A stretch of 64,000 nucleotides of DNA from Eubacteriales bacterium (GTDB taxonomy: Bacteria > Bacillota > Clostridia > Oscillospirales > CAG-272). Location: positions 210,000 through 273,999 of the forward strand of contig JAZLLY010000016.1 of the NCBI GenBank assembly GCA_045598385.1. Direction: 5' to 3'. The position numbers and the translations under genes were made by a program. How positions within the stretch are numbered: position 1 is the stretch's first letter; every line of letters begins with the position of its first letter. Below are positions 1 to 64,000 of this stretch, in pieces. The notes under the pieces are model-generated. The model did no database searches. It saw only the letters and a list, made by a program, of their open reading frames with translations, and was not told the DNA's origin.

Positions 1-463
1 CGGGAATGAAAACGCCCCGATCACAGAATACGCCGACGCGACGGTTCTCATGTATGAAAAAGCAAACCTCAAAGAACCCGTCTCTTTTGAAGACGGCGAG
101 ATCCGTCTTCTGAAACGGTATGAAAAAACGGGAAAAGCGCCTGCGATCATGGTGGATATTTCCCCGTTCGCCTATCTTGACGGCGTCCCTGTCACAAAGC
201 AGGAAGCCCTGGTCCGTGCCATCGCGGAGGGCGGTACGATCCGTTATGACGAAGAAACAAAGCTTTCTTCCTTTACCACACGCTCACACAATGCCGTTTT
301 TGAATCTCTTGAAAATATAAAAGCCAAGTTCGCATTGCTCGACGAACTCGGCTTTATGGGGATCGCAATTGACGTCATGCGGACCGATACGCCGGTGCTG
401 CTGCTCGCGGCGACGGAATTCGCGCCGGTCAATTACGTATTTTATTCGGTCAAAGAGACCTGA
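1..463 (+). CDS. C-terminal fragment of a gene entering from upstream of the window; possibly a GH18/chitinase-like (YaaH/YdhD-type) TIM-barrel tail
   Basis: The frame of ORF 50..463 stays open back to base 2, so the listed Met is probably internal. The family assignment is a weak by-eye impression only. Confidence 0.35.
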   Translation, partial: GNENAPITEYADATVLMYEKANLKEPVSFEDGEIRLLKRYEKTGKAPAIMVDISPFAYLDGVPVTKQEALVRAIAEGGTIRYDEETKLSSFTTRSHNAVFESLENIKAKFALLDELGFMGIAIDVMRTDTPVLLLAATEFAPVNYVFYSVKET

Positions 464-1239
464 AAAAGCGCGGCGGCATTTCTCGCGGTCAGGGCGGCGG
501 CTTCCTCTTCCGGGATACCGAGGATCTCTGCTATCTTCCGACAGGTAAAAACCAAATTGCCGGAATGATTCTTCGTGCCGCGCAAAGGATCCGGCGAAAG
601 ATACGGTGCGTCCGTTTCGATCAGTATCCGCTCGGGTGGGACCGCAGCGGCGGCGGAAACGACCTTCGACGCGTTTTTGAAAGTGACCGTACCCGAAAAC
701 GAGACGTAATAGCCGAGTTTCACGGCTTCTTTCGACATCTCGGGAGACCCGGAAAAACTGTGGATCACACCGCCGACACCCTTATATTTGCGCAAAACGT
801 CCATGACGTCGCCGTGGGCGTCCCTGTCGTGGATCACGACGGGCAGGCGCAGACGCGCCGCCGTTTCCATTTGTTTTTCAAAAACGTATTTCTGCCGCTC
901 TTTCCACGTGTCGGGGTAATGATAATCCAGACCGATCTCTCCGACGGCGACGCATTTGCTGTCGGGATCGGCGGCAAGCGCGGCGGTCAGATCGAGCGCG
1001 GCATCAATATCGCCGATGTCCTGCGAATCCGTCGGATGGATACCGACAGCCGTGAACATACGGGGATACCGTTTTGCCTGCGCGATCGCCGCTTCCGAGG
1101 TTTTCGGCGATGTGCCGACGTTGACGATATGGGAAACGGAGGTATCGAAGAGTCCCCGAAGCAGGTCATCGACGGGATCGTCAATATCCCCGACGAACCT
1201 ATCATCAAAATAGTGCGCGTGAGAGTCGAAGTAACGCAT
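442..1239 (-). CDS. tatD: TatD family metal-dependent hydrolase/DNase
   Basis: 265 aa. N-terminal DSHAHY (HxH metal site), VVIHDRDAHGD and LIETDAPYLSP motifs are typical of the TatD family. Confidence 0.9.
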   Translation of the reverse strand: MRYFDSHAHYFDDRFVGDIDDPVDDLLRGLFDTSVSHIVNVGTSPKTSEAAIAQAKRYPRMFTAVGIHPTDSQDIGDIDAALDLTAALAADPDSKCVAVGEIGLDYHYPDTWKERQKYVFEKQMETAARLRLPVVIHDRDAHGDVMDVLRKYKGVGGVIHSFSGSPEMSKEAVKLGYYVSFSGTVTFKNASKVVSAAAAVPPERILIETDAPYLSPDPLRGTKNHSGNLVFTCRKIAEILGIPEEEAAALTARNAAALFQVSLTE

Positions 1240-3185
1240 CAGTGGATACGGTCGCCGGGCTTCGCGGCGGGATCGAGGAAGACCACCTTCACGTCCTCTT
1301 CGCCGGACGCGAGAAGCATTCCGTAGCTTTCAACGCCGCAAAGCGTGACGGGCTTGAGATTGGCGACGAGCACGATCTTTTTGCCGATCAGATCGGCGGG
1401 CTGATAAAACTTGGCGATGCCGGAGACGACCTGCCGCGTTTCATAGCCGAGACTGACCTGAAGTTTCAGCAGTTTTTTTGCTTTAGGGACGGGCTCGCAG
1501 GCAAGGATCTCGCCGACGCGGAGCTCGACGGCGCCGAACGATTCGATTCCGATCTCCGGCTCGTGCTCGGGTTCCTTCGCCGCTTCTGCCTGTTTGGTCG
1601 CGGCGGCGCGGATGGCATTCTGTTTTTCGATGCTCGCTTTGAATTTTTCTTCGTCAAGGCGGGCAAAAAGCGTGAACGCCTCGCCGAGAGGTTTTCCGCT
1701 CTCGAGTGCGCCGAATTTCAAAACGGTGTCATAAGATTTTTTGTCGGTTCCGAGTTGAGAGAACACGTTTTCCGCCGTCTTGGGCAGGAACGGTGTCAGA
1801 AGAACGGCGCCGACGCGGATGGCTTCCAACAGATGATAAAGGACCGTGCCGAGACGGTCTTTTTTGGTCTCGTCCTTGGCAAGCGCCCAGGGCATCGTCT
1901 CGTCGATATACTTATTGGCGCGGCGGAGCATGATGAAGATCTCGTCGAGCGCGTCAGCGATATGGAAATCGTCGGTCAGTTTTCTCGATTTTTCGACGGC
2001 AAGCGCGATAGCGTCTTTGAGCTGCCCGTCGGGTTCTCCCGATTCTTTCGGCTCGGGGATCACGCCGCCGAAGTATTTGACGGTCATGGCGTGCGTACGG
2101 CTCACGAGATTGCCGAGATTGTTGGCAAGATCGTTGTTGTATCTCGTCAGCACGTTCTCGTAAGAGATCGAGCCGTCGGCGTTATAGGGCATTTCGGACA
2201 GGGCGTAATACCGCACGCCGTCCACACCGATCAATTCGGCGAGCTCGTCGGCATAGACGACGTTACCCTTGGATTTGCTCATCTTGTCCGTTCCGAAGTT
2301 GAACCAGGGGTGACCGAAGACTTTTTTCGGAAGAGGCAAGCCGAGCGCCATCAGGAAGATCGGCCAGTAGATGGTATGGAAACGGAGAATATCTTTTCCG
2401 ATGATATGCACGTCGCAGGGCCAATAGCGGCGAAACTTCTCGCTCTGCTCTTCGTAGGATTTTTCGGGATCGTAGCCGAGCGCCGTGATGTAGTTCGTCA
2501 GAGCGTCGAGCCAGACGTAAACCACGTGCTTATCGTCAAAATCGACGGGAATACCCCATTTGAAGGACGTGCGGGAAACGCAGAGATCCTGCAGTCCGGC
2601 TTTGAGGAAATTGTTGACCATTTCTTTTTTACGGCTCTCGGGCTCGATGAACCCGGGATTTTCCTCAATGTGACGGATGAGGCGATCGACGTATTTCGAC
2701 ATACGGAAGAAATACGCCTCTTCCCTCGCCTGACGGACGGGTGCGCCGCAATCCGGGCATTTGCCGTCCACGACCTGCGTGTTGGTATAGAAAGATTCAC
2801 AGGGGTTGCAGTACCAACCCTCGTAATAACCTTTGTAAATATCGTCCTGATCGAAGAATCTCTTGAAGATCTTCTTCACGGCATCCACATGATTGTCGTC
2901 GGTGGTGCGGATAAAGTAGTCGTAACTCGTATCCATCAGATCCCAGATACCGCGGATCTCTCCCGCGACTTTGTCCACGTACGCCTTCGGCGACACGCCG
3001 GCGTCGTTCGCATAATTTTCGATCTTCTGTCCGTGTTCATCCGTTCCGGTACAGAAAAAAACGTCCTTGCCCATCTGGCGCTGGAATCTCGCGAAAGCAT
3101 CCGCCATGATGATCTCGTAGGTATTGCCCATATGCGGCTTGCGGGAAGCGTAGGCGATCGCGGTTGTCAGATAGTATTTTTCCAT
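1239..3185 (-). CDS. metG: Methionine--tRNA ligase with C-terminal tRNA-binding domain
   Basis: 648 aa. Class I signatures are present (PHMGNTYE HIGH-like; DKMSKSKGN KMSKS). Also has a CPDCGAP zinc knuckle and a C-terminal Trbp111/EMAP-like segment (GKKIVLVANLKP). Confidence 0.95.
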   Translation of the reverse strand: MEKYYLTTAIAYASRKPHMGNTYEIIMADAFARFQRQMGKDVFFCTGTDEHGQKIENYANDAGVSPKAYVDKVAGEIRGIWDLMDTSYDYFIRTTDDNHVDAVKKIFKRFFDQDDIYKGYYEGWYCNPCESFYTNTQVVDGKCPDCGAPVRQAREEAYFFRMSKYVDRLIRHIEENPGFIEPESRKKEMVNNFLKAGLQDLCVSRTSFKWGIPVDFDDKHVVYVWLDALTNYITALGYDPEKSYEEQSEKFRRYWPCDVHIIGKDILRFHTIYWPIFLMALGLPLPKKVFGHPWFNFGTDKMSKSKGNVVYADELAELIGVDGVRYYALSEMPYNADGSISYENVLTRYNNDLANNLGNLVSRTHAMTVKYFGGVIPEPKESGEPDGQLKDAIALAVEKSRKLTDDFHIADALDEIFIMLRRANKYIDETMPWALAKDETKKDRLGTVLYHLLEAIRVGAVLLTPFLPKTAENVFSQLGTDKKSYDTVLKFGALESGKPLGEAFTLFARLDEEKFKASIEKQNAIRAAATKQAEAAKEPEHEPEIGIESFGAVELRVGEILACEPVPKAKKLLKLQVSLGYETRQVVSGIAKFYQPADLIGKKIVLVANLKPVTLCGVESYGMLLASGEEDVKVVFLDPAAKPGDRIH

Positions 3186-3295
3186 GATATCCCTCTCTTT
3201 GGGTTTATTTGCGGCTAATGAAACCGCATATTACATCCGAATACTGATTTTAGCACAAAAGAATAAATAATACAAGTCTTTCGCGGAAAATACGA

Positions 3296-3324
3296 TTGAC
3301 AAAACGGCGGTTATATGGTATCCT
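3296..3324 (+). promoter_or_regulatory. Sigma-70-type promoter candidate for holB
   Basis: TTGACA (3296-3301), 17-nt spacer, TATCCT (3319-3324). The ORF-track start at 3296 is this -35 box. Confidence 0.45.
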
Positions 3325-3358
3325 TATCTTGTATTATTATGGGAAGGGGCAAGAGCGG

Positions 3359-4390
3359 ATGGCAGTCTTTTCAGGTCTTTTCGGCAATGAGTCCACAAAA
3401 GAACGCATCGCGCGCAATCTGAAGAACGAAACGCTGCCCCACGCTTTTCTCATTAAAGGTCCCGCCGGGAGCGGAAAGCACACGCTGGCGCTGGAGATCG
3501 CCGCCGCCGTCAACTGCGAGAACCGGGACGGCACGGGGGACTTTCCCTGTCACGTCTGCCGCACCTGCCGACGGATTTTCGCCCGGCAGTTCACCGATCT
3601 GAAATTTCTGCAAAAACCGCAGGATAAATCCTCCGTCGGCGTCGCTGAGGTCCGGGCGTTCCGGGAAGATATGTTTTTATCTCCCTCCGAATCGGACGCC
3701 AAGATCTACGTTTTGGAAAACGCGGAACTGCTGACGACACAGGCGCAGAACGCGCTGCTCAAAATCCTCGAAGAACCGCCCGGGAGAATGTATGTTTTTC
3801 TTCTGACAGAATCGGAAGAAAAGATCCTCACGACGGTGAAAAGCCGCGCACAACGCATTGCGACGGAGTTGTTCGAGCCGGACGTTCTGTCCCGCTATCT
3901 TTTGCAAAGAAGCGAGGAAGCAAGGTCGCTGAACCTTCGTTCCGGCGAGGAATACCGCGCCGTTCTGCTCCGTGCGGGCGGTACGGTCGGACAGGCACTT
4001 TCTCTTCTCGATTCCAACGCCGTTTCCGCCGAAAACAAGATGAGAAGCGCCGTTCTCTCGATCCTTTCCGCGTCTTTGCCCGGAAAACCGTATGAAGAAC
4101 TCCGCAAAGCGTTTTCCTCCCTGCCGACGAAAAGAGGGGAGTTCGCCGTTTTTATCGACCGCGTTCTTTTGGCGATCCGCGACATGATCGCGCTGAAAAA
4201 CGGAACGGAAGACGGCACGTTTCTCTTCTTTCTCAACGAGGAAGAGGCAAAAAGCGTTACCGAGAAATGGAAACTCTCCCGCTTGTTCCGTCTCTTCGAT
4301 ATTTACAGAAACGCCGCCGAGCAGAACGCGAAAAACGGCAATCTCTCCCTGATCGGCGCCAACGTCATTCTCGAAACCCGAAAATTGTAA
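3359..4390 (+). CDS. holB: DNA polymerase III delta-prime subunit
   Basis: Walker A-like GPAGSGKHTLA, CxxC zinc module (CHVCRTCRRI) and TVKSRAQ sensor motif. The ATG at 3359 follows GGGAAGGGG. The upstream 21 codons overlap the promoter. Confidence 0.8.
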   Translation: MAVFSGLFGNESTKERIARNLKNETLPHAFLIKGPAGSGKHTLALEIAAAVNCENRDGTGDFPCHVCRTCRRIFARQFTDLKFLQKPQDKSSVGVAEVRAFREDMFLSPSESDAKIYVLENAELLTTQAQNALLKILEEPPGRMYVFLLTESEEKILTTVKSRAQRIATELFEPDVLSRYLLQRSEEARSLNLRSGEEYRAVLLRAGGTVGQALSLLDSNAVSAENKMRSAVLSILSASLPGKPYEELRKAFSSLPTKRGEFAVFIDRVLLAIRDMIALKNGTEDGTFLFFLNEEEAKSVTEKWKLSRLFRLFDIYRNAAEQNAKNGNLSLIGANVILETRKL

Positions 4391-4400
4391 AGAGGTCATT

Positions 4401-5363
4401 ATGTCAGACAAACAAACGAAAAAAAGATCCTTCGACACGGTACAAACCGAAGAAGCAATAGAACCCATCGTCGGTCCCGTCGAGATCATAGGCGTCAATT
4501 TCCGCGATGCCGGAAAGATCTACTCTTTTGCCCCTGCGGGACTGTCCTGCGCGCCCGGGGAAAAAGTCATCGTCGAAACCTCCCGCGGACTGGAAATGGG
4601 AACCGTCAAGATCGCCAATAAAACCGTGGACGGAAAAACCGTGAAGCCGCCGCTCAAATCGGTCAAAAGAAAAGCCACGAAAGAGGATCTCGACCGTGCC
4701 GAAGAAAACAGGCAGGCACAGGACGAAGCCGCCGTGATCTTCAAAAAGAAAGTCAAGACACACGGGCTCGCTATGGATCTCGTCAACGTGGAATATACCT
4801 TTGACCGTTCAAAACTCACCTTTGATTTCACCTGCGAATCCCGCGTGGATTTTCGCGAACTCGTCAAGGATCTCGCTTCGACTTTCCATACCCGAATCGA
4901 ACTGCATCAGATCGGCATCCGCGACGAAACGAAACTGATGGGCGGCATCGGTGTCTGCGGCAGACCGTATTGCTGTAAAGGATTTCTGACCGATTTTGTC
5001 CAGGTGTCCATCAAAATGGCGAAAGAACAGAACTTCGCCCTCAATTCCTCAAAAGCGTCCGGCGCCTGCGGCAGACTGATGTGCTGTCTGCGATACGAGC
5101 ACGATACCTACGAAGAAGCCATCCGCGTCACGCCGCCAAACGGTTCGACGGTCGAGACCTCCGACGGTGTCGGTACGGTCGTCGAAGGTCGTCCCCTCGC
5201 GGCAAAAGTCAAAGTCCGTATTGAGGACAAAGGAAAAGAGACCTTCAAACTTTTCGATATCGCCGATATCAAGGTCTTAAAAGTGCCGGAAAAGAATAAT
5301 CATAAGAACGGAAAAAAAGGATCCCCGGAAGCCGGTGAAGACGCCGACACCGACGAAAACTGA
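4401..5363 (+). CDS. ricT: PSP1 domain protein (stage 0 sporulation protein YaaT/RicT-like)
   Basis: 320 aa. The Cys cluster GVCGRPYCC...GACGRLMCCLRYE is typical of PSP1/YaaT. It follows holB, as in the Bacillus yaaT locus. Confidence 0.85.
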   Translation: MSDKQTKKRSFDTVQTEEAIEPIVGPVEIIGVNFRDAGKIYSFAPAGLSCAPGEKVIVETSRGLEMGTVKIANKTVDGKTVKPPLKSVKRKATKEDLDRAEENRQAQDEAAVIFKKKVKTHGLAMDLVNVEYTFDRSKLTFDFTCESRVDFRELVKDLASTFHTRIELHQIGIRDETKLMGGIGVCGRPYCCKGFLTDFVQVSIKMAKEQNFALNSSKASGACGRLMCCLRYEHDTYEEAIRVTPPNGSTVETSDGVGTVVEGRPLAAKVKVRIEDKGKETFKLFDIADIKVLKVPEKNNHKNGKKGSPEAGEDADTDEN

Positions 5364-5392
5364 CGTATTCTTATAAATTTTCGCAAAATCTC

Positions 5393-5420
5393 TTGATTTT
5401 TTCCCGAACTATGCTAAAAT
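5393..5420 (+). promoter_or_regulatory. Promoter candidate for the ferredoxin gene
   Basis: TTGATT, 16-nt spacer, TAAAAT preceded by TGc (extended -10). Confidence 0.45.
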
Positions 5421-5448
5421 GGATACAAATCCAGTAGGAGGTAAAACC

Positions 5449-5619
5449 ATGGCTTACAAGATTTCCGATGATTGCATCAAATGTGGCGCTTGCGCTTCTG
5501 AATGCCCTCAGGAATGTATCGTCGAGGGTGACGACAAATACGTCATCGACGCTGACAAATGCATTTCCTGCGGCACTTGCGCAGATACTTGCCCGGTAGG
5601 CGCACCCGCTGAAGAATAA
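5449..5619 (+). CDS. 2x[4Fe-4S] ferredoxin
   Basis: Two CxxCxxCxxxCP motifs (CIKCGACASECP, CISCGTCADTCP). The ATG at 5449 follows a GGAGG RBS. Confidence 0.9.
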   Translation: MAYKISDDCIKCGACASECPQECIVEGDDKYVIDADKCISCGTCADTCPVGAPAEE

Positions 5620-5644
5620 TTTTGAGAAAGGTCAACTTTCGAAG

Positions 5645-5671
5645 AAAAAGCGGAGTCATCTCCGCTTTTTC
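5645..5671 (+). terminator. Rho-independent terminator
   Basis: Hairpin AAAAAGCGGAG-tcat-CTCCGCTTTTT followed by a T-run. Confidence 0.7.
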
Positions 5672-5683
5672 TTATATCTGACG

Positions 5684-6415
5684 ATGGAACGAATCGATTT
5701 TGTGAACGACGATATTTCGCTGATCCAGAATACCGACGGTCTGACGTTCGGGACGGACGCTCTTTTGCTCGCCGCCTACGTCAAAGGCAAACGTAAAACG
5801 GGACTGGAGATCGGCTCGGGAAGCGGCATCATTTCCCTGCTCCTTCTCTCCCGGAACAAACTTGACTCGACGGTCGCGGTGGAAGTCCAGGAAACCTACG
5901 CGCGTCTGACAGAGAGAAACGCGGAGAAAAACGGATTTTCCGACCGATTACGCGTCGTTTGTGCCGACGTGCGGGATTATACGGGAGACGGGGAATGCGA
6001 TCTCGTCTATACCAACCCGCCTTATATGAAGACGACCAGCGGAAAAAGCAATGAAAGCGAAGCGAAAAACGCGGCGAGACACGAGGTGTTCGGAAACATT
6101 TCCGACTTCTGCGAAGCGGCAAAAAGACTGCTGCGTTTCGGCGGTGATTTCGTCGTCGTTTACCGTCCCGACAGGTTGTCGGAACTGATGAGTGCTCTCC
6201 ACAATGCCGGGATCGAACCGAAGCGCATGACGCTCGTCCACGCCGATTTCGACGCGAAGCCGTCGATGGTCCTTGTCAGCGCCAAGCGCGGCGCCGCCCC
6301 CGGTCTCTGTGTAACACCGCCATTTTTCATCTACCGTTCGCCCGACGGACGGGAATATTCGGAAGATATGATCCGCGTTCTCGAAAACGGAAGTTTTCCC
6401 GAGCGCTATATGTGA
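5684..6415 (+). CDS. SAM-dependent methyltransferase, tRNA(adenine-N6)/YabB-YfiC-like
   Basis: SAM motif I (LEIGSGSGIISL) and the N6-amino methyltransferase motif NPPY (VYTNPPYM). Confidence 0.7.
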   Translation: MERIDFVNDDISLIQNTDGLTFGTDALLLAAYVKGKRKTGLEIGSGSGIISLLLLSRNKLDSTVAVEVQETYARLTERNAEKNGFSDRLRVVCADVRDYTGDGECDLVYTNPPYMKTTSGKSNESEAKNAARHEVFGNISDFCEAAKRLLRFGGDFVVVYRPDRLSELMSALHNAGIEPKRMTLVHADFDAKPSMVLVSAKRGAAPGLCVTPPFFIYRSPDGREYSEDMIRVLENGSFPERYM

Positions 6416-6421
6416 GGCATT

Positions 6422-7297
6422 ATGGCAGAAAACGAAAAGAACAAAGTGAAAAGCGCGGCGCTTTATCTCGTCGGCACGCCGATCGGCAATCTCTCCGACC
6501 TTTCGGACAGAGCGAAGAAAGTGCTTTCGGACGTGGACTTCATCGCCGCCGAGGATACGAGAAACACGCAAAAACTGCTGACGTTTTTCGGCATACGCAA
6601 GGAATGTGTCAGTTACCACGAACACAATAAAGCGGCGAGCGGCGAAAAGATCGCCGCAAGACTGGAAAACGGCGAATCCTGTGCGCTCGTCACGGATGCC
6701 GGAATGCCCGCCGTCAGCGATCCCGGCGAAGATCTCGTCCGTCTTTGTGCGGACAGAGGATTGTCGGTATTTGTGATCCCGGGACCGTGTGCCGCCGTGT
6801 CGGCGCTCGCCGTTTCCGCTCTTCCGACCGGAAAATTCGTTTTTGAGGGATTTTTGCCCGTTCCGACGAAGGAAAGACAAAAGCGCCTCGCGTTTCTGAA
6901 AAACGAACCGAGGACGATGATCTTTTACGAAGCACCTCACAAACTGAAAACGACGCTTTCCGATCTCTCTTCCGTTTTCGGTGAGGAACGGAAGATCTCG
7001 CTTTGCCGCGAACTCACGAAGATCAACGAAGAGGTCGAAAGGACGACGCTCGGGGGCGCCGTCCGACGCTACGAAGAAAAAGAACCCCGCGGCGAATACG
7101 TCCTGGTCGTGGAGGGCGGGATGGAAACCGCCGTCACGGAAAATCCGCTCCTCTCCCTTTCGCCCGAAGCGCACGTCGCTCACTATGAAAAGCAGGGGTT
7201 GCCCCGCATGGACGCTATCAAAGCGGCGGCGAAAGACCGCGGCCTCTCCAAATCCGAGTTTTACAAATCGTTGCAAAACAAACGCGAAGAAGATTAG
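6422..7297 (+). CDS. rsmI: 16S rRNA (cytidine1402-2'-O)-methyltransferase
   Basis: N-terminal LYLVGTPIGNLSDLS and the tetrapyrrole-methylase fold motif DAGMPAVSDPG are typical of RsmI. Confidence 0.9.
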   Translation: MAENEKNKVKSAALYLVGTPIGNLSDLSDRAKKVLSDVDFIAAEDTRNTQKLLTFFGIRKECVSYHEHNKAASGEKIAARLENGESCALVTDAGMPAVSDPGEDLVRLCADRGLSVFVIPGPCAAVSALAVSALPTGKFVFEGFLPVPTKERQKRLAFLKNEPRTMIFYEAPHKLKTTLSDLSSVFGEERKISLCRELTKINEEVERTTLGGAVRRYEEKEPRGEYVLVVEGGMETAVTENPLLSLSPEAHVAHYEKQGLPRMDAIKAAAKDRGLSKSEFYKSLQNKREED

Positions 7298-7303
7298 AAT
7301 AAT

Positions 7304-7349
7304 AAAAGGGGCTGCTTAAAAACTCTCAGGTTTTTAAGCAGCCCCGAAA
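7304..7349. terminator. Bidirectional terminator between convergent genes
   Basis: 16-bp stem GGGGCTGCTTAAAAAC / GTTTTTAAGCAGCCCC with a 6-nt loop. Confidence 0.7.
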
Positions 7350-7405
7350 CATCGGGGGGATTTGCGGCTTCGGTTGACACTTTTTCGGCGTCAGTTTTCC
7401 GACTG

Positions 7406-7636
7406 TTATTTCACGAGGAAAGGTGCGAGCGCCTCTTTAAGCGCCTCGGCGTCGTTCGTGTGCGCCACCACTTTCACGGGAGACAGAAGATCCAGAGAGA
7501 AAATACCCATGATGGATTTTGCGTCAACGACGTAGCGCCCCTGGATCAGGTCGATCTCATAGCGCAAAAGCACAACGGTATTGACAAATGTGCGGATATC
7601 CTCGATCGTTTTCAAGGTGATATACATTTCGGTCAT
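7406..7636 (-). CDS. HPr-like domain protein
   Basis: 76 aa. Its size and the DAKSIMGI segment resemble PTS HPr-fold proteins. Assigned by eye only. Confidence 0.5.
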   Translation of the reverse strand: MTEMYITLKTIEDIRTFVNTVVLLRYEIDLIQGRYVVDAKSIMGIFSLDLLSPVKVVAHTNDAEALKEALAPFLVK

Positions 7637-7721
7637 AACGGTACACTCCTTTCGTAACCGTTTTTATTTTACACAAAAACATAGCTTTTGTCAATGCCGT
7701 TTTCCTGACAAAAAAACACGG

Positions 7722-7750
7722 TTGACAAAATCCGGGATTTCCTGTAAAAT
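7722..7750 (+). promoter_or_regulatory. Promoter candidate
   Basis: TTGACA, 17-nt spacer, TAAAAT with a TG upstream. Confidence 0.45.
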
Positions 7751-7781
7751 AGGATCACTACAACCGGGAAAGGACATTACC

Positions 7782-8051
7782 GTGAGAAAAAAACTGCAAA
7801 TCACGTCGCTCATCTCTTTCGGGATCTCTCTTATTGTCTTCGCGATCGACTACGTCTGCTTCCACTATCTTCTGGATACCGGCTTTACCGCCGTCCGCCA
7901 GGAGGAAGCACAAAAGCCGTTCGTCACCGATCTTATCGGTCAGTTCGGCACGCTTTTTCTTTTCGCCGCAGCCGCTACGCTGATCGCGTCTTTTATCTTT
8001 TTTGAAAAGACAAAGACTGAAAAAGCCGAAAATACCGCAAAGGCGGAATAA
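7782..8051 (+). CDS. Small membrane protein, unknown function
   Basis: GTG start downstream of the promoter candidate. Two hydrophobic helices are present. The longer ORF-track start (7581) overlaps the HPr-like gene. Confidence 0.4.
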   Translation: MRKKLQITSLISFGISLIVFAIDYVCFHYLLDTGFTAVRQEEAQKPFVTDLIGQFGTLFLFAAAATLIASFIFFEKTKTEKAENTAKAE

Positions 8052-8114
8052 CGGGATCCCAAAAAGAATAAAAGCCCTCTGCGGTCAAAAGACACGGAGG
8101 GCTTTTCTTCTTTA

Positions 8115-8149
8115 ATATGCCAAAGGCATATATCATCGCACAAAGTGCG
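8115..8149. repeat. Short hairpin array (ATATGCC-aaa-GGCATAT, ATCAT, CGCAC-aaa-GTGCG)
   Basis: Two triloop hairpins separated by ATCAT. It overlaps the 3' end of the four-helix-bundle ORF. Confidence 0.7.
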
Positions 8150-8528
8150 AATTCTGATTTCTGTCATCTGTTTTTCCATCTGTTTTGCTTTTTACGGTTT
8201 TGCAAGATGCAATGAGCATAACACGGATAGATGTGCTTTGTTCGTTAAGTGTTTTGTATGTTTGTTCATCAATATAATTTGTACGGTATAAAAGTTCAAG
8301 CCAATAACCCGTTTCACTTGCTTCTTTGAGGGCAATTTCAAGTTTGGAAATAAAATCTTTTGTACCTTGTGCGTAATTTGCTTCGTATATATTCGCACCG
8401 ATTGAAGTGCCGGAACGACCGATTTGGTTGGAGATGACGGTTTCGTGTTTTGCTTTCAGGTCTTTTACAAGATTGATGATCTGAACGGAAAAGTTCATTG
8501 ATAATTCAGCAAGTTTGTTTTCTTTCAT
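8133..8528 (-). CDS. Four-helix-bundle protein (23S rRNA intervening-sequence protein / Avd-like family)
   Basis: 131 aa. The motifs QIGRSGTSIGANIYEA and LEIALKEASETGYWLELL are characteristic of this family. The gene is visibly AT-rich relative to its neighbours. Confidence 0.8.
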   Translation of the reverse strand: MKENKLAELSMNFSVQIINLVKDLKAKHETVISNQIGRSGTSIGANIYEANYAQGTKDFISKLEIALKEASETGYWLELLYRTNYIDEQTYKTLNEQSTSIRVMLIASCKTVKSKTDGKTDDRNQNSHFVR

Positions 8529-8579
8529 AAGCCATACCGCCTTTCCGCAAAAAATATATCATATTTACAGAAAAAATCA

Positions 8580-8754
8580 ATGATGTCGCCGCTATGCGGC
8601 TGATGATGTTTCGTCGCTACGCTTCGAAATGATGCTGCGTCACTTCGTGCCGCAATGATGCGATGTTTGCTCATGTGCCGTCAGGCACACATCATTGCCG
8701 AAGGCAACATCATACCCGCGGGGTACATCATTTGCCCGGCAGGGCAAACATCAT
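8580..8754. repeat. Heptamer/hexamer-spaced hairpin array (ATGATG units switching to CATCAT units)
   Basis: Left half: ATGATG followed by short palindromes. Right half: CATCAT followed by TGCC-gaa-GGCA, ACCC-gcg-GGGT and TTGCCC-ggca-GGGCAA. Confidence 0.75.
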
Positions 8755-8763
8755 TCAAAAAAG

Positions 8764-8798
8764 TGTCTTTTGTCGATAGACAAAAGAGACTTTTTTGT
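8764..8798. terminator. Bidirectional terminator-like hairpin
   Basis: AAAAAA-GTGTCTTTTGTC-gata-GACAAAAGAGAC-TTTTTT. Confidence 0.6.
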
Positions 8799-8899
8799 TG
8801 GTGCGGGAAACGGGAATTCTCGCCTGCGGGCGAGCCGCTCCGGCGGTCGCGACCGTCCACAGGAAGGTCGCTCTGTGCCGCCTCCCCTTCAATTCCCGC
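8799..8899 (-). other. tRNA-Leu-derived, tRNA-like remnant (acceptor strands and CCA retained, no canonical cloverleaf)
   Basis: The minus-strand sequence starts GCGGGAA and ends AATTCCCGTTTCCCGCACCA. Its last 20 nt are identical to the 3' end of the adjacent tRNA-Leu. The interior forms GC-rich hairpins but has no proper D, anticodon or T arms. Confidence 0.5.
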
Positions 8900-8944
8900 T
8901 TTCGATATAAAAAACCGACCGCCACAAGGACGACCGGTCTTTTA

Positions 8945-9028
8945 TGGTGCGGGAAACGGGAATTGAACCCGTACGGTAAAACCACACGCCCCTCAAACGT
9001 GCGCGTCTGCCAGTTCCGCCACTCCCGC
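8945..9028 (-). tRNA. tRNA-Leu (anticodon GAG), type II with long variable arm, CCA encoded
   Basis: Manual fold: acceptor GCGGGAG/TTCCCGC, anticodon loop TT-GAG-GG, T-arm ACGGG-TTCAATT-CCCGT, 84 nt. Confidence 0.85.
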
Positions 9029-9190
9029 AGGAACGTAAGGTATTATACACGAGAATGAAACGGTTGTCAAGGGCTTTTTTGAAAAAAAACGATAAACGAC
9101 AAAAAATCTTCGTCAACCTCAAAAAAGCGATCTGACGGCGACGAAAAATGGAGAAAAACGATCCCCTCCGACTTTTTTTCTTCAAACGTC

Positions 9191-9219
9191 TTGACAAAAG
9201 CCGAAAGTTCACTTATAAT
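9191..9219 (+). promoter_or_regulatory. Consensus sigma-70 promoter for tRNA-Trp
   Basis: TTGACA (9191-9196), 17-nt spacer, TATAAT (9214-9219), about 14 nt upstream of the tRNA 5' end. Confidence 0.7.
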
Positions 9220-9232
9220 ATACGGCGTATGT

Positions 9233-9308
9233 AGGGGTATAGCTCAGTTGGTAGAGTACTGGTCTCCAAAACCATGGGTCGTGGGTTCAAGTCCTTCTGC
9301 CCCTGCCA
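9233..9308 (+). tRNA. tRNA-Trp (anticodon CCA), CCA encoded
   Basis: 76 nt. Acceptor AGGGGTA/TGCCCCT and anticodon loop CT-CCA-AA. One T-T mismatch in the T-stem. Confidence 0.85.
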
Positions 9309-9310
9309 GA

Positions 9311-9341
9311 AAAAACCACTTGCGAGAGCAAGTGGTTTTTT
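9311..9341 (+). terminator. Rho-independent terminator after tRNA-Trp
   Basis: CCACTTGC-gaga-GCAAGTGG followed by TTTTTT. Confidence 0.8.
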
Positions 9342-9344
9342 CAA

Positions 9345-9480
9345 TGATATCCGTTCCTCTGCGGAACGGATGATATATGGCGAAGCCATATGATATCCGC
9401 TTACGCGGATGATATACGCCGAGAGGCGTATAAGGAACGGATATTATATCATGCCGAGCGGACGCGAGGTATATCATGCG
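9345..9480. repeat. ATGATAT-spaced hairpin array
   Basis: The units are TGATAT-CCGTTCC-tctg-CGGAACGG, ATGATAT-ATGGC-gaa-GCCAT, ATGATAT-CCGC-ttac-GCGG and ATGATAT-ACGCC-gaga-GGCGT, followed by degenerate units. Confidence 0.75.
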
Positions 9481-9601
9481 GCGCGAGACATTGAACCGTA
9501 AAACAGGGTGCCTCACTTTTACCGCCGAATTCGCCAAAATACGGCACTTTTATTTGAATTTTACTGTTTTTGCCCGTAATGGCACGAAGAAAGGAGAAAA
9601 A

Positions 9602-10450
9602 ATGAGTTCTTTTCACTTCGTTTACCACGGTGAAGACATCGGAATCAAAGATTATCTTTTCCGTCTCGGCTTTTCTTCGACTTTTATCAAGCGCGTCAAA
9701 TACGGCGGCGTGACAGTGAACGGGCATACGGTACATATGCGCGCGTCCGTTCACGACGGGGACAGTGTCAAAATCGAAGACGTGGAATCGGCAAACGAAA
9801 ACGTAAAGCCGAGGACGGATATCCCGATCCGCGTTCTTTACGAAACCGATGCGTTTCTCGCGGTTTTTAAGCCCTCCGGTATGCCGACGCATCCGAGCAG
9901 AGGCAATCATCTCCCTACCCTCGCCGAAGCCGTCGTCGGACACTATAAAGACCGTCCGTTTACCTTTCGCGCCGTCAACCGTCTCGACAAAGACACCAGC
10001 GGCATCGTGATCGTCGCCAAAAACGCCGACGCGGCGCACCGACTCGCCGAATCCATGAAAAAAGGCGAGTTTACGAAAGAATACGAAGCACTCGTCCAAG
10101 GAGTCCCTTCCCCGATGAAAGGAACCGTTGACGCACCGATACGACGGGAAACGGAAAACGGCATGAAACGCTGCGTCGCATCGGACGGAAAACGCGCCGT
10201 CACCGACTACGAAGTCATAGAAATCAAGCCGGACGGGAATGCCGTCGTTCATCTCGTTCTGCACACGGGAAGAACGCATCAGATACGCGTTCACATGGCA
10301 TATATCGGTCACCCGCTCGTTGCGGACGCGCTTTACGGCACGCGGAAAGAGAACGAAACGTATCACCTCTGCGCGAGTGGAATCACCGTTACGGATCCTT
10401 ACAACCGCGAAAAAATCCGTATCCGATGCGACAAAGAAAAAAACGTATAA
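9602..10450 (+). CDS. RluA-family pseudouridine synthase
   Basis: Catalytic motif NRLDKDTSGIVIVAK and C-terminal GRTHQIRVH. The ATG at 9602 follows AAAGGAG. Confidence 0.85.
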   Translation: MSSFHFVYHGEDIGIKDYLFRLGFSSTFIKRVKYGGVTVNGHTVHMRASVHDGDSVKIEDVESANENVKPRTDIPIRVLYETDAFLAVFKPSGMPTHPSRGNHLPTLAEAVVGHYKDRPFTFRAVNRLDKDTSGIVIVAKNADAAHRLAESMKKGEFTKEYEALVQGVPSPMKGTVDAPIRRETENGMKRCVASDGKRAVTDYEVIEIKPDGNAVVHLVLHTGRTHQIRVHMAYIGHPLVADALYGTRKENETYHLCASGITVTDPYNREKIRIRCDKEKNV

Positions 10451-10499
10451 TACTGTCGAACCTACGCATAATAAAGACAATCCATGCGGAGGTAAAATC

Positions 10500-10934
10500 A
10501 TGACGGAAAAAGAAAGCGCCGCACTGCTGAAGCAATGCGACACAGGACTGAAGATGGGTATGGAGGCACTTGCCTGTGCCGCCGAAAAGATAAAAGATCC
10601 CGCTTTTCTGACAATCGTGAACGAATCGTACGACGAACACAAACGGCTCATGGAAGACGTAGATCGTCTCGAAGACAGAATGGGAATCGAAAAACCGCCC
10701 GTGAATCCTATTGTAAGCGGACTTTCAAAAGTAAAAAGCAACGTTCTTTTTGCCATGAACAAAAACGACAGCACCGTCGCAAAAATCATGAGTGACGGCA
10801 CCTATATGGGAATCAACGTCCTGAACAAAAAACTGAACAGAAATCCTTTTGCCGACACATCGGTGAAAGATATTGCACAAGAAATTGTTGACGTCGAAGA
10901 TGATTTTCTCATCAAAATACGCCCTTATTTGTAA
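10500..10934 (+). CDS. Hypothetical protein (helical, about 144 aa)
   Basis: The ATG at 10500 follows GGAGG. The ORF-track start at 10239 overlaps the rluA-like gene. I recognise no motif. Confidence 0.5.
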   Translation: MTEKESAALLKQCDTGLKMGMEALACAAEKIKDPAFLTIVNESYDEHKRLMEDVDRLEDRMGIEKPPVNPIVSGLSKVKSNVLFAMNKNDSTVAKIMSDGTYMGINVLNKKLNRNPFADTSVKDIAQEIVDVEDDFLIKIRPYL

Positions 10935-10946
10935 ACATTTCTATAC

Positions 10947-10981
10947 AAAAAGCGCAGGTTTTGGAAAAACCTGCGCTTTTT
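10947..10981. terminator. Bidirectional terminator
   Basis: AAAAAGCGCAGGTTTT-gg-AAAAACCTGCGCTTTTT lies between convergent genes. Confidence 0.75.
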
Positions 10982-10983
10982 CA

Positions 10984-11817
10984 TCACTCGGAATAAATGA
11001 CCGTTTTCCCTTCCGGCACGGAGTGTGTGATCCAGACGTTTCCGCCTATAACGGCGTGATCGCCGATTTTCGTCCTGCCGCCGAGGATCGTCGCGTTCGC
11101 GTATATGACGACGTAATTTCCGATATCGGGATGCCGCTTAATGCCTTTCACGGGGTTGCCGGACTCATCAAGTTCAAAACTCTTGGCACCGAGCGTGACG
11201 CCCTGGTACAGTTTTACGTGATCGCCGATCACCGTTGTTTCTCCGACAACGATACCCGTTCCGTGATCAATGAAAAAATATTCCCCGATCGTGGCACCGG
11301 CGTGAATGTCGATTCCCGTCCTTTCGTGAGCGTACTCCGTCATCATCCGCGCGAGATACGGTATTTTCAATAGGTAAAGTTCGTGTGCAATACGGTAAAC
11401 CGCGATCGCAAAAAATCCGGGATAGGACAGAAGCACTTCCTCCGTCCCGCAGGCGGCGGGATCTCCCTCGTAGATCGCCTCGACGTCTTTCATGAGTTTT
11501 TCCTGAATGATCGGCAGTTTTTGCAGGATCGCCAAAGACAATTCTTCGGTGTCGGCAAAAAGCGCTCTGCCCTCCAGTGACATCGCGTAGGTGATCTGCC
11601 TTTTGAGTTCGAGAGAGGTACGCTCGAGCAAAAGATCGGCATTTTCCCCGTTCTTTGCTTTGAAATACGCCGGGAACAGAAGCGTCAGCATATCATCGAC
11701 GATGCCGCGCACGGCGGATTTTCCCGGGACATCCGTCGTATTGTGGCGGATCTCTTTTTGCTGTTTTTCGGCGCCCGCCGTCAACGCCTCGCCGATATTT
11801 TTCAATTCTTCTTTCAT
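10984..11817 (-). CDS. cysE: Serine O-acetyltransferase
   Basis: Left-handed beta-helix hexapeptide repeats (DHGTGIVVGETTVIGDHVKLYQGVTLG ... GNYVVIYANATILGG). The internal Met at 11817 is the likely start. Confidence 0.85.
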   Translation of the reverse strand: MKEELKNIGEALTAGAEKQQKEIRHNTTDVPGKSAVRGIVDDMLTLLFPAYFKAKNGENADLLLERTSLELKRQITYAMSLEGRALFADTEELSLAILQKLPIIQEKLMKDVEAIYEGDPAACGTEEVLLSYPGFFAIAVYRIAHELYLLKIPYLARMMTEYAHERTGIDIHAGATIGEYFFIDHGTGIVVGETTVIGDHVKLYQGVTLGAKSFELDESGNPVKGIKRHPDIGNYVVIYANATILGGRTKIGDHAVIGGNVWITHSVPEGKTVIYSE

Positions 11818-12003
11818 CGTTATTATCTCTGACCGTTGATTTTTTAGTATTTTACCATTCCGACGCACAAAATACAAGCGTTTTCCCGCGATTTTTCTTT
11901 TTTTCCATCCATTTGACGCTTTCGTTTCCTTTGAATGATTGCATAAACCCATTTTTTGTGGTACTATAATATATGATATTCAATCGCGCAAAGGAGATAC
12001 CGC

Positions 12004-15000
12004 GTGGGCAAAAGTATTTATACGCGCTATAAAGAGCGCCTCGTCGAGATCGGGGGCAAGAACAAATGCCTGTATCTGTCCCGCCTCACCAAAAACGCTT
12101 CGTACGATCTTTCCCGTCTTCTCGAAGGCAGAAAAGAAAAATCCGAGGATTTTTTGCGTTTTCTTTTTTCGGGAAAAGAGTCTTATTTTTCCCTGATCGA
12201 AAAGAAAGATCACGAGGCGATCGTGGATCTTTGCGGCGCTGTCCCATCGAGAGGAAAGCGCGCGCCCGATCTTTCCGCCGAAACCCGGAAAACGGTTAAA
12301 AAAGACACCGAAAAAGCCGTAGAGGCCGAGATTCTCGCTCTGAAAGCCCTCAAACGCGAAATGGAAGACATCGAAAAAGAAACGGGGCGGTACGAACTGT
12401 ACGTCGGTTATCCGTTCGTTTTCGGCACCCTCTCCCAAAACGGTAAAAAAACGCCTGTCAAGGCGCCTCTGCTCCTCTTCCCCGTCCGCCTCGAATTCCC
12501 GGGAGACGGCAATGTCGAGATACACCACTACGGCACGCAAAAGATCCGGATCAATCCCGCCCTCATTTTCTCGTATTTGCAGGCAAGGCGGCTTCCCTCC
12601 GATACTTTGCAGCTGGAGTATGACGATTTTTCCGATTTTCACAGCGTCGGCGACGTCCTCTCCTATCTTTCGGGATTTCATATTGCCATCCGTCCCTTTG
12701 CCGCCACCGGTATTCAGTCCTTTTACCGTTTCAAGGATTCCGAAAGCGCGGCGCTCTTTCTGCACGATACCGCGGTTCTCGGCAGATTTCCGATCGCCAA
12801 TTCCATTTACAACGATTATACCGAACTCGAAAAAAGAAAACTGACGAACGCCGCCATCGACGAACTGCTGACGCCACGCGCCTTCAAGGCACGTCAGTTG
12901 CGTCTTAAAAAGATCCGCGCCGTCAGACGGAAAAAGCGCACCGAAACGCCGACCTTTGCCGTTCGGTCCATGGACTACGCACAGTCGCAGGTCGTCAGAA
13001 AAGCCGACGAGAGCGGAAATATCGTCATTTTCGGTCCTCCCGGCACCGGAAAATCCCAAACGATCGTCAATATCATCACCGATTCGCTTGTCAAGGGAAA
13101 ACGTGTTCTCGTCGTTTCCCAGAAAAAAGCGGCACTTGACGTCGTTTTCAACCGGCTTGGCGACCTCCGGAGCAAGGCGATGTATATTTCCGACGAAGCC
13201 AAGGACAAAACGTCGTTCTACCGCCGCGCCCTCGAAGCCCACGAATCCGTCATGGGACAGGCGGCAGACACCGGGGGTATCCTCGCGGAATACGAAGAAC
13301 TGCAAGGCAAGATCAAAAGCGAATGTCATACACTCGAAGAGATCGCCGCCATCATGAACGAAAAAAGACCCTTTGGTCTTTCTCTTTCGGAAATGTATCG
13401 CTCTTCCTCCATGCTTGCCAAGGGATCGCCGGAATACGCCCTGTATCAGCGGATGCTTTCGCATCCCGAAATCCTCACCCTCGCATATAAAGATCTTTCG
13501 GAAGCGCTGTGCCTTATCCGTTCCGACGATCTCGCCCTTTCTTACTATCACTTCATGACGGACAAAGAGAAAAATCCCGTCATCAATTTCCTGCGATCCG
13601 ACCCGGATATCGGCACGCTCGCCGAGGTGAAAGGACAACTCACCGCAGCGGCAAGATCCAGAAGAGGATATTTCAACACCGCGAAATATCCCTATTATCG
13701 CCAGGTCCTCGCGTTTTATCACGAGATAGAGGACGCAAAAAAAGCGAAAGCGATCGCCGCGATCACGGCAAAAACCGCCGGCGGCGTTTCCCGCAAAGAA
13801 GTTCTCGCCGCCTTTCGGGCTACCGAAACCGCCATGGCAAACTATCTTAAAGACTACGAGTGTCTCTCCCGCGTCCTCACACAGGACGGCTATCTCAACG
13901 TGATCGACAATATTCTGCGCGGCAACACCTCTTACGTCAGATTCGTCGTGGACGCCATTGACAATTATCTCGCACTCCAGAACTTCACGAAACTTCTCGA
14001 TACGCTCGGGGAGACCGAGCTCGCCGTTCTCAACTTTGCTTACGCCGAGAGTAAAAACGATAAGCATTTCTCGGAAATCCTCGGTCTGATCCTGCCGATC
14101 CGCATCTATCACGAGATTCTCAAATACGAGGAACAGTACCGTGAAAAGTTCCCGACGACGGTCAATTTCGCAAACGCAAGCGAGCGGATCAGCGAATTGC
14201 AGCAGCGTCTGCTCGTCCTGAACGCAAAAGCCGCAAAGCAGTCAAATATCACCGCTTATCAGAAACTGTTCCGCGAATCAAAAGAAAGCAACGATTATCT
14301 GCATCAGATCTCAAAGCAGCAAAAATACTGGCCGATCCGCCAGACAATGGAGCACTACGGTAAATTTCTTCTGACTCTCTTCCCCTGTTTTCTCCTCTCA
14401 CCGGAAAACGTTTCGGCAGTCCTGCCTCTCGTGCGGAATCTCTTCGACGTCGTTGTCTTCGACGAAGCGTCGCAGATATTCATTGAAAACACGATCCCGA
14501 CGATCTACAGAGGAAAGAACGTCATCGTGGCGGGAGACGACAAACAGTTGCGCCCCTCCGCAAATTTCGTGCGCCGTTATCTCGGCGGCGATGAGAGTGT
14601 AACGGATGTCTCCATGCAGGCGGCGCTCGAGGTGGACAGTCTGCTCGATCTCGCCGTTTCCCGTTATGACAAAGCGTCGCTTTCCTATCACTACCGCAGT
14701 TGTCATTCCGAACTTATTTCCTTTTCCAACCGCGCATTTTATAACAATTGTTTACAAATTGCCCCTAATATTTCAAAAAATCGCACTATTTCCCCGATCG
14801 TTTATCACAAAATTAACGGCAGTTGGATCGACCGAAAGAACGTGAAAGAAGCCGCCGCCATCGTCGCCGGTGTCAAAGATCTTCTGATCAACCGCAAGAA
14901 ACGTGAGACGATCGGCATCATCACATTCAACGCCGAACAACAGGCAACGATCGCCGATATGCTTGAAAAAGAGGCACAGAAAGACCCTGCGTTCCGCACA

Positions 15001-15741
15001 CTTTTCTATGCCGAAACCCACAGGAGTGAAAACGGCGAAGACGCCTCGCTTTTCGTCAGGAATCTTGAAAACGTCCAGGGTGACGAACGGGATATCATCA
15101 TCTTCTCGATCGGGTACGCCAGGAACGAAGAGGGAAAAGTCTATGCCAATTTCGGTTCCCTTTCGTCGGAGGGCGGAGAAAACCGACTTAACGTCGCCAT
15201 TACGCGCGCCAAAGAACGGGTGCTCGTGTACACGAGCGTCGATCCGGAGGAGCTCCGTGTTGAAAGCAGTAAATACCGCGGGCCGAAGCTTCTCAAACAA
15301 TATCTTATGTATGCGCGTGCCGTTTCTGCAGGCGACCTTAAGACCGTGAAAAATATACTTGACGGACTTTCGGATGAAAAACCGCAGTCTTCCCTCACGA
15401 ACGACTTTGCCCCCGAGTTCTTTATCCGCGACCGACTCAAAAAACTCGGCTACGACGCCGAACTGTCTCTCGGTGAGAAGTACAACCGTCTTTCTCTCGC
15501 CGTTTATGACAAGGACTGTGACCGCTATCTCGTCGGTGTAGAGCTCGACAGCGACGCTTTCTCCGCTTCCGATTCCGTGCTTGAGCGCGACGTTTCGAAG
15601 CCACGATTCCTCGAGTCGCGCGGATGGCGAGTGATCCGTGTCTGGAGCCGCGACGTTTGGGCTTCTCCGAAACGGGTCGTCCGCACCGTCGTGCAGGCCG
15701 CCGAAAAAGCGAAAAAACAGTATCAGGTACAAAACGATTAA
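12004..15741 (+). CDS. Superfamily-1 (Upf1-like, DUF4011-type) helicase fused to a C-terminal Vsr/DUF559-like endonuclease domain
   Basis: 1245 aa with a GTG start after GGAG. Has Walker A GPPGTGKSQT, motif II VVFDEASQI and motif VI NVAITRAKERV. The C-terminal tail (VGVELDSDAF...RDVSKPRFLESRGWRVIRVWSRDVW) is typical of PD-(D/E)xK DUF559-like modules. Confidence 0.85.
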   Translation: MGKSIYTRYKERLVEIGGKNKCLYLSRLTKNASYDLSRLLEGRKEKSEDFLRFLFSGKESYFSLIEKKDHEAIVDLCGAVPSRGKRAPDLSAETRKTVKKDTEKAVEAEILALKALKREMEDIEKETGRYELYVGYPFVFGTLSQNGKKTPVKAPLLLFPVRLEFPGDGNVEIHHYGTQKIRINPALIFSYLQARRLPSDTLQLEYDDFSDFHSVGDVLSYLSGFHIAIRPFAATGIQSFYRFKDSESAALFLHDTAVLGRFPIANSIYNDYTELEKRKLTNAAIDELLTPRAFKARQLRLKKIRAVRRKKRTETPTFAVRSMDYAQSQVVRKADESGNIVIFGPPGTGKSQTIVNIITDSLVKGKRVLVVSQKKAALDVVFNRLGDLRSKAMYISDEAKDKTSFYRRALEAHESVMGQAADTGGILAEYEELQGKIKSECHTLEEIAAIMNEKRPFGLSLSEMYRSSSMLAKGSPEYALYQRMLSHPEILTLAYKDLSEALCLIRSDDLALSYYHFMTDKEKNPVINFLRSDPDIGTLAEVKGQLTAAARSRRGYFNTAKYPYYRQVLAFYHEIEDAKKAKAIAAITAKTAGGVSRKEVLAAFRATETAMANYLKDYECLSRVLTQDGYLNVIDNILRGNTSYVRFVVDAIDNYLALQNFTKLLDTLGETELAVLNFAYAESKNDKHFSEILGLILPIRIYHEILKYEEQYREKFPTTVNFANASERISELQQRLLVLNAKAAKQSNITAYQKLFRESKESNDYLHQISKQQKYWPIRQTMEHYGKFLLTLFPCFLLSPENVSAVLPLVRNLFDVVVFDEASQIFIENTIPTIYRGKNVIVAGDDKQLRPSANFVRRYLGGDESVTDVSMQAALEVDSLLDLAVSRYDKASLSYHYRSCHSELISFSNRAFYNNCLQIAPNISKNRTISPIVYHKINGSWIDRKNVKEAAAIVAGVKDLLINRKKRETIGIITFNAEQQATIADMLEKEAQKDPAFRTLFYAETHRSENGEDASLFVRNLENVQGDERDIIIFSIGYARNEEGKVYANFGSLSSEGGENRLNVAITRAKERVLVYTSVDPEELRVESSKYRGPKLLKQYLMYARAVSAGDLKTVKNILDGLSDEKPQSSLTNDFAPEFFIRDRLKKLGYDAELSLGEKYNRLSLAVYDKDCDRYLVGVELDSDAFSASDSVLERDVSKPRFLESRGWRVIRVWSRDVWASPKRVVRTVVQAAEKAKKQYQVQND

Positions 15742-15744
15742 GAA

Positions 15745-15781
15745 AAGACCGTCCCCGGCACTCCGGAGACGGTCGATTTTT
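15745..15781 (+). terminator. Rho-independent terminator
   Basis: GACCGTC...GACGGTC stem followed by GATTTTT. Confidence 0.65.
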
Positions 15782-16100
15782 CGCCGTTTATTATTGTAGA
15801 TTGTGAGATCGGCATGGATAAAAGTTCGTTCGTCGGGACGGAATCGGAAACGGCATCGTCATTTTCGGATGATCCATCCTTCGCTTTGAATGTATATCAC
15901 AAGATTTTCGCAAAAAAATGCTATATATAATATATATGGAAAAGACGAAAACATTTTCCCGTTAAAATGATTAAAAACGACTCATTAAAATACCGCCTTT
16001 GCAGGGTGACAAAGAGTTTACCGAAAAGCATTTTTTCGCCTGGACGGCACATACGCGGTTTTATCAACGCCCACGCAAACGCGGCATGGCATTGCGAACC

Positions 16101-16137
16101 GCAAAAAGAAAACCCTGAAACCGAGGTTTCAGGGTTC
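16101..16137 (-). terminator. Terminator downstream of tRNA-Lys
   Basis: AACCCTGAAACC-gag-GTTTCAGGGTT, followed on the minus strand by a T-run. Confidence 0.7.
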
Positions 16138-16138
16138 T

Positions 16139-16214
16139 TGGTGCTCCTGCGGGAATTCGAATCCCGGACACCTTGATTAAAAGTCAAGTGCTCTACCGGC
16201 TGAGCTACAGGGGC
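16139..16214 (-). tRNA. tRNA-Lys (anticodon UUU), CCA encoded
   Basis: 76 nt. Anticodon loop CT-TTT-AA and T-arm CGGGA-TTCGAAT-TCCCG. One C-A mismatch in the acceptor stem. Confidence 0.8.
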
Positions 16215-16233
16215 GTTTCAATTACGCTCCACT

Positions 16234-16262
16234 ATATTATCACAACCGCTTTAGGATGTCAA
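16234..16262 (-). promoter_or_regulatory. Promoter for tRNA-Lys
   Basis: On the minus strand: TTGACA, 17-nt spacer, TAATAT with an upstream TG. Confidence 0.55.
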
Positions 16263-16285
16263 GAGTTTTTTTCAAAAAAACAATC

Positions 16286-16969
16286 TTATTTTTTCCGGGA
16301 GGACAGTTTTTGCAATTTCAGGATTGCAAAGGAAATCAAATAGGTCGCGATCATCATGACGACAAAAGTCAGATACCAGAACCCGCCGATGTTGAAATGA
16401 TAAAAATCTTCCCACCCTCCGGCGCTCTGACCGACGAAAATAACCATTGTCATATAAAGGGTCCCGTAAACGAAAGCGGGGATAACGCCGATAAGATCAA
16501 AACGAGGCGGCATTTTCTGCTTCTCATCAAAGAAGCAGAACGAGACGAAGCAAAGAACGGGACAGATGAGATGTAAAAACAGAACGACGCCGGCAAACAT
16601 CATGCCGTAACCCATGATCGGTCCGAGGAAGAGGACGACCGTCAGAAAGGTCAGCGTCACGGCCGCGGTACCCGCAAACTTCAAAACGGATACGAAGGAT
16701 GGCACGGGCTTGTCAAAGAGAACGAAACGGAGAGTGAAAGCGGCATGGAGCAGGCAGCACAGTGCCGCGAGGATGTTCGAATCAATCGTGAAATAGCGGA
16801 AGCAGGAGGTTCCGCCGCTCGTCATATTGCCCTCGCCGCCTTCCGTAAAAAAGGAAACGACGCTGATCGTGACGAGAATAAAAGTCAAAACGTCAAAAAT
16901 CATCGATAATAACAATTTTGTTCTTTCTTTTTTGTCAATTTTGTCTAACTTTTGTATCAAATTCGTCAT
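16286..16969 (-). CDS. Pr6Pr-family integral membrane protein
   Basis: 227 aa, multi-pass. The FRYFTIDSN motif resembles the Pr6Pr family signature. Confidence 0.6.
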   Translation of the reverse strand: MTNLIQKLDKIDKKERTKLLLSMIFDVLTFILVTISVVSFFTEGGEGNMTSGGTSCFRYFTIDSNILAALCCLLHAAFTLRFVLFDKPVPSFVSVLKFAGTAAVTLTFLTVVLFLGPIMGYGMMFAGVVLFLHLICPVLCFVSFCFFDEKQKMPPRFDLIGVIPAFVYGTLYMTMVIFVGQSAGGWEDFYHFNIGGFWYLTFVVMMIATYLISFAILKLQKLSSRKK

Positions 16970-17071
16970 ATTTTCTGTTATCCTTTCGCTATTTTATCGT
17001 TTTTTTCGACTCATTTTAACATATTTTCGCAATGTAGACAAGCATTACCAAAAAAAATAATCGAAACGCTA

Positions 17072-17100
17072 TTGACAAGTATTCTCCCGTATGTTAAAAT
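17072..17100 (+). promoter_or_regulatory. Promoter for the membrane-ABC fusion operon
   Basis: TTGACA (17072-17077), 17-nt spacer, TAAAAT (17095-17100) preceded by TGt. Confidence 0.55.
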
Positions 17101-17231
17101 CGCTTTGTACCCAATATATATTAAATTATTTATTTTTATATTTCTTAATTTATTTTTTTATAATTGTATTATTTTTAATTACATATTTTATATGATTTTA
17201 ACTCATCAACAGCTCAGGGAGGCAGGATCCA

Positions 17232-19535
17232 TTGAACCTTATCGCCATGTACAGCATAGCGGGCGCGACAGCGCTTCTTCTTTGCGCACTTCTCTGCTTT
17301 TTCAAATACCGCAAGTCCGAATGGATGCGCCCGACCGCGAAAGGCGTTGCGCTGGCGGGGGGAGTCGCCTTTTTCTGGGCTTGGTTCCGTGCCACGACCG
17401 CTATCGAAAATACGGAATCGTTCAATATTCATTCTCCGTTCGGCAGTAAGAGTCTTCTCACTCTTTTGACGCTGCTCGTGATCTGGCTTGGCGCCGTCGT
17501 CTGTATCATCGCCGCCATGTATCCGTTTTCAAGCCGTCGCGACGCCGGAAACATTCTCCGGTACATCGGTTTACCCATGGCCCTTATACAGCTCTTATGG
17601 CTCAAAAATCTCGGTATCGCCATCATCGGTCCCGAAGCGCCGGAAGGTCCCGATAACGGCCGCTTATACGCTCTCGCTTTTTATATCGGTTGCGTAGTCG
17701 CGCTGATTGCTTTCGCCTGGCTCGACGATCAGCCGATCCGTATGACGGGAAGAGAGACGCGCCGTATGTTTCTGTTCTTCCTCGGCGGTATGGCGTTCTC
17801 GTTCCCCGCTTATCTGGTTCGTGCCTCGAAATCACTCCTTACCGTCTGGATCAAAAAGATCAACAACATGACGGCGGGTTCCATCATGGATCTCCGTCCC
17901 GATCACCGCATCGTCCTCTATATCGGTCTTCTCTTCGCGATACTGACCTACGTCTTCCTTCATAAAGAAAAGCAGGAGGACATTCACTTCGCCCTGATCT
18001 TCATTTGTCTGGCGACGCTCAACACATTTTCCGTCGATTACACGCTTGACACGTATCTCAACTCAAACTTCTGGCCTCTTCAGATTCCCCTGCATCTTTG
18101 CAACACGGTCATGTATCTCATACCGCTCTGCCTGATTTTCCGCCTGAAGCGACTGTATTACTTTACGTTCTTTGTCAACGTCATCGGCGCGTTCTTCGCC
18201 ATGACGATGCCGAACTATTCCGCGTCCGGCGAACTTCTGGATCCCTCGATGTTCGTATTCTGGGTCAATCACTTCATGGCGTTTTTCATGCCGCTTCTCG
18301 TGATGGCTCTGCAGGAATTCGAGAGACCGAAGCTCAAACAGTTCTTCTACGCGATGACGGCTTTCGCTGGGTACTATCTTCTCGTTCTCTTCATGAACGC
18401 GTGGCTGACCAATTACGGTTCCTGTGACTTTTTCTTCATCAACTCCGACTTCATCACGGACAAGCTCGGAAACGCTGCCGATCACATCCGTGACTTTACC
18501 GTAACGATTCCCCTCAAAGACGGCAAATCTCTCATCTTTTACCCGATCTACCAGGCGTCGTTCTTCGTCGCCTATATCGCCTTTACTTTCGGAATGTGGT
18601 TCCTCTACGAGCAGGGTTTCTCGCTCATGGATCTGTACGTGGATATCGCACACCGGAAAGAAAAAATCAAACTGGACAGACTGGCTTTGCTCTCCGAGCT
18701 TGACGGTCGTTCCGAGGAGGAACCTCTCGACATGGAACACACCGATACTCTCATTCTCAGTCAGGTCACGAAGCGTTACGGTTCAAGTTCCGTTTACGCC
18801 GTGAAAGACGCCGATCTCGAAGTCAAGGGCGGACAGATCTTCGGCTTCCTCGGTCCGAACGGCGCCGGGAAAAGTACGATCATCAAATCCATCGTCGGCA
18901 TTCAGCCGATCACCTCGGGCACGATCTCGATCTGCGGTTATGACGCTATGCGTCAGCCGGTGCAGGCGAAGCGTCAGCTCGGCTTCGTCCCCGACCATTA
19001 CGAACTGTACGAAAACCTGACGGGACGCGAATATATCAACTATATGGCGGACCTGTACCGCGTCTCGCACGAGGACCGCGACGCAAGGATCAGCGAGATG
19101 CTCGAACTCTTCCAGATGAAAGGATCGTTCGACAACCCGATGAAGACATACTCTCACGGTATGAAGCAGAAGATCGCCATTATGGCGGCACTCGTTCACG
19201 ATCCGAAAGTATGGATCCTCGACGAGCCCCTGACCGGTCTGGACCCCGATTCGATCTATCAGGTCAAGGAATGTATGAAACGCCACGCCGCCCGCGGCAA
19301 CATCGTCTTCTTCTCCTCTCACATCATCGACGTCGTCGAGCGTCTGTGCGATCATATCGCCATCATCCGTAAAGGACATATCCTCGTGCGCCGCACGATG
19401 GCAGAGATCGAAGCGACGGGAATGCCCCTCGAAGATTTTTATATGAAAACGATCCGCGGTGAACTCCCCGCCGATGAAAACGGGATCCCGATGGACGCGA
19501 CGCCCGTCGGCAAGCTCGCAGAGGGGAAAGCGTGA
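17232..19535 (+). CDS. Fusion protein: N-terminal YwaF/TMEM164-like polytopic membrane domain plus C-terminal ABC transporter ATPase
   Basis: 767 aa. TTG start after AGGGAGG (an alternative ATG is at 17247). About 500 aa of TM helices contain the PLHLCN motif. The ATPase part has Walker A GPNGAGKST, signature YSHGMKQK and Walker B VWILDEP. Confidence 0.8.
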   Translation: MNLIAMYSIAGATALLLCALLCFFKYRKSEWMRPTAKGVALAGGVAFFWAWFRATTAIENTESFNIHSPFGSKSLLTLLTLLVIWLGAVVCIIAAMYPFSSRRDAGNILRYIGLPMALIQLLWLKNLGIAIIGPEAPEGPDNGRLYALAFYIGCVVALIAFAWLDDQPIRMTGRETRRMFLFFLGGMAFSFPAYLVRASKSLLTVWIKKINNMTAGSIMDLRPDHRIVLYIGLLFAILTYVFLHKEKQEDIHFALIFICLATLNTFSVDYTLDTYLNSNFWPLQIPLHLCNTVMYLIPLCLIFRLKRLYYFTFFVNVIGAFFAMTMPNYSASGELLDPSMFVFWVNHFMAFFMPLLVMALQEFERPKLKQFFYAMTAFAGYYLLVLFMNAWLTNYGSCDFFFINSDFITDKLGNAADHIRDFTVTIPLKDGKSLIFYPIYQASFFVAYIAFTFGMWFLYEQGFSLMDLYVDIAHRKEKIKLDRLALLSELDGRSEEEPLDMEHTDTLILSQVTKRYGSSSVYAVKDADLEVKGGQIFGFLGPNGAGKSTIIKSIVGIQPITSGTISICGYDAMRQPVQAKRQLGFVPDHYELYENLTGREYINYMADLYRVSHEDRDARISEMLELFQMKGSFDNPMKTYSHGMKQKIAIMAALVHDPKVWILDEPLTGLDPDSIYQVKECMKRHAARGNIVFFSSHIIDVVERLCDHIAIIRKGHILVRRTMAEIEATGMPLEDFYMKTIRGELPADENGIPMDATPVGKLAEGKA

Positions 19536-21370
19536 TGGTGTCGGATATTCTGAATAAAACAGCCGCGTTTTTCAAGCGCGCGTGGGCGTGCACTAAAAAA
19601 GGCGCAAGCATCGCGTGGGCGTACACGAAAAAAGGAGCGTGCGCCGCGTGGGCACTCATAAAGAAAGCCGCGCGCGCAGTAAGACACTTTCTCCGGGAAC
19701 TTTTCCTGGATCTCTCTCCCCTCGTCGGGATGCAACTGAAAGAAAAAGCGGATTTTTCATTTCTGCAAACGAAGAAAAAAACGATCACGAAGGTCGTTTT
19801 CACGATTCTCGGCTTTGTCGCCGTCACCGGCGTTTGTTACGGTTTCTTTTTCCTCGCCTCGGCTCTGAAACTGTTTTCTCTCACCGGGACGATCCCGCCG
19901 ACCGTTCTTTCCATCGTTTTTGCCTTTATGTTCGTTCTTTCCACGCTGTCCTGCACGGCAGGGCTCGTGAATATGCTTTATTTCGCCAAAGACAATCATA
20001 TGCTGCTCACTCTGCCCGTCACGGGTCCCGAGCTTTACGTGTCGAAACTGCTCGTTTTTTACCTCTACGAGCTGAAGCGTAACGCGAGCTTTATGGTTCC
20101 TCTCTTCCTTGCGTACGGCATCGTGTCGAACCTGCCTTTCGGCTTCTACCCCTGGATGATCCTGATGTTTCTTTTCGTCTCCATGCTGCCGGTCCTCGCG
20201 GGTGCCATCCTTTCGATTCCCGCGATGTGGATCTATCAGCAGATGCGGCAGTTCCGCTGGCTCCAGGCGATCATCTACGCCGCCGTCATTGGTGCCGCCG
20301 TTTACGGATTGTATTCTCTCATTCTTCTGATTCCCGAAGACCTCAACCTCATCGCCGAGTGGGGAACTGTCATGGCTTCTTTCCAGGATATGCTCGCGTG
20401 GTTTGAGACCAACGTCCGTCCTCTGTATCTTCTGACACTTCTCATCACCGGTAAAAAGATCGGTTTTACTCACAACGTCGTTTTCCCTACCAACGCGACG
20501 ATGCCGGGATCCGGCACGATCTTCCTTTCGATGACGGCGATCATCGTCGTGTTGTTCATCCTCGGTTTTCTTCTGGCAAAGCCCCTCTTCTTCCGCATGG
20601 CGAGCCAGCCGTTCGAGTACCGCAAACGCAATATTGACCGCGACGTGCCGAACCGCACGCTGCCGGGATTTCTTTCCGCCGCGAAAAAAGAGGCAAAGCT
20701 GGCGTTCCGTACCCCGTCCGAGATCTTTACGAACGTGGTGGAACTCTTCGGTCTTCCCCTCATGCTCTTTTTGCTCAACCGTCTGTACCGCGTCATGGAA
20801 TCCAGCGACTTGGGCAATCGGTTTTCCTGCCTTTTCAATATCCTTCTGATGCTTCTCTTCATGCTCTCCGCGAACGTCATGACTTCCTCGGTTTACAGCC
20901 GTGAGGGACGCGCCGCGTATTTCAACAAGGTGCCGCCGACGAATTATTATCCGATCCTCCTGTCAAAACTCTATATCAGGATCGTCGTCCAGGCGTTGAC
21001 CGCCGCCGCGGCAGTCACGGTTTTCTACAAGAACTCCGACTATCTGACGGCGAAGAGCGCCGTTCTGCTCGGGTTTGCTCTCTTCTTCTTCGCCACCGCG
21101 CATCTGTTCTGGTCGGCGGAGATGGATATCATGAACCCGCAGACGGAACAGTACGGCTCGACGGGCGAGCATTCGCACAACCCGAACGAAACACTTTCGT
21201 CGGTATTCGCCATTCTCATCCCCGCCCTTGTGAGCGCGATCTTTTTCTTCCTGCAGAAAGAAAACGCCTCACTGGTTTGGGTCAAACTGTTCTTTATCGG
21301 TTTTTGTCTGTTTGCTCTTAAAATATTTACGTATTTGACAAAAATACGCCTGTATTACAAAGAAAAGTAG
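19532..21370 (+). CDS. Polytopic membrane protein, putative ABC exporter permease partner
   Basis: 612 aa and many TM segments. Its start overlaps the stop of the ATPase gene (GTGATG). The N-terminus carries three 11-aa repeats. Confidence 0.65.
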   Translation: MMVSDILNKTAAFFKRAWACTKKGASIAWAYTKKGACAAWALIKKAARAVRHFLRELFLDLSPLVGMQLKEKADFSFLQTKKKTITKVVFTILGFVAVTGVCYGFFFLASALKLFSLTGTIPPTVLSIVFAFMFVLSTLSCTAGLVNMLYFAKDNHMLLTLPVTGPELYVSKLLVFYLYELKRNASFMVPLFLAYGIVSNLPFGFYPWMILMFLFVSMLPVLAGAILSIPAMWIYQQMRQFRWLQAIIYAAVIGAAVYGLYSLILLIPEDLNLIAEWGTVMASFQDMLAWFETNVRPLYLLTLLITGKKIGFTHNVVFPTNATMPGSGTIFLSMTAIIVVLFILGFLLAKPLFFRMASQPFEYRKRNIDRDVPNRTLPGFLSAAKKEAKLAFRTPSEIFTNVVELFGLPLMLFLLNRLYRVMESSDLGNRFSCLFNILLMLLFMLSANVMTSSVYSREGRAAYFNKVPPTNYYPILLSKLYIRIVVQALTAAAAVTVFYKNSDYLTAKSAVLLGFALFFFATAHLFWSAEMDIMNPQTEQYGSTGEHSHNPNETLSSVFAILIPALVSAIFFFLQKENASLVWVKLFFIGFCLFALKIFTYLTKIRLYYKEK

Positions 21371-21432
21371 TCAATCAAAGCCGATCACCCTGTTCCTTTT
21401 TCCGAATAACGCCCTTTTTGAAAGGCCCGTAT

Positions 21433-21906
21433 ATGAAAAAATCTTTTTTAGTTCTGATCTGTGTGGTATTTATCGCCGCCGTCGTATCCGTCGGAGTATT
21501 TGGTCGTCCTCCTGATCCCCTACTCGGTGCTACCGCCTATCCCGAACATATCGAGTGTGACACATACCGTGTCAATAACGGTGAAGTCAAACTCTTTCGG
21601 AATGGCGACGAGCATTATGATTATTATGAAACATTTTATCTTGACAGATCTGCGGATGCCACGGTGATCGAACTGTTGCCCACCGTTACACCTGTCGAAG
21701 CGAGCAAGGACTGTACCTATGTGATCACATACGCAGAAAGATACACCGGAATCACGATAGACAGTCAGACCGGCGTTATCACGATCGATCACAGTTTCGT
21801 TATCAATTCGTACGGAAAAATACAGGGCGCGAAATCTTTTGTCGTGATCGTCACTTCCAATCAAGACGCCGCATTGCACCAAAAGATCCTCATTATGATG
21901 GAATAA
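21433..21906 (+). CDS. Hypothetical membrane-anchored/exported protein
   Basis: N-terminal MKKSFLVLICVVFIAAVVSVGVF signal/anchor. No recognisable domain. Confidence 0.5.
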   Translation: MKKSFLVLICVVFIAAVVSVGVFGRPPDPLLGATAYPEHIECDTYRVNNGEVKLFRNGDEHYDYYETFYLDRSADATVIELLPTVTPVEASKDCTYVITYAERYTGITIDSQTGVITIDHSFVINSYGKIQGAKSFVVIVTSNQDAALHQKILIMME

Positions 21907-21967
21907 AACCCATCCGCAATCCTGTTTTCACTTTTGTATGCAAAAAATATATATAAGGAGAACCGCA

Positions 21968-24900
21968 ATGAAAACCAAAAGACTTCTCACGATCCTCTGT
22001 CTGTTTCTCGCTCTGCTCCTCATCACCCTCTCCGGATGTTCCGTCGACGACCTCCTCGGCAAACTCGAGGTCAACGGCATTCGTGTCGAAATCTCCGAAG
22101 AACAGAGACATATCACGAAAGGAACGGCATTCGATCCCTCCGTCCTGAAGGTCATCGCGACCAATACGGACGGCACCGAAGCGGAAATTCCCGTCGCTGA
22201 CGTGACCGTATCACAGCCCGATACCGAAAACGTCGGTATCTACACCGTGACCGTCACTTACGGCAAGTTCAACACCTCATTCACTCTTTACGTGGAAGAA
22301 CCCGTCACCGTCACGAAGCTTGACCTTCAGGCACAAGACGCAAAAACCACGTATATCGTCGGTGAAGAATTCGACGATACCGGCATTACGCTCGTCGCCG
22401 AATGGAGCGACGGCAGAACCGAAACGCTGAACGCAAAAGACTGCCTTTCCGGCTTCGACACGACCGAAGCAGGCGAGATCACGCTCTCCTTTACCTACGG
22501 CGGCAAGACGAAAACACTTGACGTCGCCGTCAAAGTGCCCCTCGTGGATACCGGCATTGCTCTCAACACGGCATCCGCCAAAAAACAGTATAAACAGCAC
22601 GAAGCATTCTCCGCTTCCGGGCTCGTCGTCACCGTTACCGACAGCTGGGGGGGGTCGAGAGTTCTCGACGCCTCCGAGTACACCGTCTCCGGTGGAGATA
22701 CCGCGCTGGCAGGTGCAAAGACCGTTACCATCTCCTTCGGCGATCTGACGGCTTCTTACAGCATCAACGTCTCCGCCGCCGCGATCGAGAGTTTCTCCGT
22801 CAATCTGACCAAACTGACCGTGGAAGAAGGACAGACGCCGGATATCAGCGGTCTTCTTGTCACTCTCAAAAAGGAACTGGAAGACGCGCGCACTCTGGAC
22901 GCCTCCGAATATACCGTTTCCGGTCTTTCGGATCTTGCCCTCGGTGAGAATACCGTCACCGTCACGCTCAAAGAAGATACCGCGCACACCGCCACCTTTA
23001 CGGTCGTTGTCCGCAAGGTCAAAGACATCACGCTCGGTCTGACAGACGTCAAAACGAATTATGATCAGCACGAGGACTTCTCCGCTGCCGGTCTTTCCGT
23101 TACGGCAAACCGCACGGACGGCACGTCCTTCCCCGTTGACATCGCAGATTGTTCGATCACCGGTTACGATACTTCCGTATTCGGTACGCAGGTCGTGACC
23201 GTCACCTACAACGATCCGACGTACGGCGCGTTTTCCGCTACGTACCGTATCAACGTCGCAAAAGCCGCTATCCTCGGTATTACCGTCGATACGACAGGCG
23301 TGACGCTGGTTTACGAAAAAGGGCAGGTCGTTGATCTCTCCGGTCTTTCCGTCAAAGTCAGAAAGAAGAACGAAGACGACACCGTCCTCACCCTGGGTGC
23401 TGAAACGAACGGCTACACCCTGACGCACGAGGAATTCGGTGATTCCAAAGAATATACCGTCACCGTCACGCTCGTGGAAGATGACGATTTCAACGAGTCC
23501 TTCAAAGTCATCATCCGCGAAGTCAACGGTATTACCATCAACATCGACTCCGTCAAAAAAGTCTATAAGCAGCACGAGGACTTCTCTGCCGCCGGACTTG
23601 TCGTCACGGCAAACCGCACGGACGGCACTTCGTTTGAAGTTACCGACTACACCGTCAGCGACATTGACACCGAAATCGCCGGTCAGAAGACCGTCACCGT
23701 CAGCTACGGTGATTTCTCCAAAACCTACACCGTTACCGTCAACGCAGCTGCCATTGAGTCTTATACCGTGGACGACAGTGCCGTTACGAAATATTTTGAA
23801 AACGGTTCCGAAATCGACGTCACGACAGGTCTTGTCGTCAAGCTGAAGAAAGAACTCGAAGACGAAGTCACTCTGACCGCTGACGATTACACCGTCACTT
23901 ACACGGTAAACGGCGTCGGTGCATACACCGTCACCGTCACGCTGAAAGAAAACACGGATTATACCGATACCTTTACGATCTACGTTTTCGAACTGACCGG
24001 CATCACCCTGAACACAACTTCGGTCAAGAAAAACTATGAAGTCGGCGAAGCCGTCTCCCTTGATAATCTTCTCGTCTCTCTCAACCGCGGCGCTTTTGCC
24101 CCTGCCCTGACGCTTTCCGCACAGGATTACACCGTCGATACTTCGGCAGTCAACACGGCGTTCCCCGGCACGTATCCCGTCACCGTAAACTACGGCACGT
24201 TCTCCGCTTCTTATAACGTCGTTTATACGATGGATACCATCGCCATGACCGCGTTCGCCAATCCTGCTTTTGTCGACACTTATATCGCGGCGACTTCCGT
24301 CCCCGCTACCGCCAAAGGCGGATACGTCTCGAATAACATCGTTTTCCGCGTCGGAGACGATAACGGTTTTGTCTTCAAACCGATCGCCAAGGCAAGAGAC
24401 GAAGGCGGTACCATTTACACCGTACAGACTTACGAAACCGCGTTTGAACTCTACGAGGGTGAAACGAAACTCGAGGGTGCCGCGCTTTCCGCCGTCGTTT
24501 CGTACAATCCCGCGACTTACACCTACGACTTTACCGAAGCCGCCATCGGACGCAGTTTCACGCTGATTGTATCCGCGATCAACACGACGGAAACGCTGGC
24601 ACCGTTATCCTTCACTTTCATGGTCGTTGACGGCTGGAACGTCTATACCGCTGCCGATCTTTCCCGTATGGCAAACACCAACTGGAACATCAGTCCCTCG
24701 GATACGGCGCCGGCATATAATGAAAAAACCGTCTGGGACGCCTATAAACTCGCGCACGGCGTCGTAAAAGCGGACGGCACCGTTGACGATACGCCGATCT
24801 CCGGCATCGTCCTGCAGAACAGTCTCGTCCTGACGGACGCGGATCTTCCCGCCGGATTCTTTGTCACCGCGGAAGAAGACGTAACCGGACTTGCCGTCGG

Positions 24901-26107
24901 TCACCTCAAGGACTGGACCTACACCTACCATCATCAGCTTGCGGACGGTGAAACGTTCGGCATCTACGGCAACGGTTTCGCGATCGATATCAGCGCTATC
25001 TCTTCCGTATATGATGGCGCAAGTCACCAGTGGGGTTACGGTTCCGATTACTCCAACTGTGATATCTTCAAATTCGAGGGCAATAACGTCGAAAACTATA
25101 ACAATACCAATCCCAACACCGTCGGAAACGCTTCCGTCATCATGCAGGATATCACGATCAAAGGCAACGCGATGCGTACCAACGATCTGGAAGAATTGAT
25201 CCCCGACCTCGGCGGTATGATCGGTATCAAGTTTACCAACTGTAATGCCGAACTCAACAACGCGATCATCACCCGTTCCTTTATCGGTCTTATGGGCGAT
25301 TATCACTCGATCATCGACCTTGACGGCGTCAAGATTTATGATTCTCTGCAGGACGCAATGTTCATGTGGGGCAGCACGACTATCAACGTGGAAAACAGCA
25401 TTATGACTGGTGCCGGCGGTCCTCTGATCATCATGCAGCACGTGGATCCTGACAAAGACACCGTCGGAAACCGTATTCCTACCCTGAACGTCGATGCTGC
25501 TTCTCAACTCGACAATCCCGTCTACGGTGGTGAAGCATGGTTCATAAACAACGGTGCAGAACTCTACGCACAACAAATCATTATGCTCGACAATGCACTT
25601 GCTACGGCGGCAGCCGGATTTAACGGTGGACTCTCCACGTATTCCCTGCCCACCTTTACAAGAAAAACGATTGCGACCACCACAAACAATATTAAATACC
25701 TGAATCTCGTTGACCTGATGATGTCCAACGGTGTCAGTGTCAGCACTGCTACGAGCGGAGCCCAAGGCAAAACCACCATCGGTGATGTCCTCGTCACAAC
25801 GACGATGGCAAACGAAAGAGTCACGAATCTCCGTGCTCTGCTTGCCTCTATTCCTGATATCGGTCAGGATGTCGCCGCACAAGTCATCATCCTCGAGAAC
25901 AGCAACGGATCCCTCGCCTGGACCGATGGAGAAAATCTCTATATGGTCACCGCGACCAATCCCGCAATGTCTCTTACAGACTTTGTCACCGCCGAAAAAG
26001 ATGACTACGATGAATACGGTGATCCGATCGACACCTCCTTCTTCACGGAGGGTGATTATCTCACCGTCCATGCCTTCGGTATGGCAGTCGTCCTCAAGTA
26101 CAACTGA
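21968..26107 (+). CDS. Large surface lipoprotein: about ten bacterial Ig-like (Big_3-type) repeats plus a C-terminal beta-helix-like domain
   Basis: Lipobox LITLSGC after MKTKRLL. Modules of about 75-80 aa recur and end in ...YTVTVTYG.F..S(F/Y).(I/L).V. The ATG at 21968 follows AAGGAG. Confidence 0.8.
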   Translation: MKTKRLLTILCLFLALLLITLSGCSVDDLLGKLEVNGIRVEISEEQRHITKGTAFDPSVLKVIATNTDGTEAEIPVADVTVSQPDTENVGIYTVTVTYGKFNTSFTLYVEEPVTVTKLDLQAQDAKTTYIVGEEFDDTGITLVAEWSDGRTETLNAKDCLSGFDTTEAGEITLSFTYGGKTKTLDVAVKVPLVDTGIALNTASAKKQYKQHEAFSASGLVVTVTDSWGGSRVLDASEYTVSGGDTALAGAKTVTISFGDLTASYSINVSAAAIESFSVNLTKLTVEEGQTPDISGLLVTLKKELEDARTLDASEYTVSGLSDLALGENTVTVTLKEDTAHTATFTVVVRKVKDITLGLTDVKTNYDQHEDFSAAGLSVTANRTDGTSFPVDIADCSITGYDTSVFGTQVVTVTYNDPTYGAFSATYRINVAKAAILGITVDTTGVTLVYEKGQVVDLSGLSVKVRKKNEDDTVLTLGAETNGYTLTHEEFGDSKEYTVTVTLVEDDDFNESFKVIIREVNGITINIDSVKKVYKQHEDFSAAGLVVTANRTDGTSFEVTDYTVSDIDTEIAGQKTVTVSYGDFSKTYTVTVNAAAIESYTVDDSAVTKYFENGSEIDVTTGLVVKLKKELEDEVTLTADDYTVTYTVNGVGAYTVTVTLKENTDYTDTFTIYVFELTGITLNTTSVKKNYEVGEAVSLDNLLVSLNRGAFAPALTLSAQDYTVDTSAVNTAFPGTYPVTVNYGTFSASYNVVYTMDTIAMTAFANPAFVDTYIAATSVPATAKGGYVSNNIVFRVGDDNGFVFKPIAKARDEGGTIYTVQTYETAFELYEGETKLEGAALSAVVSYNPATYTYDFTEAAIGRSFTLIVSAINTTETLAPLSFTFMVVDGWNVYTAADLSRMANTNWNISPSDTAPAYNEKTVWDAYKLAHGVVKADGTVDDTPISGIVLQNSLVLTDADLPAGFFVTAEEDVTGLAVGHLKDWTYTYHHQLADGETFGIYGNGFAIDISAISSVYDGASHQWGYGSDYSNCDIFKFEGNNVENYNNTNPNTVGNASVIMQDITIKGNAMRTNDLEELIPDLGGMIGIKFTNCNAELNNAIITRSFIGLMGDYHSIIDLDGVKIYDSLQDAMFMWGSTTINVENSIMTGAGGPLIIMQHVDPDKDTVGNRIPTLNVDAASQLDNPVYGGEAWFINNGAELYAQQIIMLDNALATAAAGFNGGLSTYSLPTFTRKTIATTTNNIKYLNLVDLMMSNGVSVSTATSGAQGKTTIGDVLVTTTMANERVTNLRALLASIPDIGQDVAAQVIILENSNGSLAWTDGENLYMVTATNPAMSLTDFVTAEKDDYDEYGDPIDTSFFTEGDYLTVHAFGMAVVLKYN

Positions 26108-26136
26108 TCTCTCATCCGATAGATCAAATCTCCCCG

Positions 26137-26165
26137 CGGGCTCCCGATTCCGGGAGCCCGTTTTT
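26137..26165 (+). terminator. Rho-independent terminator
   Basis: CGGGCTCCCG-attc-CGGGAGCCCG followed by TTTTT. Confidence 0.8.
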
Positions 26166-26298
26166 CAAAGCGTTTATCAAAAAGGTTGACGAAAACGCAG
26201 TTTTGCGGTATGATAATAGACGAAAGAAAAGCGAATCGTTCCGGTCATCGGGATCGGACACCGTTCAAAAATACCGCCCTTTCGGGCAAGGAGGTACC

Positions 26299-27039
26299 AT
26301 GAATCCTATAACGGAAGAAAAAGATCTCGTTTTCCGCGCGGAAGATCTTTCCAAATCCTACGGTAAGGGGACGCCGCCGGTCCTCGATCATTTTCATCTC
26401 GAAATACCGCGCGGCAAGATCTTCGGTCTTCTCGGACCGAACGGATGCGGAAAATCGACGCTCATCAAACTGACGGCGGGACTGCTCGTCCCAGACGGCG
26501 GAAAAATCTATATCGACGGCAAGGAACGCTCCGAAGAATCGAACGCATTCATTTCCTATCTGCCGGAGCGGACGTACTTTCAGCCGGATATGATCGTCGA
26601 AGAACTCATCCGCTATTTCGCCGATTTTTACCGCGATTTTGACGAATCCGCGGCAAGAAAAATGCTATCCGACCTTGGCATTTCGACCGACGAGCGTCTG
26701 AAAACGCTTTCCAAAGGTACGAAAGAAAAAGTCCAACTCATTCTCGTGATGGCGAGGAAAGCCAAACTCTATCTGCTCGACGAGCCGATCGGCGGCGTCG
26801 ATCCCGCGGCAAGGGACTATATTCTCTCGACGATCCTCGGAAACTACAATAAAGACGCGAGTATCATGATCACGACGCATCTGATTTATGACGTGGAGCC
26901 CGTAATCGACGCTTTCGCCTTTATGGGGAACGGCGGACGGATCCTCCTTTCCGGAAACGCGGAAGAAAAGCGGGCGGAATACGGTAAATCCCTCAACGAT
27001 ATTTTCCGGGAGGTGTTCCAATGTTCGGGAAATCACTGA
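26299..27039 (+). CDS. ABC transporter ATP-binding protein
   Basis: Walker A GPNGCGKST, signature LSKGTKEK and Walker B LYLLDEP. The ATG at 26299 follows AAGGAGG. Confidence 0.85.
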   Translation: MNPITEEKDLVFRAEDLSKSYGKGTPPVLDHFHLEIPRGKIFGLLGPNGCGKSTLIKLTAGLLVPDGGKIYIDGKERSEESNAFISYLPERTYFQPDMIVEELIRYFADFYRDFDESAARKMLSDLGISTDERLKTLSKGTKEKVQLILVMARKAKLYLLDEPIGGVDPAARDYILSTILGNYNKDASIMITTHLIYDVEPVIDAFAFMGNGGRILLSGNAEEKRAEYGKSLNDIFREVFQCSGNH

Positions 27040-27857
27040 AACACGACCTTTCGTCCGTCAAGCGCCCGTTTTTCATCTCCTCTTTCATCATGGTTCTGAC
27101 GTCGTTTCTCGGCGCGATCTGCAACCGGTACGCCGGAAAAGCCGAGGCGTTTGAAAAAGACGAAACCGTCTTATACAATATCTCTGTCATCATCACCATA
27201 CTGACTGCCGTCTGCGCCGGTATCTACTTTCTGTTTAACCTGATCACCGTCGGAAAACGCTTTTATTCCTCGTTCTATACCGACCAGGCGTATCTGACCT
27301 TTACCCTGCCCGTCAAGCGCTCGCATCTGCTCCTTTCCAAAACGCTGACGGCGTCGATCGTTTCGATCGGTTCCTCGATCTTCGTCGGGATGTATTCTCT
27401 GATCCGCTTTCTCTTCAGTTACGACAGAAAAGAGACTTACAAAGAGTATCTCGATCTTTATAAAAGCGAAAAAGCGGCGATAGGCGGTCAGATAGACCTG
27501 CATATCGCAGAGTACGTTCTCATTGCCCTCGCGGGACTGATTTTTCTTGACGTTCTGATCTTCTCGATCGAAACTCTCGTTTACCGCGCGTCACAGAAAA
27601 AGAAAAACACCTTAAAACTGTTTCTTTTGATCATCTGCGTAACGCTCATCGGACAATGTGCCCTGACGCTTTTTCTTCTCCCGACGGCAAACGCGATCGA
27701 GGGAATGTTCTTCGTTCTCGACGGGTTGTCGAGTCCGGAATCGGCAAAGTATCTCTCGACCGTTTATGCAAAGATCATCCTCGCGCTTCTTTGTTTCACG
27801 ACGCTTTTATACCTTGCGATTTGCCGTTACTTCGAGCATAAGCTCGATCTGCAATAA
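27021..27857 (+). CDS. Membrane protein, putative ABC-2-type permease partner
   Basis: 278 aa with about six hydrophobic segments. It overlaps the ATPase gene by 19 nt. Confidence 0.6.
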   Translation: MFGKSLKHDLSSVKRPFFISSFIMVLTSFLGAICNRYAGKAEAFEKDETVLYNISVIITILTAVCAGIYFLFNLITVGKRFYSSFYTDQAYLTFTLPVKRSHLLLSKTLTASIVSIGSSIFVGMYSLIRFLFSYDRKETYKEYLDLYKSEKAAIGGQIDLHIAEYVLIALAGLIFLDVLIFSIETLVYRASQKKKNTLKLFLLIICVTLIGQCALTLFLLPTANAIEGMFFVLDGLSSPESAKYLSTVYAKIILALLCFTTLLYLAICRYFEHKLDLQ

Positions 27858-27867
27858 GGAGGACGTC

Positions 27868-28842
27868 ATGAAAAGATTTTTATCAATTTTGTGTTTAACG
27901 CTCCTTATTTTCACACTTTTGTTTACATCTGTGACCGCAGAAGATGCAAAAAACGTCTCGTTTCGCTGGCTTGACGATGAATATCAAAGGATCACGGACG
28001 GGGTAAATACCTACGAAGCACACTATCTGAAGCCCGGTTTTTTCCTGCGTCCGCTCTCGGTCTTCCGCTACGCCGATCCCCCGCTTCTCGACTGGTCAAC
28101 GATAGAATCTTACGAAATGGGAGGCGGCATCCTCTGGCGGTACCCGGATGTTATCTACACGACTGACGACGCTTATGAAGCCCTCTGCCGCTTCACGGAA
28201 GAACTCCGGGTATCGCGTTACGTGCTGACAAGCGAACAATATATGCACTCTTTCCCCTACACCGTTGACGATTTCACGCTCACCGCCGAAGAGGTCAAAG
28301 GATTTGACGATCTCGCAAAAACGAAAACGCTCGACGTTTCGGAACTTTTCGATGCCGCCTATCTTCGCATTTACGCCTACGACGAGACGGAATGTATCGT
28401 CCACGTTCACGGTGCTTTTTATGAGACGGAACACGGTATCCTCTATATCAACGAGGACGTGCTCGACAATTCGTATTTCAACGCCGACGGAGAGTTTTCT
28501 TTCCGCTCCGTTCCCGGCTATGAAAAGACCGTTACCGGTGCGCTTCTTTCCGAAGAGGAGGAAGCCGATCTTCGTACAATCGCCGCCGACCGTATGTATT
28601 CTCACGAAATCCCGACAACGTATGAAAATGAAAACGAAATCGAGCCCTACGAGCGCGAGAACCGTCTCTTTGACGCCTACCGCGTCGGCTTCGGCTACGT
28701 ACTGCCCGCCTTCGTCCTCGCCCTTTCCGTCTTTTTCTTCTTCCGGACGAACGATAAAAAAGAGCGCATCCGCCGTGCCATCCCTGCCGGACTCTCTCTT
28801 TTGTGGATCGCCCTCAGCATCGTCGGTTCGTCAATGCTGTGA
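27868..28842 (+). CDS. Hypothetical exported protein with C-terminal membrane anchors
   Basis: Signal peptide MKRFLSILCLTLLIFTLLFTSVTA and two C-terminal hydrophobic helices. The ATG follows AAGGAGG. Confidence 0.55.
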   Translation: MKRFLSILCLTLLIFTLLFTSVTAEDAKNVSFRWLDDEYQRITDGVNTYEAHYLKPGFFLRPLSVFRYADPPLLDWSTIESYEMGGGILWRYPDVIYTTDDAYEALCRFTEELRVSRYVLTSEQYMHSFPYTVDDFTLTAEEVKGFDDLAKTKTLDVSELFDAAYLRIYAYDETECIVHVHGAFYETEHGILYINEDVLDNSYFNADGEFSFRSVPGYEKTVTGALLSEEEEADLRTIAADRMYSHEIPTTYENENEIEPYERENRLFDAYRVGFGYVLPAFVLALSVFFFFRTNDKKERIRRAIPAGLSLLWIALSIVGSSML

Positions 28843-28875
28843 CGCCGCTGACACGCATTTCTTTATACTATGACG

Positions 28876-28908
28876 CAAAAAACCGACGGGTTCAACCGTC
28901 GGTTTTTT
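28876..28908 (+). terminator. Rho-independent terminator
   Basis: AAAAAACCGACGG-gttcaa-CCGTCGGTTTTTT. Confidence 0.8.
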
Positions 28909-28988
28909 GCTTTTCGATTTGATTTTTCGGCTTTACGTTCTTCGTTCATCTGACTTTGGTTTTTGGTGTTTCGCTTTACGATTTTCGC

Positions 28989-29924
28989 TTATTTGACTTT
29001 GAGTTCCTTTTTTACTTTGCTTTTCGAGGGTTCGCTTACGGGATCACAGAGGACTCTCGCGCCGTCTTTGTCCGGAACGAGCGGTCTGACCTGCCAACCG
29101 TGAGATAAGCCGGAAAGTCGTTTTTTCATGTTTTTGGGGAACGAGGGGTCACGGTAGATCGCCATAAGCGTGGAACCGCTCCCGCTGATGAAGAACGCGT
29201 CCGCGCCCTCGGCTCTTGCCGCCGCTTCGACTTCGTCGAACTCATAGATCAGAGATTTTCTGTACGGTTCGTGAAGTCTGTCCCGCAAAGACGCGTCAAT
29301 CAGTTCCGCGTTACCCGTGCGCAGAGCGTAAAGCAAAGCGGCGACGTGAGAGATGTTGAACACGGCATCGGCGTAGGACACCGTCTTCGGGAGAACGGCG
29401 CGGGCGTCCCGCGTTTTCGTCTCGAAGTCGGGAATAAAAGCACAGAAACGGTAGGTGTTTTTGATCTCGCAGGGAATGACGACGGGCTTTCCGTCCGACA
29501 TAAACGCCGCCGTCATACCGCCGTAGATGGCGGGCGCGACGTTGTCGGGATGTCCCTCAAGTTCGGTCGCGATCAAAAGTTTTTCTTCTTTCGTGAGTTC
29601 CAGGGAAAGAAGCGCGTCGGCGGCGAAAATACCCCCGACGAAAAGCGTGGAGGAGGAACCGAGCCCGCGCGAAACGGGGACTTCTCCGCTGATCGTAAGA
29701 CGGACGGCAGGAGCGCTGACGCCGCGGAACTCACAGGCGCGCCGGAACGCGACGAGCGCGAGATTGTCTTCCCCGGCATAGGCGGGATCACAACCGATGA
29801 CCGTCGTTTTTTCGGCGATCTCAAAAATGAATTCATTATAGACGGAAAGCGCGATCCCGAGAGAATCGAAACCGGGCCCGATGTTCGCGGAGGAACCCGG
29901 GACTCTGATTTTGACAGCGTTCAT
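28989..29924 (-). CDS. thrB: Homoserine kinase
   Basis: GHMP kinase motif PVSRGLGSSS plus GHPDNVAPA. It overlaps thrC in an operon. Confidence 0.9.
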   Translation of the reverse strand: MNAVKIRVPGSSANIGPGFDSLGIALSVYNEFIFEIAEKTTVIGCDPAYAGEDNLALVAFRRACEFRGVSAPAVRLTISGEVPVSRGLGSSSTLFVGGIFAADALLSLELTKEEKLLIATELEGHPDNVAPAIYGGMTAAFMSDGKPVVIPCEIKNTYRFCAFIPDFETKTRDARAVLPKTVSYADAVFNISHVAALLYALRTGNAELIDASLRDRLHEPYRKSLIYEFDEVEAAARAEGADAFFISGSGSTLMAIYRDPSFPKNMKKRLSGLSHGWQVRPLVPDKDGARVLCDPVSEPSKSKVKKELKVK

Positions 29925-31381
29925 AAGGTCGCCGCCTTTCCCGCTACGTACGACGGCATACCGTCGATCGCGATCACGTCTTTATGCACTTCGTCGGCGG
30001 TCAGCGCCGAGAATAGGGATTTCGGAATCGGAGTGCCCGTGACTTCGTGGAGCGTCTGCATATTCACGGTCTCATCCTCCGATACAGGAAGCCCCAGAGC
30101 CGGCAGAACGGCACGGGAAAACTTATACGGCGAAGCGGTCGAGAGGATCACGGTCACGGCGTCATCCTTTTGCGAAGAATTCATGAATTTCTCATACACC
30201 GCGTATCCGACGGCGGTATGAGGATCCATGACATAATGGTATTTTTCAAAGACTTTGCGTATCATGAGAGCGGATTCCTTGTCATCCGCGTTGGCACCGA
30301 AGAACTCGCTCTGAAGTTTAGAGAGCGACGCGGCGTCGAGCTCGTAACGTCCCGTTTTTCTGAGACTTTCCATATATTCCGCCGTTTTTTCGGGACCGAC
30401 GGTAAGGGAGATCAGTCTTTCGAGATTGGAAGAAATGAGAATATCCATCGACGCGGACGCCGAAAGATGGAAAGGACGGTTTTTGTCGTAAACGCCGGTC
30501 TCAAAAAAATCGGTCAGGACGCGGTTCACGTTGGAGGCACAGATGAGCCGTCCGACGGGAAGACCCATCTTCTTGGCAAAATATCCGGCGAGAATGTCGC
30601 CGAAATTGCCCGTGGGAACGACGAAGTTGACACGGTCGCCCATTTTGATTTTCCCGTTTTTCAAAAGGTCGCGGTAAGATTTGAAATAATAAGCGATCTG
30701 CGGCGCGAGACGCCCGATATTGATGGAATTGGCACTCGAAAAACGAACGCCGGGAACCTTTGGTTGATCGGCAAAAATATTCTTGACGCCGGTCTGCGCG
30801 TCATCAAAATTGCCTTTCACGGCAGCGACGGCGGTATTCTTTCCGGGACAGGCCACCATCTGTTTTCTCTGCATCGGGCTGACGCCTCCGTGCGGGTAGA
30901 AAACGACGATCTTCGTGCCCGGGACATCCGAAAACCCGAACAGCGCCGCCGAGCCGGTATCGCCGCTCGTCGCGGTCAGAATACAGATATCCTCGCGGAT
31001 GCCGAGTTTTTTCGCCGACAGACGCAAAAGATGCGGAAGCAGGCAGAGCGCCACGTCCTTGAACGCACAGGTCGGACCGTGGAACAGTTCCATGAGATAG
31101 GCGTCGCCGACCTGCGCGAGCGGTGAAATATCCCCGTTCTCGAAGTTCTCGGCGTACGCGCTCCGGATCGCGCCCCGCAGTTCTTCCTCGGAAAACTCGT
31201 CAAAAAGCAAAGCGAGGGTTTCAAAGGAAACGTCCTCGTCGCTCATCCCGGGCAGACGTTCCATCGGAAAGGACGGAAACGACGCCGGCAGATACAGTCC
31301 GCCGTCTTTGGCGATACCCTCGGTGATCGCCGTCGGGGCGTCAACCGTTTTTTCATAATTTCTCGTGCTGAAAAACTGCAT
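29921..31381 (-). CDS. thrC: Threonine synthase
   Basis: PLP-lysine motif FHGPTCAFKDVAL. 486 aa. Confidence 0.9.
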   Translation of the reverse strand: MQFFSTRNYEKTVDAPTAITEGIAKDGGLYLPASFPSFPMERLPGMSDEDVSFETLALLFDEFSEEELRGAIRSAYAENFENGDISPLAQVGDAYLMELFHGPTCAFKDVALCLLPHLLRLSAKKLGIREDICILTATSGDTGSAALFGFSDVPGTKIVVFYPHGGVSPMQRKQMVACPGKNTAVAAVKGNFDDAQTGVKNIFADQPKVPGVRFSSANSINIGRLAPQIAYYFKSYRDLLKNGKIKMGDRVNFVVPTGNFGDILAGYFAKKMGLPVGRLICASNVNRVLTDFFETGVYDKNRPFHLSASASMDILISSNLERLISLTVGPEKTAEYMESLRKTGRYELDAASLSKLQSEFFGANADDKESALMIRKVFEKYHYVMDPHTAVGYAVYEKFMNSSQKDDAVTVILSTASPYKFSRAVLPALGLPVSEDETVNMQTLHEVTGTPIPKSLFSALTADEVHKDVIAIDGMPSYVAGKAATL

Positions 31382-31491
31382 TTTTTGGCATTCCTCTATT
31401 GATTTTCTTGCGCGTATGTGTTATACTTTTTCATTATACATCACTTTTGTCCCGATTGCAATATTTTTCGTCGGGAAAAAACGGAGTCAGC

Positions 31492-32637
31492 ATGAAAAAG
31501 ATCGCAATTTTAGGTTTCGGTGTCGTCGGCAGAGGCGCCTACGAAACGGTCGCGGCACACCCTCTTTCCGGTATCGCCGTCAAAAAAGTTCTCGACATCC
31601 GCGTTCCCACGGGGTTTGAGGACGTCGTGACCACCGACTATCAGCAGATCCTCACCGATCCCGAGATCGAAATCGTCGCGGAAGCGATCGGCGGCCTCCA
31701 CCCGGCGTACGAATTCGTGACGGCGGCGATGAAAGCCGGAAAAAGCGTCGTCACGGCGAATAAGCATCTCGTCTGCACGTTCTACCGCGAACTGCACACA
31801 CTCGCCGAAGAGTCCGGCGTCGAGTTCCGCTATACCCCCGCCGTCGGCGGCGGCATTCCCTGGCTCTACAACCTGCGCCGTATCATCCGTCTCGACGAAG
31901 TATCTTCTTTATCGGGAATCATGAACGGTACGACCAATTATATTCTCGACGGCATGACGCACAGGGGCGCGGAGTTCTCTTCCGCACTTTCGGAGGCGCA
32001 GAGGCTCGGTTACGCCGAGGCGGATCCCTCCGCCGACATCGACGGTCTCGACGTCAGACGCAAATGCGCGATCTCCGCTTCCGTCGCTTTCGGCGCCGTG
32101 CTCACGGAAGACGACGTGCCGACCTTCGGTATCCGTCATATTCTGAAAGCCGATACCGACCGCTTTTCTTCGATGGGCTACGTCTGTAAACTGCTCGCGA
32201 CCGCCGAAAAAATCGGCGACCGGGTGACCGCCTACGTCGAGCCGACCTTGCTTTCCAAGGATTCCGAGACCGCCGCCGTCGGCAGTAATTTCAACATCAT
32301 CACGGTGGAAGCCAAACGCGTCGGACGCCTCTCCTTCATCGGACAGGGCGCCGGAAAAGATCCGACGGGCATGGCGCTCGCCGAGGACTGCCTCGACATT
32401 GCCGAAAAGTCCGCCGTCACGAAGACGGTGCTCGGTGACGTAAAGATCAGTCACGACTTGAAAAAGCACCCGTATTACGTGCGTACCGGAGCGGCGCTCG
32501 CCGACGAGTATATCAGTCACCGTCTCGACGGCGCGTATATCACCGTCCCTCTCACCGTCGAAAAGATCCATCATATCATAAAAGAAGTAGAAAAGAAAGA
32601 TCCCGCCCCGTTCGTCGCGGGTATTCCGGAGGAGTAA
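31492..32637 (+). CDS. hom: Homoserine dehydrogenase
   Basis: NAD-binding ILGFGVVGRG at the N-terminus. The catalytic-domain motifs NGTTNYIL and GYAEADPSADIDG are present. Confidence 0.85.
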   Translation: MKKIAILGFGVVGRGAYETVAAHPLSGIAVKKVLDIRVPTGFEDVVTTDYQQILTDPEIEIVAEAIGGLHPAYEFVTAAMKAGKSVVTANKHLVCTFYRELHTLAEESGVEFRYTPAVGGGIPWLYNLRRIIRLDEVSSLSGIMNGTTNYILDGMTHRGAEFSSALSEAQRLGYAEADPSADIDGLDVRRKCAISASVAFGAVLTEDDVPTFGIRHILKADTDRFSSMGYVCKLLATAEKIGDRVTAYVEPTLLSKDSETAAVGSNFNIITVEAKRVGRLSFIGQGAGKDPTGMALAEDCLDIAEKSAVTKTVLGDVKISHDLKKHPYYVRTGAALADEYISHRLDGAYITVPLTVEKIHHIIKEVEKKDPAPFVAGIPEE

Positions 32638-32640
32638 AAT

Positions 32641-33957
32641 ATGAAAGTTGTCAAATTCGGCGGTTCGTCTCTTGCCGATGCCGAAAATTTCCGCCGTGTC
32701 AAGGATATCGTCACGGGTGACGGCGAAAGGTCCGTCATCGTCGTTTCCGCGCCCGGCAAACGTTTTGACGGCGATACGAAGGTCACCGATCTTCTCTATA
32801 TCTGTCACGCCCATCTGACGTATAAAGTCGGTTTCGACGATATTTTCGCGGACATCGCGAAACGCTATACGGACATTGCCGAAGGGTGCGGGCTGTCCGA
32901 CAATATCAAGGATGTTCTGTCCGAAGTCAGGAGCGGTATGACGCGGCAGTCCTCCGTGGACGAGATCGTTTCCCGCGGAGAATATATGAACGCCCGTCTG
33001 ATGGCGGAATATCTCGGCTACGATTTTATCGACGCCAAGGATTGGCTGTTCTTCGGTTTTGACGGCAAGGTCGATTACGACAAGACCTACGCCGCGCTCA
33101 AAGAGATCTCGCTCTCTCACCCGAAAATGGTGCTCCCCGGCTTTTACGGCGTTCTGCCCGACGGGAAGATCCACACGTTCTCGCGGGGCGGTTCCGACGT
33201 CACGGGCGCTATTGCCGCCGCCGCGCTCTCTGCCGAGTGCTATGAAAACTTTACCGACGTCAGCGGTATCCTGATGGCGGATCCGAGGATCGTGAACGAT
33301 CCGAAGCCGATCCAGCGGATCACCTTCAACGAACTGCGCGAACTTTCCTACATGGGCGCCGAGGTCCTCCACGAAGAGACCGTCTTCCCCGTCCGTCAGG
33401 CAAACATTCCGCTCTATATCAAAAACACGAGAGATCCCGCCGCCAAAGGAACGCTCATCATGGAGAGTTTCCCCGACGAGATCGAGGAAGAGCGTCAGCG
33501 CTTCATCACCGGTATCACCGGCAAAAAGCACTACTCCATCGTGACGATCTCCAAAAACCGTATGACCGAGGATCCGTCCTTTATCCGCCGCGTTCTGCAG
33601 ATCACGGAAAAGCATCACATTCCCGTGGAGCATATCCCGAGCAGTATCGACAGTTTCAGTCTCGTCATCGCCACGAAGTACCTGACCGGCAATCTGCACA
33701 CGCTTCTCTCGGACATTGAAGAAGCGACGAACCCCGACAGTATCAAGGTCTGTGACGGCGTTTCCCTGATTGCCGTCGTCGGTCGCCGTATGGCGGCGAA
33801 TACCGGTGTTTCCGGGCAGATCTTCGCGACGCTCGGTCTGAACGGCATCAATATCCGTATGATCGAGCAGGGCTCCGACGAGATCAATATCATCATCGGC
33901 GTCATGGACGCGGACTTTTCCACCGCGATCCGCACGCTTTACGAAAGTTTCACTTAA
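32641..33957 (+). CDS. Aspartate kinase
   Basis: N-terminal VVKFGGSSLAD, followed by SRGGSDVTGA and C-terminal ACT-like repeats. Confidence 0.9.
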   Translation: MKVVKFGGSSLADAENFRRVKDIVTGDGERSVIVVSAPGKRFDGDTKVTDLLYICHAHLTYKVGFDDIFADIAKRYTDIAEGCGLSDNIKDVLSEVRSGMTRQSSVDEIVSRGEYMNARLMAEYLGYDFIDAKDWLFFGFDGKVDYDKTYAALKEISLSHPKMVLPGFYGVLPDGKIHTFSRGGSDVTGAIAAAALSAECYENFTDVSGILMADPRIVNDPKPIQRITFNELRELSYMGAEVLHEETVFPVRQANIPLYIKNTRDPAAKGTLIMESFPDEIEEERQRFITGITGKKHYSIVTISKNRMTEDPSFIRRVLQITEKHHIPVEHIPSSIDSFSLVIATKYLTGNLHTLLSDIEEATNPDSIKVCDGVSLIAVVGRRMAANTGVSGQIFATLGLNGINIRMIEQGSDEINIIIGVMDADFSTAIRTLYESFT

Positions 33958-33969
33958 GAGGTAGAAAAT

Positions 33970-34974
33970 ATGAAAACCTACAACGTTGCCATTCTCGGTG
34001 CCACCGGCGAAGTCGGGCGCGAGATGCTCAAAATCCTTGAGGAGCGCAATTTTCCCGTCGGAGAACTCCGTCTTCTGGCTTCCGCGAGAAGCGTCGGAAA
34101 AGTGATGTCTTTTTGCGACCGTAAAATCACGGTGGAAGAAGCGACGGAAAAATCCTTTGACGGTATGAATATCGTCCTCGGCGCCGCTTCCAACGACCTT
34201 GCCAAAAAATTCGCACCTTTCATCACCGCGGCGGGCGCCGTATTCGTTGACAACTCCTCGGCGTTCCGTATGAATCCCGAAGTTCCGCTCGTCATTCCCG
34301 AGATCAACGCCGCCGACGTCAAAAACCATAAGGGCATCATCTCCAACCCCAACTGCTCCACCATCATCACGCTGATGGCGGTCAAAGGAATCGGAAAACT
34401 CTCAAAGATCAAGGCGATGCACGCCGCTACCTATCAGGCGGTCAGCGGTGCCGGTGCCGGAGGCCCCATCGAGCTGCGCGCGCAGAACGAAGCGCTCGTC
34501 AACGGCGGTTTCATCGAATGCAAGACTTTCCCTTATCAGATCGCGCAGAACCTCATCCCGCAGATCGGTTCTTTCCTGGAAAACGGTTATACGACCGAGG
34601 AAATGAAAATGCAGAACGAGGGACGCAAGATCTTCCACAATGAAGACCTCAAAGTCACCTGCACCTGCGTGCGCGTTCCCGTCGTGCGCTCTCACTCGAT
34701 CGCCGTCAGCGTTTATACCGAGGACGTCCTTTCGGTCGAAGCCGTCAAGGACGCGATCGCCAAGGAAGCCGGCTGTCGTCTCGTTGACGAGCCCGAAAAC
34801 AAAAAATACCCGATGCCGCTCGACACTTCCGATCAGGATATCGTCTTCGTCGGCAGGATCCGCCGGGATCTTCTGCTCGAAAACGGCATCACCCTCTTCT
34901 GCTGCGGCGACCAGGTCAGAAAAGGCGCGGCAACCAACGCCGTTCAGATCGCCGAAGAAGTCATCCGTCTTTGA
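33970..34974 (+). CDS. asd: Aspartate-semialdehyde dehydrogenase
   Basis: N-terminal ILGATGEVG, active-site ISNPNCSTI, and the QAVSGAG motif. Confidence 0.95.
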   Translation: MKTYNVAILGATGEVGREMLKILEERNFPVGELRLLASARSVGKVMSFCDRKITVEEATEKSFDGMNIVLGAASNDLAKKFAPFITAAGAVFVDNSSAFRMNPEVPLVIPEINAADVKNHKGIISNPNCSTIITLMAVKGIGKLSKIKAMHAATYQAVSGAGAGGPIELRAQNEALVNGGFIECKTFPYQIAQNLIPQIGSFLENGYTTEEMKMQNEGRKIFHNEDLKVTCTCVRVPVVRSHSIAVSVYTEDVLSVEAVKDAIAKEAGCRLVDEPENKKYPMPLDTSDQDIVFVGRIRRDLLLENGITLFCCGDQVRKGAATNAVQIAEEVIRL

Positions 34975-34999
34975 TTTTCCTTAAAGGCAGGACGTTTTC

Positions 35000-36007
35000 A
35001 TGAAAAAAGAATCTTTCGGAAAACTGCCGACCGGCGAAGCCGTCGATCTCTATACGATCGAAAACGAGGTCGCCAGTCTTTCCGTTATGACCAGAGGCGC
35101 CGTTATCGTTTCTTTTAAGATAAAGGGACGCGATATCATCGGCGGTTACGACACGCTCGACTCGTATCTTGCCGACGTGGACAGCCACCACGGCGGTCTG
35201 ATCGGTCGCGTCGCAAACCGGATCGGAAACGCGGCGTTCGAGATGGACGGCGTCACGTATCACGTACCGAAAAACGAGGGCGAAAACTGCCTGCACGGCG
35301 GCGTCGGCTTCGATCAGAGGATCTTTACCCTCTCGGAGTTGCGCGAGGACAGGATCTGCATGACATATCTTTCAAAAGGCGGCGAAGAGGGCTTCCCCGC
35401 CGATCTCTTCGTGGAGATCACCTACCGCCTCGAGGGGACGAGTCTGCTGCTCGATTACACGGCAAAGCCGAACGGAAAGACCCCCGTCGCCCTGACCAAT
35501 CACGCGTACTTCAATCTCAACGGATTCGGAGAATCCGCCATGTCGCACAGGATCCGCATCCTCGCCGATGCTTATACCGCGGTGGATGACGAACTGATCC
35601 CGACGGGCGAACGTCCCGCCGTCCGCGGAACACCGTTCGATCTCAACGAACTGCGAGAGATCGGCACGCTTCCCGACGGTTCTTCTTTCTGCTACGACCA
35701 TAATTTCATCCTGTCGCGCAGGATTTATGAAAACGTGATGGGCTACGATCTCGCGCTCGCCGCGGAGGTCGTAGGAGACGATCTGCGGATGACGGTCTAT
35801 ACCGATCAGCCCGGCGTCCAGTTCTATACCGCGAATCACTTCGGAGACGGTCCCGATTTTCACGGCGGAAAAAAGTCCGTGAAATACGGCGCTTTCTGTC
35901 TCGAAACGCAAACCGAGCCGGACTCTGTCCGTCACGGCGTCGGATTCACCGACAAAGACGGCATCTACCGCCATACCACGGTTTACAAAATAGACTTTGA
36001 AAAATGA
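35000..36007 (+). CDS. Aldose 1-epimerase (galactose mutarotase family)
   Basis: The motifs GRVANRI, NCLHGG and ALTNHAYFNL are typical of mutarotases. Confidence 0.85.
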   Translation: MKKESFGKLPTGEAVDLYTIENEVASLSVMTRGAVIVSFKIKGRDIIGGYDTLDSYLADVDSHHGGLIGRVANRIGNAAFEMDGVTYHVPKNEGENCLHGGVGFDQRIFTLSELREDRICMTYLSKGGEEGFPADLFVEITYRLEGTSLLLDYTAKPNGKTPVALTNHAYFNLNGFGESAMSHRIRILADAYTAVDDELIPTGERPAVRGTPFDLNELREIGTLPDGSSFCYDHNFILSRRIYENVMGYDLALAAEVVGDDLRMTVYTDQPGVQFYTANHFGDGPDFHGGKKSVKYGAFCLETQTEPDSVRHGVGFTDKDGIYRHTTVYKIDFEK

Positions 36008-36014
36008 GGAGCTT

Positions 36015-37235
36015 ATGAAAATTTACGAAGAACTCGTCGCGCGCGGACTGATCGCCCAGGTGACGAACGAAGAAGAGATCCGCACCATGATCAACGAGGG
36101 CAAAGCCACCTTTTACATCGGCTTTGACTGCACCGCCGACAGTCTGACGGCAGGTCACTTTATGGCTCTGACGCTGATGAAACGTCTGCAAATGGCAGGC
36201 AATAAACCGATCGCCCTGATCGGCGGCGGCACGACCATGATCGGCGACCCCTCCGGCAGAACGGATATGCGCAAGATGCTGACCAAAGAGGACATCGCAC
36301 ACAACGCCGACTGCTTCAAAAAGCAGATGGAACGCTTCATCGAATTCGGCGACGGAAAAGCCATGATGATCAACAACGCCGACTGGCTTTTGAATCTCAA
36401 CTACGTGGAACTGCTCAGAGACGTCGGCCCCTGCTTCTCGGTCAACAATATGCTCCGCGCCGAGTGCTATAAGCAAAGGATGGAAAAAGGACTTTCCTTC
36501 CTCGAATTCAACTACATGATCATGCAGTCTTACGACTTCTACTATCTTTTCAAGAACTACGGCTGTAATATGCAGTTCGGCGGCGACGGCCAGTGGAGCA
36601 ATATGCTCGGCGGGACCCGACTGATCCGCAAGATGCTCGGAAAAGACGCGCACGCCATGACGATCACCCTGCTCACCGACTCGAACGGTAAGAAGATGGG
36701 CAAGACCGCCGGAAACGCCGTCTGGCTCGATCCGAACAAGACGTCGCCTTACGATTTTTATCAGTACTGGCGCAACGTGGACGACACCGACGTCATGAAA
36801 TGCATCCGTATGCTGACGTTTTTGCCCCTCGATGTGATCGACGAAATGGACAAGTACGAGGGCGCGAAACTCAACGAAGCCAAAGAGATCCTCGCCTTTG
36901 AACTGACCAAGATGGTCCACGGTGAAGAAAAAGCGGAAAAAGCCAAAGCAGCGGCACGCGCCCTCTTCTCGGGCGGATCCTCCGACCTGACGCCCGCCGT
37001 CACCCTTTCCGAGGCAGACCTTTCGGACGGCGTGATCGACGTCAACTCGCTTCTCGTCCTCGGAAAACTCGTCGCTTCCCGTTCCGACGGCAGACGCGCC
37101 ATCGAACAGGGCGGCGTCACGGTGGACGACGAAAAGATCCTTAACGTCAAAGCGACCGTAACGAAAGAACAACTCGCCGCCGGCGTCCTCGTCAAACGCG
37201 GCAAAAAGAGTTTTGCCAAATTCATTCTCGGTTGA
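36015..37235 (+). CDS. tyrS: Tyrosine--tRNA ligase
   Basis: HIGH-region variant (TADSLTAGHF), KMSKS variant (KKMGKTAG) and a C-terminal S4-like domain. The ATG at 36015 follows GAGGA. Only about 8 nt separate it from the upstream stop. Confidence 0.9.
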   Translation: MKIYEELVARGLIAQVTNEEEIRTMINEGKATFYIGFDCTADSLTAGHFMALTLMKRLQMAGNKPIALIGGGTTMIGDPSGRTDMRKMLTKEDIAHNADCFKKQMERFIEFGDGKAMMINNADWLLNLNYVELLRDVGPCFSVNNMLRAECYKQRMEKGLSFLEFNYMIMQSYDFYYLFKNYGCNMQFGGDGQWSNMLGGTRLIRKMLGKDAHAMTITLLTDSNGKKMGKTAGNAVWLDPNKTSPYDFYQYWRNVDDTDVMKCIRMLTFLPLDVIDEMDKYEGAKLNEAKEILAFELTKMVHGEEKAEKAKAAARALFSGGSSDLTPAVTLSEADLSDGVIDVNSLLVLGKLVASRSDGRRAIEQGGVTVDDEKILNVKATVTKEQLAAGVLVKRGKKSFAKFILG

Positions 37236-37245
37236 CCGACCTATC

Positions 37246-37282
37246 AAAAAACGGCTTTTGCACCCGCAAGAGCCGTTTTTTT
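37246..37282 (+). terminator. Rho-independent terminator after tyrS
   Basis: AACGGCTTTTGC-accc-GCAAGAGCCGTT followed by TTTTTT. Confidence 0.75.
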
Positions 37283-37346
37283 GTGTATAAAACATCTTTT
37301 CTCCGACAAGACTAACAGCAGTATTTTTAGGAGAAAGGAAAAAGTC

Positions 37347-38075
37347 ATGGAAAACCAAAGCAAAAGATTCTCATTCAGTGAAAAACCTCTTACGACAAAA
37401 ATTGTTTACGCCGTCGTTTTGCTAACATTAGTTGTCAGTGCGATCGTCATCGGTATCGTTGCCGCCAAGAACAAGAACGCGACACCCGCGAGCGGCGATA
37501 AAAATATCGTTATGGAAGCACCGGATCCCGGCACCGACTCCGGCACCGATTCCGGCAAAAGCGGTAACACCGACACAGAACCCGGCACGGATGAAAAAGA
37601 ACAGAACAAAGAAACTCTTTCTTTTGTATCTCCCTGCGTCGGAACGATCATGACGGAACACAGTCTTACCGTCCCCGTTTTCTCGGATACGCTCGGCGAA
37701 TGGCGCGTTCACAGCGGCATTGACATTGCCACCGAGGACGGCGCACCCGTTTACGCCTCGGCGGCAGGCGTCGTCTCCGCCGTTTACAGCGATCCTCTTA
37801 TGGGAATGACGGTGGAGATCACGCACAGCAACAACTTCAAGACCGTCTATTCCAACCTGCAATCGACGCTGGCAAGCGCGATCACCGTCGGCGCCGAAGT
37901 CAAAAGCGGTGACCTGATCGGCAACGTCGGCGACACCTCAATCAAAGAACTCGCCGAAGAACCGCACCTGCACTTCGGCATGAAGATCAAGGACGCCGCC
38001 GTCAACCCGCTCGACTACCTCACCGACAGCGCGAAAGAAGCATCCCTCGGTGAAAAAACGGTAGTCTCCGCCTAA
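37347..38075 (+). CDS. M23 family metallopeptidase (membrane anchored)
   Basis: N-terminal TM helix, low-complexity linker, then HSGIDIA and PHLHFGM zinc-ligand motifs. Confidence 0.8.
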   Translation: MENQSKRFSFSEKPLTTKIVYAVVLLTLVVSAIVIGIVAAKNKNATPASGDKNIVMEAPDPGTDSGTDSGKSGNTDTEPGTDEKEQNKETLSFVSPCVGTIMTEHSLTVPVFSDTLGEWRVHSGIDIATEDGAPVYASAAGVVSAVYSDPLMGMTVEITHSNNFKTVYSNLQSTLASAITVGAEVKSGDLIGNVGDTSIKELAEEPHLHFGMKIKDAAVNPLDYLTDSAKEASLGEKTVVSA

Positions 38076-38116
38076 AAGCGCAAGCGCTTGGCGAGAGCAC
38101 TCCGGCGCTCTCGCAG

Positions 38117-38158
38117 TTATGAGTTAAGAGTTCAGAGTTATGAGTTGATGAGTCTTTG
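38117..38158. repeat. Contiguous heptamer repeat AGTTNNG x5 (reverse complement of CATAACT)
   Basis: AGTTATG AGTTAAG AGTTCAG AGTTATG AGTTGATG, preceded by the hairpin GCGAGAGC...GCTCTCGC. Confidence 0.75.
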
Positions 38159-38200
38159 GGAAACAAACCGAAAAACGATCGGGAATGCTAAAAAACAAGT

Positions 38201-38239
38201 CAAACGAAAAGAGCGTGAAATTCACGCTCTTTTCGTTTG
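38201..38239. terminator. 17-bp-stem palindrome between convergent genes (terminator; T-run on the minus-strand side)
   Basis: CAAACGAAAAGAGCGTG-aaatt-CACGCTCTTTTCGTTTG. Confidence 0.7.
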
Positions 38240-38261
38240 CCCGGAACGCAAACCATAACTT

Positions 38262-38470
38262 TTCGCTTCGCGAAAATCATAACTGCGCCAAAGGCACATC
38301 ATAACTTTGCGGCAAAGCCGCAAATCATAACTCTTCCTAAAATCCGCGCTTCGCGCGATATGGAATCTACGCGAAGCGTAGCATGGAATCCGCACAAAGT
38401 GCGGTATGGAATCCGGAATGGAATCCGGTATGGCATCCGTTGCAAGGCGGTATGAAGTCCGCCGCCGGCA
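38262..38470. repeat. Hairpin array: CATAACT-spaced units followed by (T)ATGGAATC-spaced units
   Basis: CATAACT precedes each of TTTTCGC-ttc-GCGAAAA, GCGCC-aaa-GGCAC and TTGCGG-caaa-GCCGCAA. ATGGAATC precedes CTACGC-gaa-GCGTAG, CCGCAC-aaa-GTGCGG and further units. The array lies in the 3' UTR position of the LRR gene. Confidence 0.8.
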
Positions 38471-38478
38471 TTTGCAGA

Positions 38479-41400
38479 TTATTTGCTGATATCCCCGTCG
38501 GAACAGTGAATCTTGTAAGAACTGGTATTGTAATTGTAAATCCATCTTGATCCCTTTGAGATCGCGTTCCACTGCGCCTTTGTTCCGGTGAAAGTGATGC
38601 TTGCAAGCCCACTGCAATCGTAGAACGCCCAATCGCCGATGCTCGTGACGCTCGACGGGATCGTGATGCTTGTAAGCCCACTGCAACCGGAGAACGCATA
38701 AGTGCCGATGCTCGTGACGCTCGACGGGATCGTGATGCTTGTAAGTCTTGTGCAATACCAGAACGCATCCATAGTGATGCCTTTAGTCCCGTCACGAAGC
38801 GTGACATTAATCAAAGCAGTATCGCAGCCGATCACCCATGTATCTACATAAGAAACGCCATCGACGGTTTCGATACAGGGACAACCGTAGAACGCATAAC
38901 CGCCGATGCTCGTTACGCTCGACGGGATCGTGATGCTCGTCAGACTCGAGCAACGGGAGAACGCATAACTGCCGATGCTCGTGACGCTATCCGGAATCGT
39001 AACGCTCGTCAGGTTCGTGCAATTCTCGAACGCATAACTGCCGATGCCCTTAACGCTCGACGGGATCGTGATGCTTGTCAGGCTCGAGCAATCATAGAAC
39101 GCATAATTGCCGATGCTCGTGACGCTCGACGGGATCGTGATACTCGTCAGTTTCGAGCAATAATAGAACGCATACTGATAGATCTCATAATTCTTTCCGC
39201 TCGGGGACTTTTCGGGAAGTATCAGATCGGTTTGTGTTCCCTTGTAACCAATAAGATAACTGTTCGTTCCGTCTTCATAGAAGAGATAACCGTCTTCTTC
39301 GGAAAGATAGGTTTCGCTCCCGTCGGTGATGATACGTTTGGCGTAATAACCGACGTCGCCGTTAGATGAACTTCCGGCGGTGATCGTAAGCGACGAATGG
39401 TTGCGGACCTCGATCAGTTTGTAACAACCGTAGAACGCTTCACTGCCGATGCTCGTGACGCTCGACGGGATCGTGATGCTCGTAAGACCTCTGCAACCGG
39501 AGAACGCATAATAGCCGATGCTCGTGACGCTCGACGGGATCGTGATGCTTGTAAGACCGCTGCAACCCTCGAACGCCGAATCGCCGATGCTCGTGACTCT
39601 ATCCGGGATCGTGATGCTCGTCAGACTCGAGCAACTGCAAAACGCCTGAGCGCCGATGCTCTTGACGCTCGACGGGATCGTGACGCTTGTCAGGCTCGTG
39701 CAATCCCGGAACGCATAATCGCCGATGCTTGTGACGCCCTCGGGAATCACAAGATCCGTGATCAAAACGTTATTGAGATAGAGATAATGTGCATACTCTA
39801 AAGGATTCGCACCCCAATTACCAAAGGATATGCCGCACCATTTGGCAAGATCCGTGATATATACCGCGCTCAAGTTCCAACAACCTTCAAACGCATTATC
39901 GCCGACGGCTGTGACGCCGGACGACATAGTGATACTCGTCACATTGGTACGGAAATAAAATGCGTAGTCATAGATTTTGTAAGTTTTTCCGCTAGGAGAA
40001 ACATCGGGGAGTATCAGGTCGGTTTCGCTGTCTTCATAATTCAGAAGAAAACTGTCAGTCCCGTCTTCATAAAAGATATAGTCGCCAACTGATGAGATAA
40101 AACTGTCGCCTTCATCGGTAATAATACGTTTAGCATAATATCCGACGCCTCCGTTGTCGGGGCTTCCGGCAACAATGTCAAGGGACGAAAGATTGCATAC
40201 TTCGATCAGTTTGTAGCAACCGGAGAAAGCCCCCTCACCGATGCTCTTGATACAAGCGGGAATCGTGATATGGGTAATTGAACTGAAAACGAACGCGCCC
40301 ATGGCGATACTCGTTACGCTTCCGTCATCGGGGATCACGCCGCAACATCCCCCGGCGATCAAAGTTTTGCTCGCGGTTTCGATCAGACAATTACCGGCAC
40401 TGTGATAAACCGTATTGCCGGGATCGACCGTGAAGTCCAAAAGACCGGGACAGAAATAAAACGCTAATTCTTCGATCTGCTCAACGTTTTTCGGAATCGT
40501 GATATGCGATAGACCGTAACATTCACCGAATGCCGCGAATCCGATGCTCGTGACGCTTTCCGGAATTGTGAAAGACGTAAGATCGTGGCAGCAGTAAAAC
40601 GCGCCTCCACCTATGATCGTGCATTGACTGTTTTTGGCAAAGGTGACGCTTTTTAGTCCCTCACAATCCGAAAAAGCTTGCTCGCCGATGATTCTGACAC
40701 TCGACGGGATCGTAACGCTCTTCAGGGTTTCATCCTGATCAAAAGCAAACGCTTCGTCGGCGATTTCAACGACGCCCTCGGGAATATCAATATCTGTCAA
40801 AGTTTTTCCGTAATCCGTCAGTCCCATAACGACGGTTTTCGTCTCGTCAAAAATGAAAACGTCAAAGATGCTGACGGCCCGGAAAGTGGCAGTATAAGTT
40901 GCATTTCCGGTAACGGCTGAAAGCGGCTTGTCCCAGCCCGAAAAGACGAACATGGTTTCTCCGTCCGTCGGCTTTGTCGGCGTATTTCCGTCATAGGAGG
41001 GGACATCTCCCGTTTTCAGGGAATCCGTCTTCAGTACGGTGCCGTCGTAGTTTTTCCACGCGACGGTATAACTTTTGTTGTCCTTTTTATTCTTCGTGTA
41101 ATGCGCCTTGTAGGTCACGTCGTGATTGACCGGCGAAAACGTCGGCGTCCAGCCGGAAAACGTATAGAAGAACTTGTCTTCCGCGGCTCTCTGCGGCTCC
41201 GCCCCTTTATAAGACGGCATCTCGCCCTCTTTTACCGTTTCCGTCATCAGCAAGGTGCCGTCAAAATCTTCCCACGTGACGGTATAGGTGTTGACGTCTT
41301 CTTTTTCGGTAATGCCTAATTTTTCTCCGATCTCATCGAAAAGGTCGGATATCCCGACTTTGTCCCCGATGCCTTGGAAAAGACCGGTGATTTGCCCGGA

Positions 41401-41487
41401 TTCCGCATCGCACGCTGAAAATGCAAAAAGCACCGTCAGAAGCGACAATGCCAGCAAAAAGATTTTGAGCGCGGTTTTCTTAAACAT
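38479..41487 (-). CDS. Surface lipoprotein: N-terminal Listeria-Bacteroides (Flg_new/InlB B-type) repeats plus many BspA-type leucine-rich repeats
   Basis: Lipobox LFAFSAC. Repeats of the form YTVTWEDFDGT...FSGWTP. More than 15 units of about 23 aa resemble LTSITIPSSVTSIGxYAFxxCSS. The ATG at 41487 follows GGAG. The DNA carries matching repeats of about 70 bp. Confidence 0.85.
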   Translation of the reverse strand: MFKKTALKIFLLALSLLTVLFAFSACDAESGQITGLFQGIGDKVGISDLFDEIGEKLGITEKEDVNTYTVTWEDFDGTLLMTETVKEGEMPSYKGAEPQRAAEDKFFYTFSGWTPTFSPVNHDVTYKAHYTKNKKDNKSYTVAWKNYDGTVLKTDSLKTGDVPSYDGNTPTKPTDGETMFVFSGWDKPLSAVTGNATYTATFRAVSIFDVFIFDETKTVVMGLTDYGKTLTDIDIPEGVVEIADEAFAFDQDETLKSVTIPSSVRIIGEQAFSDCEGLKSVTFAKNSQCTIIGGGAFYCCHDLTSFTIPESVTSIGFAAFGECYGLSHITIPKNVEQIEELAFYFCPGLLDFTVDPGNTVYHSAGNCLIETASKTLIAGGCCGVIPDDGSVTSIAMGAFVFSSITHITIPACIKSIGEGAFSGCYKLIEVCNLSSLDIVAGSPDNGGVGYYAKRIITDEGDSFISSVGDYIFYEDGTDSFLLNYEDSETDLILPDVSPSGKTYKIYDYAFYFRTNVTSITMSSGVTAVGDNAFEGCWNLSAVYITDLAKWCGISFGNWGANPLEYAHYLYLNNVLITDLVIPEGVTSIGDYAFRDCTSLTSVTIPSSVKSIGAQAFCSCSSLTSITIPDRVTSIGDSAFEGCSGLTSITIPSSVTSIGYYAFSGCRGLTSITIPSSVTSIGSEAFYGCYKLIEVRNHSSLTITAGSSSNGDVGYYAKRIITDGSETYLSEEDGYLFYEDGTNSYLIGYKGTQTDLILPEKSPSGKNYEIYQYAFYYCSKLTSITIPSSVTSIGNYAFYDCSSLTSITIPSSVKGIGSYAFENCTNLTSVTIPDSVTSIGSYAFSRCSSLTSITIPSSVTSIGGYAFYGCPCIETVDGVSYVDTWVIGCDTALINVTLRDGTKGITMDAFWYCTRLTSITIPSSVTSIGTYAFSGCSGLTSITIPSSVTSIGDWAFYDCSGLASITFTGTKAQWNAISKGSRWIYNYNTSSYKIHCSDGDISK

Positions 41488-41532
41488 ATGTTTCTCCTTT
41501 GGCTTTCGCCGTCGTCTTATTTTGTCCACTTA

Positions 41533-41707
41533 TTGTGAAAATAGGTGAACAATAATACGATTTTATCATATCACGCGCGCGGAAAATTGTCAATGATAAT
41601 TTTATTTTACGCTAATCCAAATATATTTTTAGAAAAATGCTTCCTTTACGTCCTTTTTTTCGTTTATCCCGCGAAAAATGCCCGTTTTTGTTCACCTATT
41701 TTCACAA
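41533..41707. promoter_or_regulatory. Invertible-promoter-like element (inverton candidate), promoter currently facing the LRR lipoprotein gene (ON)
   Basis: Perfect 20-bp inverted repeats: TTGTGAAAATAGGTGAACAA (41533-41552) and TTGTTCACCTATTTTCACAA (41688-41707). They flank 135 bp. The insert carries, on the minus strand, TTGACA (41593-41588), a 17-nt spacer and TGaTATGAT (-10 at 41570-41565). Confidence 0.65.
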
Positions 41708-41750
41708 CAGATGAACATTTCCGGGGCGGTTTTTTAGATCCCGGGAAGCA

Positions 41751-41790
41751 AAAAGGGAAAAGAACGGACGTTCTCTTCCCTTTAATTTTT
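41751..41790. terminator. Terminator insulating the 41.5-kb switch from upstream nfnAB transcription
   Basis: GGGAAAAGAAC-ggac-GTTCTCTTCCC with A/T runs on both sides. On the minus strand it is followed by TTTTTGC. Confidence 0.65.
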
Positions 41791-41820
41791 GTATTGTTTT
41801 TTTACAATTTCCGCCATCGC

Positions 41821-41947
41821 CGCCTCGCTCTGCGAGCGAACGATGCGTTTCGCACACGAAACGCATCTCATAACTTTGCGGCAGCGCCGCAAATCATAAC
41901 TGTGCCGTAGGTACACCATAACTTGCCCGAAGGGCAATCATAACTGA
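41821..41947. repeat. CATAACT-spaced hairpin array (same orientation as 38262-38335)
   Basis: Starts with CGCTC-tgc-GAGCG and ATGCGTTTCG-caca-CGAAACGCAT. Then CATAACT precedes each of TTGCGG-cagc-GCCGCAA, GTGCC-gta-GGTAC and TGCCC-gaa-GGGCA. Confidence 0.8.
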
Positions 41948-41979
41948 TAAGAGCCGGGGAAAGTCCGGCTCTTTGGTCT

Positions 41980-42047
41980 GCGCAAAAAGCGCACGTTTTC
42001 AAACGCAAAAAGCGCACGTTTTCAAACGCAATAAGCGCGCGTTTTAC
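41980..42047. repeat. 23-bp tandem direct repeat x3 abutting the nfnB-like stop codon
   Basis: GCGCAAAAAGCGCACGTTTTCAA / ACGCAAAAAGCGCACGTTTTCAA / ACGCAATAAGCGCGCGTTTTAC. Confidence 0.8.
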
Positions 42048-43453
42048 TTTAAGAACTCATTGATCGCCTTTGCAGCCACCTTCCCCGCTCCCATCGCGGA
42101 GATGACAGTCGCGGCGCCCGTCACGGCGTCGCCGCCGGCGTAAACGCCGTCTTTGGTGGTTTTTCCGGTCTCTTCTTCTACGATGATACCGCCGTGACGG
42201 TTTACGTCAAGCCCTGCGGTCGTGGATTTGATCAGCGGGTTCGGGGACGTGCCGATCGCGATAATGACGGTATCGGCGTCCAGCACGAATTCACTACCCT
42301 CAACGGGAACGGGACGGCGGCGTCCGCGCTCGTCCGGCTCGCCGAGTTCCATACGGATACAGCGAAGACCGACGACACATCCGTTCATCGGATCGCGGGG
42401 ATCGTCCTTATTCTCGTAGCCGAGGACTTCGGTCGGATTGTTCAGAAGCAGGAATCTGACGCCCTCCTCCATCGCGTGTTCGACCTCCTCTTTTCTCGCG
42501 GGGAGTTCCTCCATGGAACGGCGATAAACGATCGACACCGATTCGGCACCGAGGCGAAGCGCCGTTCTCGCGGCGTCCATCGCGACGTTTCCGCCTCCGA
42601 CGACCACGACGTTCCCGCCTTTTTTGATCGGGGTTTCGGCATCGTCTTTATACGCGCCCATGAGGTTGCTTCTCGTCAGAAATTCGTTGGCGGAATACAC
42701 GCCTTTCAGACTTTCTCCGGGGATATTCATGAAGTTCGGAAGTCCGGCGCCGGAGCCGATGAACACGGCTTCATAACCCATGCCGAAGAGTTCGTCGATC
42801 GTCAGCGTTTTTCCGATGATCATATTCGTGGCAATTTCCACGCCGAGTTTTTCGAGATTTTCGACTTCTTTCGCGACGATCGCTTTCGGAAGACGAAACT
42901 CGGGGATGCCGTAAACGAGAACGCCGCCGGCTTTGTGAAGTGCCTCAAAGACCGTGACGCTGTGCCCTGCTCTGGCGAGATCGCCGGCGCAGGTAAGTCC
43001 GGAGGGACCGGAGCCGATCACGGCAACTTTATGTCCCGTTTTTTCGGGGAGCGTAACGCTCGACGTATCGTGAGAATTATGGTAATCGGCGACGAAACGT
43101 TCAAGACGTCCGATGCCGACGGGCTCGCCCTTGATCCCTCTGACGCAACGGGATTCGCATTGTGTTTCCTGCGGGCAGACGCGTCCGCAGACTGCGGGGA
43201 GCGACGAGGACTGTAAAATGACGCGGTAAGCACCCTCAAAATCGCACTCTTTGATTTTTGCGATGAATTCGGGAATACGGATATTGACGGGGCAACCGCC
43301 GACACAAGGCATATTCTTGCAGGACAGGCAGCGGAGCGCTTCGTCAACCGCCGTCGCCTCATCGTAACCGATAGCGACTTCCGAGAAATTGCGGGCGCGG
43401 ACCTTCGGATCCTGCGTCGGCATCGGATTCTTTTTGAGACTCATATTCGGCAT
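42044..43453 (-). CDS. NADPH-dependent glutamate synthase small-subunit-like oxidoreductase (NfnB/GltD family)
   Basis: 469 aa. N-terminal Fe-S Cys clusters (CLSCKNMPC..GCP; CGRVCPQETQCESRC) and two Rossmann motifs (VAVIGSGPSGL; VVVVGGGNVAMD). Confidence 0.85.
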   Translation of the reverse strand: MPNMSLKKNPMPTQDPKVRARNFSEVAIGYDEATAVDEALRCLSCKNMPCVGGCPVNIRIPEFIAKIKECDFEGAYRVILQSSSLPAVCGRVCPQETQCESRCVRGIKGEPVGIGRLERFVADYHNSHDTSSVTLPEKTGHKVAVIGSGPSGLTCAGDLARAGHSVTVFEALHKAGGVLVYGIPEFRLPKAIVAKEVENLEKLGVEIATNMIIGKTLTIDELFGMGYEAVFIGSGAGLPNFMNIPGESLKGVYSANEFLTRSNLMGAYKDDAETPIKKGGNVVVVGGGNVAMDAARTALRLGAESVSIVYRRSMEELPARKEEVEHAMEEGVRFLLLNNPTEVLGYENKDDPRDPMNGCVVGLRCIRMELGEPDERGRRRPVPVEGSEFVLDADTVIIAIGTSPNPLIKSTTAGLDVNRHGGIIVEEETGKTTKDGVYAGGDAVTGAATVISAMGAGKVAAKAINEFLK

Positions 43454-43454
43454 A

Positions 43455-44306
43455 TCAGTTTTCTCCTTTCAGGAGGTTGCAGACGTGTTCCCTCTTTTCG
43501 CTCTCAAACGCGCGGTACATCGTGCCGCGCCGCATGGCTTCGTCAAAATCCACTTCGTAGCCGTTGAAATCGGGACCGTCCACGCAGGCGAAACGGGTGA
43601 CGCGCTGTCCGTCTTTGATGAGCGTCAGACGGCAACCGCCGCACATTCCGGTTCCGTCGATCATGATCGGGTTCATCGAGACCGTCACCGGGATCCCGTA
43701 GGGGCGGACGGCACCGACGACGAATTTCATCATAATCAGAGGACCGATGGTGATGACTTCATCGAAAGATTCACCCGCCGAAAGCATTTCGTTGATGGGG
43801 ACGCAGACGTTCCCTTTCGTACCGTAAGAACCGTCGTCCGTCATGACGAAAAGGCGGTCGGACGCCGCTCTGAACGCGTCCTCGAGAATCAGAAGATCAC
43901 GGTTGCGGAAGCCGATGACCGAGGTCACTTCGGCACCCGATTTTTTCAGTTTTTCCGCGATGGGAAGCGCGATGGCGCAACCGACACCGCCGCCGACGAT
44001 CAGAACTTTTTTCAGTCCCTGCAGTTTTGTCGGAACGCCGAGAGGTCCGGCAAAATCCGGGATCGTGTCGCCGACGTTTTTCGCGCCGAGCAGCATCGTG
44101 GTCGCACCGACGAGCTGGAAGATGATCCTGACGGTCCCTCTCTCCCTGTCGTAACCGGCGACGGTCAGGGGAATGCGTTCTCCGTCCTCCGACACGCGCA
44201 GAATAACGAACTGTCCGGGCTCGGCTTTTGCCGCCACGAACGGCGCTTCGATATCCATCAGCGTCACGGTGGGATTCAGTATTTCTTTGTTGACTATCCT
44301 ATACAT
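43455..44306 (-). CDS. Ferredoxin-NADP reductase-like FAD/NAD-binding subunit (NfnA-like)
   Basis: 283 aa. The C-terminal [2Fe-2S] motif DGTGMCGGCR is present. It lies adjacent to the NfnB-like gene. The internal Met at 44306 follows GAGGAC. Confidence 0.8.
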   Translation of the reverse strand: MYRIVNKEILNPTVTLMDIEAPFVAAKAEPGQFVILRVSEDGERIPLTVAGYDRERGTVRIIFQLVGATTMLLGAKNVGDTIPDFAGPLGVPTKLQGLKKVLIVGGGVGCAIALPIAEKLKKSGAEVTSVIGFRNRDLLILEDAFRAASDRLFVMTDDGSYGTKGNVCVPINEMLSAGESFDEVITIGPLIMMKFVVGAVRPYGIPVTVSMNPIMIDGTGMCGGCRLTLIKDGQRVTRFACVDGPDFNGYEVDFDEAMRRGTMYRAFESEKREHVCNLLKGEN

Positions 44307-44392
44307 AATCGTCCTCGCGCGAAGTTTTTTACTATTATATAATATCAAAATGAAAAACGCAAGTCTTCCCGTAAGAAAACTTGCGTTTTTTG

Positions 44393-44989
44393 TCACATCC
44401 TGTATTCGGGATTGAAAGCGTAATAATTTTTACTGTCGAGGTCTTCGGTCGTCTTACGAAGGACCTCCCCGAACCGCTGGTAATGCACGATCTCGCGCTG
44501 ACGCAAAAAGCGGATGACGTCGGTGACGTCGGGATCATCCGACAACCGGAGAATGTTGTCGTAGGTGACTCTCGCTTTCTGCTCTGCCGCCAGATCTTCG
44601 TTGAGATCGGCGACGGGGTCGCCTTTGCAGGCGATCGACGCAGTGGTAAAGGGCAGTCCTGCCGCCGCCGTGGGATAAACGCCGGTCGTATGATCGACGA
44701 AATATTTGTCAAATCCGCCGGCGGTGATCTCTTCCGGCGTCAGATTTCTCGTCAACTGATAGAGGATGGCGCCGATCATTTCACAATGCCCGAGTTCCTC
44801 CGAGCCGATGTCGGTGAGAGTCCCGATCGCCGTCGCGTTCGGCATTCCGTACCGCTGATTGAGATAGCGCGTCGCGGCGCCCATTTCACCGTCGGGACCG
44901 CCGAGCTGGGATACGATCAGACTCGCGAGCCGCGCCGACGGTCTTTTGATATTGACGGGATATTGCAGTTTTTTCTCGTAGATCCACAT
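44393..44989 (-). CDS. cotJC: Spore coat protein CotJC (manganese catalase family)
   Basis: Starts MWIYEKKLQYPV and contains GGPDGEMGAATRYLNQRY and EELGHCEMI. Confidence 0.9.
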   Translation of the reverse strand: MWIYEKKLQYPVNIKRPSARLASLIVSQLGGPDGEMGAATRYLNQRYGMPNATAIGTLTDIGSEELGHCEMIGAILYQLTRNLTPEEITAGGFDKYFVDHTTGVYPTAAAGLPFTTASIACKGDPVADLNEDLAAEQKARVTYDNILRLSDDPDVTDVIRFLRQREIVHYQRFGEVLRKTTEDLDSKNYYAFNPEYRM

Positions 44990-44990
44990 A

Positions 44991-45254
44991 TTACCGTCCG
45001 TCCTTTCCCTCGGAATCCGTCTGCCAGGGCCAGGGCATATCGCAGAAGCTGAAGCGTCCGCCGCTGACGGCATCGGCGGTCAGAGGACCGTATTTGCCCT
45101 CGTATTCCTCCATCGCCTCGCGGAGTTCTTCGCGGTAGCGGTAAAATGTCTCGAGCGCTTCTCTGTCGTTCTCGTGGGTATCAAGGAAGAGTTCGACTTC
45201 GTCTTTCGCGAAAGAGAGTTCCTGGATCTTCCTTAAAAGTTCTTTACGGTTCAT
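44991..45254 (-). CDS. cotJB: Spore coat protein CotJB
   Basis: 87 aa. LLRKIQELSFAKDEVELFLDTH is typical of CotJB. It sits between the cotJA-like gene and cotJC. Confidence 0.8.
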   Translation of the reverse strand: MNRKELLRKIQELSFAKDEVELFLDTHENDREALETFYRYREELREAMEEYEGKYGPLTADAVSGGRFSFCDMPWPWQTDSEGKDGR

Positions 45255-45463
45255 CGGCTTTTCCCTCCCAAAACGAGGGGTTTGTCGAGTTTTTCAAAAA
45301 GAGTCCCGCGCATAAGACCAACCGCCGGGGTATAAAGATCCGAAAATCTCTGATCGGGGGCGTAAACCATCGCGAGCTGGACTTCTCCGCTCTCACTTAC
45401 CGCTTCCGGCAAGACTTCCTTCGGCAGATCCCGCGTCGGGTATCCGTTCATATTTTTTTCCAT
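45251..45463 (-). CDS. cotJA: Spore coat-associated protein CotJA
   Basis: 70 aa. It has a LAMVYAPDQRF...GTLF motif and is first in the cotJ operon. Confidence 0.7.
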   Translation of the reverse strand: MEKNMNGYPTRDLPKEVLPEAVSESGEVQLAMVYAPDQRFSDLYTPAVGLMRGTLFEKLDKPLVLGGKSR

Positions 45464-45533
45464 GTTGTCTTTCCTTTGTGGGGGGAAACCCCTCTATCAG
45501 TATATAAAAAAAGCCGTTTTCGGTTAAGAATGG

Positions 45534-45972
45534 GACTGTTAAAAAAGTGCAGACCGAAAAAGAAAAAATGACTGTTATACCGTTTTTTCCGCTTTCTTCT
45601 GTAATACAAGGTTGAAATCCTGACGGATTTCATCGGTTTTGATTTGATTTTCCTTTTTCTACCGTCGAAAGACGCCTCTGTCGTACGCTTGTACGCCGAC
45701 GTGTCGCCTTTCGGCGCTTCTGCCTCTTTTTTATCCAGCCCCATCAGACTGTTAAAAAAGTGCAGACCGAAAAAGGAAAAATGACTGTTATACCGTTTTT
45801 TTCCGCTTTCTTCTGTAATAAATGGTTGAAATCCTGACGGATTTCTCCGGTTTTGATTTGTATTTCCTTTTTCTACCGTCGAAAGACGCCTCTGTCGTAC
45901 GCTTGTACGCCGACGTGTCGCCTTTCGGCGCTTCTGCCACTTTTTTATCCAGCCCCAAATGCTGTTAAAAAA
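45534..45972. repeat. Non-coding 213-bp tandem direct repeat (two full copies plus the start of a third)
   Basis: Copies begin GACTGTTAAAAAAGTGCAGACCG at 45534 and 45747. GCTGTTAAAAAA recurs at 45961. I count about ten differences between copies by manual alignment. Confidence 0.85.
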
Positions 45973-45992
45973 AGACGCCGGTTTTCGGCGTC
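45966..45992 (-). terminator. Terminator of the NAD(P)H-hydrate dehydratase gene
   Basis: Minus strand: GACGCCG-aaaac-CGGCGTC followed by TTTTTTT. Confidence 0.8.
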
Positions 45993-46001
45993 CGTGAAGC
46001 A

Positions 46002-46859
46002 TTATTCCGTTGTCAGCGCGAGTATCTCTTTCGCGATCGCCGCGGGGAGATCCGAGGCGGTCACACCGTACGGAGAAAAGACTTTTCCGAGCGTTTCCCC
46101 GGCTTTTCCGTGAAGATAAGCCCCGAGGGCGGCGGCGATCTGCGGTTCTACCCCGGAGGCGCAAAGCCCGGCGATCAGCCCGGCGAGAACGTCGCCGCTC
46201 CCCGCTTTGGCAAGTGAGGTATCGCCCGTCGTATTCAGAAAAGTCCGGTCGCCGTCGGTGACGACGGTCCCGTTTCCTTTGAGAAGAACGACGCACCGCG
46301 CGCTTTTCGCAAACGAAACGGCGGCACCGACTCTGTCGGCTTCGATTGTTTTGACCGGAAGTCCCGACAACCGCGAAAATTCCCCGGGATGCGGGGTGAT
46401 CACGACGGGGCGGGACGCGCCCGAAAGGAGCGGGACGGCTTCGCCTGTGATCGCGCTCAACGCGTCGGCGTCAAGAATGAGCGGTGAGCCGGTGGTTTTC
46501 AACAATTCTATGACCGCGCTTTTCGTCTTCTCGTCGTTTCCGCATCCGGGGCCGAAAAGCGTGGCGTCGGTCTGCGAGGAAAGTGCCGCAAGTTCCTTTT
46601 CGTCCTCTTTGCCCGCGCCTCTGTAAACGATCTCGGGAAAACGGGAAAGGACGGCGGCTTTTACTTCCGGGGCCGCGGAAAAAATCACGTATCCGACGCC
46701 GCTGCGAAGTGCCGCTTCGGCAGAAAGACAGGCGGCACCCGGATAGGCGGGACTCCCCGCCGCGATCAGCACTTTTCCGAACGTGCCTTTGTTCGCGTTT
46801 TTCGGGCGCGGCGGCAGGGATTCTTTGGCTTTTCTTTCGTCAAAATACTCGGTTTTCAA
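46002..46859 (-). CDS. nnrD: ADP-dependent NAD(P)H-hydrate dehydratase
   Basis: 285 aa carbohydrate-kinase fold with the C-terminal GSGDVLAG motif. Confidence 0.85.
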   Translation of the reverse strand: MKTEYFDERKAKESLPPRPKNANKGTFGKVLIAAGSPAYPGAACLSAEAALRSGVGYVIFSAAPEVKAAVLSRFPEIVYRGAGKEDEKELAALSSQTDATLFGPGCGNDEKTKSAVIELLKTTGSPLILDADALSAITGEAVPLLSGASRPVVITPHPGEFSRLSGLPVKTIEADRVGAAVSFAKSARCVVLLKGNGTVVTDGDRTFLNTTGDTSLAKAGSGDVLAGLIAGLCASGVEPQIAAALGAYLHGKAGETLGKVFSPYGVTASDLPAAIAKEILALTTE

Positions 46860-46873
46860 AGGATGCCTCCATA

Positions 46874-47431
46874 TCAGGGATGCTTTTCGACAAGATAAAA
46901 ATACGGCGAGGTCGGTGAGTTGAGAATATGAAACTCCGACGCGCAGATCTGAAAACGGCTGAGCGTCCTGAAATACTCACGGAGCATATCGCCCTCGAGC
47001 GCGCCCTCTTCGTGCCCGGGATAAACGGCGATAATGAGCACGCCGTCGGGCGCGAGAAGACCGATCGCCGCTTCCACCGCCGGCATCGTCGTTTTCCGCA
47101 TCGTGGTGAGTTGTTTTTTTCCGCTCCCCGGCAGATAACCGAGATTGAAGATCCCGGCTTTTATCGGTCCGTCAACGAATTCACCGACGCGGTGATGGGA
47201 GGCACAGATCAAAGTATAATTGCGCGGGGCACCTTCTGCTTCCAGGTGTTTTCTCGTCGAATCGAGAGCGGCGCCCTGAATGTCAAACGCGAAGACTCTG
47301 CCGTTTTCCCCGACGGTCTTCGACAGAAAACAGGTATCGTTTCCGTTTCCCATCGTGAAATCCACGGCGGTATCGCCGGGGGCGAGATGTTCGAGAATAA
47401 AATATTTGTGCAATCCGCAAAGATCGACCAT
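46874..47431 (-). CDS. Class I SAM-dependent methyltransferase, YtqB/MnmM-like
   Basis: 185 aa. Contains VDFTMGNGNDT and GYLPGSGKK, as in YtqB-type tRNA methyltransferases. Confidence 0.7.
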   Translation of the reverse strand: MVDLCGLHKYFILEHLAPGDTAVDFTMGNGNDTCFLSKTVGENGRVFAFDIQGAALDSTRKHLEAEGAPRNYTLICASHHRVGEFVDGPIKAGIFNLGYLPGSGKKQLTTMRKTTMPAVEAAIGLLAPDGVLIIAVYPGHEEGALEGDMLREYFRTLSRFQICASEFHILNSPTSPYFYLVEKHP

Positions 47432-47440
47432 AGACGCTCC

Positions 47441-49159
47441 TTATTTTGCCGGTGTGACGAGGCAGGAATAGTTGGTATGATAAATGACGAAGCCGGGCTT
47501 TGCACCGGCGGGCTTTTTGATATTTTTCACGCGGGTGTAATCGACCGTCACCGACGCGCCGTTCGCCTGCGAATGTTTGGCGGCGAGTGCCGCCGCCTCG
47601 GTATAATCGGCGTCGGACGGCTCTTCTCCGTGTGTGCGGAGGATCACGTGAGAGCCCGGCATATCCTTGACGTGAAACCAGATATCGCCCTTTTCGGCGA
47701 TCTTGAACGTCAACTGATCGTTCTGCGTGTTGTTGCGTCCGATCAGAACCTCGAAGCCACCGCTCGTTTTTGTAACGATTGGTTTGCATTTTACCGCTTT
47801 TTGCGGTTGATAGCCCCGCATACGGGAGGCATAACCGCTCCGATAAAGTTCGTCGCGGATGTCAAAAAGGTCCTGCTCCGTTTCCGCACGGGACAGAAAA
47901 TCACGCACCGAGGCAAGATAAGCAAGTTCCTTTTCCCATTCGGCGATCCGCTCGGTCAGTACCGCTCTCGCGGTTTTGCACTTGTTGTACTGCTTATACA
48001 TTTTCTGGGCGTTGGCGGACGGGGAAAGACGCGCGTCGAGCGGGACTTCGACCTCTTTTGCGTTCTCGCTGTAATAATCGGCGGTCACAAAGGACGTCAT
48101 GCCGCGGGAAAGCCGGTACAGGTTCGCCGTGATGAGATCCCCGCGCTTTTTGTACTCTTCGCCCATTTCGCTGTCGAGGAGCGCCTGCTTCTGGATCGCG
48201 AGTTTCTTCTCGGTGCGCGCCTCGGCGTTTCCGAGCAGTTGCAAAAGGTCGTGGCCGCGCTGACGGATGCGCTCGACGCGGTCTTTTTCCTCAAAATAAG
48301 CGTCGAAAAGCGCGGCGAAATCGGGGTAGGAAACGGCGGTATAACCGAAGCACGAAAGCGGCATATAACAATAATCTTTCGGGTGGGAATCCGCGTCGAG
48401 AAACGCGGTCGGCTCATACTCTTCTTTGATCAGTTTTTCCTGCCACGCGGAAAAAACGTCGTACAAACGTTCGGGCCGGATATCGCAAAGCGGCACGTCG
48501 CATTTCCCTGCGGTGCGGTGACAGATCTCGTGCGCGACCTGCGTCGCGATACCGCCGTAAACCGCCGTGATGAACTTCTCGACGGTGCGCCCCTCGCCAA
48601 ACGACGAAAGCGCGTCAAAGAAAAACCCGCGGTCGATCACGAGCGGCGACGCTTTTCCCTGCTCTGCCGGCGGGGTATAGCGAAGCCCCGGGAGAACCTG
48701 TCTGACGGTACTGTCGGAAAAGTCGATCAGTTTCAGAGCGGAGATGATCTTTTCTTCCCCGTCGGTCAGAATGAGATTGGCGTATTTACCCATAATTTCG
48801 CAGTAAAGGATCTTCGTCCCGACGTAGCCGAGTTCGTCGGTCGCCGAAAAAACGAAACGGGCGATGCGGTCAAAGCCGACCTGTGATACTTCCGTGATCC
48901 TTGCTCCCGAAAGATGCTTCCGCAAAAGCATACAGAACATCGGCGGGACCTTCGGATTGTCCTTTTGCAGTCTTGATAGCTGAAGGCGCGGCGCGTTCGG
49001 ACCTACGTTGAAAAGGAGACGCGCGGAGGACCTGCCGGAATGGATGCAAAGATCCACTTCGTCTTTTGCGGGCATCAAAACTTTTTCGACGCGTGCGTCG
49101 GAAAAATCGCGTTTGATCTCCGTCAGCACGGCGCGCATCATACAAGCGTCAAATGCCAT
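47441..49159 (-). CDS. rqcH: Ribosome quality control protein RqcH (NFACT / fibronectin-binding protein A family)
   Basis: 572 aa. N-terminal NFACT-N (MAFDACMMRAVLTEI...), a coiled-coil middle, and C-terminal NFACT-R (WFHVKDMPGSHVIL). Confidence 0.85.
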   Translation of the reverse strand: MAFDACMMRAVLTEIKRDFSDARVEKVLMPAKDEVDLCIHSGRSSARLLFNVGPNAPRLQLSRLQKDNPKVPPMFCMLLRKHLSGARITEVSQVGFDRIARFVFSATDELGYVGTKILYCEIMGKYANLILTDGEEKIISALKLIDFSDSTVRQVLPGLRYTPPAEQGKASPLVIDRGFFFDALSSFGEGRTVEKFITAVYGGIATQVAHEICHRTAGKCDVPLCDIRPERLYDVFSAWQEKLIKEEYEPTAFLDADSHPKDYCYMPLSCFGYTAVSYPDFAALFDAYFEEKDRVERIRQRGHDLLQLLGNAEARTEKKLAIQKQALLDSEMGEEYKKRGDLITANLYRLSRGMTSFVTADYYSENAKEVEVPLDARLSPSANAQKMYKQYNKCKTARAVLTERIAEWEKELAYLASVRDFLSRAETEQDLFDIRDELYRSGYASRMRGYQPQKAVKCKPIVTKTSGGFEVLIGRNNTQNDQLTFKIAEKGDIWFHVKDMPGSHVILRTHGEEPSDADYTEAAALAAKHSQANGASVTVDYTRVKNIKKPAGAKPGFVIYHTNYSCLVTPAK

Positions 49160-49177
49160 ATAATACCTACTGTTTTG

Positions 49178-50353
49178 TCATGTTTTGTTGTCATTTTCTC
49201 TTAAAAACGACAGAAGAGACGACTTTTCGTTCTTCACTTTCCCATCCATGACGGCAAAGAGAAGTTTTTCGAGCGCATCGCCGAGCGCGGTGCCGTCAAA
49301 GCCGGCGGACAAAAGATCCCCGCCCCGCAGGGCAAGATCGGAAAGTTTCGTCGGGGGATTCTCTGCCATGAGAGCGTCGAAAGCCGAAAGGCGGGATCCG
49401 CCGTCCGAAAGATCCGACAGAAGAAGAAAATCGCGGGCTCTTTCTTTTCCGAGGGAAAAGCAAAGGCGCAGATACCCGCCGCGCGAAAGTTCGCCTACGT
49501 CCTCCGTTCCGAGGATCGCAACGCCGTCGTCGAGAAACTTTTTCTCGGTTTTTAGGCGTCGGCACATCGCGGCAAAATGCGCCGCGCGGTCTTTGTCGTT
49601 CCAGAGGAGTTCGAGTGTACGGTGTTTATCGTCCTCCGTGCCGAACGCTTCGGGCACGGTAAGGGGGACACCCGGGAAAAGAAACGCGAATACTTGAGAG
49701 TATTCCCGCAGAACGGCGGCGGGGTTCTTCCCCGCCCGCGCTTTTCGCCACTCTGCATAGATCCGCTCCGCCGATACGTCGGCGAGAAGTTCGTAACACG
49801 AAAGCACGGCGGCTTTCGTCTTTTCTTCGACCGAAAAGCCGAGCACCGAAGCAAAACGCAGGGCGCGGAGGATACGCAGGGCGTCCTCGCGGAAGCGGAC
49901 GGACGGCTCGCCGACACAGCGGATCCGCCGTTTTTCGATATCTTCCCTGCCTCCGAAAAGGTCGGTGATCCCAAAAGTCGGATGATAGCACATCGCGTTT
50001 ACGGTAAAATCGCGGCGGGAGAGGTCGGACGAAAGATCACGGGTAAACGTCACGTTTTCGGGATGACGGTGATCGGCATAATCCCCGTCCGTCCGATAGG
50101 TCGTGACCTCGACGGGTTCGCCTTCAACGATGACAGTCAGAGTACCGTGCTTCCGTCCCGTTTCGATCACCTTGAAATCCCCGAAAACGCGGAGCATTTC
50201 CTCCGGCGTCGCCGAGGTGGTCATGTCAAAATCGTGAGGAGAAAGGCCGAGCAGAAAATCGCGGACGGAACCGCCGACGACGTCGGCACGGAATCCGGCA
50301 TTTTTCAGGGCTTCAAAAACGGCGCGGGCGCCGTTTGAAAGACGCATATCCAT
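49178..50353 (-). CDS. cca: CCA tRNA nucleotidyltransferase
   Basis: The nucleotidyltransferase motif GGSVRDFLLG...DFDMTT is present. The ATG at 50353 follows AAAGGAGAGAGG. The track start at 50374 is a TTG. Confidence 0.8.
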   Translation of the reverse strand: MDMRLSNGARAVFEALKNAGFRADVVGGSVRDFLLGLSPHDFDMTTSATPEEMLRVFGDFKVIETGRKHGTLTVIVEGEPVEVTTYRTDGDYADHRHPENVTFTRDLSSDLSRRDFTVNAMCYHPTFGITDLFGGREDIEKRRIRCVGEPSVRFREDALRILRALRFASVLGFSVEEKTKAAVLSCYELLADVSAERIYAEWRKARAGKNPAAVLREYSQVFAFLFPGVPLTVPEAFGTEDDKHRTLELLWNDKDRAAHFAAMCRRLKTEKKFLDDGVAILGTEDVGELSRGGYLRLCFSLGKERARDFLLLSDLSDGGSRLSAFDALMAENPPTKLSDLALRGGDLLSAGFDGTALGDALEKLLFAVMDGKVKNEKSSLLSFLRENDNKT

Positions 50354-50481
50354 ATCCTCTCTCCTTTCTGTCAAAATATTTTATCATATATCCTCTCTCT
50401 TGTCAACGAAACGCCGTGATTTTCATTGACACGGAAGACCTTTTCTGCTATACTGGGAACGATGTTATTATGAGGTGCTAT

Positions 50482-51384
50482 ATGAAACTTTCATCGACAA
50501 CGTCTTCGCTTTTCGCCACGTTCGGCGAAGAAGACGGCATCAAGGTCGCAAAGGAGGTCGGTTTCGACGCTCTCGACCTCAATCTCATCCTGCCGACGCC
50601 GCCGCTCTACGAGAAAGACGGCTTTTTGAAATACGCCGACCGTCTCCGCAACGCCGCGGAAAAGGCGGGGATGCCGTTCAACCAGGCGCACGCACCGTTC
50701 CCGACCATGAAATTCAAAAACGGCGACACCGCAAAGCCGGACGAGGAATATAACGCGATCACGAGAAAACGCATCGAGGACGCGATCCTTTGCACCGGGC
50801 GGATCGGTGCCGAACAGATCGTCATCCATCCCGTCGATTTTCTCGGCAGAGCCGACGCCAAAGAGAGAAACATCGAGATCTACCGCTCCTTTGCCCCGAT
50901 CGCCGAGGAAGCGGGCGTGAAGATCGCTCTTGAAAATATGTGGGGCTACCGCCCCGGCACGCGGCACATCGTCCCGAACGTTTGCAGCACCGGCGAAGAA
51001 CTCGGTGCCTATTACGACGCGCTCCCGTCCTCGCGCTTTTCGGTCTGTCTTGATCTCGGGCACTCGGAACTGGTGAACGAAACGGCGGAAGCCGCGATCC
51101 TCGCGCTCGGTCACGACCGTCTGCACGCGCTCCACGTCCACGACAACGACAGTATGACCGACGGGCACACGATCCCCTATTTCGGCGTCATGAACTGGGA
51201 GAGGATCACGAAAGCCCTCGCCGATATCGACTACGGCGGCGACTTCACCTTTGAGGTCAACGGCGCCGCGTTTCAGCGGCTCGAAAAAGAGCCGAAAACG
51301 GCGTATTTCGCCTACGCCCTCCTGGCGCAAACAGGAAAGACGCTCATTGAAAAAATAGAAAAATACAAAGAAAAAAGACAATAA
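50482..51384 (+). CDS. Sugar phosphate isomerase/epimerase (xylose isomerase-like TIM barrel)
   Basis: 300 aa. The motifs IVIHP, IALENM and HVHDN are typical of the AP endonuclease 2/xylose isomerase-like fold. The ATG at 50482 follows GAGGTG. Confidence 0.8.
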   Translation: MKLSSTTSSLFATFGEEDGIKVAKEVGFDALDLNLILPTPPLYEKDGFLKYADRLRNAAEKAGMPFNQAHAPFPTMKFKNGDTAKPDEEYNAITRKRIEDAILCTGRIGAEQIVIHPVDFLGRADAKERNIEIYRSFAPIAEEAGVKIALENMWGYRPGTRHIVPNVCSTGEELGAYYDALPSSRFSVCLDLGHSELVNETAEAAILALGHDRLHALHVHDNDSMTDGHTIPYFGVMNWERITKALADIDYGGDFTFEVNGAAFQRLEKEPKTAYFAYALLAQTGKTLIEKIEKYKEKRQ

Positions 51385-51402
51385 TCGACAGAAAAAATAT
51401 AA
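51236..51402. repeat. Direct repeat copy A (3' end of the isomerase gene plus 18 nt downstream)
   Basis: The 167 bp match 56680-56846 with 4 mismatches by manual alignment. Confidence 0.9.
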
Positions 51403-51438
51403 CGATCCTCCCGCAGAACGGGGGGATCGTTATTTTTT
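51392..51438. terminator. Bidirectional terminator
   Basis: ACGATCCTCC-cgcagaacg-GGGGGATCGT, flanked by an A-run upstream and a T-run downstream. Confidence 0.7.
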
Positions 51439-51514
51439 GTTTCCGTTCTTCCCTGATCGGAAAGAACGGAAACCAAAAGAGTTAAGGTTTTGTGATTATC
51501 GAGAGGAAAACTGA

Positions 51515-54500
51515 TTATCCGATCTCGGAAACGGTCCATACGCCGTTATCCGTATCTTCAACGGACTGATAATTTTCATCGAAAAGGTAAGAAGTCAGGT
51601 CGTCGGTATTCGGGCCTGCCGGGTTGAAGCCGTGGAAGGTACCGCCTTTGACTTTGATGCTTGCGTTTGCTTCATCGCCATTCTTGATATTCAGTACCCA
51701 ATACCGACCGTTGTATTTCGCATCACTGCTGAACTCACCGCCTTCGATCACGATCTGTCCGACTTTTAGCGCGTAGATCGTCGAATTTCCTTTTCCTCCG
51801 TTATCAGCGCCGACGGTGAAGGTTCCACCTTTAATCGTAACGGTACCGTTCTCTACGCTAACTGCTTTGCTGTCATATCCGTTCTTTCCTGTAAACGTTC
51901 CGCCGGAGATCGTAATCTTCATCTTCTCATTGAACGTCGTGGGATTCACCGTGTCGATGACCGTCAAGGCATAAATGCCGGTGAACGAGCCACCGCTGAT
52001 CGTTACATTGATCTCACAAGCGGTTGTATGCTGTGAAATAGCAAGGGCGGCGCCTTTAACGGTCGTTCCGTTTCCGTTTGCAGTTGCGCTGTATTCCGTA
52101 GCATTGGAAACAAGGGATCCGCCGGTGATATTCACCGTTCCCGCTCTGACTTCCACGGGAGTGGGCGCCGTGATGGTTCCACCGGAAATATTCAGCGTTC
52201 CGTCCTGCGGATGATAAATACCAGTTCCCGCAGAAGTGATGGAACCGCCGGTCACGTTGATCATCGTTCCCCAATACGCTTCCGAACCGTTACCGACGAT
52301 ACCGTAAGCCGCCGTCGTCGTAATGGTGGCTGCCGTCGTCAGAGTCGGTTTTGTATCCGTAACGATGGAAATGGCATCGACGACGGAATCAATTATGAAC
52401 GTATCTTCCAACGTCACGTTACCCTGCTTCACATAAATCGCCGCATAAGCGTCAGAATTCGTGACTTTCAGCGTGCCGTTTCTTATGGTTAACGTCATAT
52501 TTCTTCCAACGCAAATGGCGCCAACGTCACCGGATTTTGTCGAAGTGATCGTATGACCGTTCAAATCCAAAATAACATTCTTTACCAATACAGTGAATGT
52601 AATTTGAGAATTGACGGTAACGTCATCTAACAGTTTCCAAGTACCGTCTGAAGCCATAGAAGTGATGGAATCTTTATAAGTTGTCGTTTCGCCATTGGTA
52701 ACCGAAGCAATCGCTTTTTTGACCGTAAGCGTTCCATTGGCAAAAGTAATGTCATAGTTTGCCGCTTCCAGTCCGGAGACCGTAATGACGTAAGTTCCGG
52801 CAACATTCTGTGTTTTGTCATAATCGCCAAAACCATAAACGGCATCTCCGGTCAGAACGGTTTTGGTTTCACCGTTGACAAATCCCGTTGCGGTATAGGC
52901 GCCGCTCGGGGTGTTTCCGGCAACAATGGTTTTTTTGGATGCCGCTACGGTGAGAGGTGCTTTTGCTATGACAAAATCAAAGGTCAAGTCGTCGGAAGAT
53001 CCGTCGTCCCATGCATAATTGGTTTTGTCTTTGAGGGCAACGGTAATGACACTCGTGCCCGCACCGGTCTTCGTTAAATCACCGGTAATGGTATAAAGGA
53101 GGTCATTTGCCGCAAGCGTATAGGTCTGTTCCAGACCGGTGTACGTAAACTCCGTTGTGTCTGCGTTCGGTTTAGCGACTTTGATCGGGGTTTCAGCTTC
53201 TTCCTTCACGCCACAACCTTCGCGCTGACAAACGCGAGACTTTTTACCATGTGCCTCGTAGGTTGCATCAACGTCGATCGTCCAGTCACCAAAATCATGA
53301 CCGAGTTTCGATCCGGTATCGACTACGGTGTCGGGTTCGGTACAATTGTCGTTGTCGCACTTTGCAGTCTTGGTACCGTCATTCAAACAGGTCGCGTCAT
53401 TGTTAGATTCGTAATTTGTGAAAGAGTGTCCGAGTTTCGAGCCGGTATTGACTACGGTGTCGGTTGCGGTACAATTGTCGCACGTTGCAGTCTTGGTACC
53501 GTCAGCCGTGCAGGTCGCGTTACCGTCGGAGACATAAGTCGTGAACGAGTGATCAAGCGCGGGGATTTCTTCCGTTTCTTCATATCCGCAGGCACAAACG
53601 TGTTTTTTAAGTCCTTTGGTCGTGCAGGTCGCGGGAGTCACGGGTTCCCATGCGCTAAAGGTATGCTCGGCTTTACCGGCGAGCACGCCATGTCCGCAGG
53701 TATCGGCGTGCCAGTGGTAGGTCTCGTTACACGTCCAATCTTCCGAATAGGTGTGGTCGGTCTTTTCGGTTTCGCGCGTCTCTTCATATCCGCAGACGAT
53801 GCAAGAACGTTCTTGCAGTCCTTTAGTCGAGCAGGTCGCTTCTTTTCCTTCCACGTCAGTCCACTTGCCGAACATGTGATTGCCAACATCGGCAAACACG
53901 TAATCACCGCAGGTCGCGGCACGCCAGTGCTGCTCTTCGTTGGACGACCATTCTTCGTCGTAGGTATGAGCACCCTCTTTTACTTCGCCGGACGCGAAGG
54001 TCTCGGTGCCTTTCGCTCCGCAGACGCAGGAGTAGTAATACTGCGCTTTCGCGGAGCAGGTCGCTTCGCTCGCCAGATAAACTTCGGTTGCTACTTCTTG
54101 ATCGTAGGTATGATCGAGCACCGGGATCACAGTCACATCGGTGACTTCGTCACAACCCTCACGCAGACAATGGTGAGATTTCGAGCCCGCGGTCTTGCAG
54201 GTTGCTTCGGTATCAATCGTCCAAATGTCAGAGTAGTTGTGATCGAGTGCGTCGATATCCTGTGTTTCTTCGTATCCGCAGACGGCGCACACATGTTTTT
54301 CGCTGCCCTTTTCGGTGCAGTTGGGTTCATTTACGGTCTCCCAATCGCCGTATTCGTGTCCGAGTTCGTCGATCACAGTCACATCGGTGACTTCATCACA
54401 ACCGTCGCGCAGACAATGGCGGGATTTCGAGCCCGCGGTCGTGCAGGTCGCGGGAAGATCAATCTTGAATTCCGACGAGAAGTTATGATCAAGCGCGTCG

Positions 54501-56404
54501 ATATCGCGCGTTTCTTGATATCCGCAGACGACACAAGCACGGACCTGCGTTCCTTTGTCCTCACAGGTTGCGGGAGTCTCGGTAGTCCAAAGCCCGAACG
54601 TATGCCCGTCTTTATCGGCGACCCCGCCATGTCCGCAGATAGCGGCGTGATAATGCTCGTTTTCGTTATAAGTCCACTCTTCCGAATAGGTGTGGTCGGT
54701 CTTTTCGGTTTTGCGCGTCTCTTCATATCCGCAGACGATGCAAGAACGTTTTTGCTCTCCCTCATTCGAGCAGGTCGCTTCTTTTCCTTCCACGTCAGTC
54801 CACTTGCTGAACGTGTGAGCGGATTCACCCGAGATCTCCGTTACATGCTCACAGGAAGCGTCGTGCCAGTGGTGGGTCTCGTTATACGTCCAATCTTCCG
54901 AATAGGTGTGGTCGGTCTTTTCGGTTTCGCGCGTTTCTTTATATCCGCAGACGCGGCAAGAACGTTCTTGCAGTCCTTTAGTCGAGCAGGTCGCTTCTTT
55001 TCCTTCCACGTCAGTCCACAAACCGAAAATATGCTCGGTTTTGCTCGTGATAAGTTCGATATGTCCGCAGGTCGCGGCGTGCCAATGCTCGGTATCGTTA
55101 CACGTCCATTCTTCTGAAAATGCATGGTCGATCATTTCGACTTCGCGCGTTTCTTCATACCCGCAGACGGTGCAAAGACGGTGTTCAACACCTTTCTTTG
55201 AGCAGGTCGGAGCCGTGACGGTCGTCCAGTCGCCGAAGGTGTGGACACCTTTATCCACGAAAAGATCGGTATGCTCGCAGGTAGCGGCGTGCCAATGCTC
55301 GGTTTTGCTGGACGACCACGTTTCGGCATACGTATGGTCGATCATATCCATATCGCGGGTTTCTTCGTATCCGCAGGCGGTGCAAAGACGGTGCTCGAGC
55401 CCTTTGCTTGCGCAAGTCGGAGCCGTCACAGTCTCCCATTCGCCGAACGTATGTTCCGCTTTATCCGCGAAAAGATCGGTATGCTCGCAGGTAGCGGCGT
55501 GCCAATGCTCGGTCTCATCATACGTCCAGGTTTCGGCGTACGTATGGTCGATCATATCCATTTCGCGGGTTTTTTCATATCCGCAAACCGTGCAAAAACT
55601 ATGCTCGACGCCTTTGCTTCCGCAAGTCGGAGCCGTCACAGTCTCCCACGTTTCGAAAATGTGTTCCGCTTTATCCGCGATGAGGTAGGAATGTTCGCAA
55701 GTGGCAAAGCGCAGATGCTCGGTTTCACTGTACATCCACGTATCGGAGTACGTATGCGGAAGCATTTCGATCTCACGCGTTCCTTCGTATCCGCAAACGG
55801 TGCAATAACTGTGTTCAAGTCCTTTGCTTCCGCAAGTCGGTTCGGTCACAGTCTCCCATTCGCCGAACGTATGTTCCTCTTTATCCGCGAAAAGATCGGT
55901 ATGCCCGCAGGTCGCAGCGTGCCAATGCTCGGTTTCGCTGGACGACCACGTTTTGGCGTAAGTGTGCGCCAATTTACTCGTCTGTCTGGTTTCTTCCAAT
56001 CCGCAGACGGTACAAACGCGGTGTTCAAGACCTTTTTCTCCGCAGGTCGCGGCCGTCACGGTTTCCCATGCACCGAAAGTGTGCACGTTATGCTCCGGGA
56101 CAAATTTCGCATATACCTTTATGCTTTTTGTGAAAGTTTCGTCGGCGAGAGAATCTGCTGAAAAGGGCGATTCCCACGTACCTTCGTCAAGGTACCAACC
56201 GTCAAAAGTATAGCCGTCTTTGACGGGATCCGCCATAATTTCGATTGTTTCATTTCCGCTTGTCCTGATGATATCGCGGACTTCTCCGTCCACGACAAAT
56301 TCGATCGCGTATTCCACTTTTCCGCACGCGGCAAAAGCAAAAATCGCAATCAGACAAGACAAAGTCAGCGCAAGGATCTTTCCAATGTTCTTTTTCATGC
56401 TCAA
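51515..56404 (-). CDS. Giant surface lipoprotein: Flg_new-type repeat, about 12-13 Cys/His-rich modules, MBG-like domain and C-terminal beta-helix-like repeats
   Basis: 1629 aa. Lipobox IFAFAAC. One YAIEFVVDG...GYTFDGWY repeat. Modules of about 57-70 aa follow the pattern H-TFG-W..V..ATC..KG.....C.VCGYEETR....DHTY...W....T.HWH..TC.H. It also contains an APLTV...NYDITF..GTLTV segment. GGAGG lies 8 nt before the ATG. Confidence 0.85.
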   Translation of the reverse strand: MSMKKNIGKILALTLSCLIAIFAFAACGKVEYAIEFVVDGEVRDIIRTSGNETIEIMADPVKDGYTFDGWYLDEGTWESPFSADSLADETFTKSIKVYAKFVPEHNVHTFGAWETVTAATCGEKGLEHRVCTVCGLEETRQTSKLAHTYAKTWSSSETEHWHAATCGHTDLFADKEEHTFGEWETVTEPTCGSKGLEHSYCTVCGYEGTREIEMLPHTYSDTWMYSETEHLRFATCEHSYLIADKAEHIFETWETVTAPTCGSKGVEHSFCTVCGYEKTREMDMIDHTYAETWTYDETEHWHAATCEHTDLFADKAEHTFGEWETVTAPTCASKGLEHRLCTACGYEETRDMDMIDHTYAETWSSSKTEHWHAATCEHTDLFVDKGVHTFGDWTTVTAPTCSKKGVEHRLCTVCGYEETREVEMIDHAFSEEWTCNDTEHWHAATCGHIELITSKTEHIFGLWTDVEGKEATCSTKGLQERSCRVCGYKETRETEKTDHTYSEDWTYNETHHWHDASCEHVTEISGESAHTFSKWTDVEGKEATCSNEGEQKRSCIVCGYEETRKTEKTDHTYSEEWTYNENEHYHAAICGHGGVADKDGHTFGLWTTETPATCEDKGTQVRACVVCGYQETRDIDALDHNFSSEFKIDLPATCTTAGSKSRHCLRDGCDEVTDVTVIDELGHEYGDWETVNEPNCTEKGSEKHVCAVCGYEETQDIDALDHNYSDIWTIDTEATCKTAGSKSHHCLREGCDEVTDVTVIPVLDHTYDQEVATEVYLASEATCSAKAQYYYSCVCGAKGTETFASGEVKEGAHTYDEEWSSNEEQHWRAATCGDYVFADVGNHMFGKWTDVEGKEATCSTKGLQERSCIVCGYEETRETEKTDHTYSEDWTCNETYHWHADTCGHGVLAGKAEHTFSAWEPVTPATCTTKGLKKHVCACGYEETEEIPALDHSFTTYVSDGNATCTADGTKTATCDNCTATDTVVNTGSKLGHSFTNYESNNDATCLNDGTKTAKCDNDNCTEPDTVVDTGSKLGHDFGDWTIDVDATYEAHGKKSRVCQREGCGVKEEAETPIKVAKPNADTTEFTYTGLEQTYTLAANDLLYTITGDLTKTGAGTSVITVALKDKTNYAWDDGSSDDLTFDFVIAKAPLTVAASKKTIVAGNTPSGAYTATGFVNGETKTVLTGDAVYGFGDYDKTQNVAGTYVITVSGLEAANYDITFANGTLTVKKAIASVTNGETTTYKDSITSMASDGTWKLLDDVTVNSQITFTVLVKNVILDLNGHTITSTKSGDVGAICVGRNMTLTIRNGTLKVTNSDAYAAIYVKQGNVTLEDTFIIDSVVDAISIVTDTKPTLTTAATITTTAAYGIVGNGSEAYWGTMINVTGGSITSAGTGIYHPQDGTLNISGGTITAPTPVEVRAGTVNITGGSLVSNATEYSATANGNGTTVKGAALAISQHTTACEINVTISGGSFTGIYALTVIDTVNPTTFNEKMKITISGGTFTGKNGYDSKAVSVENGTVTIKGGTFTVGADNGGKGNSTIYALKVGQIVIEGGEFSSDAKYNGRYWVLNIKNGDEANASIKVKGGTFHGFNPAGPNTDDLTSYLFDENYQSVEDTDNGVWTVSEIG

Positions 56405-56445
56405 AACCTCCGACCTTATTTTTTATCAAATTAAGTTCATATACT

Positions 56446-56611
56446 ATGGTAATAGATGAACAAACAAGTCGCATTAACGCCAAAATGGGCGTATCATATA
56501 AGCGAAAAACATAGCGGAAGAAAAAAATTACTCTTCCTATCATATTTATATTGACAAGTTTTTTCGATTATGATATCATGTTTATATCATAACGTTCATC
56601 TATTACCATAA
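56446..56611. promoter_or_regulatory. Invertible-promoter-like element (inverton candidate), promoter currently facing away from the giant lipoprotein gene (OFF)
   Basis: Perfect 17-bp inverted repeats: TATGGTAATAGATGAAC (56446-56462) and GTTCATCTATTACCATA (56595-56611). They flank 132 bp. The insert carries, on the plus strand, TTGACA (56552-56557), a 17-nt spacer and TGaTATCAT (-10 at 56575-56580). Confidence 0.65.
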
Positions 56612-56641
56612 TAGGCGGATTTTTTGCATAGTCGAAAATAC

Positions 56642-56675
56642 AAAAGGAAACAGGAAAAAACTGTTTCCTTTTTTT
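56642..56675. terminator. Bidirectional terminator on the distal side of the 56.5-kb switch
   Basis: AAAGGAAACAG-gaaaaaa-CTGTTTCCTTT followed by TTTT. On the minus strand the hairpin is also followed by TTTTGTATTTT. Confidence 0.7.
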
Positions 56676-56679
56676 GAGC

Positions 56680-56828
56680 GCGGCGACTTCACCTTTGAGG
56701 TCAACGGCGCCGCGTTCCAGCGGCTCGAAAAAGAGGCGAAAACGGCGTATTTCGCCTACGCCCTCCCGGCGCAAACAGGAAAGACGCTCATCGAAAAAAT
56801 AGAAAAATACAAAGAAAAAAGACAATAA
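56680..56828 (+). pseudogene. Orphan 3' fragment (last ~49 codons) of the sugar phosphate isomerase gene
   Basis: It encodes GDFTFEVNGAAFQRLEKEAKTAYFAYALPAQTGKTLIEKIEKYKEKRQ-stop, nearly identical to the end of 50482-51384. There is no upstream coding sequence or start codon. Confidence 0.85.
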
Positions 56829-56846
56829 TCGACAGAAAAAATATAA
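56680..56846. repeat. Direct repeat copy B
   Basis: Matches 51236-51402 (167 bp, 4 mismatches). Confidence 0.9.
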
Positions 56847-56873
56847 GGGAACAGAAAAATCTGTTCCCTTTTT
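56835..56873. terminator. Terminator hairpin following repeat copy B
   Basis: AGGGAACAG-aaaaat-CTGTTCCCT followed by TTTT. Confidence 0.65.
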
Positions 56874-56910
56874 GGATTGAATCTGATTTTTTCAAATGCC
56901 GCTCGGCAAA

Positions 56911-56938
56911 AACAACTAATAGTTAATAGTTATTAGTT
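56911..56938 (-). terminator. AT-only palindrome, probable tsf terminator
   Basis: CAACTAATA-gttaatagt-TATTAGTTG. On the minus strand it is followed by TTTTTG. Confidence 0.5.
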
Positions 56939-56948
56939 GCGCCTGCGC

Positions 56949-57869
56949 TTAGCCGTTGACCATTTTGGCGATCTCCGCCGCGAAGTCCTCTTCTCTCTTC
57001 TGGAGGCCTTCGCCTTTGTCGTAACGAACGTAGCCCTTGACTTTGATCTCGCCGCCGAGTTCTTTGGCGACGGAGGCAACGTACTTCGCCACGGTCATGG
57101 AATCGTCTTTCACGTAAAGCTGATCCATGAGGCAGTTGGTCTCGTAGAACTTACCGAGTTTGCCGATGACGATCTTTTCGAGGACCTGAACGGGCTTGCC
57201 CGCCATTTTCGGATCCTGCTGCATCTGCTTGATGAGGATCTCTTTTTCCTCGGCGATCACCTCTGCGGGGACGGAATCACGGTCGAGATACTGAACGGGC
57301 ATAGCGGCGGTCTGGAGCGCGACGTTCTTCGCGCACTCGGCAAAGCCGTCCTTGCCGGCGAGGTCGGTGTCAAAGGAAATGATGACGCCGGTCTGACCGA
57401 GGCCGTGGATGTAAGTGGATACGGTGCCTTCGACGACCGTGAAACGGCGGATCGAAAGTTTTTCACCGATCTTGTAGGTTTTTTCGGCAAGGGCGTCTTT
57501 CACGGTGCCCTCTCCGTTTGCCATGTTGCAGTCCATCAGGGCGTCAACGTCGGCAGGTTTGTTCGCGATGACGGTTTTCAGGATGTCTTTGACAAATTCC
57601 TGGAACACGGCGTTCTTCGCGACGAAGTCGGTTTCGGAGTTGACTTCGATGATCGCGGTCGTATCACCGACCGTCATGATATCGACAAGTCCCTCTGCGG
57701 CGATACGGTTTGCCTTTTTCGCGGTGGCAGCCATACCTTTTTCACGGAGGATCTTGACAGCGGCTTCAAAATCGCCGTTCGCGTCTTTGAGAGCGTTTTT
57801 GCAGTCCATCATACCGCAACCGGTCTGTTTTCTGAGCTCGGCTACGTCTTTAGCGGAAAATTCAGCCAT
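56949..57869 (-). CDS. tsf: Translation elongation factor Ts
   Basis: N-terminal UBA-like AELRKQTGCGMMDCKNAL. 306 aa from the Met at 57869, which follows AAGGAG. Confidence 0.95.
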   Translation of the reverse strand: MAEFSAKDVAELRKQTGCGMMDCKNALKDANGDFEAAVKILREKGMAATAKKANRIAAEGLVDIMTVGDTTAIIEVNSETDFVAKNAVFQEFVKDILKTVIANKPADVDALMDCNMANGEGTVKDALAEKTYKIGEKLSIRRFTVVEGTVSTYIHGLGQTGVIISFDTDLAGKDGFAECAKNVALQTAAMPVQYLDRDSVPAEVIAEEKEILIKQMQQDPKMAGKPVQVLEKIVIGKLGKFYETNCLMDQLYVKDDSMTVAKYVASVAKELGGEIKVKGYVRYDKGEGLQKREEDFAAEIAKMVNG

Positions 57870-57891
57870 TTTTCGTTCTCCTTTTATTCTA

Positions 57892-58650
57892 TTATTCGGC
57901 GTCGGCAGCCGCGACTTCTTCCGCGGGTGCTTCCTCGGTCGCTTCGGCAGCGGGAACTTCTTCCTGTACACCGCCGTGTGCGGCGATCACGGCATCGGCA
58001 AGCGCGCCGCTGATCAGTTTGATGGCGCGGATGGCGTCATCGTTACCGGGGATGATATAATCGGCGTCGTCGGGATCGCAGTTGGTATCGACGATAGCCA
58101 CGACGGGAATACCGAGTTTCTTTGCTTCCAGAACGGCGTTTCTTTCCTTGTGCGTGTCAACGATGAATACGCAGGAAGGAAGAGCGTCCATCTCTTTGAT
58201 ACCGCCGTATGCTTTTTCCAGATCGGCGATCTCTTTCTGTTTCTTCGCGACTTCTTTCTTGGGAAGAAGATCGAAGGTTCCGTCAAGCTGCATTTTCTCA
58301 AGATCCTTGAGGCGCTTGATGGATTTACGGATGGTGTGGAAGTTGGTGAGCATACCGCCCGGCCAACGCACATTGACGTAGTACATACCGCATCTCTGTG
58401 CTTCTTCGCGGATGGTCTCCGCTGCCTGCTTCTTCGTACCGATGAAAAGAACGGTGCCGTTCTCGGCGGCAACGGAAGAAACGAAATTGTACGCTTCCTC
58501 GAACTTCTTTACGGTCTTCTGAAGGTCAACGATATGAATACCGTTTCTCTGGGTGAAGATGTACTCTGCCATCTTCGGATTCCACTTCTTGGTCGGGTGA
58601 CCGAAGTGAACGCCTGCTTCAAGCAACTGCTTGATCGTGATTTCGAACAT
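57892..58650 (-). CDS. rpsB: 30S ribosomal protein S2
   Basis: Contains [10 protein letters not shown] and [17 protein letters not shown]. The rpsB-tsf order is conserved. Confidence 0.95.
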
Positions 58651-58769
58651 TTTTCATGTTCCTCCTTGGTTTTTTCCGCCACGGCGTCCATTGCTGCGAC
58701 TCTTTTGAGCACCGGCAACAAAGCCAAACGTCGTGTGAGATTTATTTTTCCGCGCAAGCGGACTCATGT

Positions 58770-58798
58770 ATTATACATAAGCGCGCGTGAAATTGCAA
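58770..58798 (-). promoter_or_regulatory. Promoter for rpsB-tsf
   Basis: Minus strand: TTGCAA, 17-nt spacer, TGtTATAAT. This leaves a leader of about 115 nt. Confidence 0.55.
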
Positions 58799-58889
58799 CG
58801 GTTTTGCAGGTGAAAAATAAATAATTTACAAAAAGTTCACAAATTGGATTCCGGAAATGAAAAATAAAGGCGCCGGAGGGCGCTTTCTC

Positions 58890-58918
58890 TTGCATTATCG
58901 GGATTTTTGTGCTACAAT
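58890..58918 (+). promoter_or_regulatory. Promoter candidate
   Basis: TTGCAT, 17-nt spacer, TACAAT with an upstream TG. Confidence 0.45.
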
Positions 58919-58946
58919 ATCGGTATTCCAAGCGCGCGGAGGTCCT

Positions 58947-59618
58947 ATGAAAAAGAGCATTGCGGCACGGTTTCTCGTTTTTTCATCCCTTTTTTATTTT
59001 CTCGCTTTCCTTTTGCCCTATTTTGCCGGATCCGGGTTCTTTTTCTATTTTGCCGACTTTTTTCAGCGCTTCGTGATCCTGCTCGTCCCGGTCGGGACGG
59101 CGGCGCTCCTGTTGCCCCGCGCCTATGAAGAAAAGCCGCGGCATCTTTTCTTATTCTCGTTTTTGTTTTCTCTGCCGATTACGGCTTACACGCTTTTGTC
59201 CGGCTATCTCGACGTTTTCGATTACGGATTTTCGACGGGCGGTGCCTTGCTCATCAGTCTTTGTCTGTCCGTTCTTTACGCGTTTTTCGTCGGGCTTTTG
59301 GTTTTCCTTGCTCTTCTGCTGTTGCGCTTTCTCCTTTCCCGCGTGAAAAAGGAAGACGCGGACGGGGGCAGCGCTTTCGATTTCGGAAAAAAAGTGCCGT
59401 TTTCCGTCGGGGTGATCAACGCCGTCTATACGCTCGGCACTCTGCTTTACGAGATCGTCAGCACCGCTATTTTCCTCTGCCGTTATTTTGACTCTTACTC
59501 TCTCTCGGAGATCCTCTATATCGGTTGTGTGATCCCTCTCATTTTCGCGTTTTTCTTCCCCGTTCAGAAGATCGCGGTCGGAATCGCACGCGGCGCGGAA
59601 AACGCGCGGAAATCATAA
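58947..59618 (+). CDS. Polytopic membrane protein, unknown function
   Basis: 223 aa with about six hydrophobic helices. The ATG at 58947 follows GGAGG. Confidence 0.5.
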   Translation: MKKSIAARFLVFSSLFYFLAFLLPYFAGSGFFFYFADFFQRFVILLVPVGTAALLLPRAYEEKPRHLFLFSFLFSLPITAYTLLSGYLDVFDYGFSTGGALLISLCLSVLYAFFVGLLVFLALLLLRFLLSRVKKEDADGGSAFDFGKKVPFSVGVINAVYTLGTLLYEIVSTAIFLCRYFDSYSLSEILYIGCVIPLIFAFFFPVQKIAVGIARGAENARKS

Positions 59619-60191
59619 CGCGGCGAACCTTTCGATCCCGTCTTTTTCGGTCAGTTTTTCCGCGTGTTCCCGGATGCAGGGAAAAAGACTTTTCGGCACG
59701 CTGTCGCCGTATTCGCACAGACAGAGATAATCCGCCTTTTTGTCCTCTCTTTTCAGGACCGTAAGATAATAACTGCCGTCCTCCCCGAGATAAACGTCGC
59801 TCTCTTCCCTGCCTCCCGAGGCAAGGACCGTCCGGGCCGCCATTTTCAGCAAATCGAGGTCGGAAAAACGATAGGTCAACCGCTCGGTTTTAAGCGTCGT
59901 CACCCTGTCACTCTCCTCGATTTTTCTGACGCCGGCGGGGGACAGTTTTCCGAGTTTTGTGACGAAGAGTTCCCCGCCGCCGTCCGTTTTCGGATACATC
60001 TGCAACAATACGCGTTCTTCCCCGACGTCAAACCGTTTTTCGGCTTTGGCTTCGTCGAGGATCTTCCAAAAGATCTTCCGGTACTTCGGATCGTCGTAAT
60101 CCGTCCTTTCGGACGTGAGTCCGTAGTACGCCATGTCTTTCGCATCCAGCGTGATTTTCATTTTGTGATCGGAAATGATAAGATACCGCAT
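59613..60191 (-). CDS. mecA: Adaptor protein MecA-like
   Basis: 192 aa. The N-terminal KITLDAKDMAYYGL and the overall size and charge pattern resemble MecA. Confidence 0.65.
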   Translation of the reverse strand: MRYLIISDHKMKITLDAKDMAYYGLTSERTDYDDPKYRKIFWKILDEAKAEKRFDVGEERVLLQMYPKTDGGGELFVTKLGKLSPAGVRKIEESDRVTTLKTERLTYRFSDLDLLKMAARTVLASGGREESDVYLGEDGSYYLTVLKREDKKADYLCLCEYGDSVPKSLFPCIREHAEKLTEKDGIERFAAL

Positions 60192-60224
60192 ATTCTCTCC
60201 TTATCATTCTATTATACGATCTTC

Positions 60225-60307
60225 CCCGCGACCTGTCACAGAACGGTGAGTTCGAGACCTTCCTCACCGTGCCGTACGGCAACAAAAACAAAACTAAAGG
60301 AAACGCC
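60225..60307 (+). ncRNA. Candidate preQ1 riboswitch leader of queT (class uncertain)
   Basis: Hairpin GGTGAG-TTCGAGACCTTC-CTCACC, then GCCG-ta-CGGC, then the A-rich tail CAACAAAAACAAAACTAAAGGAAAC. The GGAA of the RBS region can pair with TTCC in the first loop. The downstream gene is queT. Confidence 0.4.
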
Positions 60308-60844
60308 ATGAACCGCAAAAAAATCCGATTTCTCACCTGCGGCGCCGCGATCGCCGCGCTCTATTTCGCCCTGACGCTTTTGTCCTCTCTTTTCGGGCTT
60401 TCGAGCGGGGCGATCCAATGCCGGCTTTCGGAAGCGCTGTGCATTCTGCCCGCCTTTTTGCCGGAGGCGGTCCCGGGACTTTTTCTCGGTTGTCTTCTGT
60501 CGAATCTTCTTTCCGGCAATATCTTTGATATTCTGATCGGCAGCGCGGCGACGCTGATCGGCGCCGTCGGCACGCGGCTTCTGCGCCGTGTCCGGTACCG
60601 CGTCCTGCTCCCGCTCCCCACCGTACTTGCCAATACGATTTTCATTCCCGCCGTACTTCTTCTGATGGCAAAAACGCCGTTTACGCCCGTCGCGTATCTG
60701 ACTTTTGCCGCGACCGTATGCGCCGGTGAATGTCTTTGCGCACTTATTCTCGGTACTTTGCTCGACCGTCTGCTTCTTCGCTCACGCCTTTTCTCCAAGG
60801 AGGAATTATGGGAAAACTTCACACCTTCGAAAAAGAAAAACTGA
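60308..60844 (+). CDS. queT: QueT queuosine-precursor transporter (ECF S-component-like)
   Basis: 178 aa and multi-pass. The N-terminus (AIAALYFALTLL...IQCRLSEAL) is typical of QueT. Confidence 0.75.
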   Translation: MNRKKIRFLTCGAAIAALYFALTLLSSLFGLSSGAIQCRLSEALCILPAFLPEAVPGLFLGCLLSNLLSGNIFDILIGSAATLIGAVGTRLLRRVRYRVLLPLPTVLANTIFIPAVLLLMAKTPFTPVAYLTFAATVCAGECLCALILGTLLDRLLLRSRLFSKEELWENFTPSKKKN

Positions 60845-61353
60845 TCGTCGGCGTCATCTATCACGATCCCGCCGTTCTGGAGCGGGGACTTTCGATGCTC
60901 ACGGACGCTTTCGGTCCCACCGACGACGTCACCGAGGAATTCTCCTTTTCCCGCGATTTTTCCACCTATTACGACGATGAGATCGGCGGGGAGGGCTTCC
61001 GCCGCATTTACAGTTTCGAGACGCTCGTCGATCCCGCAAGGCAGGCAGAGATCAAGACTTTGACCAACGCGATGGAAAAAGAACTCTCGGTCGGAGAGGA
61101 TCGGAAGATCAATCTCGATCCCGGATTTCTCAACATCGGACGCGTCATGCTCGCGACGACGAAGCCCGCGTATTTCCGTATTCCCCTCGCGGACGGTATC
61201 TACACCGAACTGACGCTCTTTTACGGGCGCGGCGTATGGAACAAGTTGCCCTGGACCTACCGCGATTATCAGAGCCCGCTCGTGCAGGAATTTCTCACGC
61301 GGGTACACAAAAAATATCTCGCGCAAAGAAAAGATGCGGCAAAGAACCCCTGA
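60808..61353 (+). CDS. DUF4416-family protein
   Basis: 181 aa. Contains the KLIVGVIY and RKINLDPGFL motifs. The ATG at 60808 follows AAGGAGG. It overlaps queT by 37 nt. Confidence 0.6.
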   Translation: MGKLHTFEKEKLIVGVIYHDPAVLERGLSMLTDAFGPTDDVTEEFSFSRDFSTYYDDEIGGEGFRRIYSFETLVDPARQAEIKTLTNAMEKELSVGEDRKINLDPGFLNIGRVMLATTKPAYFRIPLADGIYTELTLFYGRGVWNKLPWTYRDYQSPLVQEFLTRVHKKYLAQRKDAAKNP

Positions 61354-61360
61354 CCTTTCA

Positions 61361-61389
61361 AAAGACACGGAATTTTTCCGTGTTTTTTT
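61361..61389 (+). terminator. Rho-independent terminator
   Basis: ACACGGAA-ttt-TTCCGTGT followed by TTTTTT. Confidence 0.75.
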
Positions 61390-61390
61390 A

Positions 61391-61434
61391 TTGACAAAGA
61401 AACGGGCTTGTGATATAATGAAACCGCAAGTTTC
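61391..61434 (+). promoter_or_regulatory. lexA promoter with overlapping palindromic operator candidate
   Basis: TTGACA (61391-61396), 17-nt spacer, TGaTATAAT (-10 at 61414-61419). The palindrome GAAAC-cgcaa-GTTTC (61420-61434) follows immediately. Confidence 0.6.
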
Positions 61435-61451
61435 TTCAAAAGAGGTGCCGC

Positions 61452-62069
61452 ATGAGACCGATCAATCTCGATAAACTCGAAAAGCTCGCGGATTATATCC
61501 GGGAATACGCTTTTGAAAACAACGGCGATATGCCCGCGCTTTCCGAGATCATGGAGGCGCAGCGTCTTTCCAAGGCGACGGCGTACCGCTATCTTCTCCT
61601 GCTGGATGAAAAAGGCGTCGTGCGCTACAACGGAAAAGGCACCCTCGATCTTCCCGACAAGAACAATTCGCAGAAAAAATACCACTCGATCCGCCTCCCG
61701 ATCTTCGGCAGGATCATCTGCGGCACGCCGGAGGAGGAAGAACAGTATAACGAGGGATACCTCGCCGTTCCCGAAGAATGGGTGGAGGGCGACTGCTTTC
61801 TGCTCCGCGCGAAAGGCGATTCCATGGCGGACGTCGGCGTCGGCGCGGGCGATCTCGTCCTCGTGAAAAAAACGAACGAGGCGCAAAAGGGACAGATAAT
61901 CGTCGCGCTGACCGAGGACGGCAACACGCTCAAGCGTCTGGATTACGAAGACGGCAAGCCGATTTTGCGCGCCGAAAACCGGACGTATCAGCCCGAAAAG
62001 CGGATTATCCGCCCGAAGCGGCTTGAAATACAGGGCATCGCGCTGAAAATCATCAAGGATATTGCGTGA
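61452..62069 (+). CDS. lexA: LexA-type transcriptional repressor (S24 peptidase)
   Basis: N-terminal winged HTH. The S24 catalytic Ser is in AKGDSM and the Lys in GNTLKR. 205 aa. Confidence 0.85.
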   Translation: MRPINLDKLEKLADYIREYAFENNGDMPALSEIMEAQRLSKATAYRYLLLLDEKGVVRYNGKGTLDLPDKNNSQKKYHSIRLPIFGRIICGTPEEEEQYNEGYLAVPEEWVEGDCFLLRAKGDSMADVGVGAGDLVLVKKTNEAQKGQIIVALTEDGNTLKRLDYEDGKPILRAENRTYQPEKRIIRPKRLEIQGIALKIIKDIA

Positions 62070-62161
62070 CGCTTTGCGGAAAATGCCGTTTCCCGCCGAC
62101 GAAAGAGCAAAAGGAAGAAAAATCATGACACCGTACGAGAAAATTGACAAAGGTGAGAAAA

Positions 62162-62989
62162 ATGGAAAATTTTGAATTGCTTGAAAAGATCATGGACGTC
62201 TGTGCCATGCTTGACGCCGACGAGTTTCCGGAACTTTGCGCATATCTGGATTCCGTCACGGATGAAGTGCGCGGCGTTACGGAGGATGCGTATGAATTAG
62301 CCAATCGGATCCTTTTGTGCGATAAGCCGTCTCTCCTTCCCCCGTTCATCCGGGATTTCATCGTGGAACTCTTCGAGGACGCATTCGACGCGGGTAACGC
62401 GGAAGCCATGAACGATCTCGGGGCACAGTATTACGACGGATCCCGCGGCTTTGAGCAGGATTTTTCAAAAGCCGTCCGTTGTTACGAACTCGCGGCGGAA
62501 AACGGGAGCCGGCAGGCGCAGGAGAATCTCGGATATTGCTATTATTACGGCAGGAATATGCCGGTGGATTACGAAAAGGCGTTCCATTATTTTGCACTCG
62601 GCGCGTTCGAAGGTCATTTGATTTCTCTTTACAAAATCGGTGATATGTACGCCGCCGGATATTATGTGCAAAAGAACGAAAAAGAGGCTTTCCTGATCTA
62701 CGAGCATTGTATCCACAGCATGACGGACGCGGCGGCACCGATCGTGGCAGGCCCCGTTTTTCTCCGTTTGGCTCGGTGTTATCTTGACGGAAAAGGGACG
62801 GAAAAAGACGCAAAATCTGCCCTGATTTGTTTTCAAAAAGCCGAGACTTTCCTCTACGATATGGTAAAAAACGGTGACACGATGTACAAAAAAAGTCTTC
62901 TTGCCGCCATCGAAGGACAAGCAGCGGCAAGAAACGTTCTGCTTTCGCGGCTTTCCGAGAAACAATGGCTGGACGGAAAGCGCGATTGA
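62162..62989 (+). CDS. Sel1-like (SLR/TPR) repeat protein
   Basis: The motif A...LG..Y..G.GV..D..KA..(W/Y)(Y/F)..AA..G recurs several times. The ATG at 62162 follows AAAGGTGAG. Confidence 0.8.
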   Translation: MENFELLEKIMDVCAMLDADEFPELCAYLDSVTDEVRGVTEDAYELANRILLCDKPSLLPPFIRDFIVELFEDAFDAGNAEAMNDLGAQYYDGSRGFEQDFSKAVRCYELAAENGSRQAQENLGYCYYYGRNMPVDYEKAFHYFALGAFEGHLISLYKIGDMYAAGYYVQKNEKEAFLIYEHCIHSMTDAAAPIVAGPVFLRLARCYLDGKGTEKDAKSALICFQKAETFLYDMVKNGDTMYKKSLLAAIEGQAAARNVLLSRLSEKQWLDGKRD

Positions 62990-63087
62990 TCACGGACAAC
63001 GCCGGATAGCGGCGTAAAGCAAAAAACACCGTATCGTTGGCGTGGCGTATGCGTATTTCCTGAAGAAAAACAATATCCATATTCTGA

Positions 63088-63342
63088 ATGCAAAATGAAG
63101 TGAGGTGTCCCGGGGTGACCGACTGTAAATATCCGATTGCCAAGTGCCCGAAGTGCGGGCGGACGATCGTTTACTCGGACGATCCGAGGGACAAAAAGAA
63201 CGTGAGTCTTTGCGAGGCGACGGCAGATTATCACGGAAGAACCGTGCTTTGCGCCAAGTGCAAGACCATGCTCGCCATCATCGAAAAGCCGAAAGCGGCA
63301 AAAGACGTGACCCGCGTTCCCATCGTGAACGCCGATTTCTGA
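63088..63342 (+). CDS. Small zinc-ribbon protein, unknown function
   Basis: 84 aa with CPKCG ... CAKCK Cys pairs. The call is supported only by the ORF and the motif. Confidence 0.4.
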   Translation: MQNEVRCPGVTDCKYPIAKCPKCGRTIVYSDDPRDKKNVSLCEATADYHGRTVLCAKCKTMLAIIEKPKAAKDVTRVPIVNADF

Positions 63343-63397
63343 AAGCAACGGGAAAACGGACGTCATAAGAACGACCGATCCGGGAAAGGATACCAAT

Positions 63398-64000
63398 ATG
63401 GAAAACGCCATCAGAACCCTCGCGGCATATATCGAAGAATCGGAAAACATCATTTTTTTCGGAGGTGCCGGCGTTTCCACCGAGAGCGGCGTGCCCGATT
63501 TCCGGAGCAAAGACGGACTTTACAACCGGAAAAACGTCGGGTTTGAGGGATACACGCCGGAATATCTGCTCAGCCATACCTGTCTTGCCGAAGAGCCGGA
63601 GGTGTTTTTCGAGTTTTACCGTCAGAAAATGGACACGCGGAACGTCGAGCCGAACGCCGCGCACCGTTTTCTCGCGGAACTGGAACGCCGGGGAAAACTG
63701 AAAGCCGTCGTGACGCAGAATATCGACGGTCTGCATCAGCGCGCCGGAAGCAAAACGGTTTACGAGATCCACGGCACGACGATGCGCAACTACTGCTCCG
63801 CGTGCGGAAAATCCTATCCCGGCGACTTTATTTTCACGTCGGACGAGAGCGTTCCGCGATGCGCCTGCGGCGGTGTCGTGCGCTGTGACGTGACACTCTA
63901 CGAAGAGCAACTGCCGGCGGCGGCAGTCGAGGGAGCGATCAGAGCGATCCGCAGCGCTGATATGCTGATCATCGGCGGCACTTCCCTGACCGTTTACCCC
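63398..64000 (+). CDS. cobB: NAD-dependent protein deacylase (Sir2/CobB family), 3' end outside the window
   Basis: Not in the ORF track because there is no stop in the window. Translation gives GGAGVSTESGVPDFRS, TQNIDGLH, and the zinc Cys pairs CSACG / CACGG. Confidence 0.9.
   Translation, partial: MENAIRTLAAYIEESENIIFFGGAGVSTESGVPDFRSKDGLYNRKNVGFEGYTPEYLLSHTCLAEEPEVFFEFYRQKMDTRNVEPNAAHRFLAELERRGKLKAVVTQNIDGLHQRAGSKTVYEIHGTTMRNYCSACGKSYPGDFIFTSDESVPRCACGGVVRCDVTLYEEQLPAAAVEGAIRAIRSADMLIIGGTSLTVYP

Follow-up and report, generated by a model that had tools for sequence, protein, structure and literature searches.

A heptamer-hairpin complex between convergent genes of a gut clostridium as a probable mosaic copy of a dispersed repeat family related to Gut-1

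In the 64,000-nucleotide stretch of Eubacteriales DNA analysed here (the window), convergent genes for an M23 peptidase and a BspA-type leucine-rich-repeat (LRR) surface protein are separated by an intergenic gap at 38076-38478 that carries contiguous heptamers, a long palindrome and then two series of small hairpins set between constant linkers. A preliminary description held that this complex matched no repeat family and formed the 3' UTR of a phase-variable LRR gene, with left and right heptamers able to pair over long range. The question raised by the locus is whether it is a device of this one gene or one copy of something more widespread. We put a probability of roughly 0.6 on its being a copy of a mosaic repeat family that acts as a 3'-region hairpin array. 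Taken separately, it is very likely indeed that the gap, which has no ORF, holds a composite copy of a mosaic repeat family dispersed through intergenic DNA, and a 3'-UTR or terminator role of such arrays is a tentative proposal. The features concerned are as follows.

37281-38075, plus strand: Peptidase_M23 gene, left flank (PF01551, E 2.5e-24)
38091-38114: GC hairpin GCGAGAGC / GCTCTCGC with an 8-nt loop, directly 5' of the heptamer run (inverted-repeat search)
38115-38149, plus strand: left-type linker run without hairpins, AGTTATG AGTTAAG AGTTCAG AGTTATG and then the 8-mer AGTTGATG (sequence, TRF)
38150-38200: centre module, AGTCTTTGGGAAAC... and then an A-tract (paralogues at C3:47998-48050 and C39:9085-9187, on other contigs)
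38201-38239: palindrome module, A-tract, core GAGCGTGA-loop-TCACGCTC, T-tract
38254-38332, plus strand: right-type array, four CATAACT (TCATAAC) linkers with hairpins
38333-38359, plus strand: junction CTTCCTAAAATC and hairpin CGCGC TTC GCGCG (38345-38357)
38360-38470, plus strand: left-type array, ATGGAATC four times, ATGGCATC and ATGAAGTC, with hairpins
38479-41529, minus strand: BspA-type LRR surface protein gene (LRR_5), right flank (PF13306, E 1.2e-153)
41808-41945, plus strand: second array of the family, beyond the LRR gene, with palindrome GATGCGTTTCG..CGAAACGCATC, then CATAACT four times and three hairpins

The layout given in the preliminary description was recovered, with minor corrections. 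The flanking genes do converge on the gap, and the five heptamers reported left of the palindrome are present, although they start at 38115 rather than 38117 and consist of four 7-mers and an 8-mer (TRF gives period 7 and 4.6 copies over 38115-38146); read on the minus strand, this run consists of CATAACT-type units. The palindrome, described as having a 17-bp stem, has 19-nt arms that are 100% complementary with 1 nt between them, equivalent to 18 pairs and a 3-nt loop. CATAACT starts at 38254, 38278, 38300 and 38326, which agrees with the four copies claimed, but not each is followed by a perfect hairpin: those at 38260-38276 and 38306-38324 are perfect (7 and 8 bp), that at 38284-38298 (TGCGCC AAA GGCACA) has one C.A mismatch on the plus strand, and after the fourth linker there are 12 nt before a 5-bp hairpin is reached. 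The six or so further units with a changed spacer correspond to exact ATGGAATC at 38360, 38383, 38406 and 38418, ATGGCATC at 38430 and ATGAAGTC at 38452, and the hairpins of this array are TACGC GAA GCGTA, CCGCAC AAA GTGCGG and CCGTT GCAA GGCGG, the last with two G.T pairs on the plus strand. Spacing of the linkers is regular, at 22-26 bp.

The window contains 13 copies of CATAACT where 2.87 are expected, a count reached in none of 100 shuffles. For ATGGAATC with up to one mismatch there is no window-wide enrichment (49 against 65 expected), and only the local cluster stands out. The gap folds far better than its shuffled versions, with z of -7.7 and -7.8 for the two strands and neither value matched in 100 shuffles each, and the minimum-energy folds of the full 403 nt contain long-range AGTTATG:CATAACT pairs on both strands. 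The mirror relation behind the suggested pairing is real, and it is also recurrent; against the pairing itself, a terminator-like palindrome stands between the halves, and neither AGTTAAG nor AGTTCAG, the variant left units, is matched by a compensating CTTAACT or CTGAACT on the right side of the locus. Strand preference at the locus is in conflict, as unit 2 folds better on the minus strand and the CCGTT-GCAA-GGCGG hairpin on the plus strand, antisense to the LRR mRNA.

Analysis of the whole genome was informative about what the locus is. A census of heptamer-hairpin arrays, proposed in the preliminary description, returned CATAACT arrays at 32 intergenic sites, with 149 units and 0 bp of coding overlap in 1.5 Mb (genes called with a self-trained codon model), together with six heptamer-run loci, each having a GC hairpin before the run; the reversed control pattern gave 0. 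The word ATCATAACT is found 84 times against about 8.5 expected, and the number of 7-mers in periodic arrays is 142, a shuffle giving 3. A generic hairpin-chain finder was too permissive (601 arrays against 208 in a shuffle) and was set aside. When 38076-38478 was compared with the genome by blastn, paralogues were found of the run and centre module, the palindrome (at least seven other loci, all intergenic), the CATAACT units and the ATGGAATC array, the latter at C8:6541-6652 (96-98%) and C10:24608-24743 (87%). Unit 3 of the CATAACT array is the most frequent unit genome-wide, and the junction with its hairpin is the start of the ATGGAATC module, common to C8 and C10. All modules thus have paralogues elsewhere, and their order varies between loci, that on C8 being unlike the order here, so that the locus is a mosaic in the manner of enterobacterial BIMEs. 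The statement that no repeat family explains the complex does not hold, as it is made of dispersed modules of a family around the Rfam motif Gut-1. Left-type words occur within 200 nt 5' of 29 of the 32 CATAACT arrays, and the genome carries at least five linker variants and at least 45 array regions, many of them at contig ends, where they break assemblies.

Hairpins are strongly maintained over the 69 distinct sequences that make up the 127 inter-linker units. A perfect hairpin of at least 5 bp is present in 83 of the 127, compared with 1.4 after shuffling (at most 7 of 127 over 200 rounds). Two-sided changes separate paralogous units of a given ordinal position (GCGGC/GCCGC against GCGGT/ACCGC), and a further case, GTGCC/GGCAC against GTACC/GGTAC, includes the G.T intermediate. 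Units whose folding requires tandem G.A pairs (GAGC-loop-GCGA) number 25 on the CATAACT strand and 0 of the complementary type; single stem mismatches in this genome are symmetric, with G.T 4 and C.A 3. In 142 hairpins of relatives, read on the Gut-1-sense strand, G.T accounts for 9 internal mismatches and A.C for 0, counted by strict rules, the looser count being inflated by linker-end pairs.

The arrays are strictly intergenic and avoid divergent promoter regions, their gene flanks being convergent in 12 cases, tandem in 13 and divergent in one (binomial P for at most 1 of 26, 0.0055). A tRNA gene is no more than 400 bp away from thirteen of the 45 array regions, ten of which are on its 3' side. 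In tandem contexts eight arrays are sense and five antisense, and orientation shows no bias to GC skew (13/19) or to the gene-strand majority (15/17); no consistent transcript strand emerges from these three comparisons.

The relationship with Gut-1 (RF01706) clarified our view of the family. The Gut-1 seed alignment has three covarying hairpins joined by GUGAAAU, and Weinberg et al. (2010) rated the motif as an RNA unaffiliated with mRNAs (available part of PMC2864571). Short hairpins joined by a constant purine-rich heptamer are common to Gut-1 and the present locus, both are from gut Clostridia, and the Gut-1 layout of at least three variable hairpins with a constant heptamer is found here for CATAACT (four) and the ATGGAATC type (six). 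The linkers differ, those here being GTTATGA/TCATAAC and ATGGAATC. The Gut-1 covariance model has no match at E<=1 in window positions 36000-42000, and the region is for this reason filed as a new linker variant. Elsewhere in the genome the model has 39 matches at E<=1, one of them above the gathering score of 50 bits (window 9342-9420, 53.7 bits), and by hand comparison a match lies directly 5', on the same strand, of 11 or more CATAACT arrays out of 32. Searches of 121 genomes of the order detected Gut-1 in 56, and the left/right arrangement of linkers recurs, with five linker pairs, in elements from 27 relatives. The Rfam model covers the left half alone; the mirrored right half, the terminator module, the heptamer-run form, the position at tRNA 3' ends and the PF05635 neighbour do not appear in the available part of PMC2864571. 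Gut-1, an orphan Rfam motif, is the only described piece of a wider family in which short GC hairpins, mostly with 3-nt loops, alternate with a constant 7-8-nt linker and left and right linkers are reverse complements, and this copy carries the species-amplified linker variants GTTATGA/TCATAAC and ATGGAATC. The linker-only heptamer run and the candidate bidirectional-terminator palindrome are among the associated modules. No function for Gut-1 was found in the literature covered by our search.

Canonical Gut-1 copies stand after a terminator and before a promoter, and near-identical canonical elements occur downstream of different tRNA/tmRNA genes in different families; the distribution of the family is patchy and its copy number species-specific. 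A sigma-70 promoter reading leftwards into canonical arrays was suspected by eye and not confirmed by scans. Of 13 same-genus loci, 11 have a plain terminator after the M23 gene and then a gene that resembles homoserine dehydrogenase (judged by eye from the N-terminal sequence), with neither an array nor an LRR gene; the same-genus M23 orthologues are at most 54% identical. Scanning metagenomes with the M23 protein brought up no relative, and no close strain came to light. The pattern CATAACT-N-CATAACT-N-CATAACT occurs at no fewer than 114 metagenome loci and at 97 viral loci; among the matches listed, hairpins lie between the linkers in one of 149 strand-wise runs tested, each with at least two CATAACT-spaced segments, and the others are ordinary tandem repeats. 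No RNA run was listed as containing this DNA. Contigs from two DNA runs with small shares of it (0.16 and 0.06) did not bridge the array and had repeat-type loose ends only.

The REP/BIME elements of Enterobacteria and Pseudomonas, which are associated with RAYT transposases, are high-copy intergenic palindromes with fixed short linkers that form varying mosaics; they are sited at the 3' ends of genes and in the gaps of convergent gene pairs, avoiding promoters. The arrays described here resemble them as strictly intergenic palindromic units with fixed linkers and modules in differing orders. However, in REP it is the palindrome that is conserved, with a 5' GTAG-type tetranucleotide, whereas here the stems are diverse and the linker constant, the left and right blocks are mirrored, and the lineage is Gram-positive. 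This genome (99.08% complete) has no match to Y1_Tnp/RAYT (PF01797), in a search whose control was positive in 6 of 14 known genomes, so the analogy with REP is a functional one only. A CRISPR array has repeats of about 23-50 bp and unique, non-palindromic spacers of similar length; with a constant unit of 7-8 nt and variable units that are 13-19-nt palindromes from a limited related set, the present arrays are of another kind. The STRR repeats of cyanobacteria are intergenic tandem heptamers. TAACTGA heptamer direct repeats have been described in intergenic DNA of Beggiatoaceae, Cyanobacteria and Bacteroidetes (MacGregor 2015, PMC4679880), and neither hairpin arrays nor genes of the PF05635 family come up in the available part of that paper ('S23', 'four helix' and 'intervening sequence' each 0). 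The heptamer run shares with both their contiguous 7-nt direct repeats in intergenic DNA and patchy occurrence over phyla, and on the minus strand it is TAACTCA-like, one base from TAACTGA. It differs from them in that the heptamer here also links hairpins and has a reverse-complement partner array nearby.

The palindrome is a common module that looks like a bidirectional intrinsic terminator. On the minus strand a terminator scan matches it, with 18 pairs followed by ACTTGTTTTT, and on the plus strand the core stem can be read as GAGCGTGA/TCACGCTC followed by TTTTCGTTTG; A-tract and T-tract are both present in 8 of 8 copies, and the copy on C39 has compensated stem changes. The A-tract, GC-rich stem, T-tract and position between convergent genes are all as in such terminators, the difference being that this one is a dispersed repeat module and has not evolved for this locus. 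If it acts in this way, it would end both convergent transcripts; the M23 mRNA would carry the heptamer run, and the 3' UTR of the LRR mRNA ten or so small hairpins. Stacked stem-loops of this sort may slow 3' exonucleases, and the family as a whole could function in the manner of REP/BIME, as single-stranded stem-loop arrays in 3' regions. Everything right of the palindrome lies between the LRR stop codon and the minus-strand terminator-like hairpin with its T-run and is for that reason plausibly LRR 3' UTR. To this extent the earlier assignment may be kept for the right part of the complex, but no functional link joins the complex to the LRR gene, of which it is probably no purpose-made regulator. 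The canonical position of Gut-1 does not fit a simple 3'-UTR role.

The complex could instead be an RNA device peculiar to this locus and lying in the LRR gene's 3' UTR, the left heptamers pairing with the CATAACT linkers to set the fate of the mRNA. The paired minimum-energy folds, and an invertible-promoter-like inverted repeat seen by eye upstream of the LRR gene, would agree with this, yet every module is a dispersed repeat, the palindrome separates the halves, the variant left units are without partners, and relatives have neither gene nor array at this site; such a device is very improbable. Slightly more improbable still is a stand-alone small RNA gene, the class in which Gut-1 was placed in 2010: the rating as unaffiliated with mRNAs and the presence of strand polarity speak for it, but a scan found 0 promoter-like sites in 37500-39000, and dozens of mosaic copies with shuffled module order are unlike one RNA gene. 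It is improbable, if somewhat less so than either of these, that the arrays are binding sites in duplex DNA, resembling nucleoid/gyrase sites or those transposon ends that carry several sites, in which the heptamer is a protein site set in opposite orientation in the two halves and the hairpins are spacers. Left and right linkers that are always reverse complements over at least five variants, their homogeneity inside one element, the regular spacing and the absence of wobble asymmetry from stems in this genome would all be expected of such sites. Against this, spacers free of structure would not remain perfect palindromes over 69 distinct sequences, and the excesses of tandem G.A (25 to 0) and of G.T over A.C (9 to 0) fit a folded single strand only. 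Where right linkers end in T, the left ones begin with G (11) or A (14), and A with C is rare (4), which indicates a pairing pattern rather than site identity.

The most substantial alternative to a family of 3'-region hairpin arrays, though a rather unlikely one, concerns PF05635, the 23S rRNA intervening-sequence or Avd-like four-helix-bundle family. It proposes that the arrays are ORF-less derivatives of a mobile or self-propagating cassette, composed of terminator, mirrored array or heptamer run, and PF05635 ('23S_rRNA_IVP') gene, that inserts right behind stop codons or the 3' ends of tRNA genes; the derivatives would spread via strand-specific single-stranded DNA (or RNA), much as REPINs depend on RAYTs. 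The genome has only two PF05635 copies, C11:1060-1371 and window 8211-8522 (gene 8133-8525). Both genes are directly 3' of a tRNA and Gut-1 array and beside the ATGATGT/CATCAT linker variant, and the two cassettes are near-identical despite different tRNAs (Leu, Gln), one having an in-frame TAA. Over the 121 genomes, 48 have Gut-1 and PF05635, 8 Gut-1 only, 10 PF05635 only and 55 neither, an odds ratio of 33 from relatives that are not independent. For the best-scoring 20 PF05635 genes a linker-type repeat is immediately upstream in all 20, with Gut-1 detected by Rfam in 4; by eye these repeats are hairpin arrays in 9 and contiguous heptamer runs in 11. The near-identical canonical elements behind different tRNA/tmRNA genes, the patchy distribution with species-specific copy number, and the strand polarity seen in the G.A and G.T asymmetries are further points in favour. 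On the other side, canonical family repeats have the gene immediately downstream and the array at 38076-38478 has none directly 3' of it, the nearest being that at 8133-8525; 8 of the 56 Gut-1-positive genomes are without PF05635; and we know of no nuclease or transposase activity in the four-helix bundle. With at least five linker variants but two PF05635 genes, both at one variant, the idea of one protein per linker fails.

Whichever reading is preferred, recognition of these arrays as a dispersed mosaic repeat keeps single copies from being mistaken for purpose-made regulators, sRNAs or CRISPR-like arrays. Uncultured small-genome gut Clostridia devote a visible share of their non-coding DNA to them, and the rules of the family make Gut-1, a 16-year-old orphan motif, testable: linkers co-vary as reverse complements, the fold has strand polarity, the terminator module travels with the arrays, canonical copies lie at tRNA 3' ends and PF05635 is a near-constant neighbour. 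Heptamer runs and hairpin arrays could even be two forms of one cis element, the nucleic-acid partner of PF05635 proteins, in a class of self-propagating cassettes that home to tRNA 3' ends and stop codons and shed ORF-less mosaic copies, although we consider this, too, rather unlikely. If true, this would be a Gram-positive equivalent of the pairing of REPINs with RAYTs, and would provide a first function for Gut-1 and for the widespread '23S rRNA intervening sequence protein' family, possibly also for the unexplained heptamer repeats of cyanobacteria and Bacteroidetes. No tie of hairpin arrays or heptamer repeats to PF05635 genes was found in the literature that our search covered. In features of MITE type, the mirrored linker blocks resemble inverted ends, and PF05635 is the only candidate partner. 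PF05635 proteins are related to Avd of diversity-generating retroelements (DGR; available part of PMC10053308); the one RVT_1 gene of the genome, on C18, is near no array, and a DGR link was rejected. The closest solved structure to PF05635 is 2rld, named only 'uncharacterized protein', and the family appears as small inserts within other loci, for example cas operons (available part of PMC3936711).

The repeat complex at 38076-38478 is one copy of a family dispersed through this genome, and not a local device. It occupies the entire 403-bp gap separating the stop codons of two convergent genes, encoding an M23 peptidase and a BspA-type LRR protein, as the preliminary description had placed it, and on re-reading of the sequence that description proved correct save for small points. 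The AGTTNNG run is present but starts at 38115 and is not five equal heptamers; the long palindrome is present, with a stem of 18 pairs. All four CATAACT linkers were found but not a perfect hairpin after each, as hairpin 2 has a C.A mismatch and the fourth linker lacks a directly adjoining hairpin. The six ATGGAATC-type units were as described.

Layout of the repeat complex and its flanking genes
37281-38075, plus strand: M23 peptidase (Pfam)
38091-38114: GC hairpin
38115-38149: heptamer run, four heptamers and one octamer of the form AGTTNNG (TRF period 7)
Between heptamer run and palindrome: A-rich centre
38201-38239: palindrome with 19-nt arms
38254-38332: array of four CATAACT linkers, three of them directly followed by a hairpin
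Between the CATAACT and ATGGAATC-type arrays: junction hairpin
38360-38470: six ATGGAATC-type linkers with hairpins
38479-41529, minus strand: BspA-type LRR protein, 1016 aa (Pfam)

The window contains 13 copies of CATAACT where 2.87 would be expected, and both strands of the complex fold at z ~ -7.7. A census across the genome (1.50 Mb, 43 contigs, 52.9% GC, 99% complete; the window is 210000-273999 of contig C16), as had been proposed, found 32 sites with at least three CATAACT at hairpin spacing, 149 units in all, these copy numbers being lower bounds because arrays probably break short-read assemblies at contig ends. Arrays often lie at or near such ends (C17:30534-31087, C42:56662-56857, C13:25180-25579, C8:44219-44463). 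None of the 32 overlaps a coding region in a self-trained gene model that recovers Pfam-supported genes. ATCATAACT occurs 84 times against about 8.5 expected, and 142 exact 7-mers form periodic arrays as against 3 in the shuffled genome, the main words besides CATAACT/AGTTATG being AGTGATG/CATCACT, ATGATGT/ACATCAT and ATGATAT/ATATCAT. The hairpins are under selection. A perfect hairpin of at least 5 bp is present in 83 of 127 inter-linker units, which comprise 69 distinct sequences, compared with 1.4 in shuffles (maximum 7), and among 22 paralogous elements same-position units differ by two-sided compensated changes, for example GTGCC/GGCAC and GTACC/GGTAC with the intermediate GTGCC/GGTAC.

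A mirrored arrangement of left-type linkers (such as AGTTATG) and their reverse complements, the right-type linkers, is a hallmark of the family. Runs of at least three AGTTATG-like heptamers occur at six genome loci (the reversed control pattern at none), all six intergenic and preceded by a GC hairpin, and at four a CATAACT-hairpin array follows. Left-type words (GTGATG, GTTATG, ATGATAT and similar) are found in the 200 nt 5' of 29 of the 32 CATAACT arrays, with totals over all 32 of 70 left-type and 21 right-type. Short hairpins on a constant linker are also found in Gut-1 (RF01706), an orphan Rfam RNA motif described by Weinberg (2010, PMC2864571) as a candidate non-coding RNA of the human gut only, with a seed alignment of three hairpins joined by the linker GUGAAAU. 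Searching this genome at E<=1 gave 39 Gut-1 matches, of which one (window 9342-9420) exceeds the gathering score; by hand comparison, 11 or more of the 32 CATAACT arrays have a same-strand match directly on their 5' side. The Rfam search gave no Gut-1 match at the complex itself, which is therefore a new linker variant of the Gut-1 kind and not a Gut-1 member. The preliminary view that no known repeat family explains the complex thus gives way to a genome-wide family around Gut-1; the observation is real and its interpretation partly supported. The repeat kind is known, though without explanation so far, and the literature searched yielded no functional work on Gut-1; what is new is the linker variant. 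Interest lies more in the family-level rules, and in the PF05635 lead discussed below, than in this copy.

Gut-1 is present at E<=1e-3 in 56 of 121 sampled genomes of the order (above cut-off in 43), with up to 34 copies in a genome, at most 35 being scored in each. The 27 relatives' elements compared by reading all share one grammar: a terminator hairpin opens the element, next comes a first hairpin whose 5' arm could also pair with another complementary stretch beyond the left block, then three or four left linkers with hairpins and three or four right linkers with hairpins, the right linker being the left one's reverse complement. Five linker pairs were seen, GTGAAAT/ATTTCAC, ATGAAAT/ATTTCAT, ATGATAT/ATATCAT, GTGATAT/ATATCAC and GTGGTAT/ATACCAC. 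The CATAACT variant is almost confined to this species: a triple CATAACT pattern has 60 matches here, 1 and 3 in two same-genus genomes, where the mirrored form is also present, and 0 in 38 other relatives searched.

The complex is itself a mosaic of shared modules, since a blastn search of 38076-38478 against the whole genome found paralogues of every module.

Paralogues of the modules elsewhere in the genome
Heptamer run and centre: C3:47998-48050, C39:9085-9187
Palindrome: C10 (twice), C8, C17, C6, C7, C39
CATAACT units: about 30 loci
Entire ATGGAATC array: C8 (96-98%), C10 (87%)

Module order varies, with CATAACT array, palindrome and ATGGAATC array in turn on C8, whereas here the palindrome precedes both arrays. 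All eight copies of the palindrome module share the same build, with the core GAGCGTGA-loop-TCACGCTC between an A-tract and a T-tract, and the C39 copy carries compensated stem changes. A terminator scan scored it as terminator-like on the minus strand and, by eye, the core stem is followed by TTTTCGTTTG on the plus strand, which suggests a bidirectional terminator module common to both convergent genes. If so, the M23 and LRR transcripts would both end at the palindrome, the M23 mRNA carrying the heptamer run and the LRR mRNA some ten small stem-loops, formed by the ATGGAATC and CATAACT arrays read in antisense. REP/BIME stem-loops protect mRNA 3' ends, and those on the LRR mRNA might do likewise. 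Within a single transcript the long-range pairing of left and right heptamers first envisaged is unlikely, since the putative terminator separates the two.

The family as a whole lies on the 3' side of genes. The 32 CATAACT arrays have convergent (12), tandem (13) or divergent (1) flanks, or a contig end on one side (6), and at most one divergent case among 26 has a binomial P of 0.0055. Thirteen of 45 merged array regions have one of the genome's 44 tRNA/tmRNA genes no more than 400 bp away, ten of them lying on the 3' side of that gene, and relatives' canonical elements, nearly identical across families, begin directly after the CCA end of various tRNA/tmRNA genes.

Three features point to a folded single strand, either RNA or single-stranded DNA, with a fixed polarity from left block to right block. 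Units that are no Watson-Crick palindromes yet can fold through tandem G.A pairs (GAGC-loop-GCGA) were counted 25 times on the CATAACT strand, the complementary TC type not once. The 142 hairpins of the 27 relatives' elements contain, read on the Gut-1-sense strand, nine G.T, four A.G and four other internal single mismatches and no A.C. Right linkers ending in T face left linkers starting with A (14) or G (11), and those ending in C face G (53) and rarely A (4, three at the initial, non-linker position), which is the tolerance expected of pairing. These counts are not independent, as the elements are related. Against a folded strand of fixed polarity, the CATAACT units of this genome have single mismatches of both kinds in similar number (G.T 4, C.A 3), the two informative hairpins of the complex disagree on strand, and arrays in tandem gene contexts are 8 sense and 5 antisense; array orientation also showed no association with GC skew or gene-strand majority in this genome. 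Three-nucleotide GNA-type loops closed by C-G are prevalent in the array hairpins and bring to mind very stable DNA mini-hairpins.

A possible partner of the arrays is a protein of PF05635 (23S_rRNA_IVP, an Avd-like four-helix bundle family). A small gene follows the array in 3 of 20 relatives' loci examined, one matching PF05635 at E 1.5e-20, one weakly and one by eye. Two PF05635 genes are present in this genome, each lying immediately 3' of a tRNA and a Gut-1 array.

PF05635 cassettes
8133-9028, minus strand: cassette with tRNA-Leu, gene at 8133-8525
C11:1060-1722: cassette following tRNA-Gln, gene with an in-frame TAA

The two are near-identical, and the order is tRNA-Leu, terminator, Gut-1-type mirrored array (ATGATGT x4 / CATCAT x4), promoter-like stretch and PF05635 gene. 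For the protein, the nearest match among solved structures is 2rld (E 5e-30), an entry titled 'uncharacterized protein'. Some 100 nt (8799-8899, minus strand) separate tRNA-Leu from the rest of the cassette; this stretch opens with GCGGGAA and closes on a repeat of the final 19 nt of the tRNA, CCA included. ARAGORN did not call it as a tRNA, similar stretches occur at three loci (L244, L246, L247), and it would represent either a mimic of the acceptor stem or a duplication of the tRNA 3' end, as found at integration sites.

Of the 121 genomes, 48 have both Gut-1 and PF05635, 55 have neither, 8 have Gut-1 only and 10 have PF05635 only (odds ratio 33, the relatives not being independent). When the order's 20 best PF05635 matches were chosen regardless of Gut-1 and 700 nt upstream inspected (loci L358-L377), all 20 had by eye a linker-type repeat immediately upstream, and Rfam placed Gut-1 there on the same strand in four. 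By eye nine have linker-hairpin arrays and 11 contiguous heptamer runs, for example (TAGTTGC)n, (GCATAAT)n and (AATGCAG)n, positioned after the upstream gene's stop codon and before the ribosome-binding site. Since either form precedes these best-scoring genes, the heptamer run and hairpin array, both present in our complex, appear to be alternative forms of a single element linked to the PF05635 family. A strict partnership of each protein with its linker would go further, but at least five linker variants exist in this genome as against two PF05635 genes, which both adjoin the ATGATGT/CATCAT variant, and no PF05635 gene lies at the complex itself. Several genes upstream of the 20 resemble, by eye, methylase or restriction-system C-termini. 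PF05635 genes have been reported within cas loci (PMC3936711) and PF05635 proteins as relatives of Avd (PMC10053308), and TAACTGA direct repeats have been described without explanation (MacGregor 2015, PMC4679880); the last paper and Rehm 2015 contain no mention of 'intervening sequence', 'four helix' or 'S23'. In the literature searched, no connection turned up between PF05635 genes and either hairpin arrays or heptamer repeats. The only reverse-transcriptase (RVT_1) gene of the genome, at C18:6939-7559 within an open frame of 441 aa on a contig of 7.98 kb, has no array nearby.

The plus-strand genes of the locus (Pfam) encode aspartate-semialdehyde dehydrogenase, aldose epimerase, tyrosyl-tRNA synthetase and the M23 peptidase; the synthetase shares no more than 80% identity with records titled Eubacteriales, Oscillospiraceae, Acutalibacteraceae or Clostridia MAGs, mostly from animal guts, and the organism is taken to be an uncultured gut member of the Clostridia. 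Eleven of 13 same-genus M23 loci compared have M23, a plain terminator and a homoserine-dehydrogenase-like gene (named by eye from N-terminal sequence), and no LRR gene or array is present at these loci, so the LRR gene is a species-specific insert. CATAACT arrays flank it on both sides (38254-38332 and 41869-41945) and may simply mark the joints of the insert. Just upstream of its start codon a 19-nt inverted repeat (TTGTGAAAATAGGTGAACA and its complement, 41533-41551 and 41689-41707) encloses about 140 bp and looks like an invertible-promoter switch. The gene contains, at 38594-39737, several 69-bp tandem-repeat blocks (2.2-4.5 copies, 78-91% matches), in two of which CATAACT happens to occur. 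After the second CATAACT array, at 41975-42047, a small terminator-like unit (GCGCA-AAAAG-CGCAC then GTTTTCAAAC) is repeated three times in tandem.

Follow-up and report, generated by a model that had tools for sequence, protein, structure and literature searches.

The best-understood invertons belong mostly to Bacteroidota or to a few pathogens. The fimS element of Escherichia coli, inverted by FimB/FimE, is a 314-bp segment with adjacent recombinase genes and a need for internal IHF and Lrp sites, the cwpV switch acts via a terminator formed in the leader, and Hin/Gin-type systems combine 26-bp sites and a central 2-bp crossover with a cis-acting enhancer and a recombinase gene that either neighbours the segment or lies within it. 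Tyrosine recombinases work at core sites such as XerCD/dif (11-6-11), XerH/difH, Cre/loxP (13-8-13), and FLP/FRT, which place inverted binding arms of about 10-13 bp on either side of an asymmetric 6-8-bp centre and are cleaved at the arm borders, and where the centres of the two partners must match and set directionality, and where inverted sites lead to inversion. Master recombinases serving dispersed switches are known from Clostridioides difficile (RecV) and B. fragilis (Mpi), and a trans-acting master invertase, as the original prediction proposed for the DNA studied here, is an established paradigm and not a new one (PMC5903667). Groups of invertons in Clostridia have also been tied to tyrosine recombinases; among these, group 139 of the hCom2 study has a recombinase within 5 kb for nearly all members, and two examples span ~205-230 bp between repeats of 13-25 nt (PMC11892184).

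The window, by which we mean the whole 64-kb stretch of DNA analysed, comes from the genome of an uncultured member of the Clostridia and contains two switches that form a new family within a known class, that of invertons whose recombinase is encoded at a distance. Because invertible promoters, distant master recombinases, and surface-protein targets are already established, the gain is in detail rather than in concept. Our preferred reading, to which we assign a probability of roughly 0.78, is that these are two independent invertible promoters that impose ON/OFF phase variation on two large surface lipoproteins.

Two elements, their target genes, and the cassettes that carry them

Switch 1 (41524-41716) and switch 2 (56435-56620) are each ~190 bp long, with a promoter between inverted 27-bp sites. 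The gene-proximal site of switch 1 (41524-41550) reads GTCCACTTAT-TGTGAAA-ATAGGTGAAC, with a perfect inner arm and an outer arm matching the consensus at 8/10 positions, and its distal site (41690-41716) reads GTTCATCTGT-TGTGAAA-ATAGGTGAAC on the minus strand, the 7-bp centre TGTGAAA being common to the two. These sites fall within inverted repeat arms of 33 nt (41523-41555 and 41685-41717) that are 85% complementary. Between them lies an A+T-rich invertible segment of 139 bp (41551-41689, minus strand) with a predicted promoter, TTGACA-17-TATGAT preceded by an upstream TG (41565-41593, minus strand). This promoter faces lipoprotein gene 1, and switch 1 is therefore read as ON in the assembly. 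The gene (38479-41487, minus strand) encodes a lipoprotein of 1002 aa with the lipobox LFAFSAC, which a Pfam scan identified as a BspA-type protein with six LRR_5 stretches. Repeats of the form YTVTW...FSGW, Flg_new-like in style, were spotted in this protein by eye. On the distal side of the switch is a bidirectional terminator-like hairpin (41752-41783; -27.6 kcal/mol over the 89-nt folded stretch 41712-41800, z = -4.3), which would stop the promoter in the OFF state and block read-through from the gltD-like operon upstream.

Switch 2 has the same layout. Its gene-proximal site (56435-56461) is GTTCATATAC-TATGGTA-ATAGATGAAC, and its distal site (56594-56620) is, on the minus strand, ATCCGCCTAT-TATGGTA-ATAGATGAAC, in which the outer arm ATCCGCCTAT is degenerate (7/10 positions) and the centre TATGGTA is again common to both sites. 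Here, the inverted repeat arms are shorter (20 nt; 56442-56461 and 56594-56613) and 95% complementary, and the 132-bp invertible segment (56462-56593, plus strand) is unrelated to that of switch 1 apart from the promoter. That predicted promoter (56551-56579, plus strand) is TTGACA-17-TATCAT, also with an upstream TG, and faces away from lipoprotein gene 2 and into a putative terminator, so that switch 2 is read as OFF. The hairpin in question (56642-56672; z = -3.5 to -3.7) is predicted to be bidirectional and to take the OFF-state transcript; both distal hairpins have A-runs and T-runs on both sides. Target gene 2 (51515-56398, minus strand), an uninterrupted ORF of 4.9 kb, encodes a lipoprotein of 1627 aa with the lipobox IFAFAAC, a Flg_new domain at residues 30-98 (E = 1e-7), MBG_2, and Cys-rich repeats of ~70 aa. 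In both target genes, exactly 36 nt separate the ATG from the outer edge of the gene's own site.

The original prediction had described much of this arrangement from the letters alone. The shared repeat core that it noted is GTTCAYCTATT, which stands at the inner edge of each arm and occurs exactly four times. The dyad GTYCA-N17-TGAAC that it reported is indeed present at three distinct places, as against 0.24 expected, and this count was reached in 0/100 shuffles, with the third place corrected from 56436-56462 to 56435-56461. Of the two insert lengths that it gave, 132 bp stands, and the other, 135 bp, becomes 139 bp when taken between the inner arms. We likewise recovered two TTGACA-17 promoters with TG-extended -10 boxes close to one repeat (14 nt from the site in both switches, with 11/12 consensus positions matched in each), distal hairpins whose low folding z and A-/T-runs fit the proposed bidirectional terminators, and, from promoter direction, one switch ON and the other OFF. 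Both lipoboxes were also upheld; the Flg_new assignment held for lipoprotein 2 but not for lipoprotein 1, in which the Pfam scan gave no Flg_new match at E <= 0.01. A relaxed search of the window for further switches found none at <=1 mismatch, and at two mismatches, the count equalled that expected by chance.

Comparison with the nearest genome (L031) shows that each set of switch, gene, and terminator is a cassette inserted in a conserved housekeeping backbone; both of the switch-plus-gene cassettes proposed earlier are absent from the syntenic backbone of that genome. Direct ATCATAACT-hairpin arrays (38262-38337 and 41859-41946) bracket cassette 1 (38057-42048, 3992 bp), in place of which L031 has a 623-bp stretch with a shikimate-kinase-like gene. 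Where the window has cassette 2 (51376-56948, 5573 bp), only 54 bp separate the aligned blocks in L031, one block ending at the tsf stop and the other where the AP_endonuc_2 gene ends. This cassette is bracketed by the two copies of a 167-nt direct repeat, of which the left (51236-51402, plus strand) comprises the genuine 3' end of AP_endonuc_2 together with 18 further nt, and the right (56680-56846, plus strand), 98% identical, is a duplicated and truncated gene end. In a core protein encoded between the two switches, the closest public genome shows no more than 82% identity, and it has neither cassette; an exact-protein look-up with three window proteins returned no exact match on record. 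The source species is rare in public data.

A site family in other Clostridia and the probable class of its recombinase

A genome scan, using one genome per species, returned 11 loci against ~4 expected by a rough estimate made by hand. Seven of the 11 are in Clostridia MAGs and show three features that the search pattern did not demand, namely outer arms, matching centres, and a TTGACA promoter inside the segment; the other four, along with most of the matches from a metagenome scan, were long hairpins or chance matches without outer arms and were discarded. The metagenome scan contributed two further switches, bringing to nine those found beyond the window in other Clostridia MAGs and contigs. 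The inner arms of these relatives were set by the search pattern, and their conservation is therefore not independent evidence. Across the 11 switches, a 10-7-10 grammar (consensus GTTCAYCTAT, a 7-bp centre, and ATAGRTGAAC) is found in 22/22 sites, the centre is asymmetric and identical within the pair in 11/11, with seven different centres across loci, and in 11/11 a distance of 11-14 nt separates the -10 box from one site. Segments measure 119-139 bp between the inner arms, and the interiors of most members are mutually unrelated, with no conserved internal block. The recurrence of the 27-bp grammar, promoter position, and segment size in nine independent switches of other Clostridia bears out the earlier view that the window pair forms one site family. 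In the relatives, the targets are of surface or regulatory type and extend beyond lipoproteins to pilin-like N_methyl proteins, a giant MBG_2 protein, and a sigma-70-like gene. Switches sharing the consensus also occur together in one genome: the window pair is 15 kb apart, and two MAGs have pairs on separate contigs (L002 and L010; L005 and L011). The dyad was present in none of the viral contigs, a text search of the literature for the motif matched unrelated primers only, and neither window switch had a match in Rfam. The family of recombination sites seems to be undescribed.

In the window, the inner arms are perfect at all four sites, as are the 7-bp centres of both pairs. The outer arms, with 8, 9, 8, and 7 of 10 positions matched, are the most degenerate of the family (7-9/10), and one or both switches could be slow or locked. 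Taken further, outer arms that are worse than those of most relatives, together with the lack of a recombinase within 64 kb and a nearest genome devoid of the cassettes, are in keeping with fossil switches, that is, former invertons now locked, one ON and one OFF, after decay of the arms or loss of the recombinase. We regard this as unlikely, as perfect inner arms and centres and promoters that retain 11/12 consensus positions are unexpected after long neutral decay, and a 4.9-kb ORF locked OFF should itself decay, yet that of target gene 2 is uninterrupted.

As had been claimed, no recombinase gene is found in the 64-kb window, based on Pfam scans of 40 ORFs, annotated synteny with L031, and tblastn, and any invertase therefore acts from a distance. 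The sole recombinase found beside a family member is a Xer-like tyrosine recombinase (PF00589, E = 9e-37) located 1.5 kb from the L010 switch. It falls below the NCBIfam equivalog cut-offs for both XerC (233 bits; cut-off 335) and XerD (215; cut-off 330), and its closest solved structure is XerD (1a0p, E = 1.5e-34). Orthologues occur in the syntenic order radA, Amidase_3, an unnamed gene, and the recombinase in four other genome contexts (L025-L030, L047-L056), in none of which was a site found within 10 kb. The gene belongs to the conserved core and shows no general association with the sites, and its assignment as the invertase is unsupported. A wider proposal is that the radA-side, non-canonical Xer-like proteins (the P0001 family), which are lineage-wide and 60-100% identical across these Clostridia, are the master invertase of the site family in several Clostridia families, with the centres as address codes and the cassettes as exchangeable units; we put this forward as doubtful. 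If it were true, the locus-specific 7-bp centres would keep dozens of switches independent, and units of switch, gene, and terminator would swap in housekeeping intergenic regions via flanking direct repeats.

The size and symmetry of the sites had been taken as those of an invertase site. A recombination-type site is supported, though one best read as 10-7-10 and as tyrosine type over Hin-type serine, in that asymmetric centres identical within pairs point to a probable tyrosine recombinase rather than a Hin-type serine invertase. Real invertons flipped by a serine recombinase of Hin/Gin or Mpi type seem to us quite unlikely. Neither recombinase class is visible in the window, the class can only be deduced, and in B. 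fragilis a serine recombinase, Mpi, does serve many promoter switches at dispersed positions (PMC5903667). However, with an odd length of 27 bp, the site has a single base rather than a dinucleotide at its dyad axis, the variable asymmetric centre of 5-7 bp, matched within pairs in 11/11 switches, fits the 6-8-bp overlap of tyrosine recombinases and not a 2-bp serine crossover, and no conserved enhancer-like block is found inside the segments. A Hin/Gin-type system in particular was rejected, given the 27-bp sites, the 7-bp matched centre, and the lack of both an adjacent recombinase and an internal block.

Segment orientation and the proposed mechanism

Both orientations of a family segment are present in different samples at one locus. 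The flanks of L016 are those of L003, L036, and L038, and its segment is 98.9% identical but inverted; as L037 is the same contig as L003, the comparison is of three independent contigs (L003, L036, and L038) with one (L016). Within a single MAG, the pilin loci L005 and L011 are paralogues whose flanks are 83% identical and whose segments, 98% identical, lie in opposite orientations relative to these flanks, with one locus ON and the other OFF. The L010 locus has the same orientation in a second sample (L035).

Palindromes of 10-7-10 are also typical of operators bound by HTH dimers, and a site follows shortly after the -10 box, as might be the case if the 27-bp palindromes were operators of a dimeric transcription factor around a fixed promoter that never inverts. 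This reading is very improbable, since the switch 2 promoter faces a terminator with the sole available gene lying behind it, each pair of sites shares its asymmetric centre in inverted orientation, and an L003-type segment is found inverted between identical flanks. Small non-autonomous, MITE-like elements with an outward promoter, whose orientation differences would reflect separate insertions, would account for ~190-bp elements with terminal inverted repeats and for two gene cassettes that are insertions relative to the nearest genome, but we dismiss this reading as similarly remote, as target-site duplications are absent around both elements, the two window copies have unrelated interiors, as do most family members, the distance from each copy to the gene start that follows it is fixed (36 nt for the pair in the window), the only two copies in 64 kb are both at gene 5' ends, and no viral contig contains the dyad. 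Membership among MITEs or other small mobile elements was rejected on the absence of duplications, the unrelated interiors, and the position of both elements 36 nt upstream of a gene start.

Under the preferred reading of two invertible promoters, a recombinase encoded outside the window, most likely of tyrosine type and sitting as a homodimer on each site, would bind the arms, pair the sites, exchange strands in the centre, and flip the segment. When ON, a strong sigma-70-type promoter would start transcription just before the gene-proximal site and read through that site and the 36-nt leader into the lipoprotein gene; when OFF, it would fire into the bidirectional terminator just outside the distal site. 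The same terminators may also shield the targets from the upstream housekeeping operons (gltD-like for switch 1 and rpsB-tsf for switch 2). As the two centres differ (TGTGAAA and TATGGTA), switches 1 and 2 would be kept from recombining with each other and could flip independently.

Phase-variable surface proteins shape how Clostridia, both gut and environmental, encounter hosts, phages, and surfaces, and the grammar found here gives a compact, searchable pattern for an orphan promoter-switch family that spans the Clostridia: GTTCAYCTAT, 7 bp, and ATAGRTGAAC in inverted pairs with a spacing of ~120-140 bp, one site of each pair having a promoter at 11-14 nt. A further prediction is that the enzyme is a tyrosine recombinase using a pair-specific overlap. 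The way in which switch and gene are inserted together, cassette-like, into a conserved backbone offers a hint of how regulons of this kind expand.

Comparison with known inversion systems

As at dif and lox sites, each site in the window family has two inverted arms around an asymmetric centre that is identical in its partner, both features being found here, although the arm GTTCAYCTAT is not known to resemble dif arms and the putative role is promoter inversion rather than dimer resolution. The likeness to fimS lies in a promoter-bearing invertible element for a surface structure, half-sites around short inverted repeats, and a tyrosine recombinase (for the window, a predicted one), whereas the segments of the window family lack conserved internal sites. 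The invertons of Mpi and of Bacteroidota more generally are likewise invertible promoters before surface-structure genes, in which many loci conform to a common repeat consensus, most switches lack an adjacent gene for the master recombinase (putative for the window), and ON and OFF states occur in combinatorial mixtures (PMC5903667, PMC11892184). Mpi is, however, of the serine class, the two systems differ in phylum, promoter type, and repeat motif, and the window targets are proteins rather than capsule operons.

The closer comparisons are with other Clostridia. Group 139 also comprises invertons of gut Clostridia associated with tyrosine-type recombinases (PMC11892184), and the window family is set apart from it, by description rather than by sequence, in being almost always orphan and in having segments of 119-139 bp. 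The RecV switches of Clostridioides difficile (cwpV, flagellar, and others) are likewise short invertible segments of Clostridia that have imperfect inverted repeats at their ends and precede genes for surface proteins or motility, several of them dispersed and served by a tyrosine recombinase encoded elsewhere (PMC5903667), the tyrosine class being our prediction for the window. Compared with these by description, the window segment carries the promoter itself, and its sites are full 10-7-10 palindromes with pair-specific centres.

Two promoter switches of one design

Both switches of the original prediction are present in the window, with the inverted repeats, dyad sites, shared core, and promoters all recovered. 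The arms of switch 1 span 33 nt and are 85% complementary (41523-41555 and 41685-41717), those of switch 2 span 20 nt and are 95% complementary (56442-56461 and 56594-56613), and the two pairs rank first and fourth in length among the short-range inverted repeats of the window. As predicted, GTYCA-N17-TGAAC occurs at three distinct places (0.24 expected; the observed count was reached in 0 of 100 shuffles), the third of which proved to lie one base from its predicted position, at 56435-56461, while GTTCAYCTATT has exactly four copies in the window, each at an arm's inner edge. The putative invertible segments measure 139 bp in switch 1, rather than the 135 bp first proposed, and 132 bp in switch 2, as proposed. 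A single sigma-70 promoter, close to consensus and of the extended -10 type, lies in each segment: at 41593-41565 in switch 1 (minus strand, TTGACA-17-TATGAT) and at 56551-56579 in switch 2 (plus strand, TTGACA-17-TATCAT), with 14 nt between the -10 box and a site in both. That of switch 1 is directed toward the lipoprotein gene at 38479-41487, and that of switch 2 faces away from the lipoprotein gene at 51515-56398 and toward a hairpin at 56642-56672, which has a counterpart beyond switch 1 at 41752-41783. A- and T-runs border both hairpins on each side, and both fold far more stably than shuffled sequences. At both loci, the gene-proximal site has its outer edge exactly 36 nt from the ATG.

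Flg_new repeats had been expected in both targets. The Pfam scan found Flg_new, together with MBG_2, in the product of the second gene; the product of the first did not match Flg_new and is instead a BspA-type LRR_5 protein. The second lipoprotein also contains at least seven tandem Cys-rich modules of the CxxC type (window 53200-56100; ~70 aa, 210-nt period), which give a weak cumulative match to the Ribosomal_L32p zinc-ribbon model. A third large lipoprotein of 1389 aa with seven Big_3 domains is encoded at 21938-26107 between ABC-transporter genes, and neither a switch nor an inverted-repeat pair was found upstream of it.

The site family and its orientation in other Clostridia

When one genome of each species was scanned for AATAGRTGAAC-N(118-148)-GTTCAYCTATT, 11 loci were returned, compared with about 4 expected by chance on our rough estimate. 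Seven of these have the full design, all in Clostridia MAGs (Oscillospiraceae, Christensenella, and unclassified Clostridia); the other four look like chance matches and were dropped. Metagenomes yielded two further switches (L016 and L024). When all 22 sites of the 11 switches were written from outer to inner arm, the outer arms gave the consensus GTTCAYCTAT, even though the search pattern had left them free, and the 7-bp centre was the same in both partner sites of every switch, with seven centres among the loci (TGTGAAA, TATGGTA, TATCATA, TCACATA, TAGCATA, TACTATA, and CTGTCGA). A promoter of the TTGAC type is present in all segments, with 11-14 nt between its -10 box and one site. This recurrence of the 27-bp design and promoter placement bears out the view that the two window switches belong to one family. 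As the segment interiors do not align apart from the promoter, the elements are not copies of one mobile sequence.

Members of this family appear to invert, on evidence that is comparative and comes from relatives rather than from reads. Three independent contigs with identical flanks (L003, L036, and L038; L037 is the same contig as L003 and was not counted separately) have a promoter pointing away from a sigma-70-like gene. The flanks of the metagenomic L016 match this group, at 100% over 49 nt beyond the site on one side and 80% over 606 nt on the other, and its segment is 98.9% identical to the L003 type but inverted, so that the promoter faces the sigma-70-like gene. Similarly, L005 and L011 are paralogous pilin-like loci of one MAG with 83% identical flanks and 98% identical segments in opposite orientation, and thus one is ON and the other OFF. 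For the window itself, look-ups of three of its proteins found none on record elsewhere, and the nearest genome in public databases, GCA_002315715.1, shares only 82% identity with it in a core protein.

Several features of individual members may also be mentioned. The gene controlled in the L003 group encodes a small sigma-70 region-2 protein, not a surface protein (L003 7126-7503; L036 4435-4890). An additional sequence resembling a half-site, GTTCATTTAT and GTTCATCTAA respectively, lies in the interior of the switches of L003 (6752-6893) and L024 (856-996); it is absent from both window switches and may be an accessory binding site. Both switches of one MAG (L002 and L010) have the centre TATCATA and both of another (L005 and L011) have TAGCATA; recombination between the two members of such a same-centre pair could in principle occur, inverting or deleting large stretches of the chromosome. 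The centres of the two window switches differ from each other.

Cassettes in a conserved backbone

In the nearest genome (locus L031), the backbone is kept gene for gene at 72-80% nucleotide identity, in the shared order LexA, DUF4416, QueT, MecA, rpsB, tsf, AP_endonuc_2, CCA enzyme, NFACT, CotJ, gltD-like, M23, TyrRS, and onward. Neither cassette is present there, which upholds the predicted cassette behaviour: the slot of cassette 2 (51376-56948) is 54 bp between the aligned ends of tsf and AP_endonuc_2, compared with 5573 bp in the window, and that of cassette 1 (38057-42048), at the gltD/M23 junction, is 623 bp with a shikimate-kinase-like gene, compared with 3992 bp. Likewise, in the L003 lineage, strains whose neighbouring RlmD is 92% identical lack the entire switch cassette (L039-L046). 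A 167-nt direct repeat with 98% identity between its copies (51236-51402 and 56680-56846) brackets cassette 2; it duplicates the 3' end of AP_endonuc_2 and resembles a footprint left by insertion through recombination. For cassette 1, the bracket consists of short-hairpin arrays in direct orientation (38262-38450 and 41859-42049), whose hairpins have loops of 3-5 nt and are joined by constant 9-mers; ATCATAACT occurs on both sides, with five of its six window copies within these arrays (0.32 expected), and the other joining 9-mer, TATGGAATC, lies at 38350-38450. Three copies of the 23-nt tandem repeat CGCAAAAAGCGCACGTTTTCAAA occupy 41981-42049. The same bracket architecture is found in an unrelated MAG (L011), where a pilin-plus-switch cassette lies between directly oriented hairpin arrays (5547-6140 and 7106-7247) of a different family, GTCATACCGAGGGCG-loop-GCCCGAGTGTATCCC, whose copies share 91-97% identity. 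One idea is that cassettes integrate via homologous recombination at the flanking repeats. Both window cassettes lie downstream of housekeeping operons with which they are co-oriented, and putative terminators between the operons and the cassettes probably insulate the phase-variable genes.

A candidate recombinase and known systems

The predicted lack of a recombinase gene in the 64 kb holds. A codon-usage gene model gave ~55 genes in the window; 40 ORFs were scanned against Pfam, and most of the remainder fall in the part of the window syntenic with L031, a locus with Pfam annotation of its called genes. These sources revealed no tyrosine or serine recombinase, the content being housekeeping, transporter, surface, or unknown small proteins, and tblastn of the window with three tyrosine recombinases and a Hin sequence gave nothing better than E = 0.6. 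The window also holds a 23S rRNA intervening-sequence protein gene (8133-8528), a Gut-1 RNA adjoining tRNA-Trp (9342-9420; Rfam RF01706, 53.7 bits against a gathering score of 50), and a gene for a 1245-aa protein with DUF4011, superfamily-1 helicase AAA_11/AAA_12, and C-terminal MTES_1575/DUF559 nuclease domains (12004-15741), possibly a helicase-nuclease of the defence type.

An asymmetric centre of 7 bp, matched between partners and flanked by 10-bp arms, conforms to the grammar of the simple sites of tyrosine recombinases, such as dif, lox, and FRT, and the odd length of the 27-bp site would fit a serine invertase poorly. At L010, a tyrosine recombinase (PF00589, E = 9e-37) is encoded immediately past the pilin-like target gene, at 1.5 kb from the switch. 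The enzyme is Xer-like, with XerD as the closest solved structure, but its scores fall short of the equivalog cut-offs for XerC and XerD. Among many Clostridia, its orthologues share 60-100% identity; they always neighbour radA, an Amidase_3 gene, and a small membrane-protein gene, and in four other genome contexts no family sites occur at distances of up to 10 kb. The recombinase gene therefore belongs to the conserved core. Coincidence could account for this single adjacency among seven genome loci, with a probability of roughly one in ten by our estimate. The enzyme could be a master invertase, a role that is conceivable because a conserved enzyme would parallel the conserved arms, but it is a candidate only.

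The original interpretation thus stands in part, as to the family, its distance from any recombinase, and its cassette behaviour, and we infer the regulon, the invertase, and switching in the genome of the window. A search of article text found no description of this site motif. Invertons of Clostridia are numerous in large surveys, and tyrosine recombinases have been linked to some of them (PMC11892184); RecV of C. difficile and Mpi of B. fragilis are recombinases encoded elsewhere that serve invertible promoters of surface genes (PMC5903667). The window switches are a sound example of this known kind, invertible promoters upstream of surface genes with a distant recombinase, to which they add a family of conserved 10-7-10 sites with centres specific to each pair, as well as a cassette-like arrangement.

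Follow-up and report, generated by a model that had tools for sequence, protein, structure and literature searches.

The question raised by this locus is whether the promoter of a large lipoprotein gene, lying between two inverted repeats, is fixed in place or can be turned around. The window (the whole stretch of DNA analysed here, 64,000 nt) comes from an uncultured spore-forming member of the Clostridia in which cotJABC is present. A sequence-only reading had recognised at this position the layout of a recombinase-driven phase-variation switch, assembled in the ON orientation upstream of a BspA-type leucine-rich repeat (LRR) lipoprotein gene, and that proposal is strongly supported by the anatomy of the region together with a second, apparently flipped element at 56434-56621. 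It is likely that region 41523-41717 is a functional promoter inverton, with this element (element 1) assembled ON and the second (element 2) assembled OFF. The parts of element 1, apart from its repeat sites, are as follows.

41523-41717: element 1, candidate promoter inverton, whole region
41553-41687, minus strand: putative invertible interior of element 1, 135 bp, with the promoter inside and facing the LRR gene as assembled (ON)
41488-41522, minus strand: leader of element 1, from proximal site to start codon, 35 nt, with the ribosome-binding site AAGGAG
41752-41783, no strand assigned: hairpin terminator beyond the distal site of element 1, a 14-bp hairpin
38479-41487, minus strand: target gene of element 1, a BspA-type LRR lipoprotein of 1002 aa

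The 20-mer TTGTGAAAATAGGTGAACAA has two exact copies in the window, at 41533-41552 (plus strand) and 41688-41707 (minus strand), where 0.01 matches would be expected; the perfect 20-bp inverted repeats enclosing 135 bp that had been claimed are thus exact. The arm pair can be lengthened to 33 nt with 85% complementarity, with 135 nt between the perfect arms. Among inverted repeats with a spacing of 30-1500 nt, this is the longest perfect one in the 64-kb window, and in 100 Markov-2 shuffles the longest inverted repeat at the same spacing measured 12-17 nt, with 18 never attained. Given these shuffle maxima and the expectation for the 20-mer, the repeat is far beyond chance, which counts in favor of an inverton.

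Within the repeats, the minus strand carries, as the sequence-only reading had described, TTGACA (41593-41588), a 17-nt spacer, and TGaTATGAT (41573-41565); the promoter scores 11/12 and has the extended -10 TG. The -10 had been placed 13 nt from the proximal repeat and about 80 nt from the start codon; the measured distances are 12 nt to the 20-bp arm, 13 nt to the 29-bp site described below, and 77 nt to the ATG (A at 41487). A consensus scan of the element's other strand and of its leader found no comparable promoter, in agreement with the view that this one is the only obvious driver of the gene. The terminator expected at 41751-41790 was recovered as the hairpin at 41752-41783, which on the minus strand folds with -19.2 kcal/mol and is followed by UUUUU, and on the plus strand folds with -15.9 to -17.7 kcal/mol and is followed by UUUAAUUUUUG, a weaker T-rich tail. 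Its proposed role is to insulate the switch from read-through from nfnAB, and the genes upstream of element 1 are indeed NfnB-like and NfnA-like. The identity of the target likewise stood: the protein has six LRR_5 (BspA-type) stretches (E 1.2e-153) and the lipobox LFAFSAC. It is a singleton in the protein collection, its closest relative sharing 40% identity. Also as foreseen, mechanical ORF calling lists a 121-aa frame at 41545-41910; automated annotation would miss both switches, calling spurious ORFs over them. Rfam gave no match at either switch, ruling out a known riboswitch or small RNA as the explanation. Long-range RNA pairing of the two arms of element 1 was also ruled out, the distal arm being upstream of the promoter and so untranscribed when ON.

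A window-wide scan for inverted repeats returned one structure comparable to element 1, namely element 2 at 56434-56621. The two elements lie 15 kb apart, are the only such elements in the window, and are each directly upstream of a large lipoprotein gene. The parts of element 2 are listed here, again apart from the repeat sites.

56462-56593, plus strand: putative invertible interior of element 2, 132 bp, with the promoter pointing away from the gene (OFF)
56642-56672, no strand assigned: bidirectional terminator of element 2, beyond the distal site, identified by hairpin folding
51515-56398, minus strand: target gene of element 2, a giant lipoprotein of 1627 aa, directly downstream

The arms of element 2 (56442-56461 and 56594-56613) are 19/20 identical, with 17 bp perfect and 132 nt between them. 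Its promoter, on the plus strand, consists of TTGACA at 56551-56556, a 17-nt spacer, and the extended -10 TGaTATCAT at 56571-56579, again 11/12. The terminator folds on the plus strand with -19.6 kcal/mol, followed by UUUUUUU, and on the minus strand with -17.4 kcal/mol, followed by UUUUGUAUUUU. Only 60 nt separate promoter and terminator, and as assembled the promoter fires straight at it. Beyond the terminator there is no plus-strand gene, only a startless 50-codon frame and then the convergent tsf. This frame (56676-56825, plus strand), which is coding-like, ends in ...DFTFEVNGAAFQRLEKEAKTAYFAYALPAQTGKTLIEKIEKYKEKRQ*, and lies between the element 2 terminator and a second terminator, has no start codon and no Pfam match; it may be a gene remnant left by insertion of the cassette.

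The 1627-aa lipoprotein contains a Listeria-Bacteroides repeat, an MBG domain, and many Cys-rich modules. It too is a singleton in the protein collection, with closest relatives at 32% identity. Its tandem Cys-rich modules, T/ACxxKG...CxVCGYEETR, match the zinc-ribbon profile Ribosomal_L32p, pointing to a series of zinc-ribbon-like domains outside the cell.

The two elements are related to each other in a specific way. A colinear alignment is obtained between the minus strand of element 1 and the plus strand of element 2, with the -35 and -10 hexamers in matching columns. The global alignment of the interiors, which are about 60% identical, scores 14.5 in this arrangement against -1.5 +/- 4.1 (maximum 9.5) for shuffles, whereas element 1 interior (minus) against the minus strand of element 2 scores -0.5. 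If element 2 is flipped on paper, the geometry of element 1 is reproduced to the nucleotide: -10, 13 nt, 29-bp site, 35 nt, ATG. Element 1 is called ON and element 2 OFF because the promoter faces the LRR gene in the one and away from the 1627-aa gene in the other. That the promoters are meaningful is indicated by their frequency, with 11 near-consensus extended -10 promoters found in the window against 0.36 expected and 10 of these 11 followed, at no more than 260 nt, by an ORF preceded by a ribosome-binding site or by a tRNA; they are therefore genuine signals in this genome. Only the element 2 promoter lacks such a target. Were it fixed, its aim at a terminator would be senseless; as an invertible promoter caught in the OFF state, it is understandable. 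Promoters opposed across a paralogous pair are the pattern expected of an invertible-promoter family caught both ON and OFF, and the comparison of the two elements supports this reading. Counted against active switching is the fact that, with two elements only, opposite orientations could record a single ancient inversion.

The repeat arms of both elements are contained in longer sites with a common plan, given here with the score of each palindrome.

41523-41551, plus strand: proximal 29-bp imperfect palindrome of element 1, TGTCCACTTATT-GTGAA-AATAGGTGAACA, 11/14, containing arm 41533-41552
41689-41717, minus strand: distal 29-bp imperfect palindrome of element 1, TGTTCATCTGTT-GTGAA-AATAGGTGAACA, 11/14, containing arm 41688-41707
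56434-56462, plus strand: proximal 29-bp site of element 2, AGTTCATATACT-ATGGT-AATAGATGAACA, 10/14, containing arm 56442-56461
56593-56621, minus strand: distal 29-bp site of element 2, AATCCGCCTATT-ATGGT-AATAGATGAACG, 8/14, containing arm 56594-56613

The half-site TGTTCAYCTATT is common to all eight half-sites of these four palindromes, and in the window the 29-bp palindrome pattern matches these four sites only (6 strand matches, with an expectation of 0.82). At the 5-nt centre, both sites of element 1 read GTGAA and both of element 2 read ATGGT; the centres are asymmetric, inverted between partner sites, and unlike between elements. Where the 20-bp arms of one element depart from those of the other (positions 3, 6, 7, and 13), the partner arm in each case carries the mirrored change, as is expected if the arms must remain identical for strand exchange. 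Conserved half-sites around a crossover that is matched between partners and otherwise free to vary have the shape of a recombinase core site, and the 29-bp palindromes are putative sites of this kind. Their odd-length geometry, 11-7-11 or 12-5-12, suggests a tyrosine recombinase, and the difference between the centres of the two elements would prevent recombination of one switch with the other.

The same palindromes might instead be operators of a dimeric transcription factor that bracket the promoter in a static regulatory region, acting for example through looping repression and never flipping. Each arm does form an imperfect palindrome with a common half-site consensus, as an operator would, and regulators can work in trans, fitting the absence of a nearby recombinase. 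Operators, however, have no need of perfect identity over 20 bp, asymmetric centre included, in strict inversion, and the differences between the elements, clustered in the centre with the same bases in both arms, are better suited to a crossover region than to a protein-contact surface. Moreover, a fixed element 2 promoter would face a terminator and have nothing to transcribe. An operator function without inversion is, on balance, highly improbable.

Both target genes lie in DNA that the nearest relatives lack. The best named relatives of the NfnB protein are annotated as Clostridia, Oscillospiraceae, and Christensenellales MAGs. The nearest genomes, with NfnB at 90% identity and DNA at about 81%, have the backbone gene order in common with the window. 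In them, after nfnB come first a small AAA_18 gene and next an M23 peptidase gene, and tsf abuts an AP-endonuclease gene; in a relative with NfnB at 84% identity, the M23 peptidase gene comes directly after nfnB. Both cassettes are absent from these genomes at 90% and 84% (L004-L007, L012), which also have no half-site pairs. From the gene order of the relatives, both cassettes, each composed of terminator, switch, and lipoprotein gene, are lineage-specific insertions among housekeeping genes. Surface lipoproteins in lineage-specific insertions are typical cargo of phase variation, and this counts for the inverton reading.

Inserted DNA also invites comparison with mobile elements. On this account the two structures would be MITE-like, promoter-carrying elements comparable to Correia elements, two old non-autonomous insertions that face opposite ways by accident and do not invert. 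Such an origin would suit the presence of two copies that end in inverted repeats and carry an outward-facing promoter, their location within lineage-specific inserted DNA, and the absence of a nearby recombinase in the 64-kb window. Yet neither element has a target-site duplication, and instead of multiple near-identical dispersed copies there are no further copies in the 64 kb or in any collection searched. The interiors are about as diverged as stated above and the arms are identical at 20/20 and 19/20 with mirrored differences, unlike old decayed copies; both are placed identically, to the nucleotide, with respect to the start codon (35 nt) and a flanking terminator, which random insertion would not produce; and the copy at element 2 would be without function. 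We consider a pair of inert insertions very unlikely.

The search for relatives of the switches beyond the window was largely negative. Exact look-ups of the LRR protein (with two alternative starts) and of NfnB gave no record in another assembly. The exact 20-mer, searched in genome and metagenome contigs, gave three single-copy chance matches only (a Chryseobacterium MAG, a Fusobacteriaceae MAG, and one metagenome contig), and this counts against an inverton. The degenerate full-site pattern had no match in viral contigs, and distant-mode BLAST of the switch against plasmids and phages had none either. Upstream of homologues of the target proteins (L008-L011, L013, L014) no related switch was found, only ordinary promoters, which again counts against the inverton reading.

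A further point on that side is the recombinase. No plausible ORF in the 64-kb window encodes a Phage_integrase or Resolvase domain, so that a recombinase would have to act in trans. The missing enzyme would also be explained if both structures were fossils, once invertible switches, one of them turned around at some earlier time, whose recombinase has been lost, leaving the LRR gene locked ON and the 1627-aa gene locked OFF. The distal site of element 2, where the outer half-site is degenerate (8/14), is in keeping with this idea, and element 2 could be decaying. The arms nevertheless still match at 20/20 and 19/20 positions, and the silenced 4.9-kb gene has kept its reading frame intact, which argues against long-term locking in the OFF state; loss of switching in both elements is accordingly rated as very improbable. 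Very probably, both elements are promoter invertons, a device of known kind, and are driven by a recombinase encoded at an unlinked locus. What was found at both is a short segment bounded by inverted repeats, with arms that form core-like sites, an embedded one-way promoter (recognised by its match to the consensus), and a target gene of the usual type.

The following model would account for these features. The 135-bp segment would carry the sole strong promoter for the LRR lipoprotein gene, and the two 29-bp core sites that bound it in inverted orientation, in each of which two TGTTCAYCTATT half-sites enclose an asymmetric centre of 5-7 bp, would be acted upon by a site-specific recombinase encoded elsewhere in the genome. 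Strand exchange, which we infer to occur within the identical centres, would flip the segment. In the assembled orientation, the promoter of element 1 would read through the proximal site and the 35-nt leader into the LRR gene (ON). Once inverted, it would be directed at the flanking terminator, which also shields the LRR gene from nfnAB, and that gene would then not be expressed (OFF). Element 2 (56434-56621) would be a member of the same switch family that controls the second giant lipoprotein gene and was assembled OFF. With the unlike centres GTGAA and ATGGT, one enzyme could run both switches without cross-recombination.

Several known systems resemble this arrangement. The fimS switch of E. 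coli, which controls type 1 fimbriae, is run by the tyrosine recombinases FimB and FimE; its 9-bp repeats are flanked by recombinase half-sites, and the recombinase genes adjoin the switch. Similar to fimS, the present locus has a short segment, predicted to be invertible, with a promoter for an adjoining surface-structure gene that would be ON or OFF according to orientation, and it has inverted repeats with half-sites. The fimS switch is 314 bp in length (PMC5903667), whereas the segment here has 135 bp, its 20-bp repeats lie inside 29-bp palindromes, and no recombinase is encoded for at least 20 kb on either side.

The C. difficile switches, among them cwpV/Cdi1 and flgB/Cdi4, are likewise short segments upstream of surface or motility genes in a host of the class Clostridia, with the recombinase encoded elsewhere. 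The cwpV and flgB switches act after transcription initiation (by terminator formation and Rho-dependent termination), the promoter lying outside the segment. Here, in contrast, the promoter is inside, and inversion, which is proven in C. difficile, is deduced from architecture; the comparison is one of architecture and not of repeat sequence. In C. difficile a single unlinked tyrosine recombinase, RecV, serves several Cdi switches, with Cdi2 and Cdi5 having the same repeats (PMC5903667).

Elements 1 and 2 also resemble the promoter invertons of gut bacteria in forming a family with a common repeat motif and an embedded promoter, upstream of surface genes. Promoter invertons of this group include the Bacteroides capsule promoters inverted by Mpi and groups in Clostridia linked to tyrosine recombinases. 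Within one genome, gut invertons have been described as families with common repeat and embedded promoter motifs; they precede surface-related genes, and assemblies contain them in one orientation or the other (PMC11892184, PMC11602134). For the TGTTCAYCTATT half-site consensus no matching sequence was found in the supplements of the gut-community inverton study, and no report of BspA-type LRR genes as inverton targets in Clostridia was found in the literature.

The serine invertases Hin, Gin, and Cin offer another precedent. Their invertible segment measures about 1-3 kb, contains a Fis-bound enhancer, and has the invertase gene inside or adjoining it; the 26-bp sites have a 2-bp centre. The likeness lies in crossover sites that are imperfect palindromes and, inverted relative to each other, enclose a segment controlling the expression of a surface protein. 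The present elements differ in the features that define that type, as element 1 is a geneless segment of 135 bp, the window encodes no Resolvase domain, and the 29-bp sites are odd-centred.

A broader interpretation, which we put forward tentatively and rate as somewhat short of an even chance when all of its parts are taken together, is that the pair belongs to a previously undescribed inverton family of an uncultured Clostridia lineage, with sites of the form TGTTCAYCTATT-N5-AATAGRTGAACA and one unlinked recombinase. In such a family, the private asymmetric centre of each switch would stop recombination between switches. The cassettes would be plug-in units, each made up of a bidirectional terminator, the switch, a giant lipoprotein gene, and terminal hairpins, and placed between housekeeping genes. 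The set of switches might then give a combinatorial ON/OFF display of large adhesin-like proteins. BspA-type LRR proteins are implicated in adhesion in other bacteria. If the switches do flip, the organism phase-varies at least two very large surface lipoproteins independently, which bears on surface variation of uncultured gut Clostridia under immune or phage pressure. The pair of elements also gives a testable site definition, half-site consensus plus element-specific centres, for finding the cognate recombinase and further switches.

Several other features of the window were observed. On either side of the LRR cassette (41860-41944 and 38240-38331, minus strand) stands an array of four short hairpins; the two arrays are direct copies with about 75% identity, and in them the stems are variable and the separating word GTTATGR is constant. 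A further hairpin array, with the word GATTCCAT, lies downstream of the LRR gene at 38345-38425, and within the window the two words cluster almost solely around the LRR cassette. The arrays might mark the boundaries of the cassette, serve as insulators or terminators, or represent a small repeat family that has escaped recognition. From the nfnB stop codon downstream, at 41981-42049, a 23-bp unit, CGCAAAAAGCGCACGTTTTCAAA, is present three times in tandem, and each unit folds as a small hairpin.

A third large surface protein, of 1389 aa with seven Big_3 domains, is encoded at 21938-26107 (plus strand) inside an ABC-transporter cluster; in contrast to the two lipoprotein genes, this gene is not preceded by an inverted-repeat switch. 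Region 8948-9420 contains a Gut-1 RNA (RF01706) at 9342-9420 (plus strand), adjoining two divergent tRNAs that each have a 12/12 consensus promoter. A gene for a 23S-rRNA-intervening-sequence protein lies at 8133-8528, and a third tRNA at 16142-16214. Adjoining a tRNA gene, the frame at 12004-15741 (plus strand) encodes a protein of 1245 aa with DUF4011, superfamily-1 helicase domains (AAA_11/AAA_12), and a C-terminal MTES_1575/DUF559 nuclease-like domain, which, judged by these domains, could be a helicase-nuclease of the defence or repair type.
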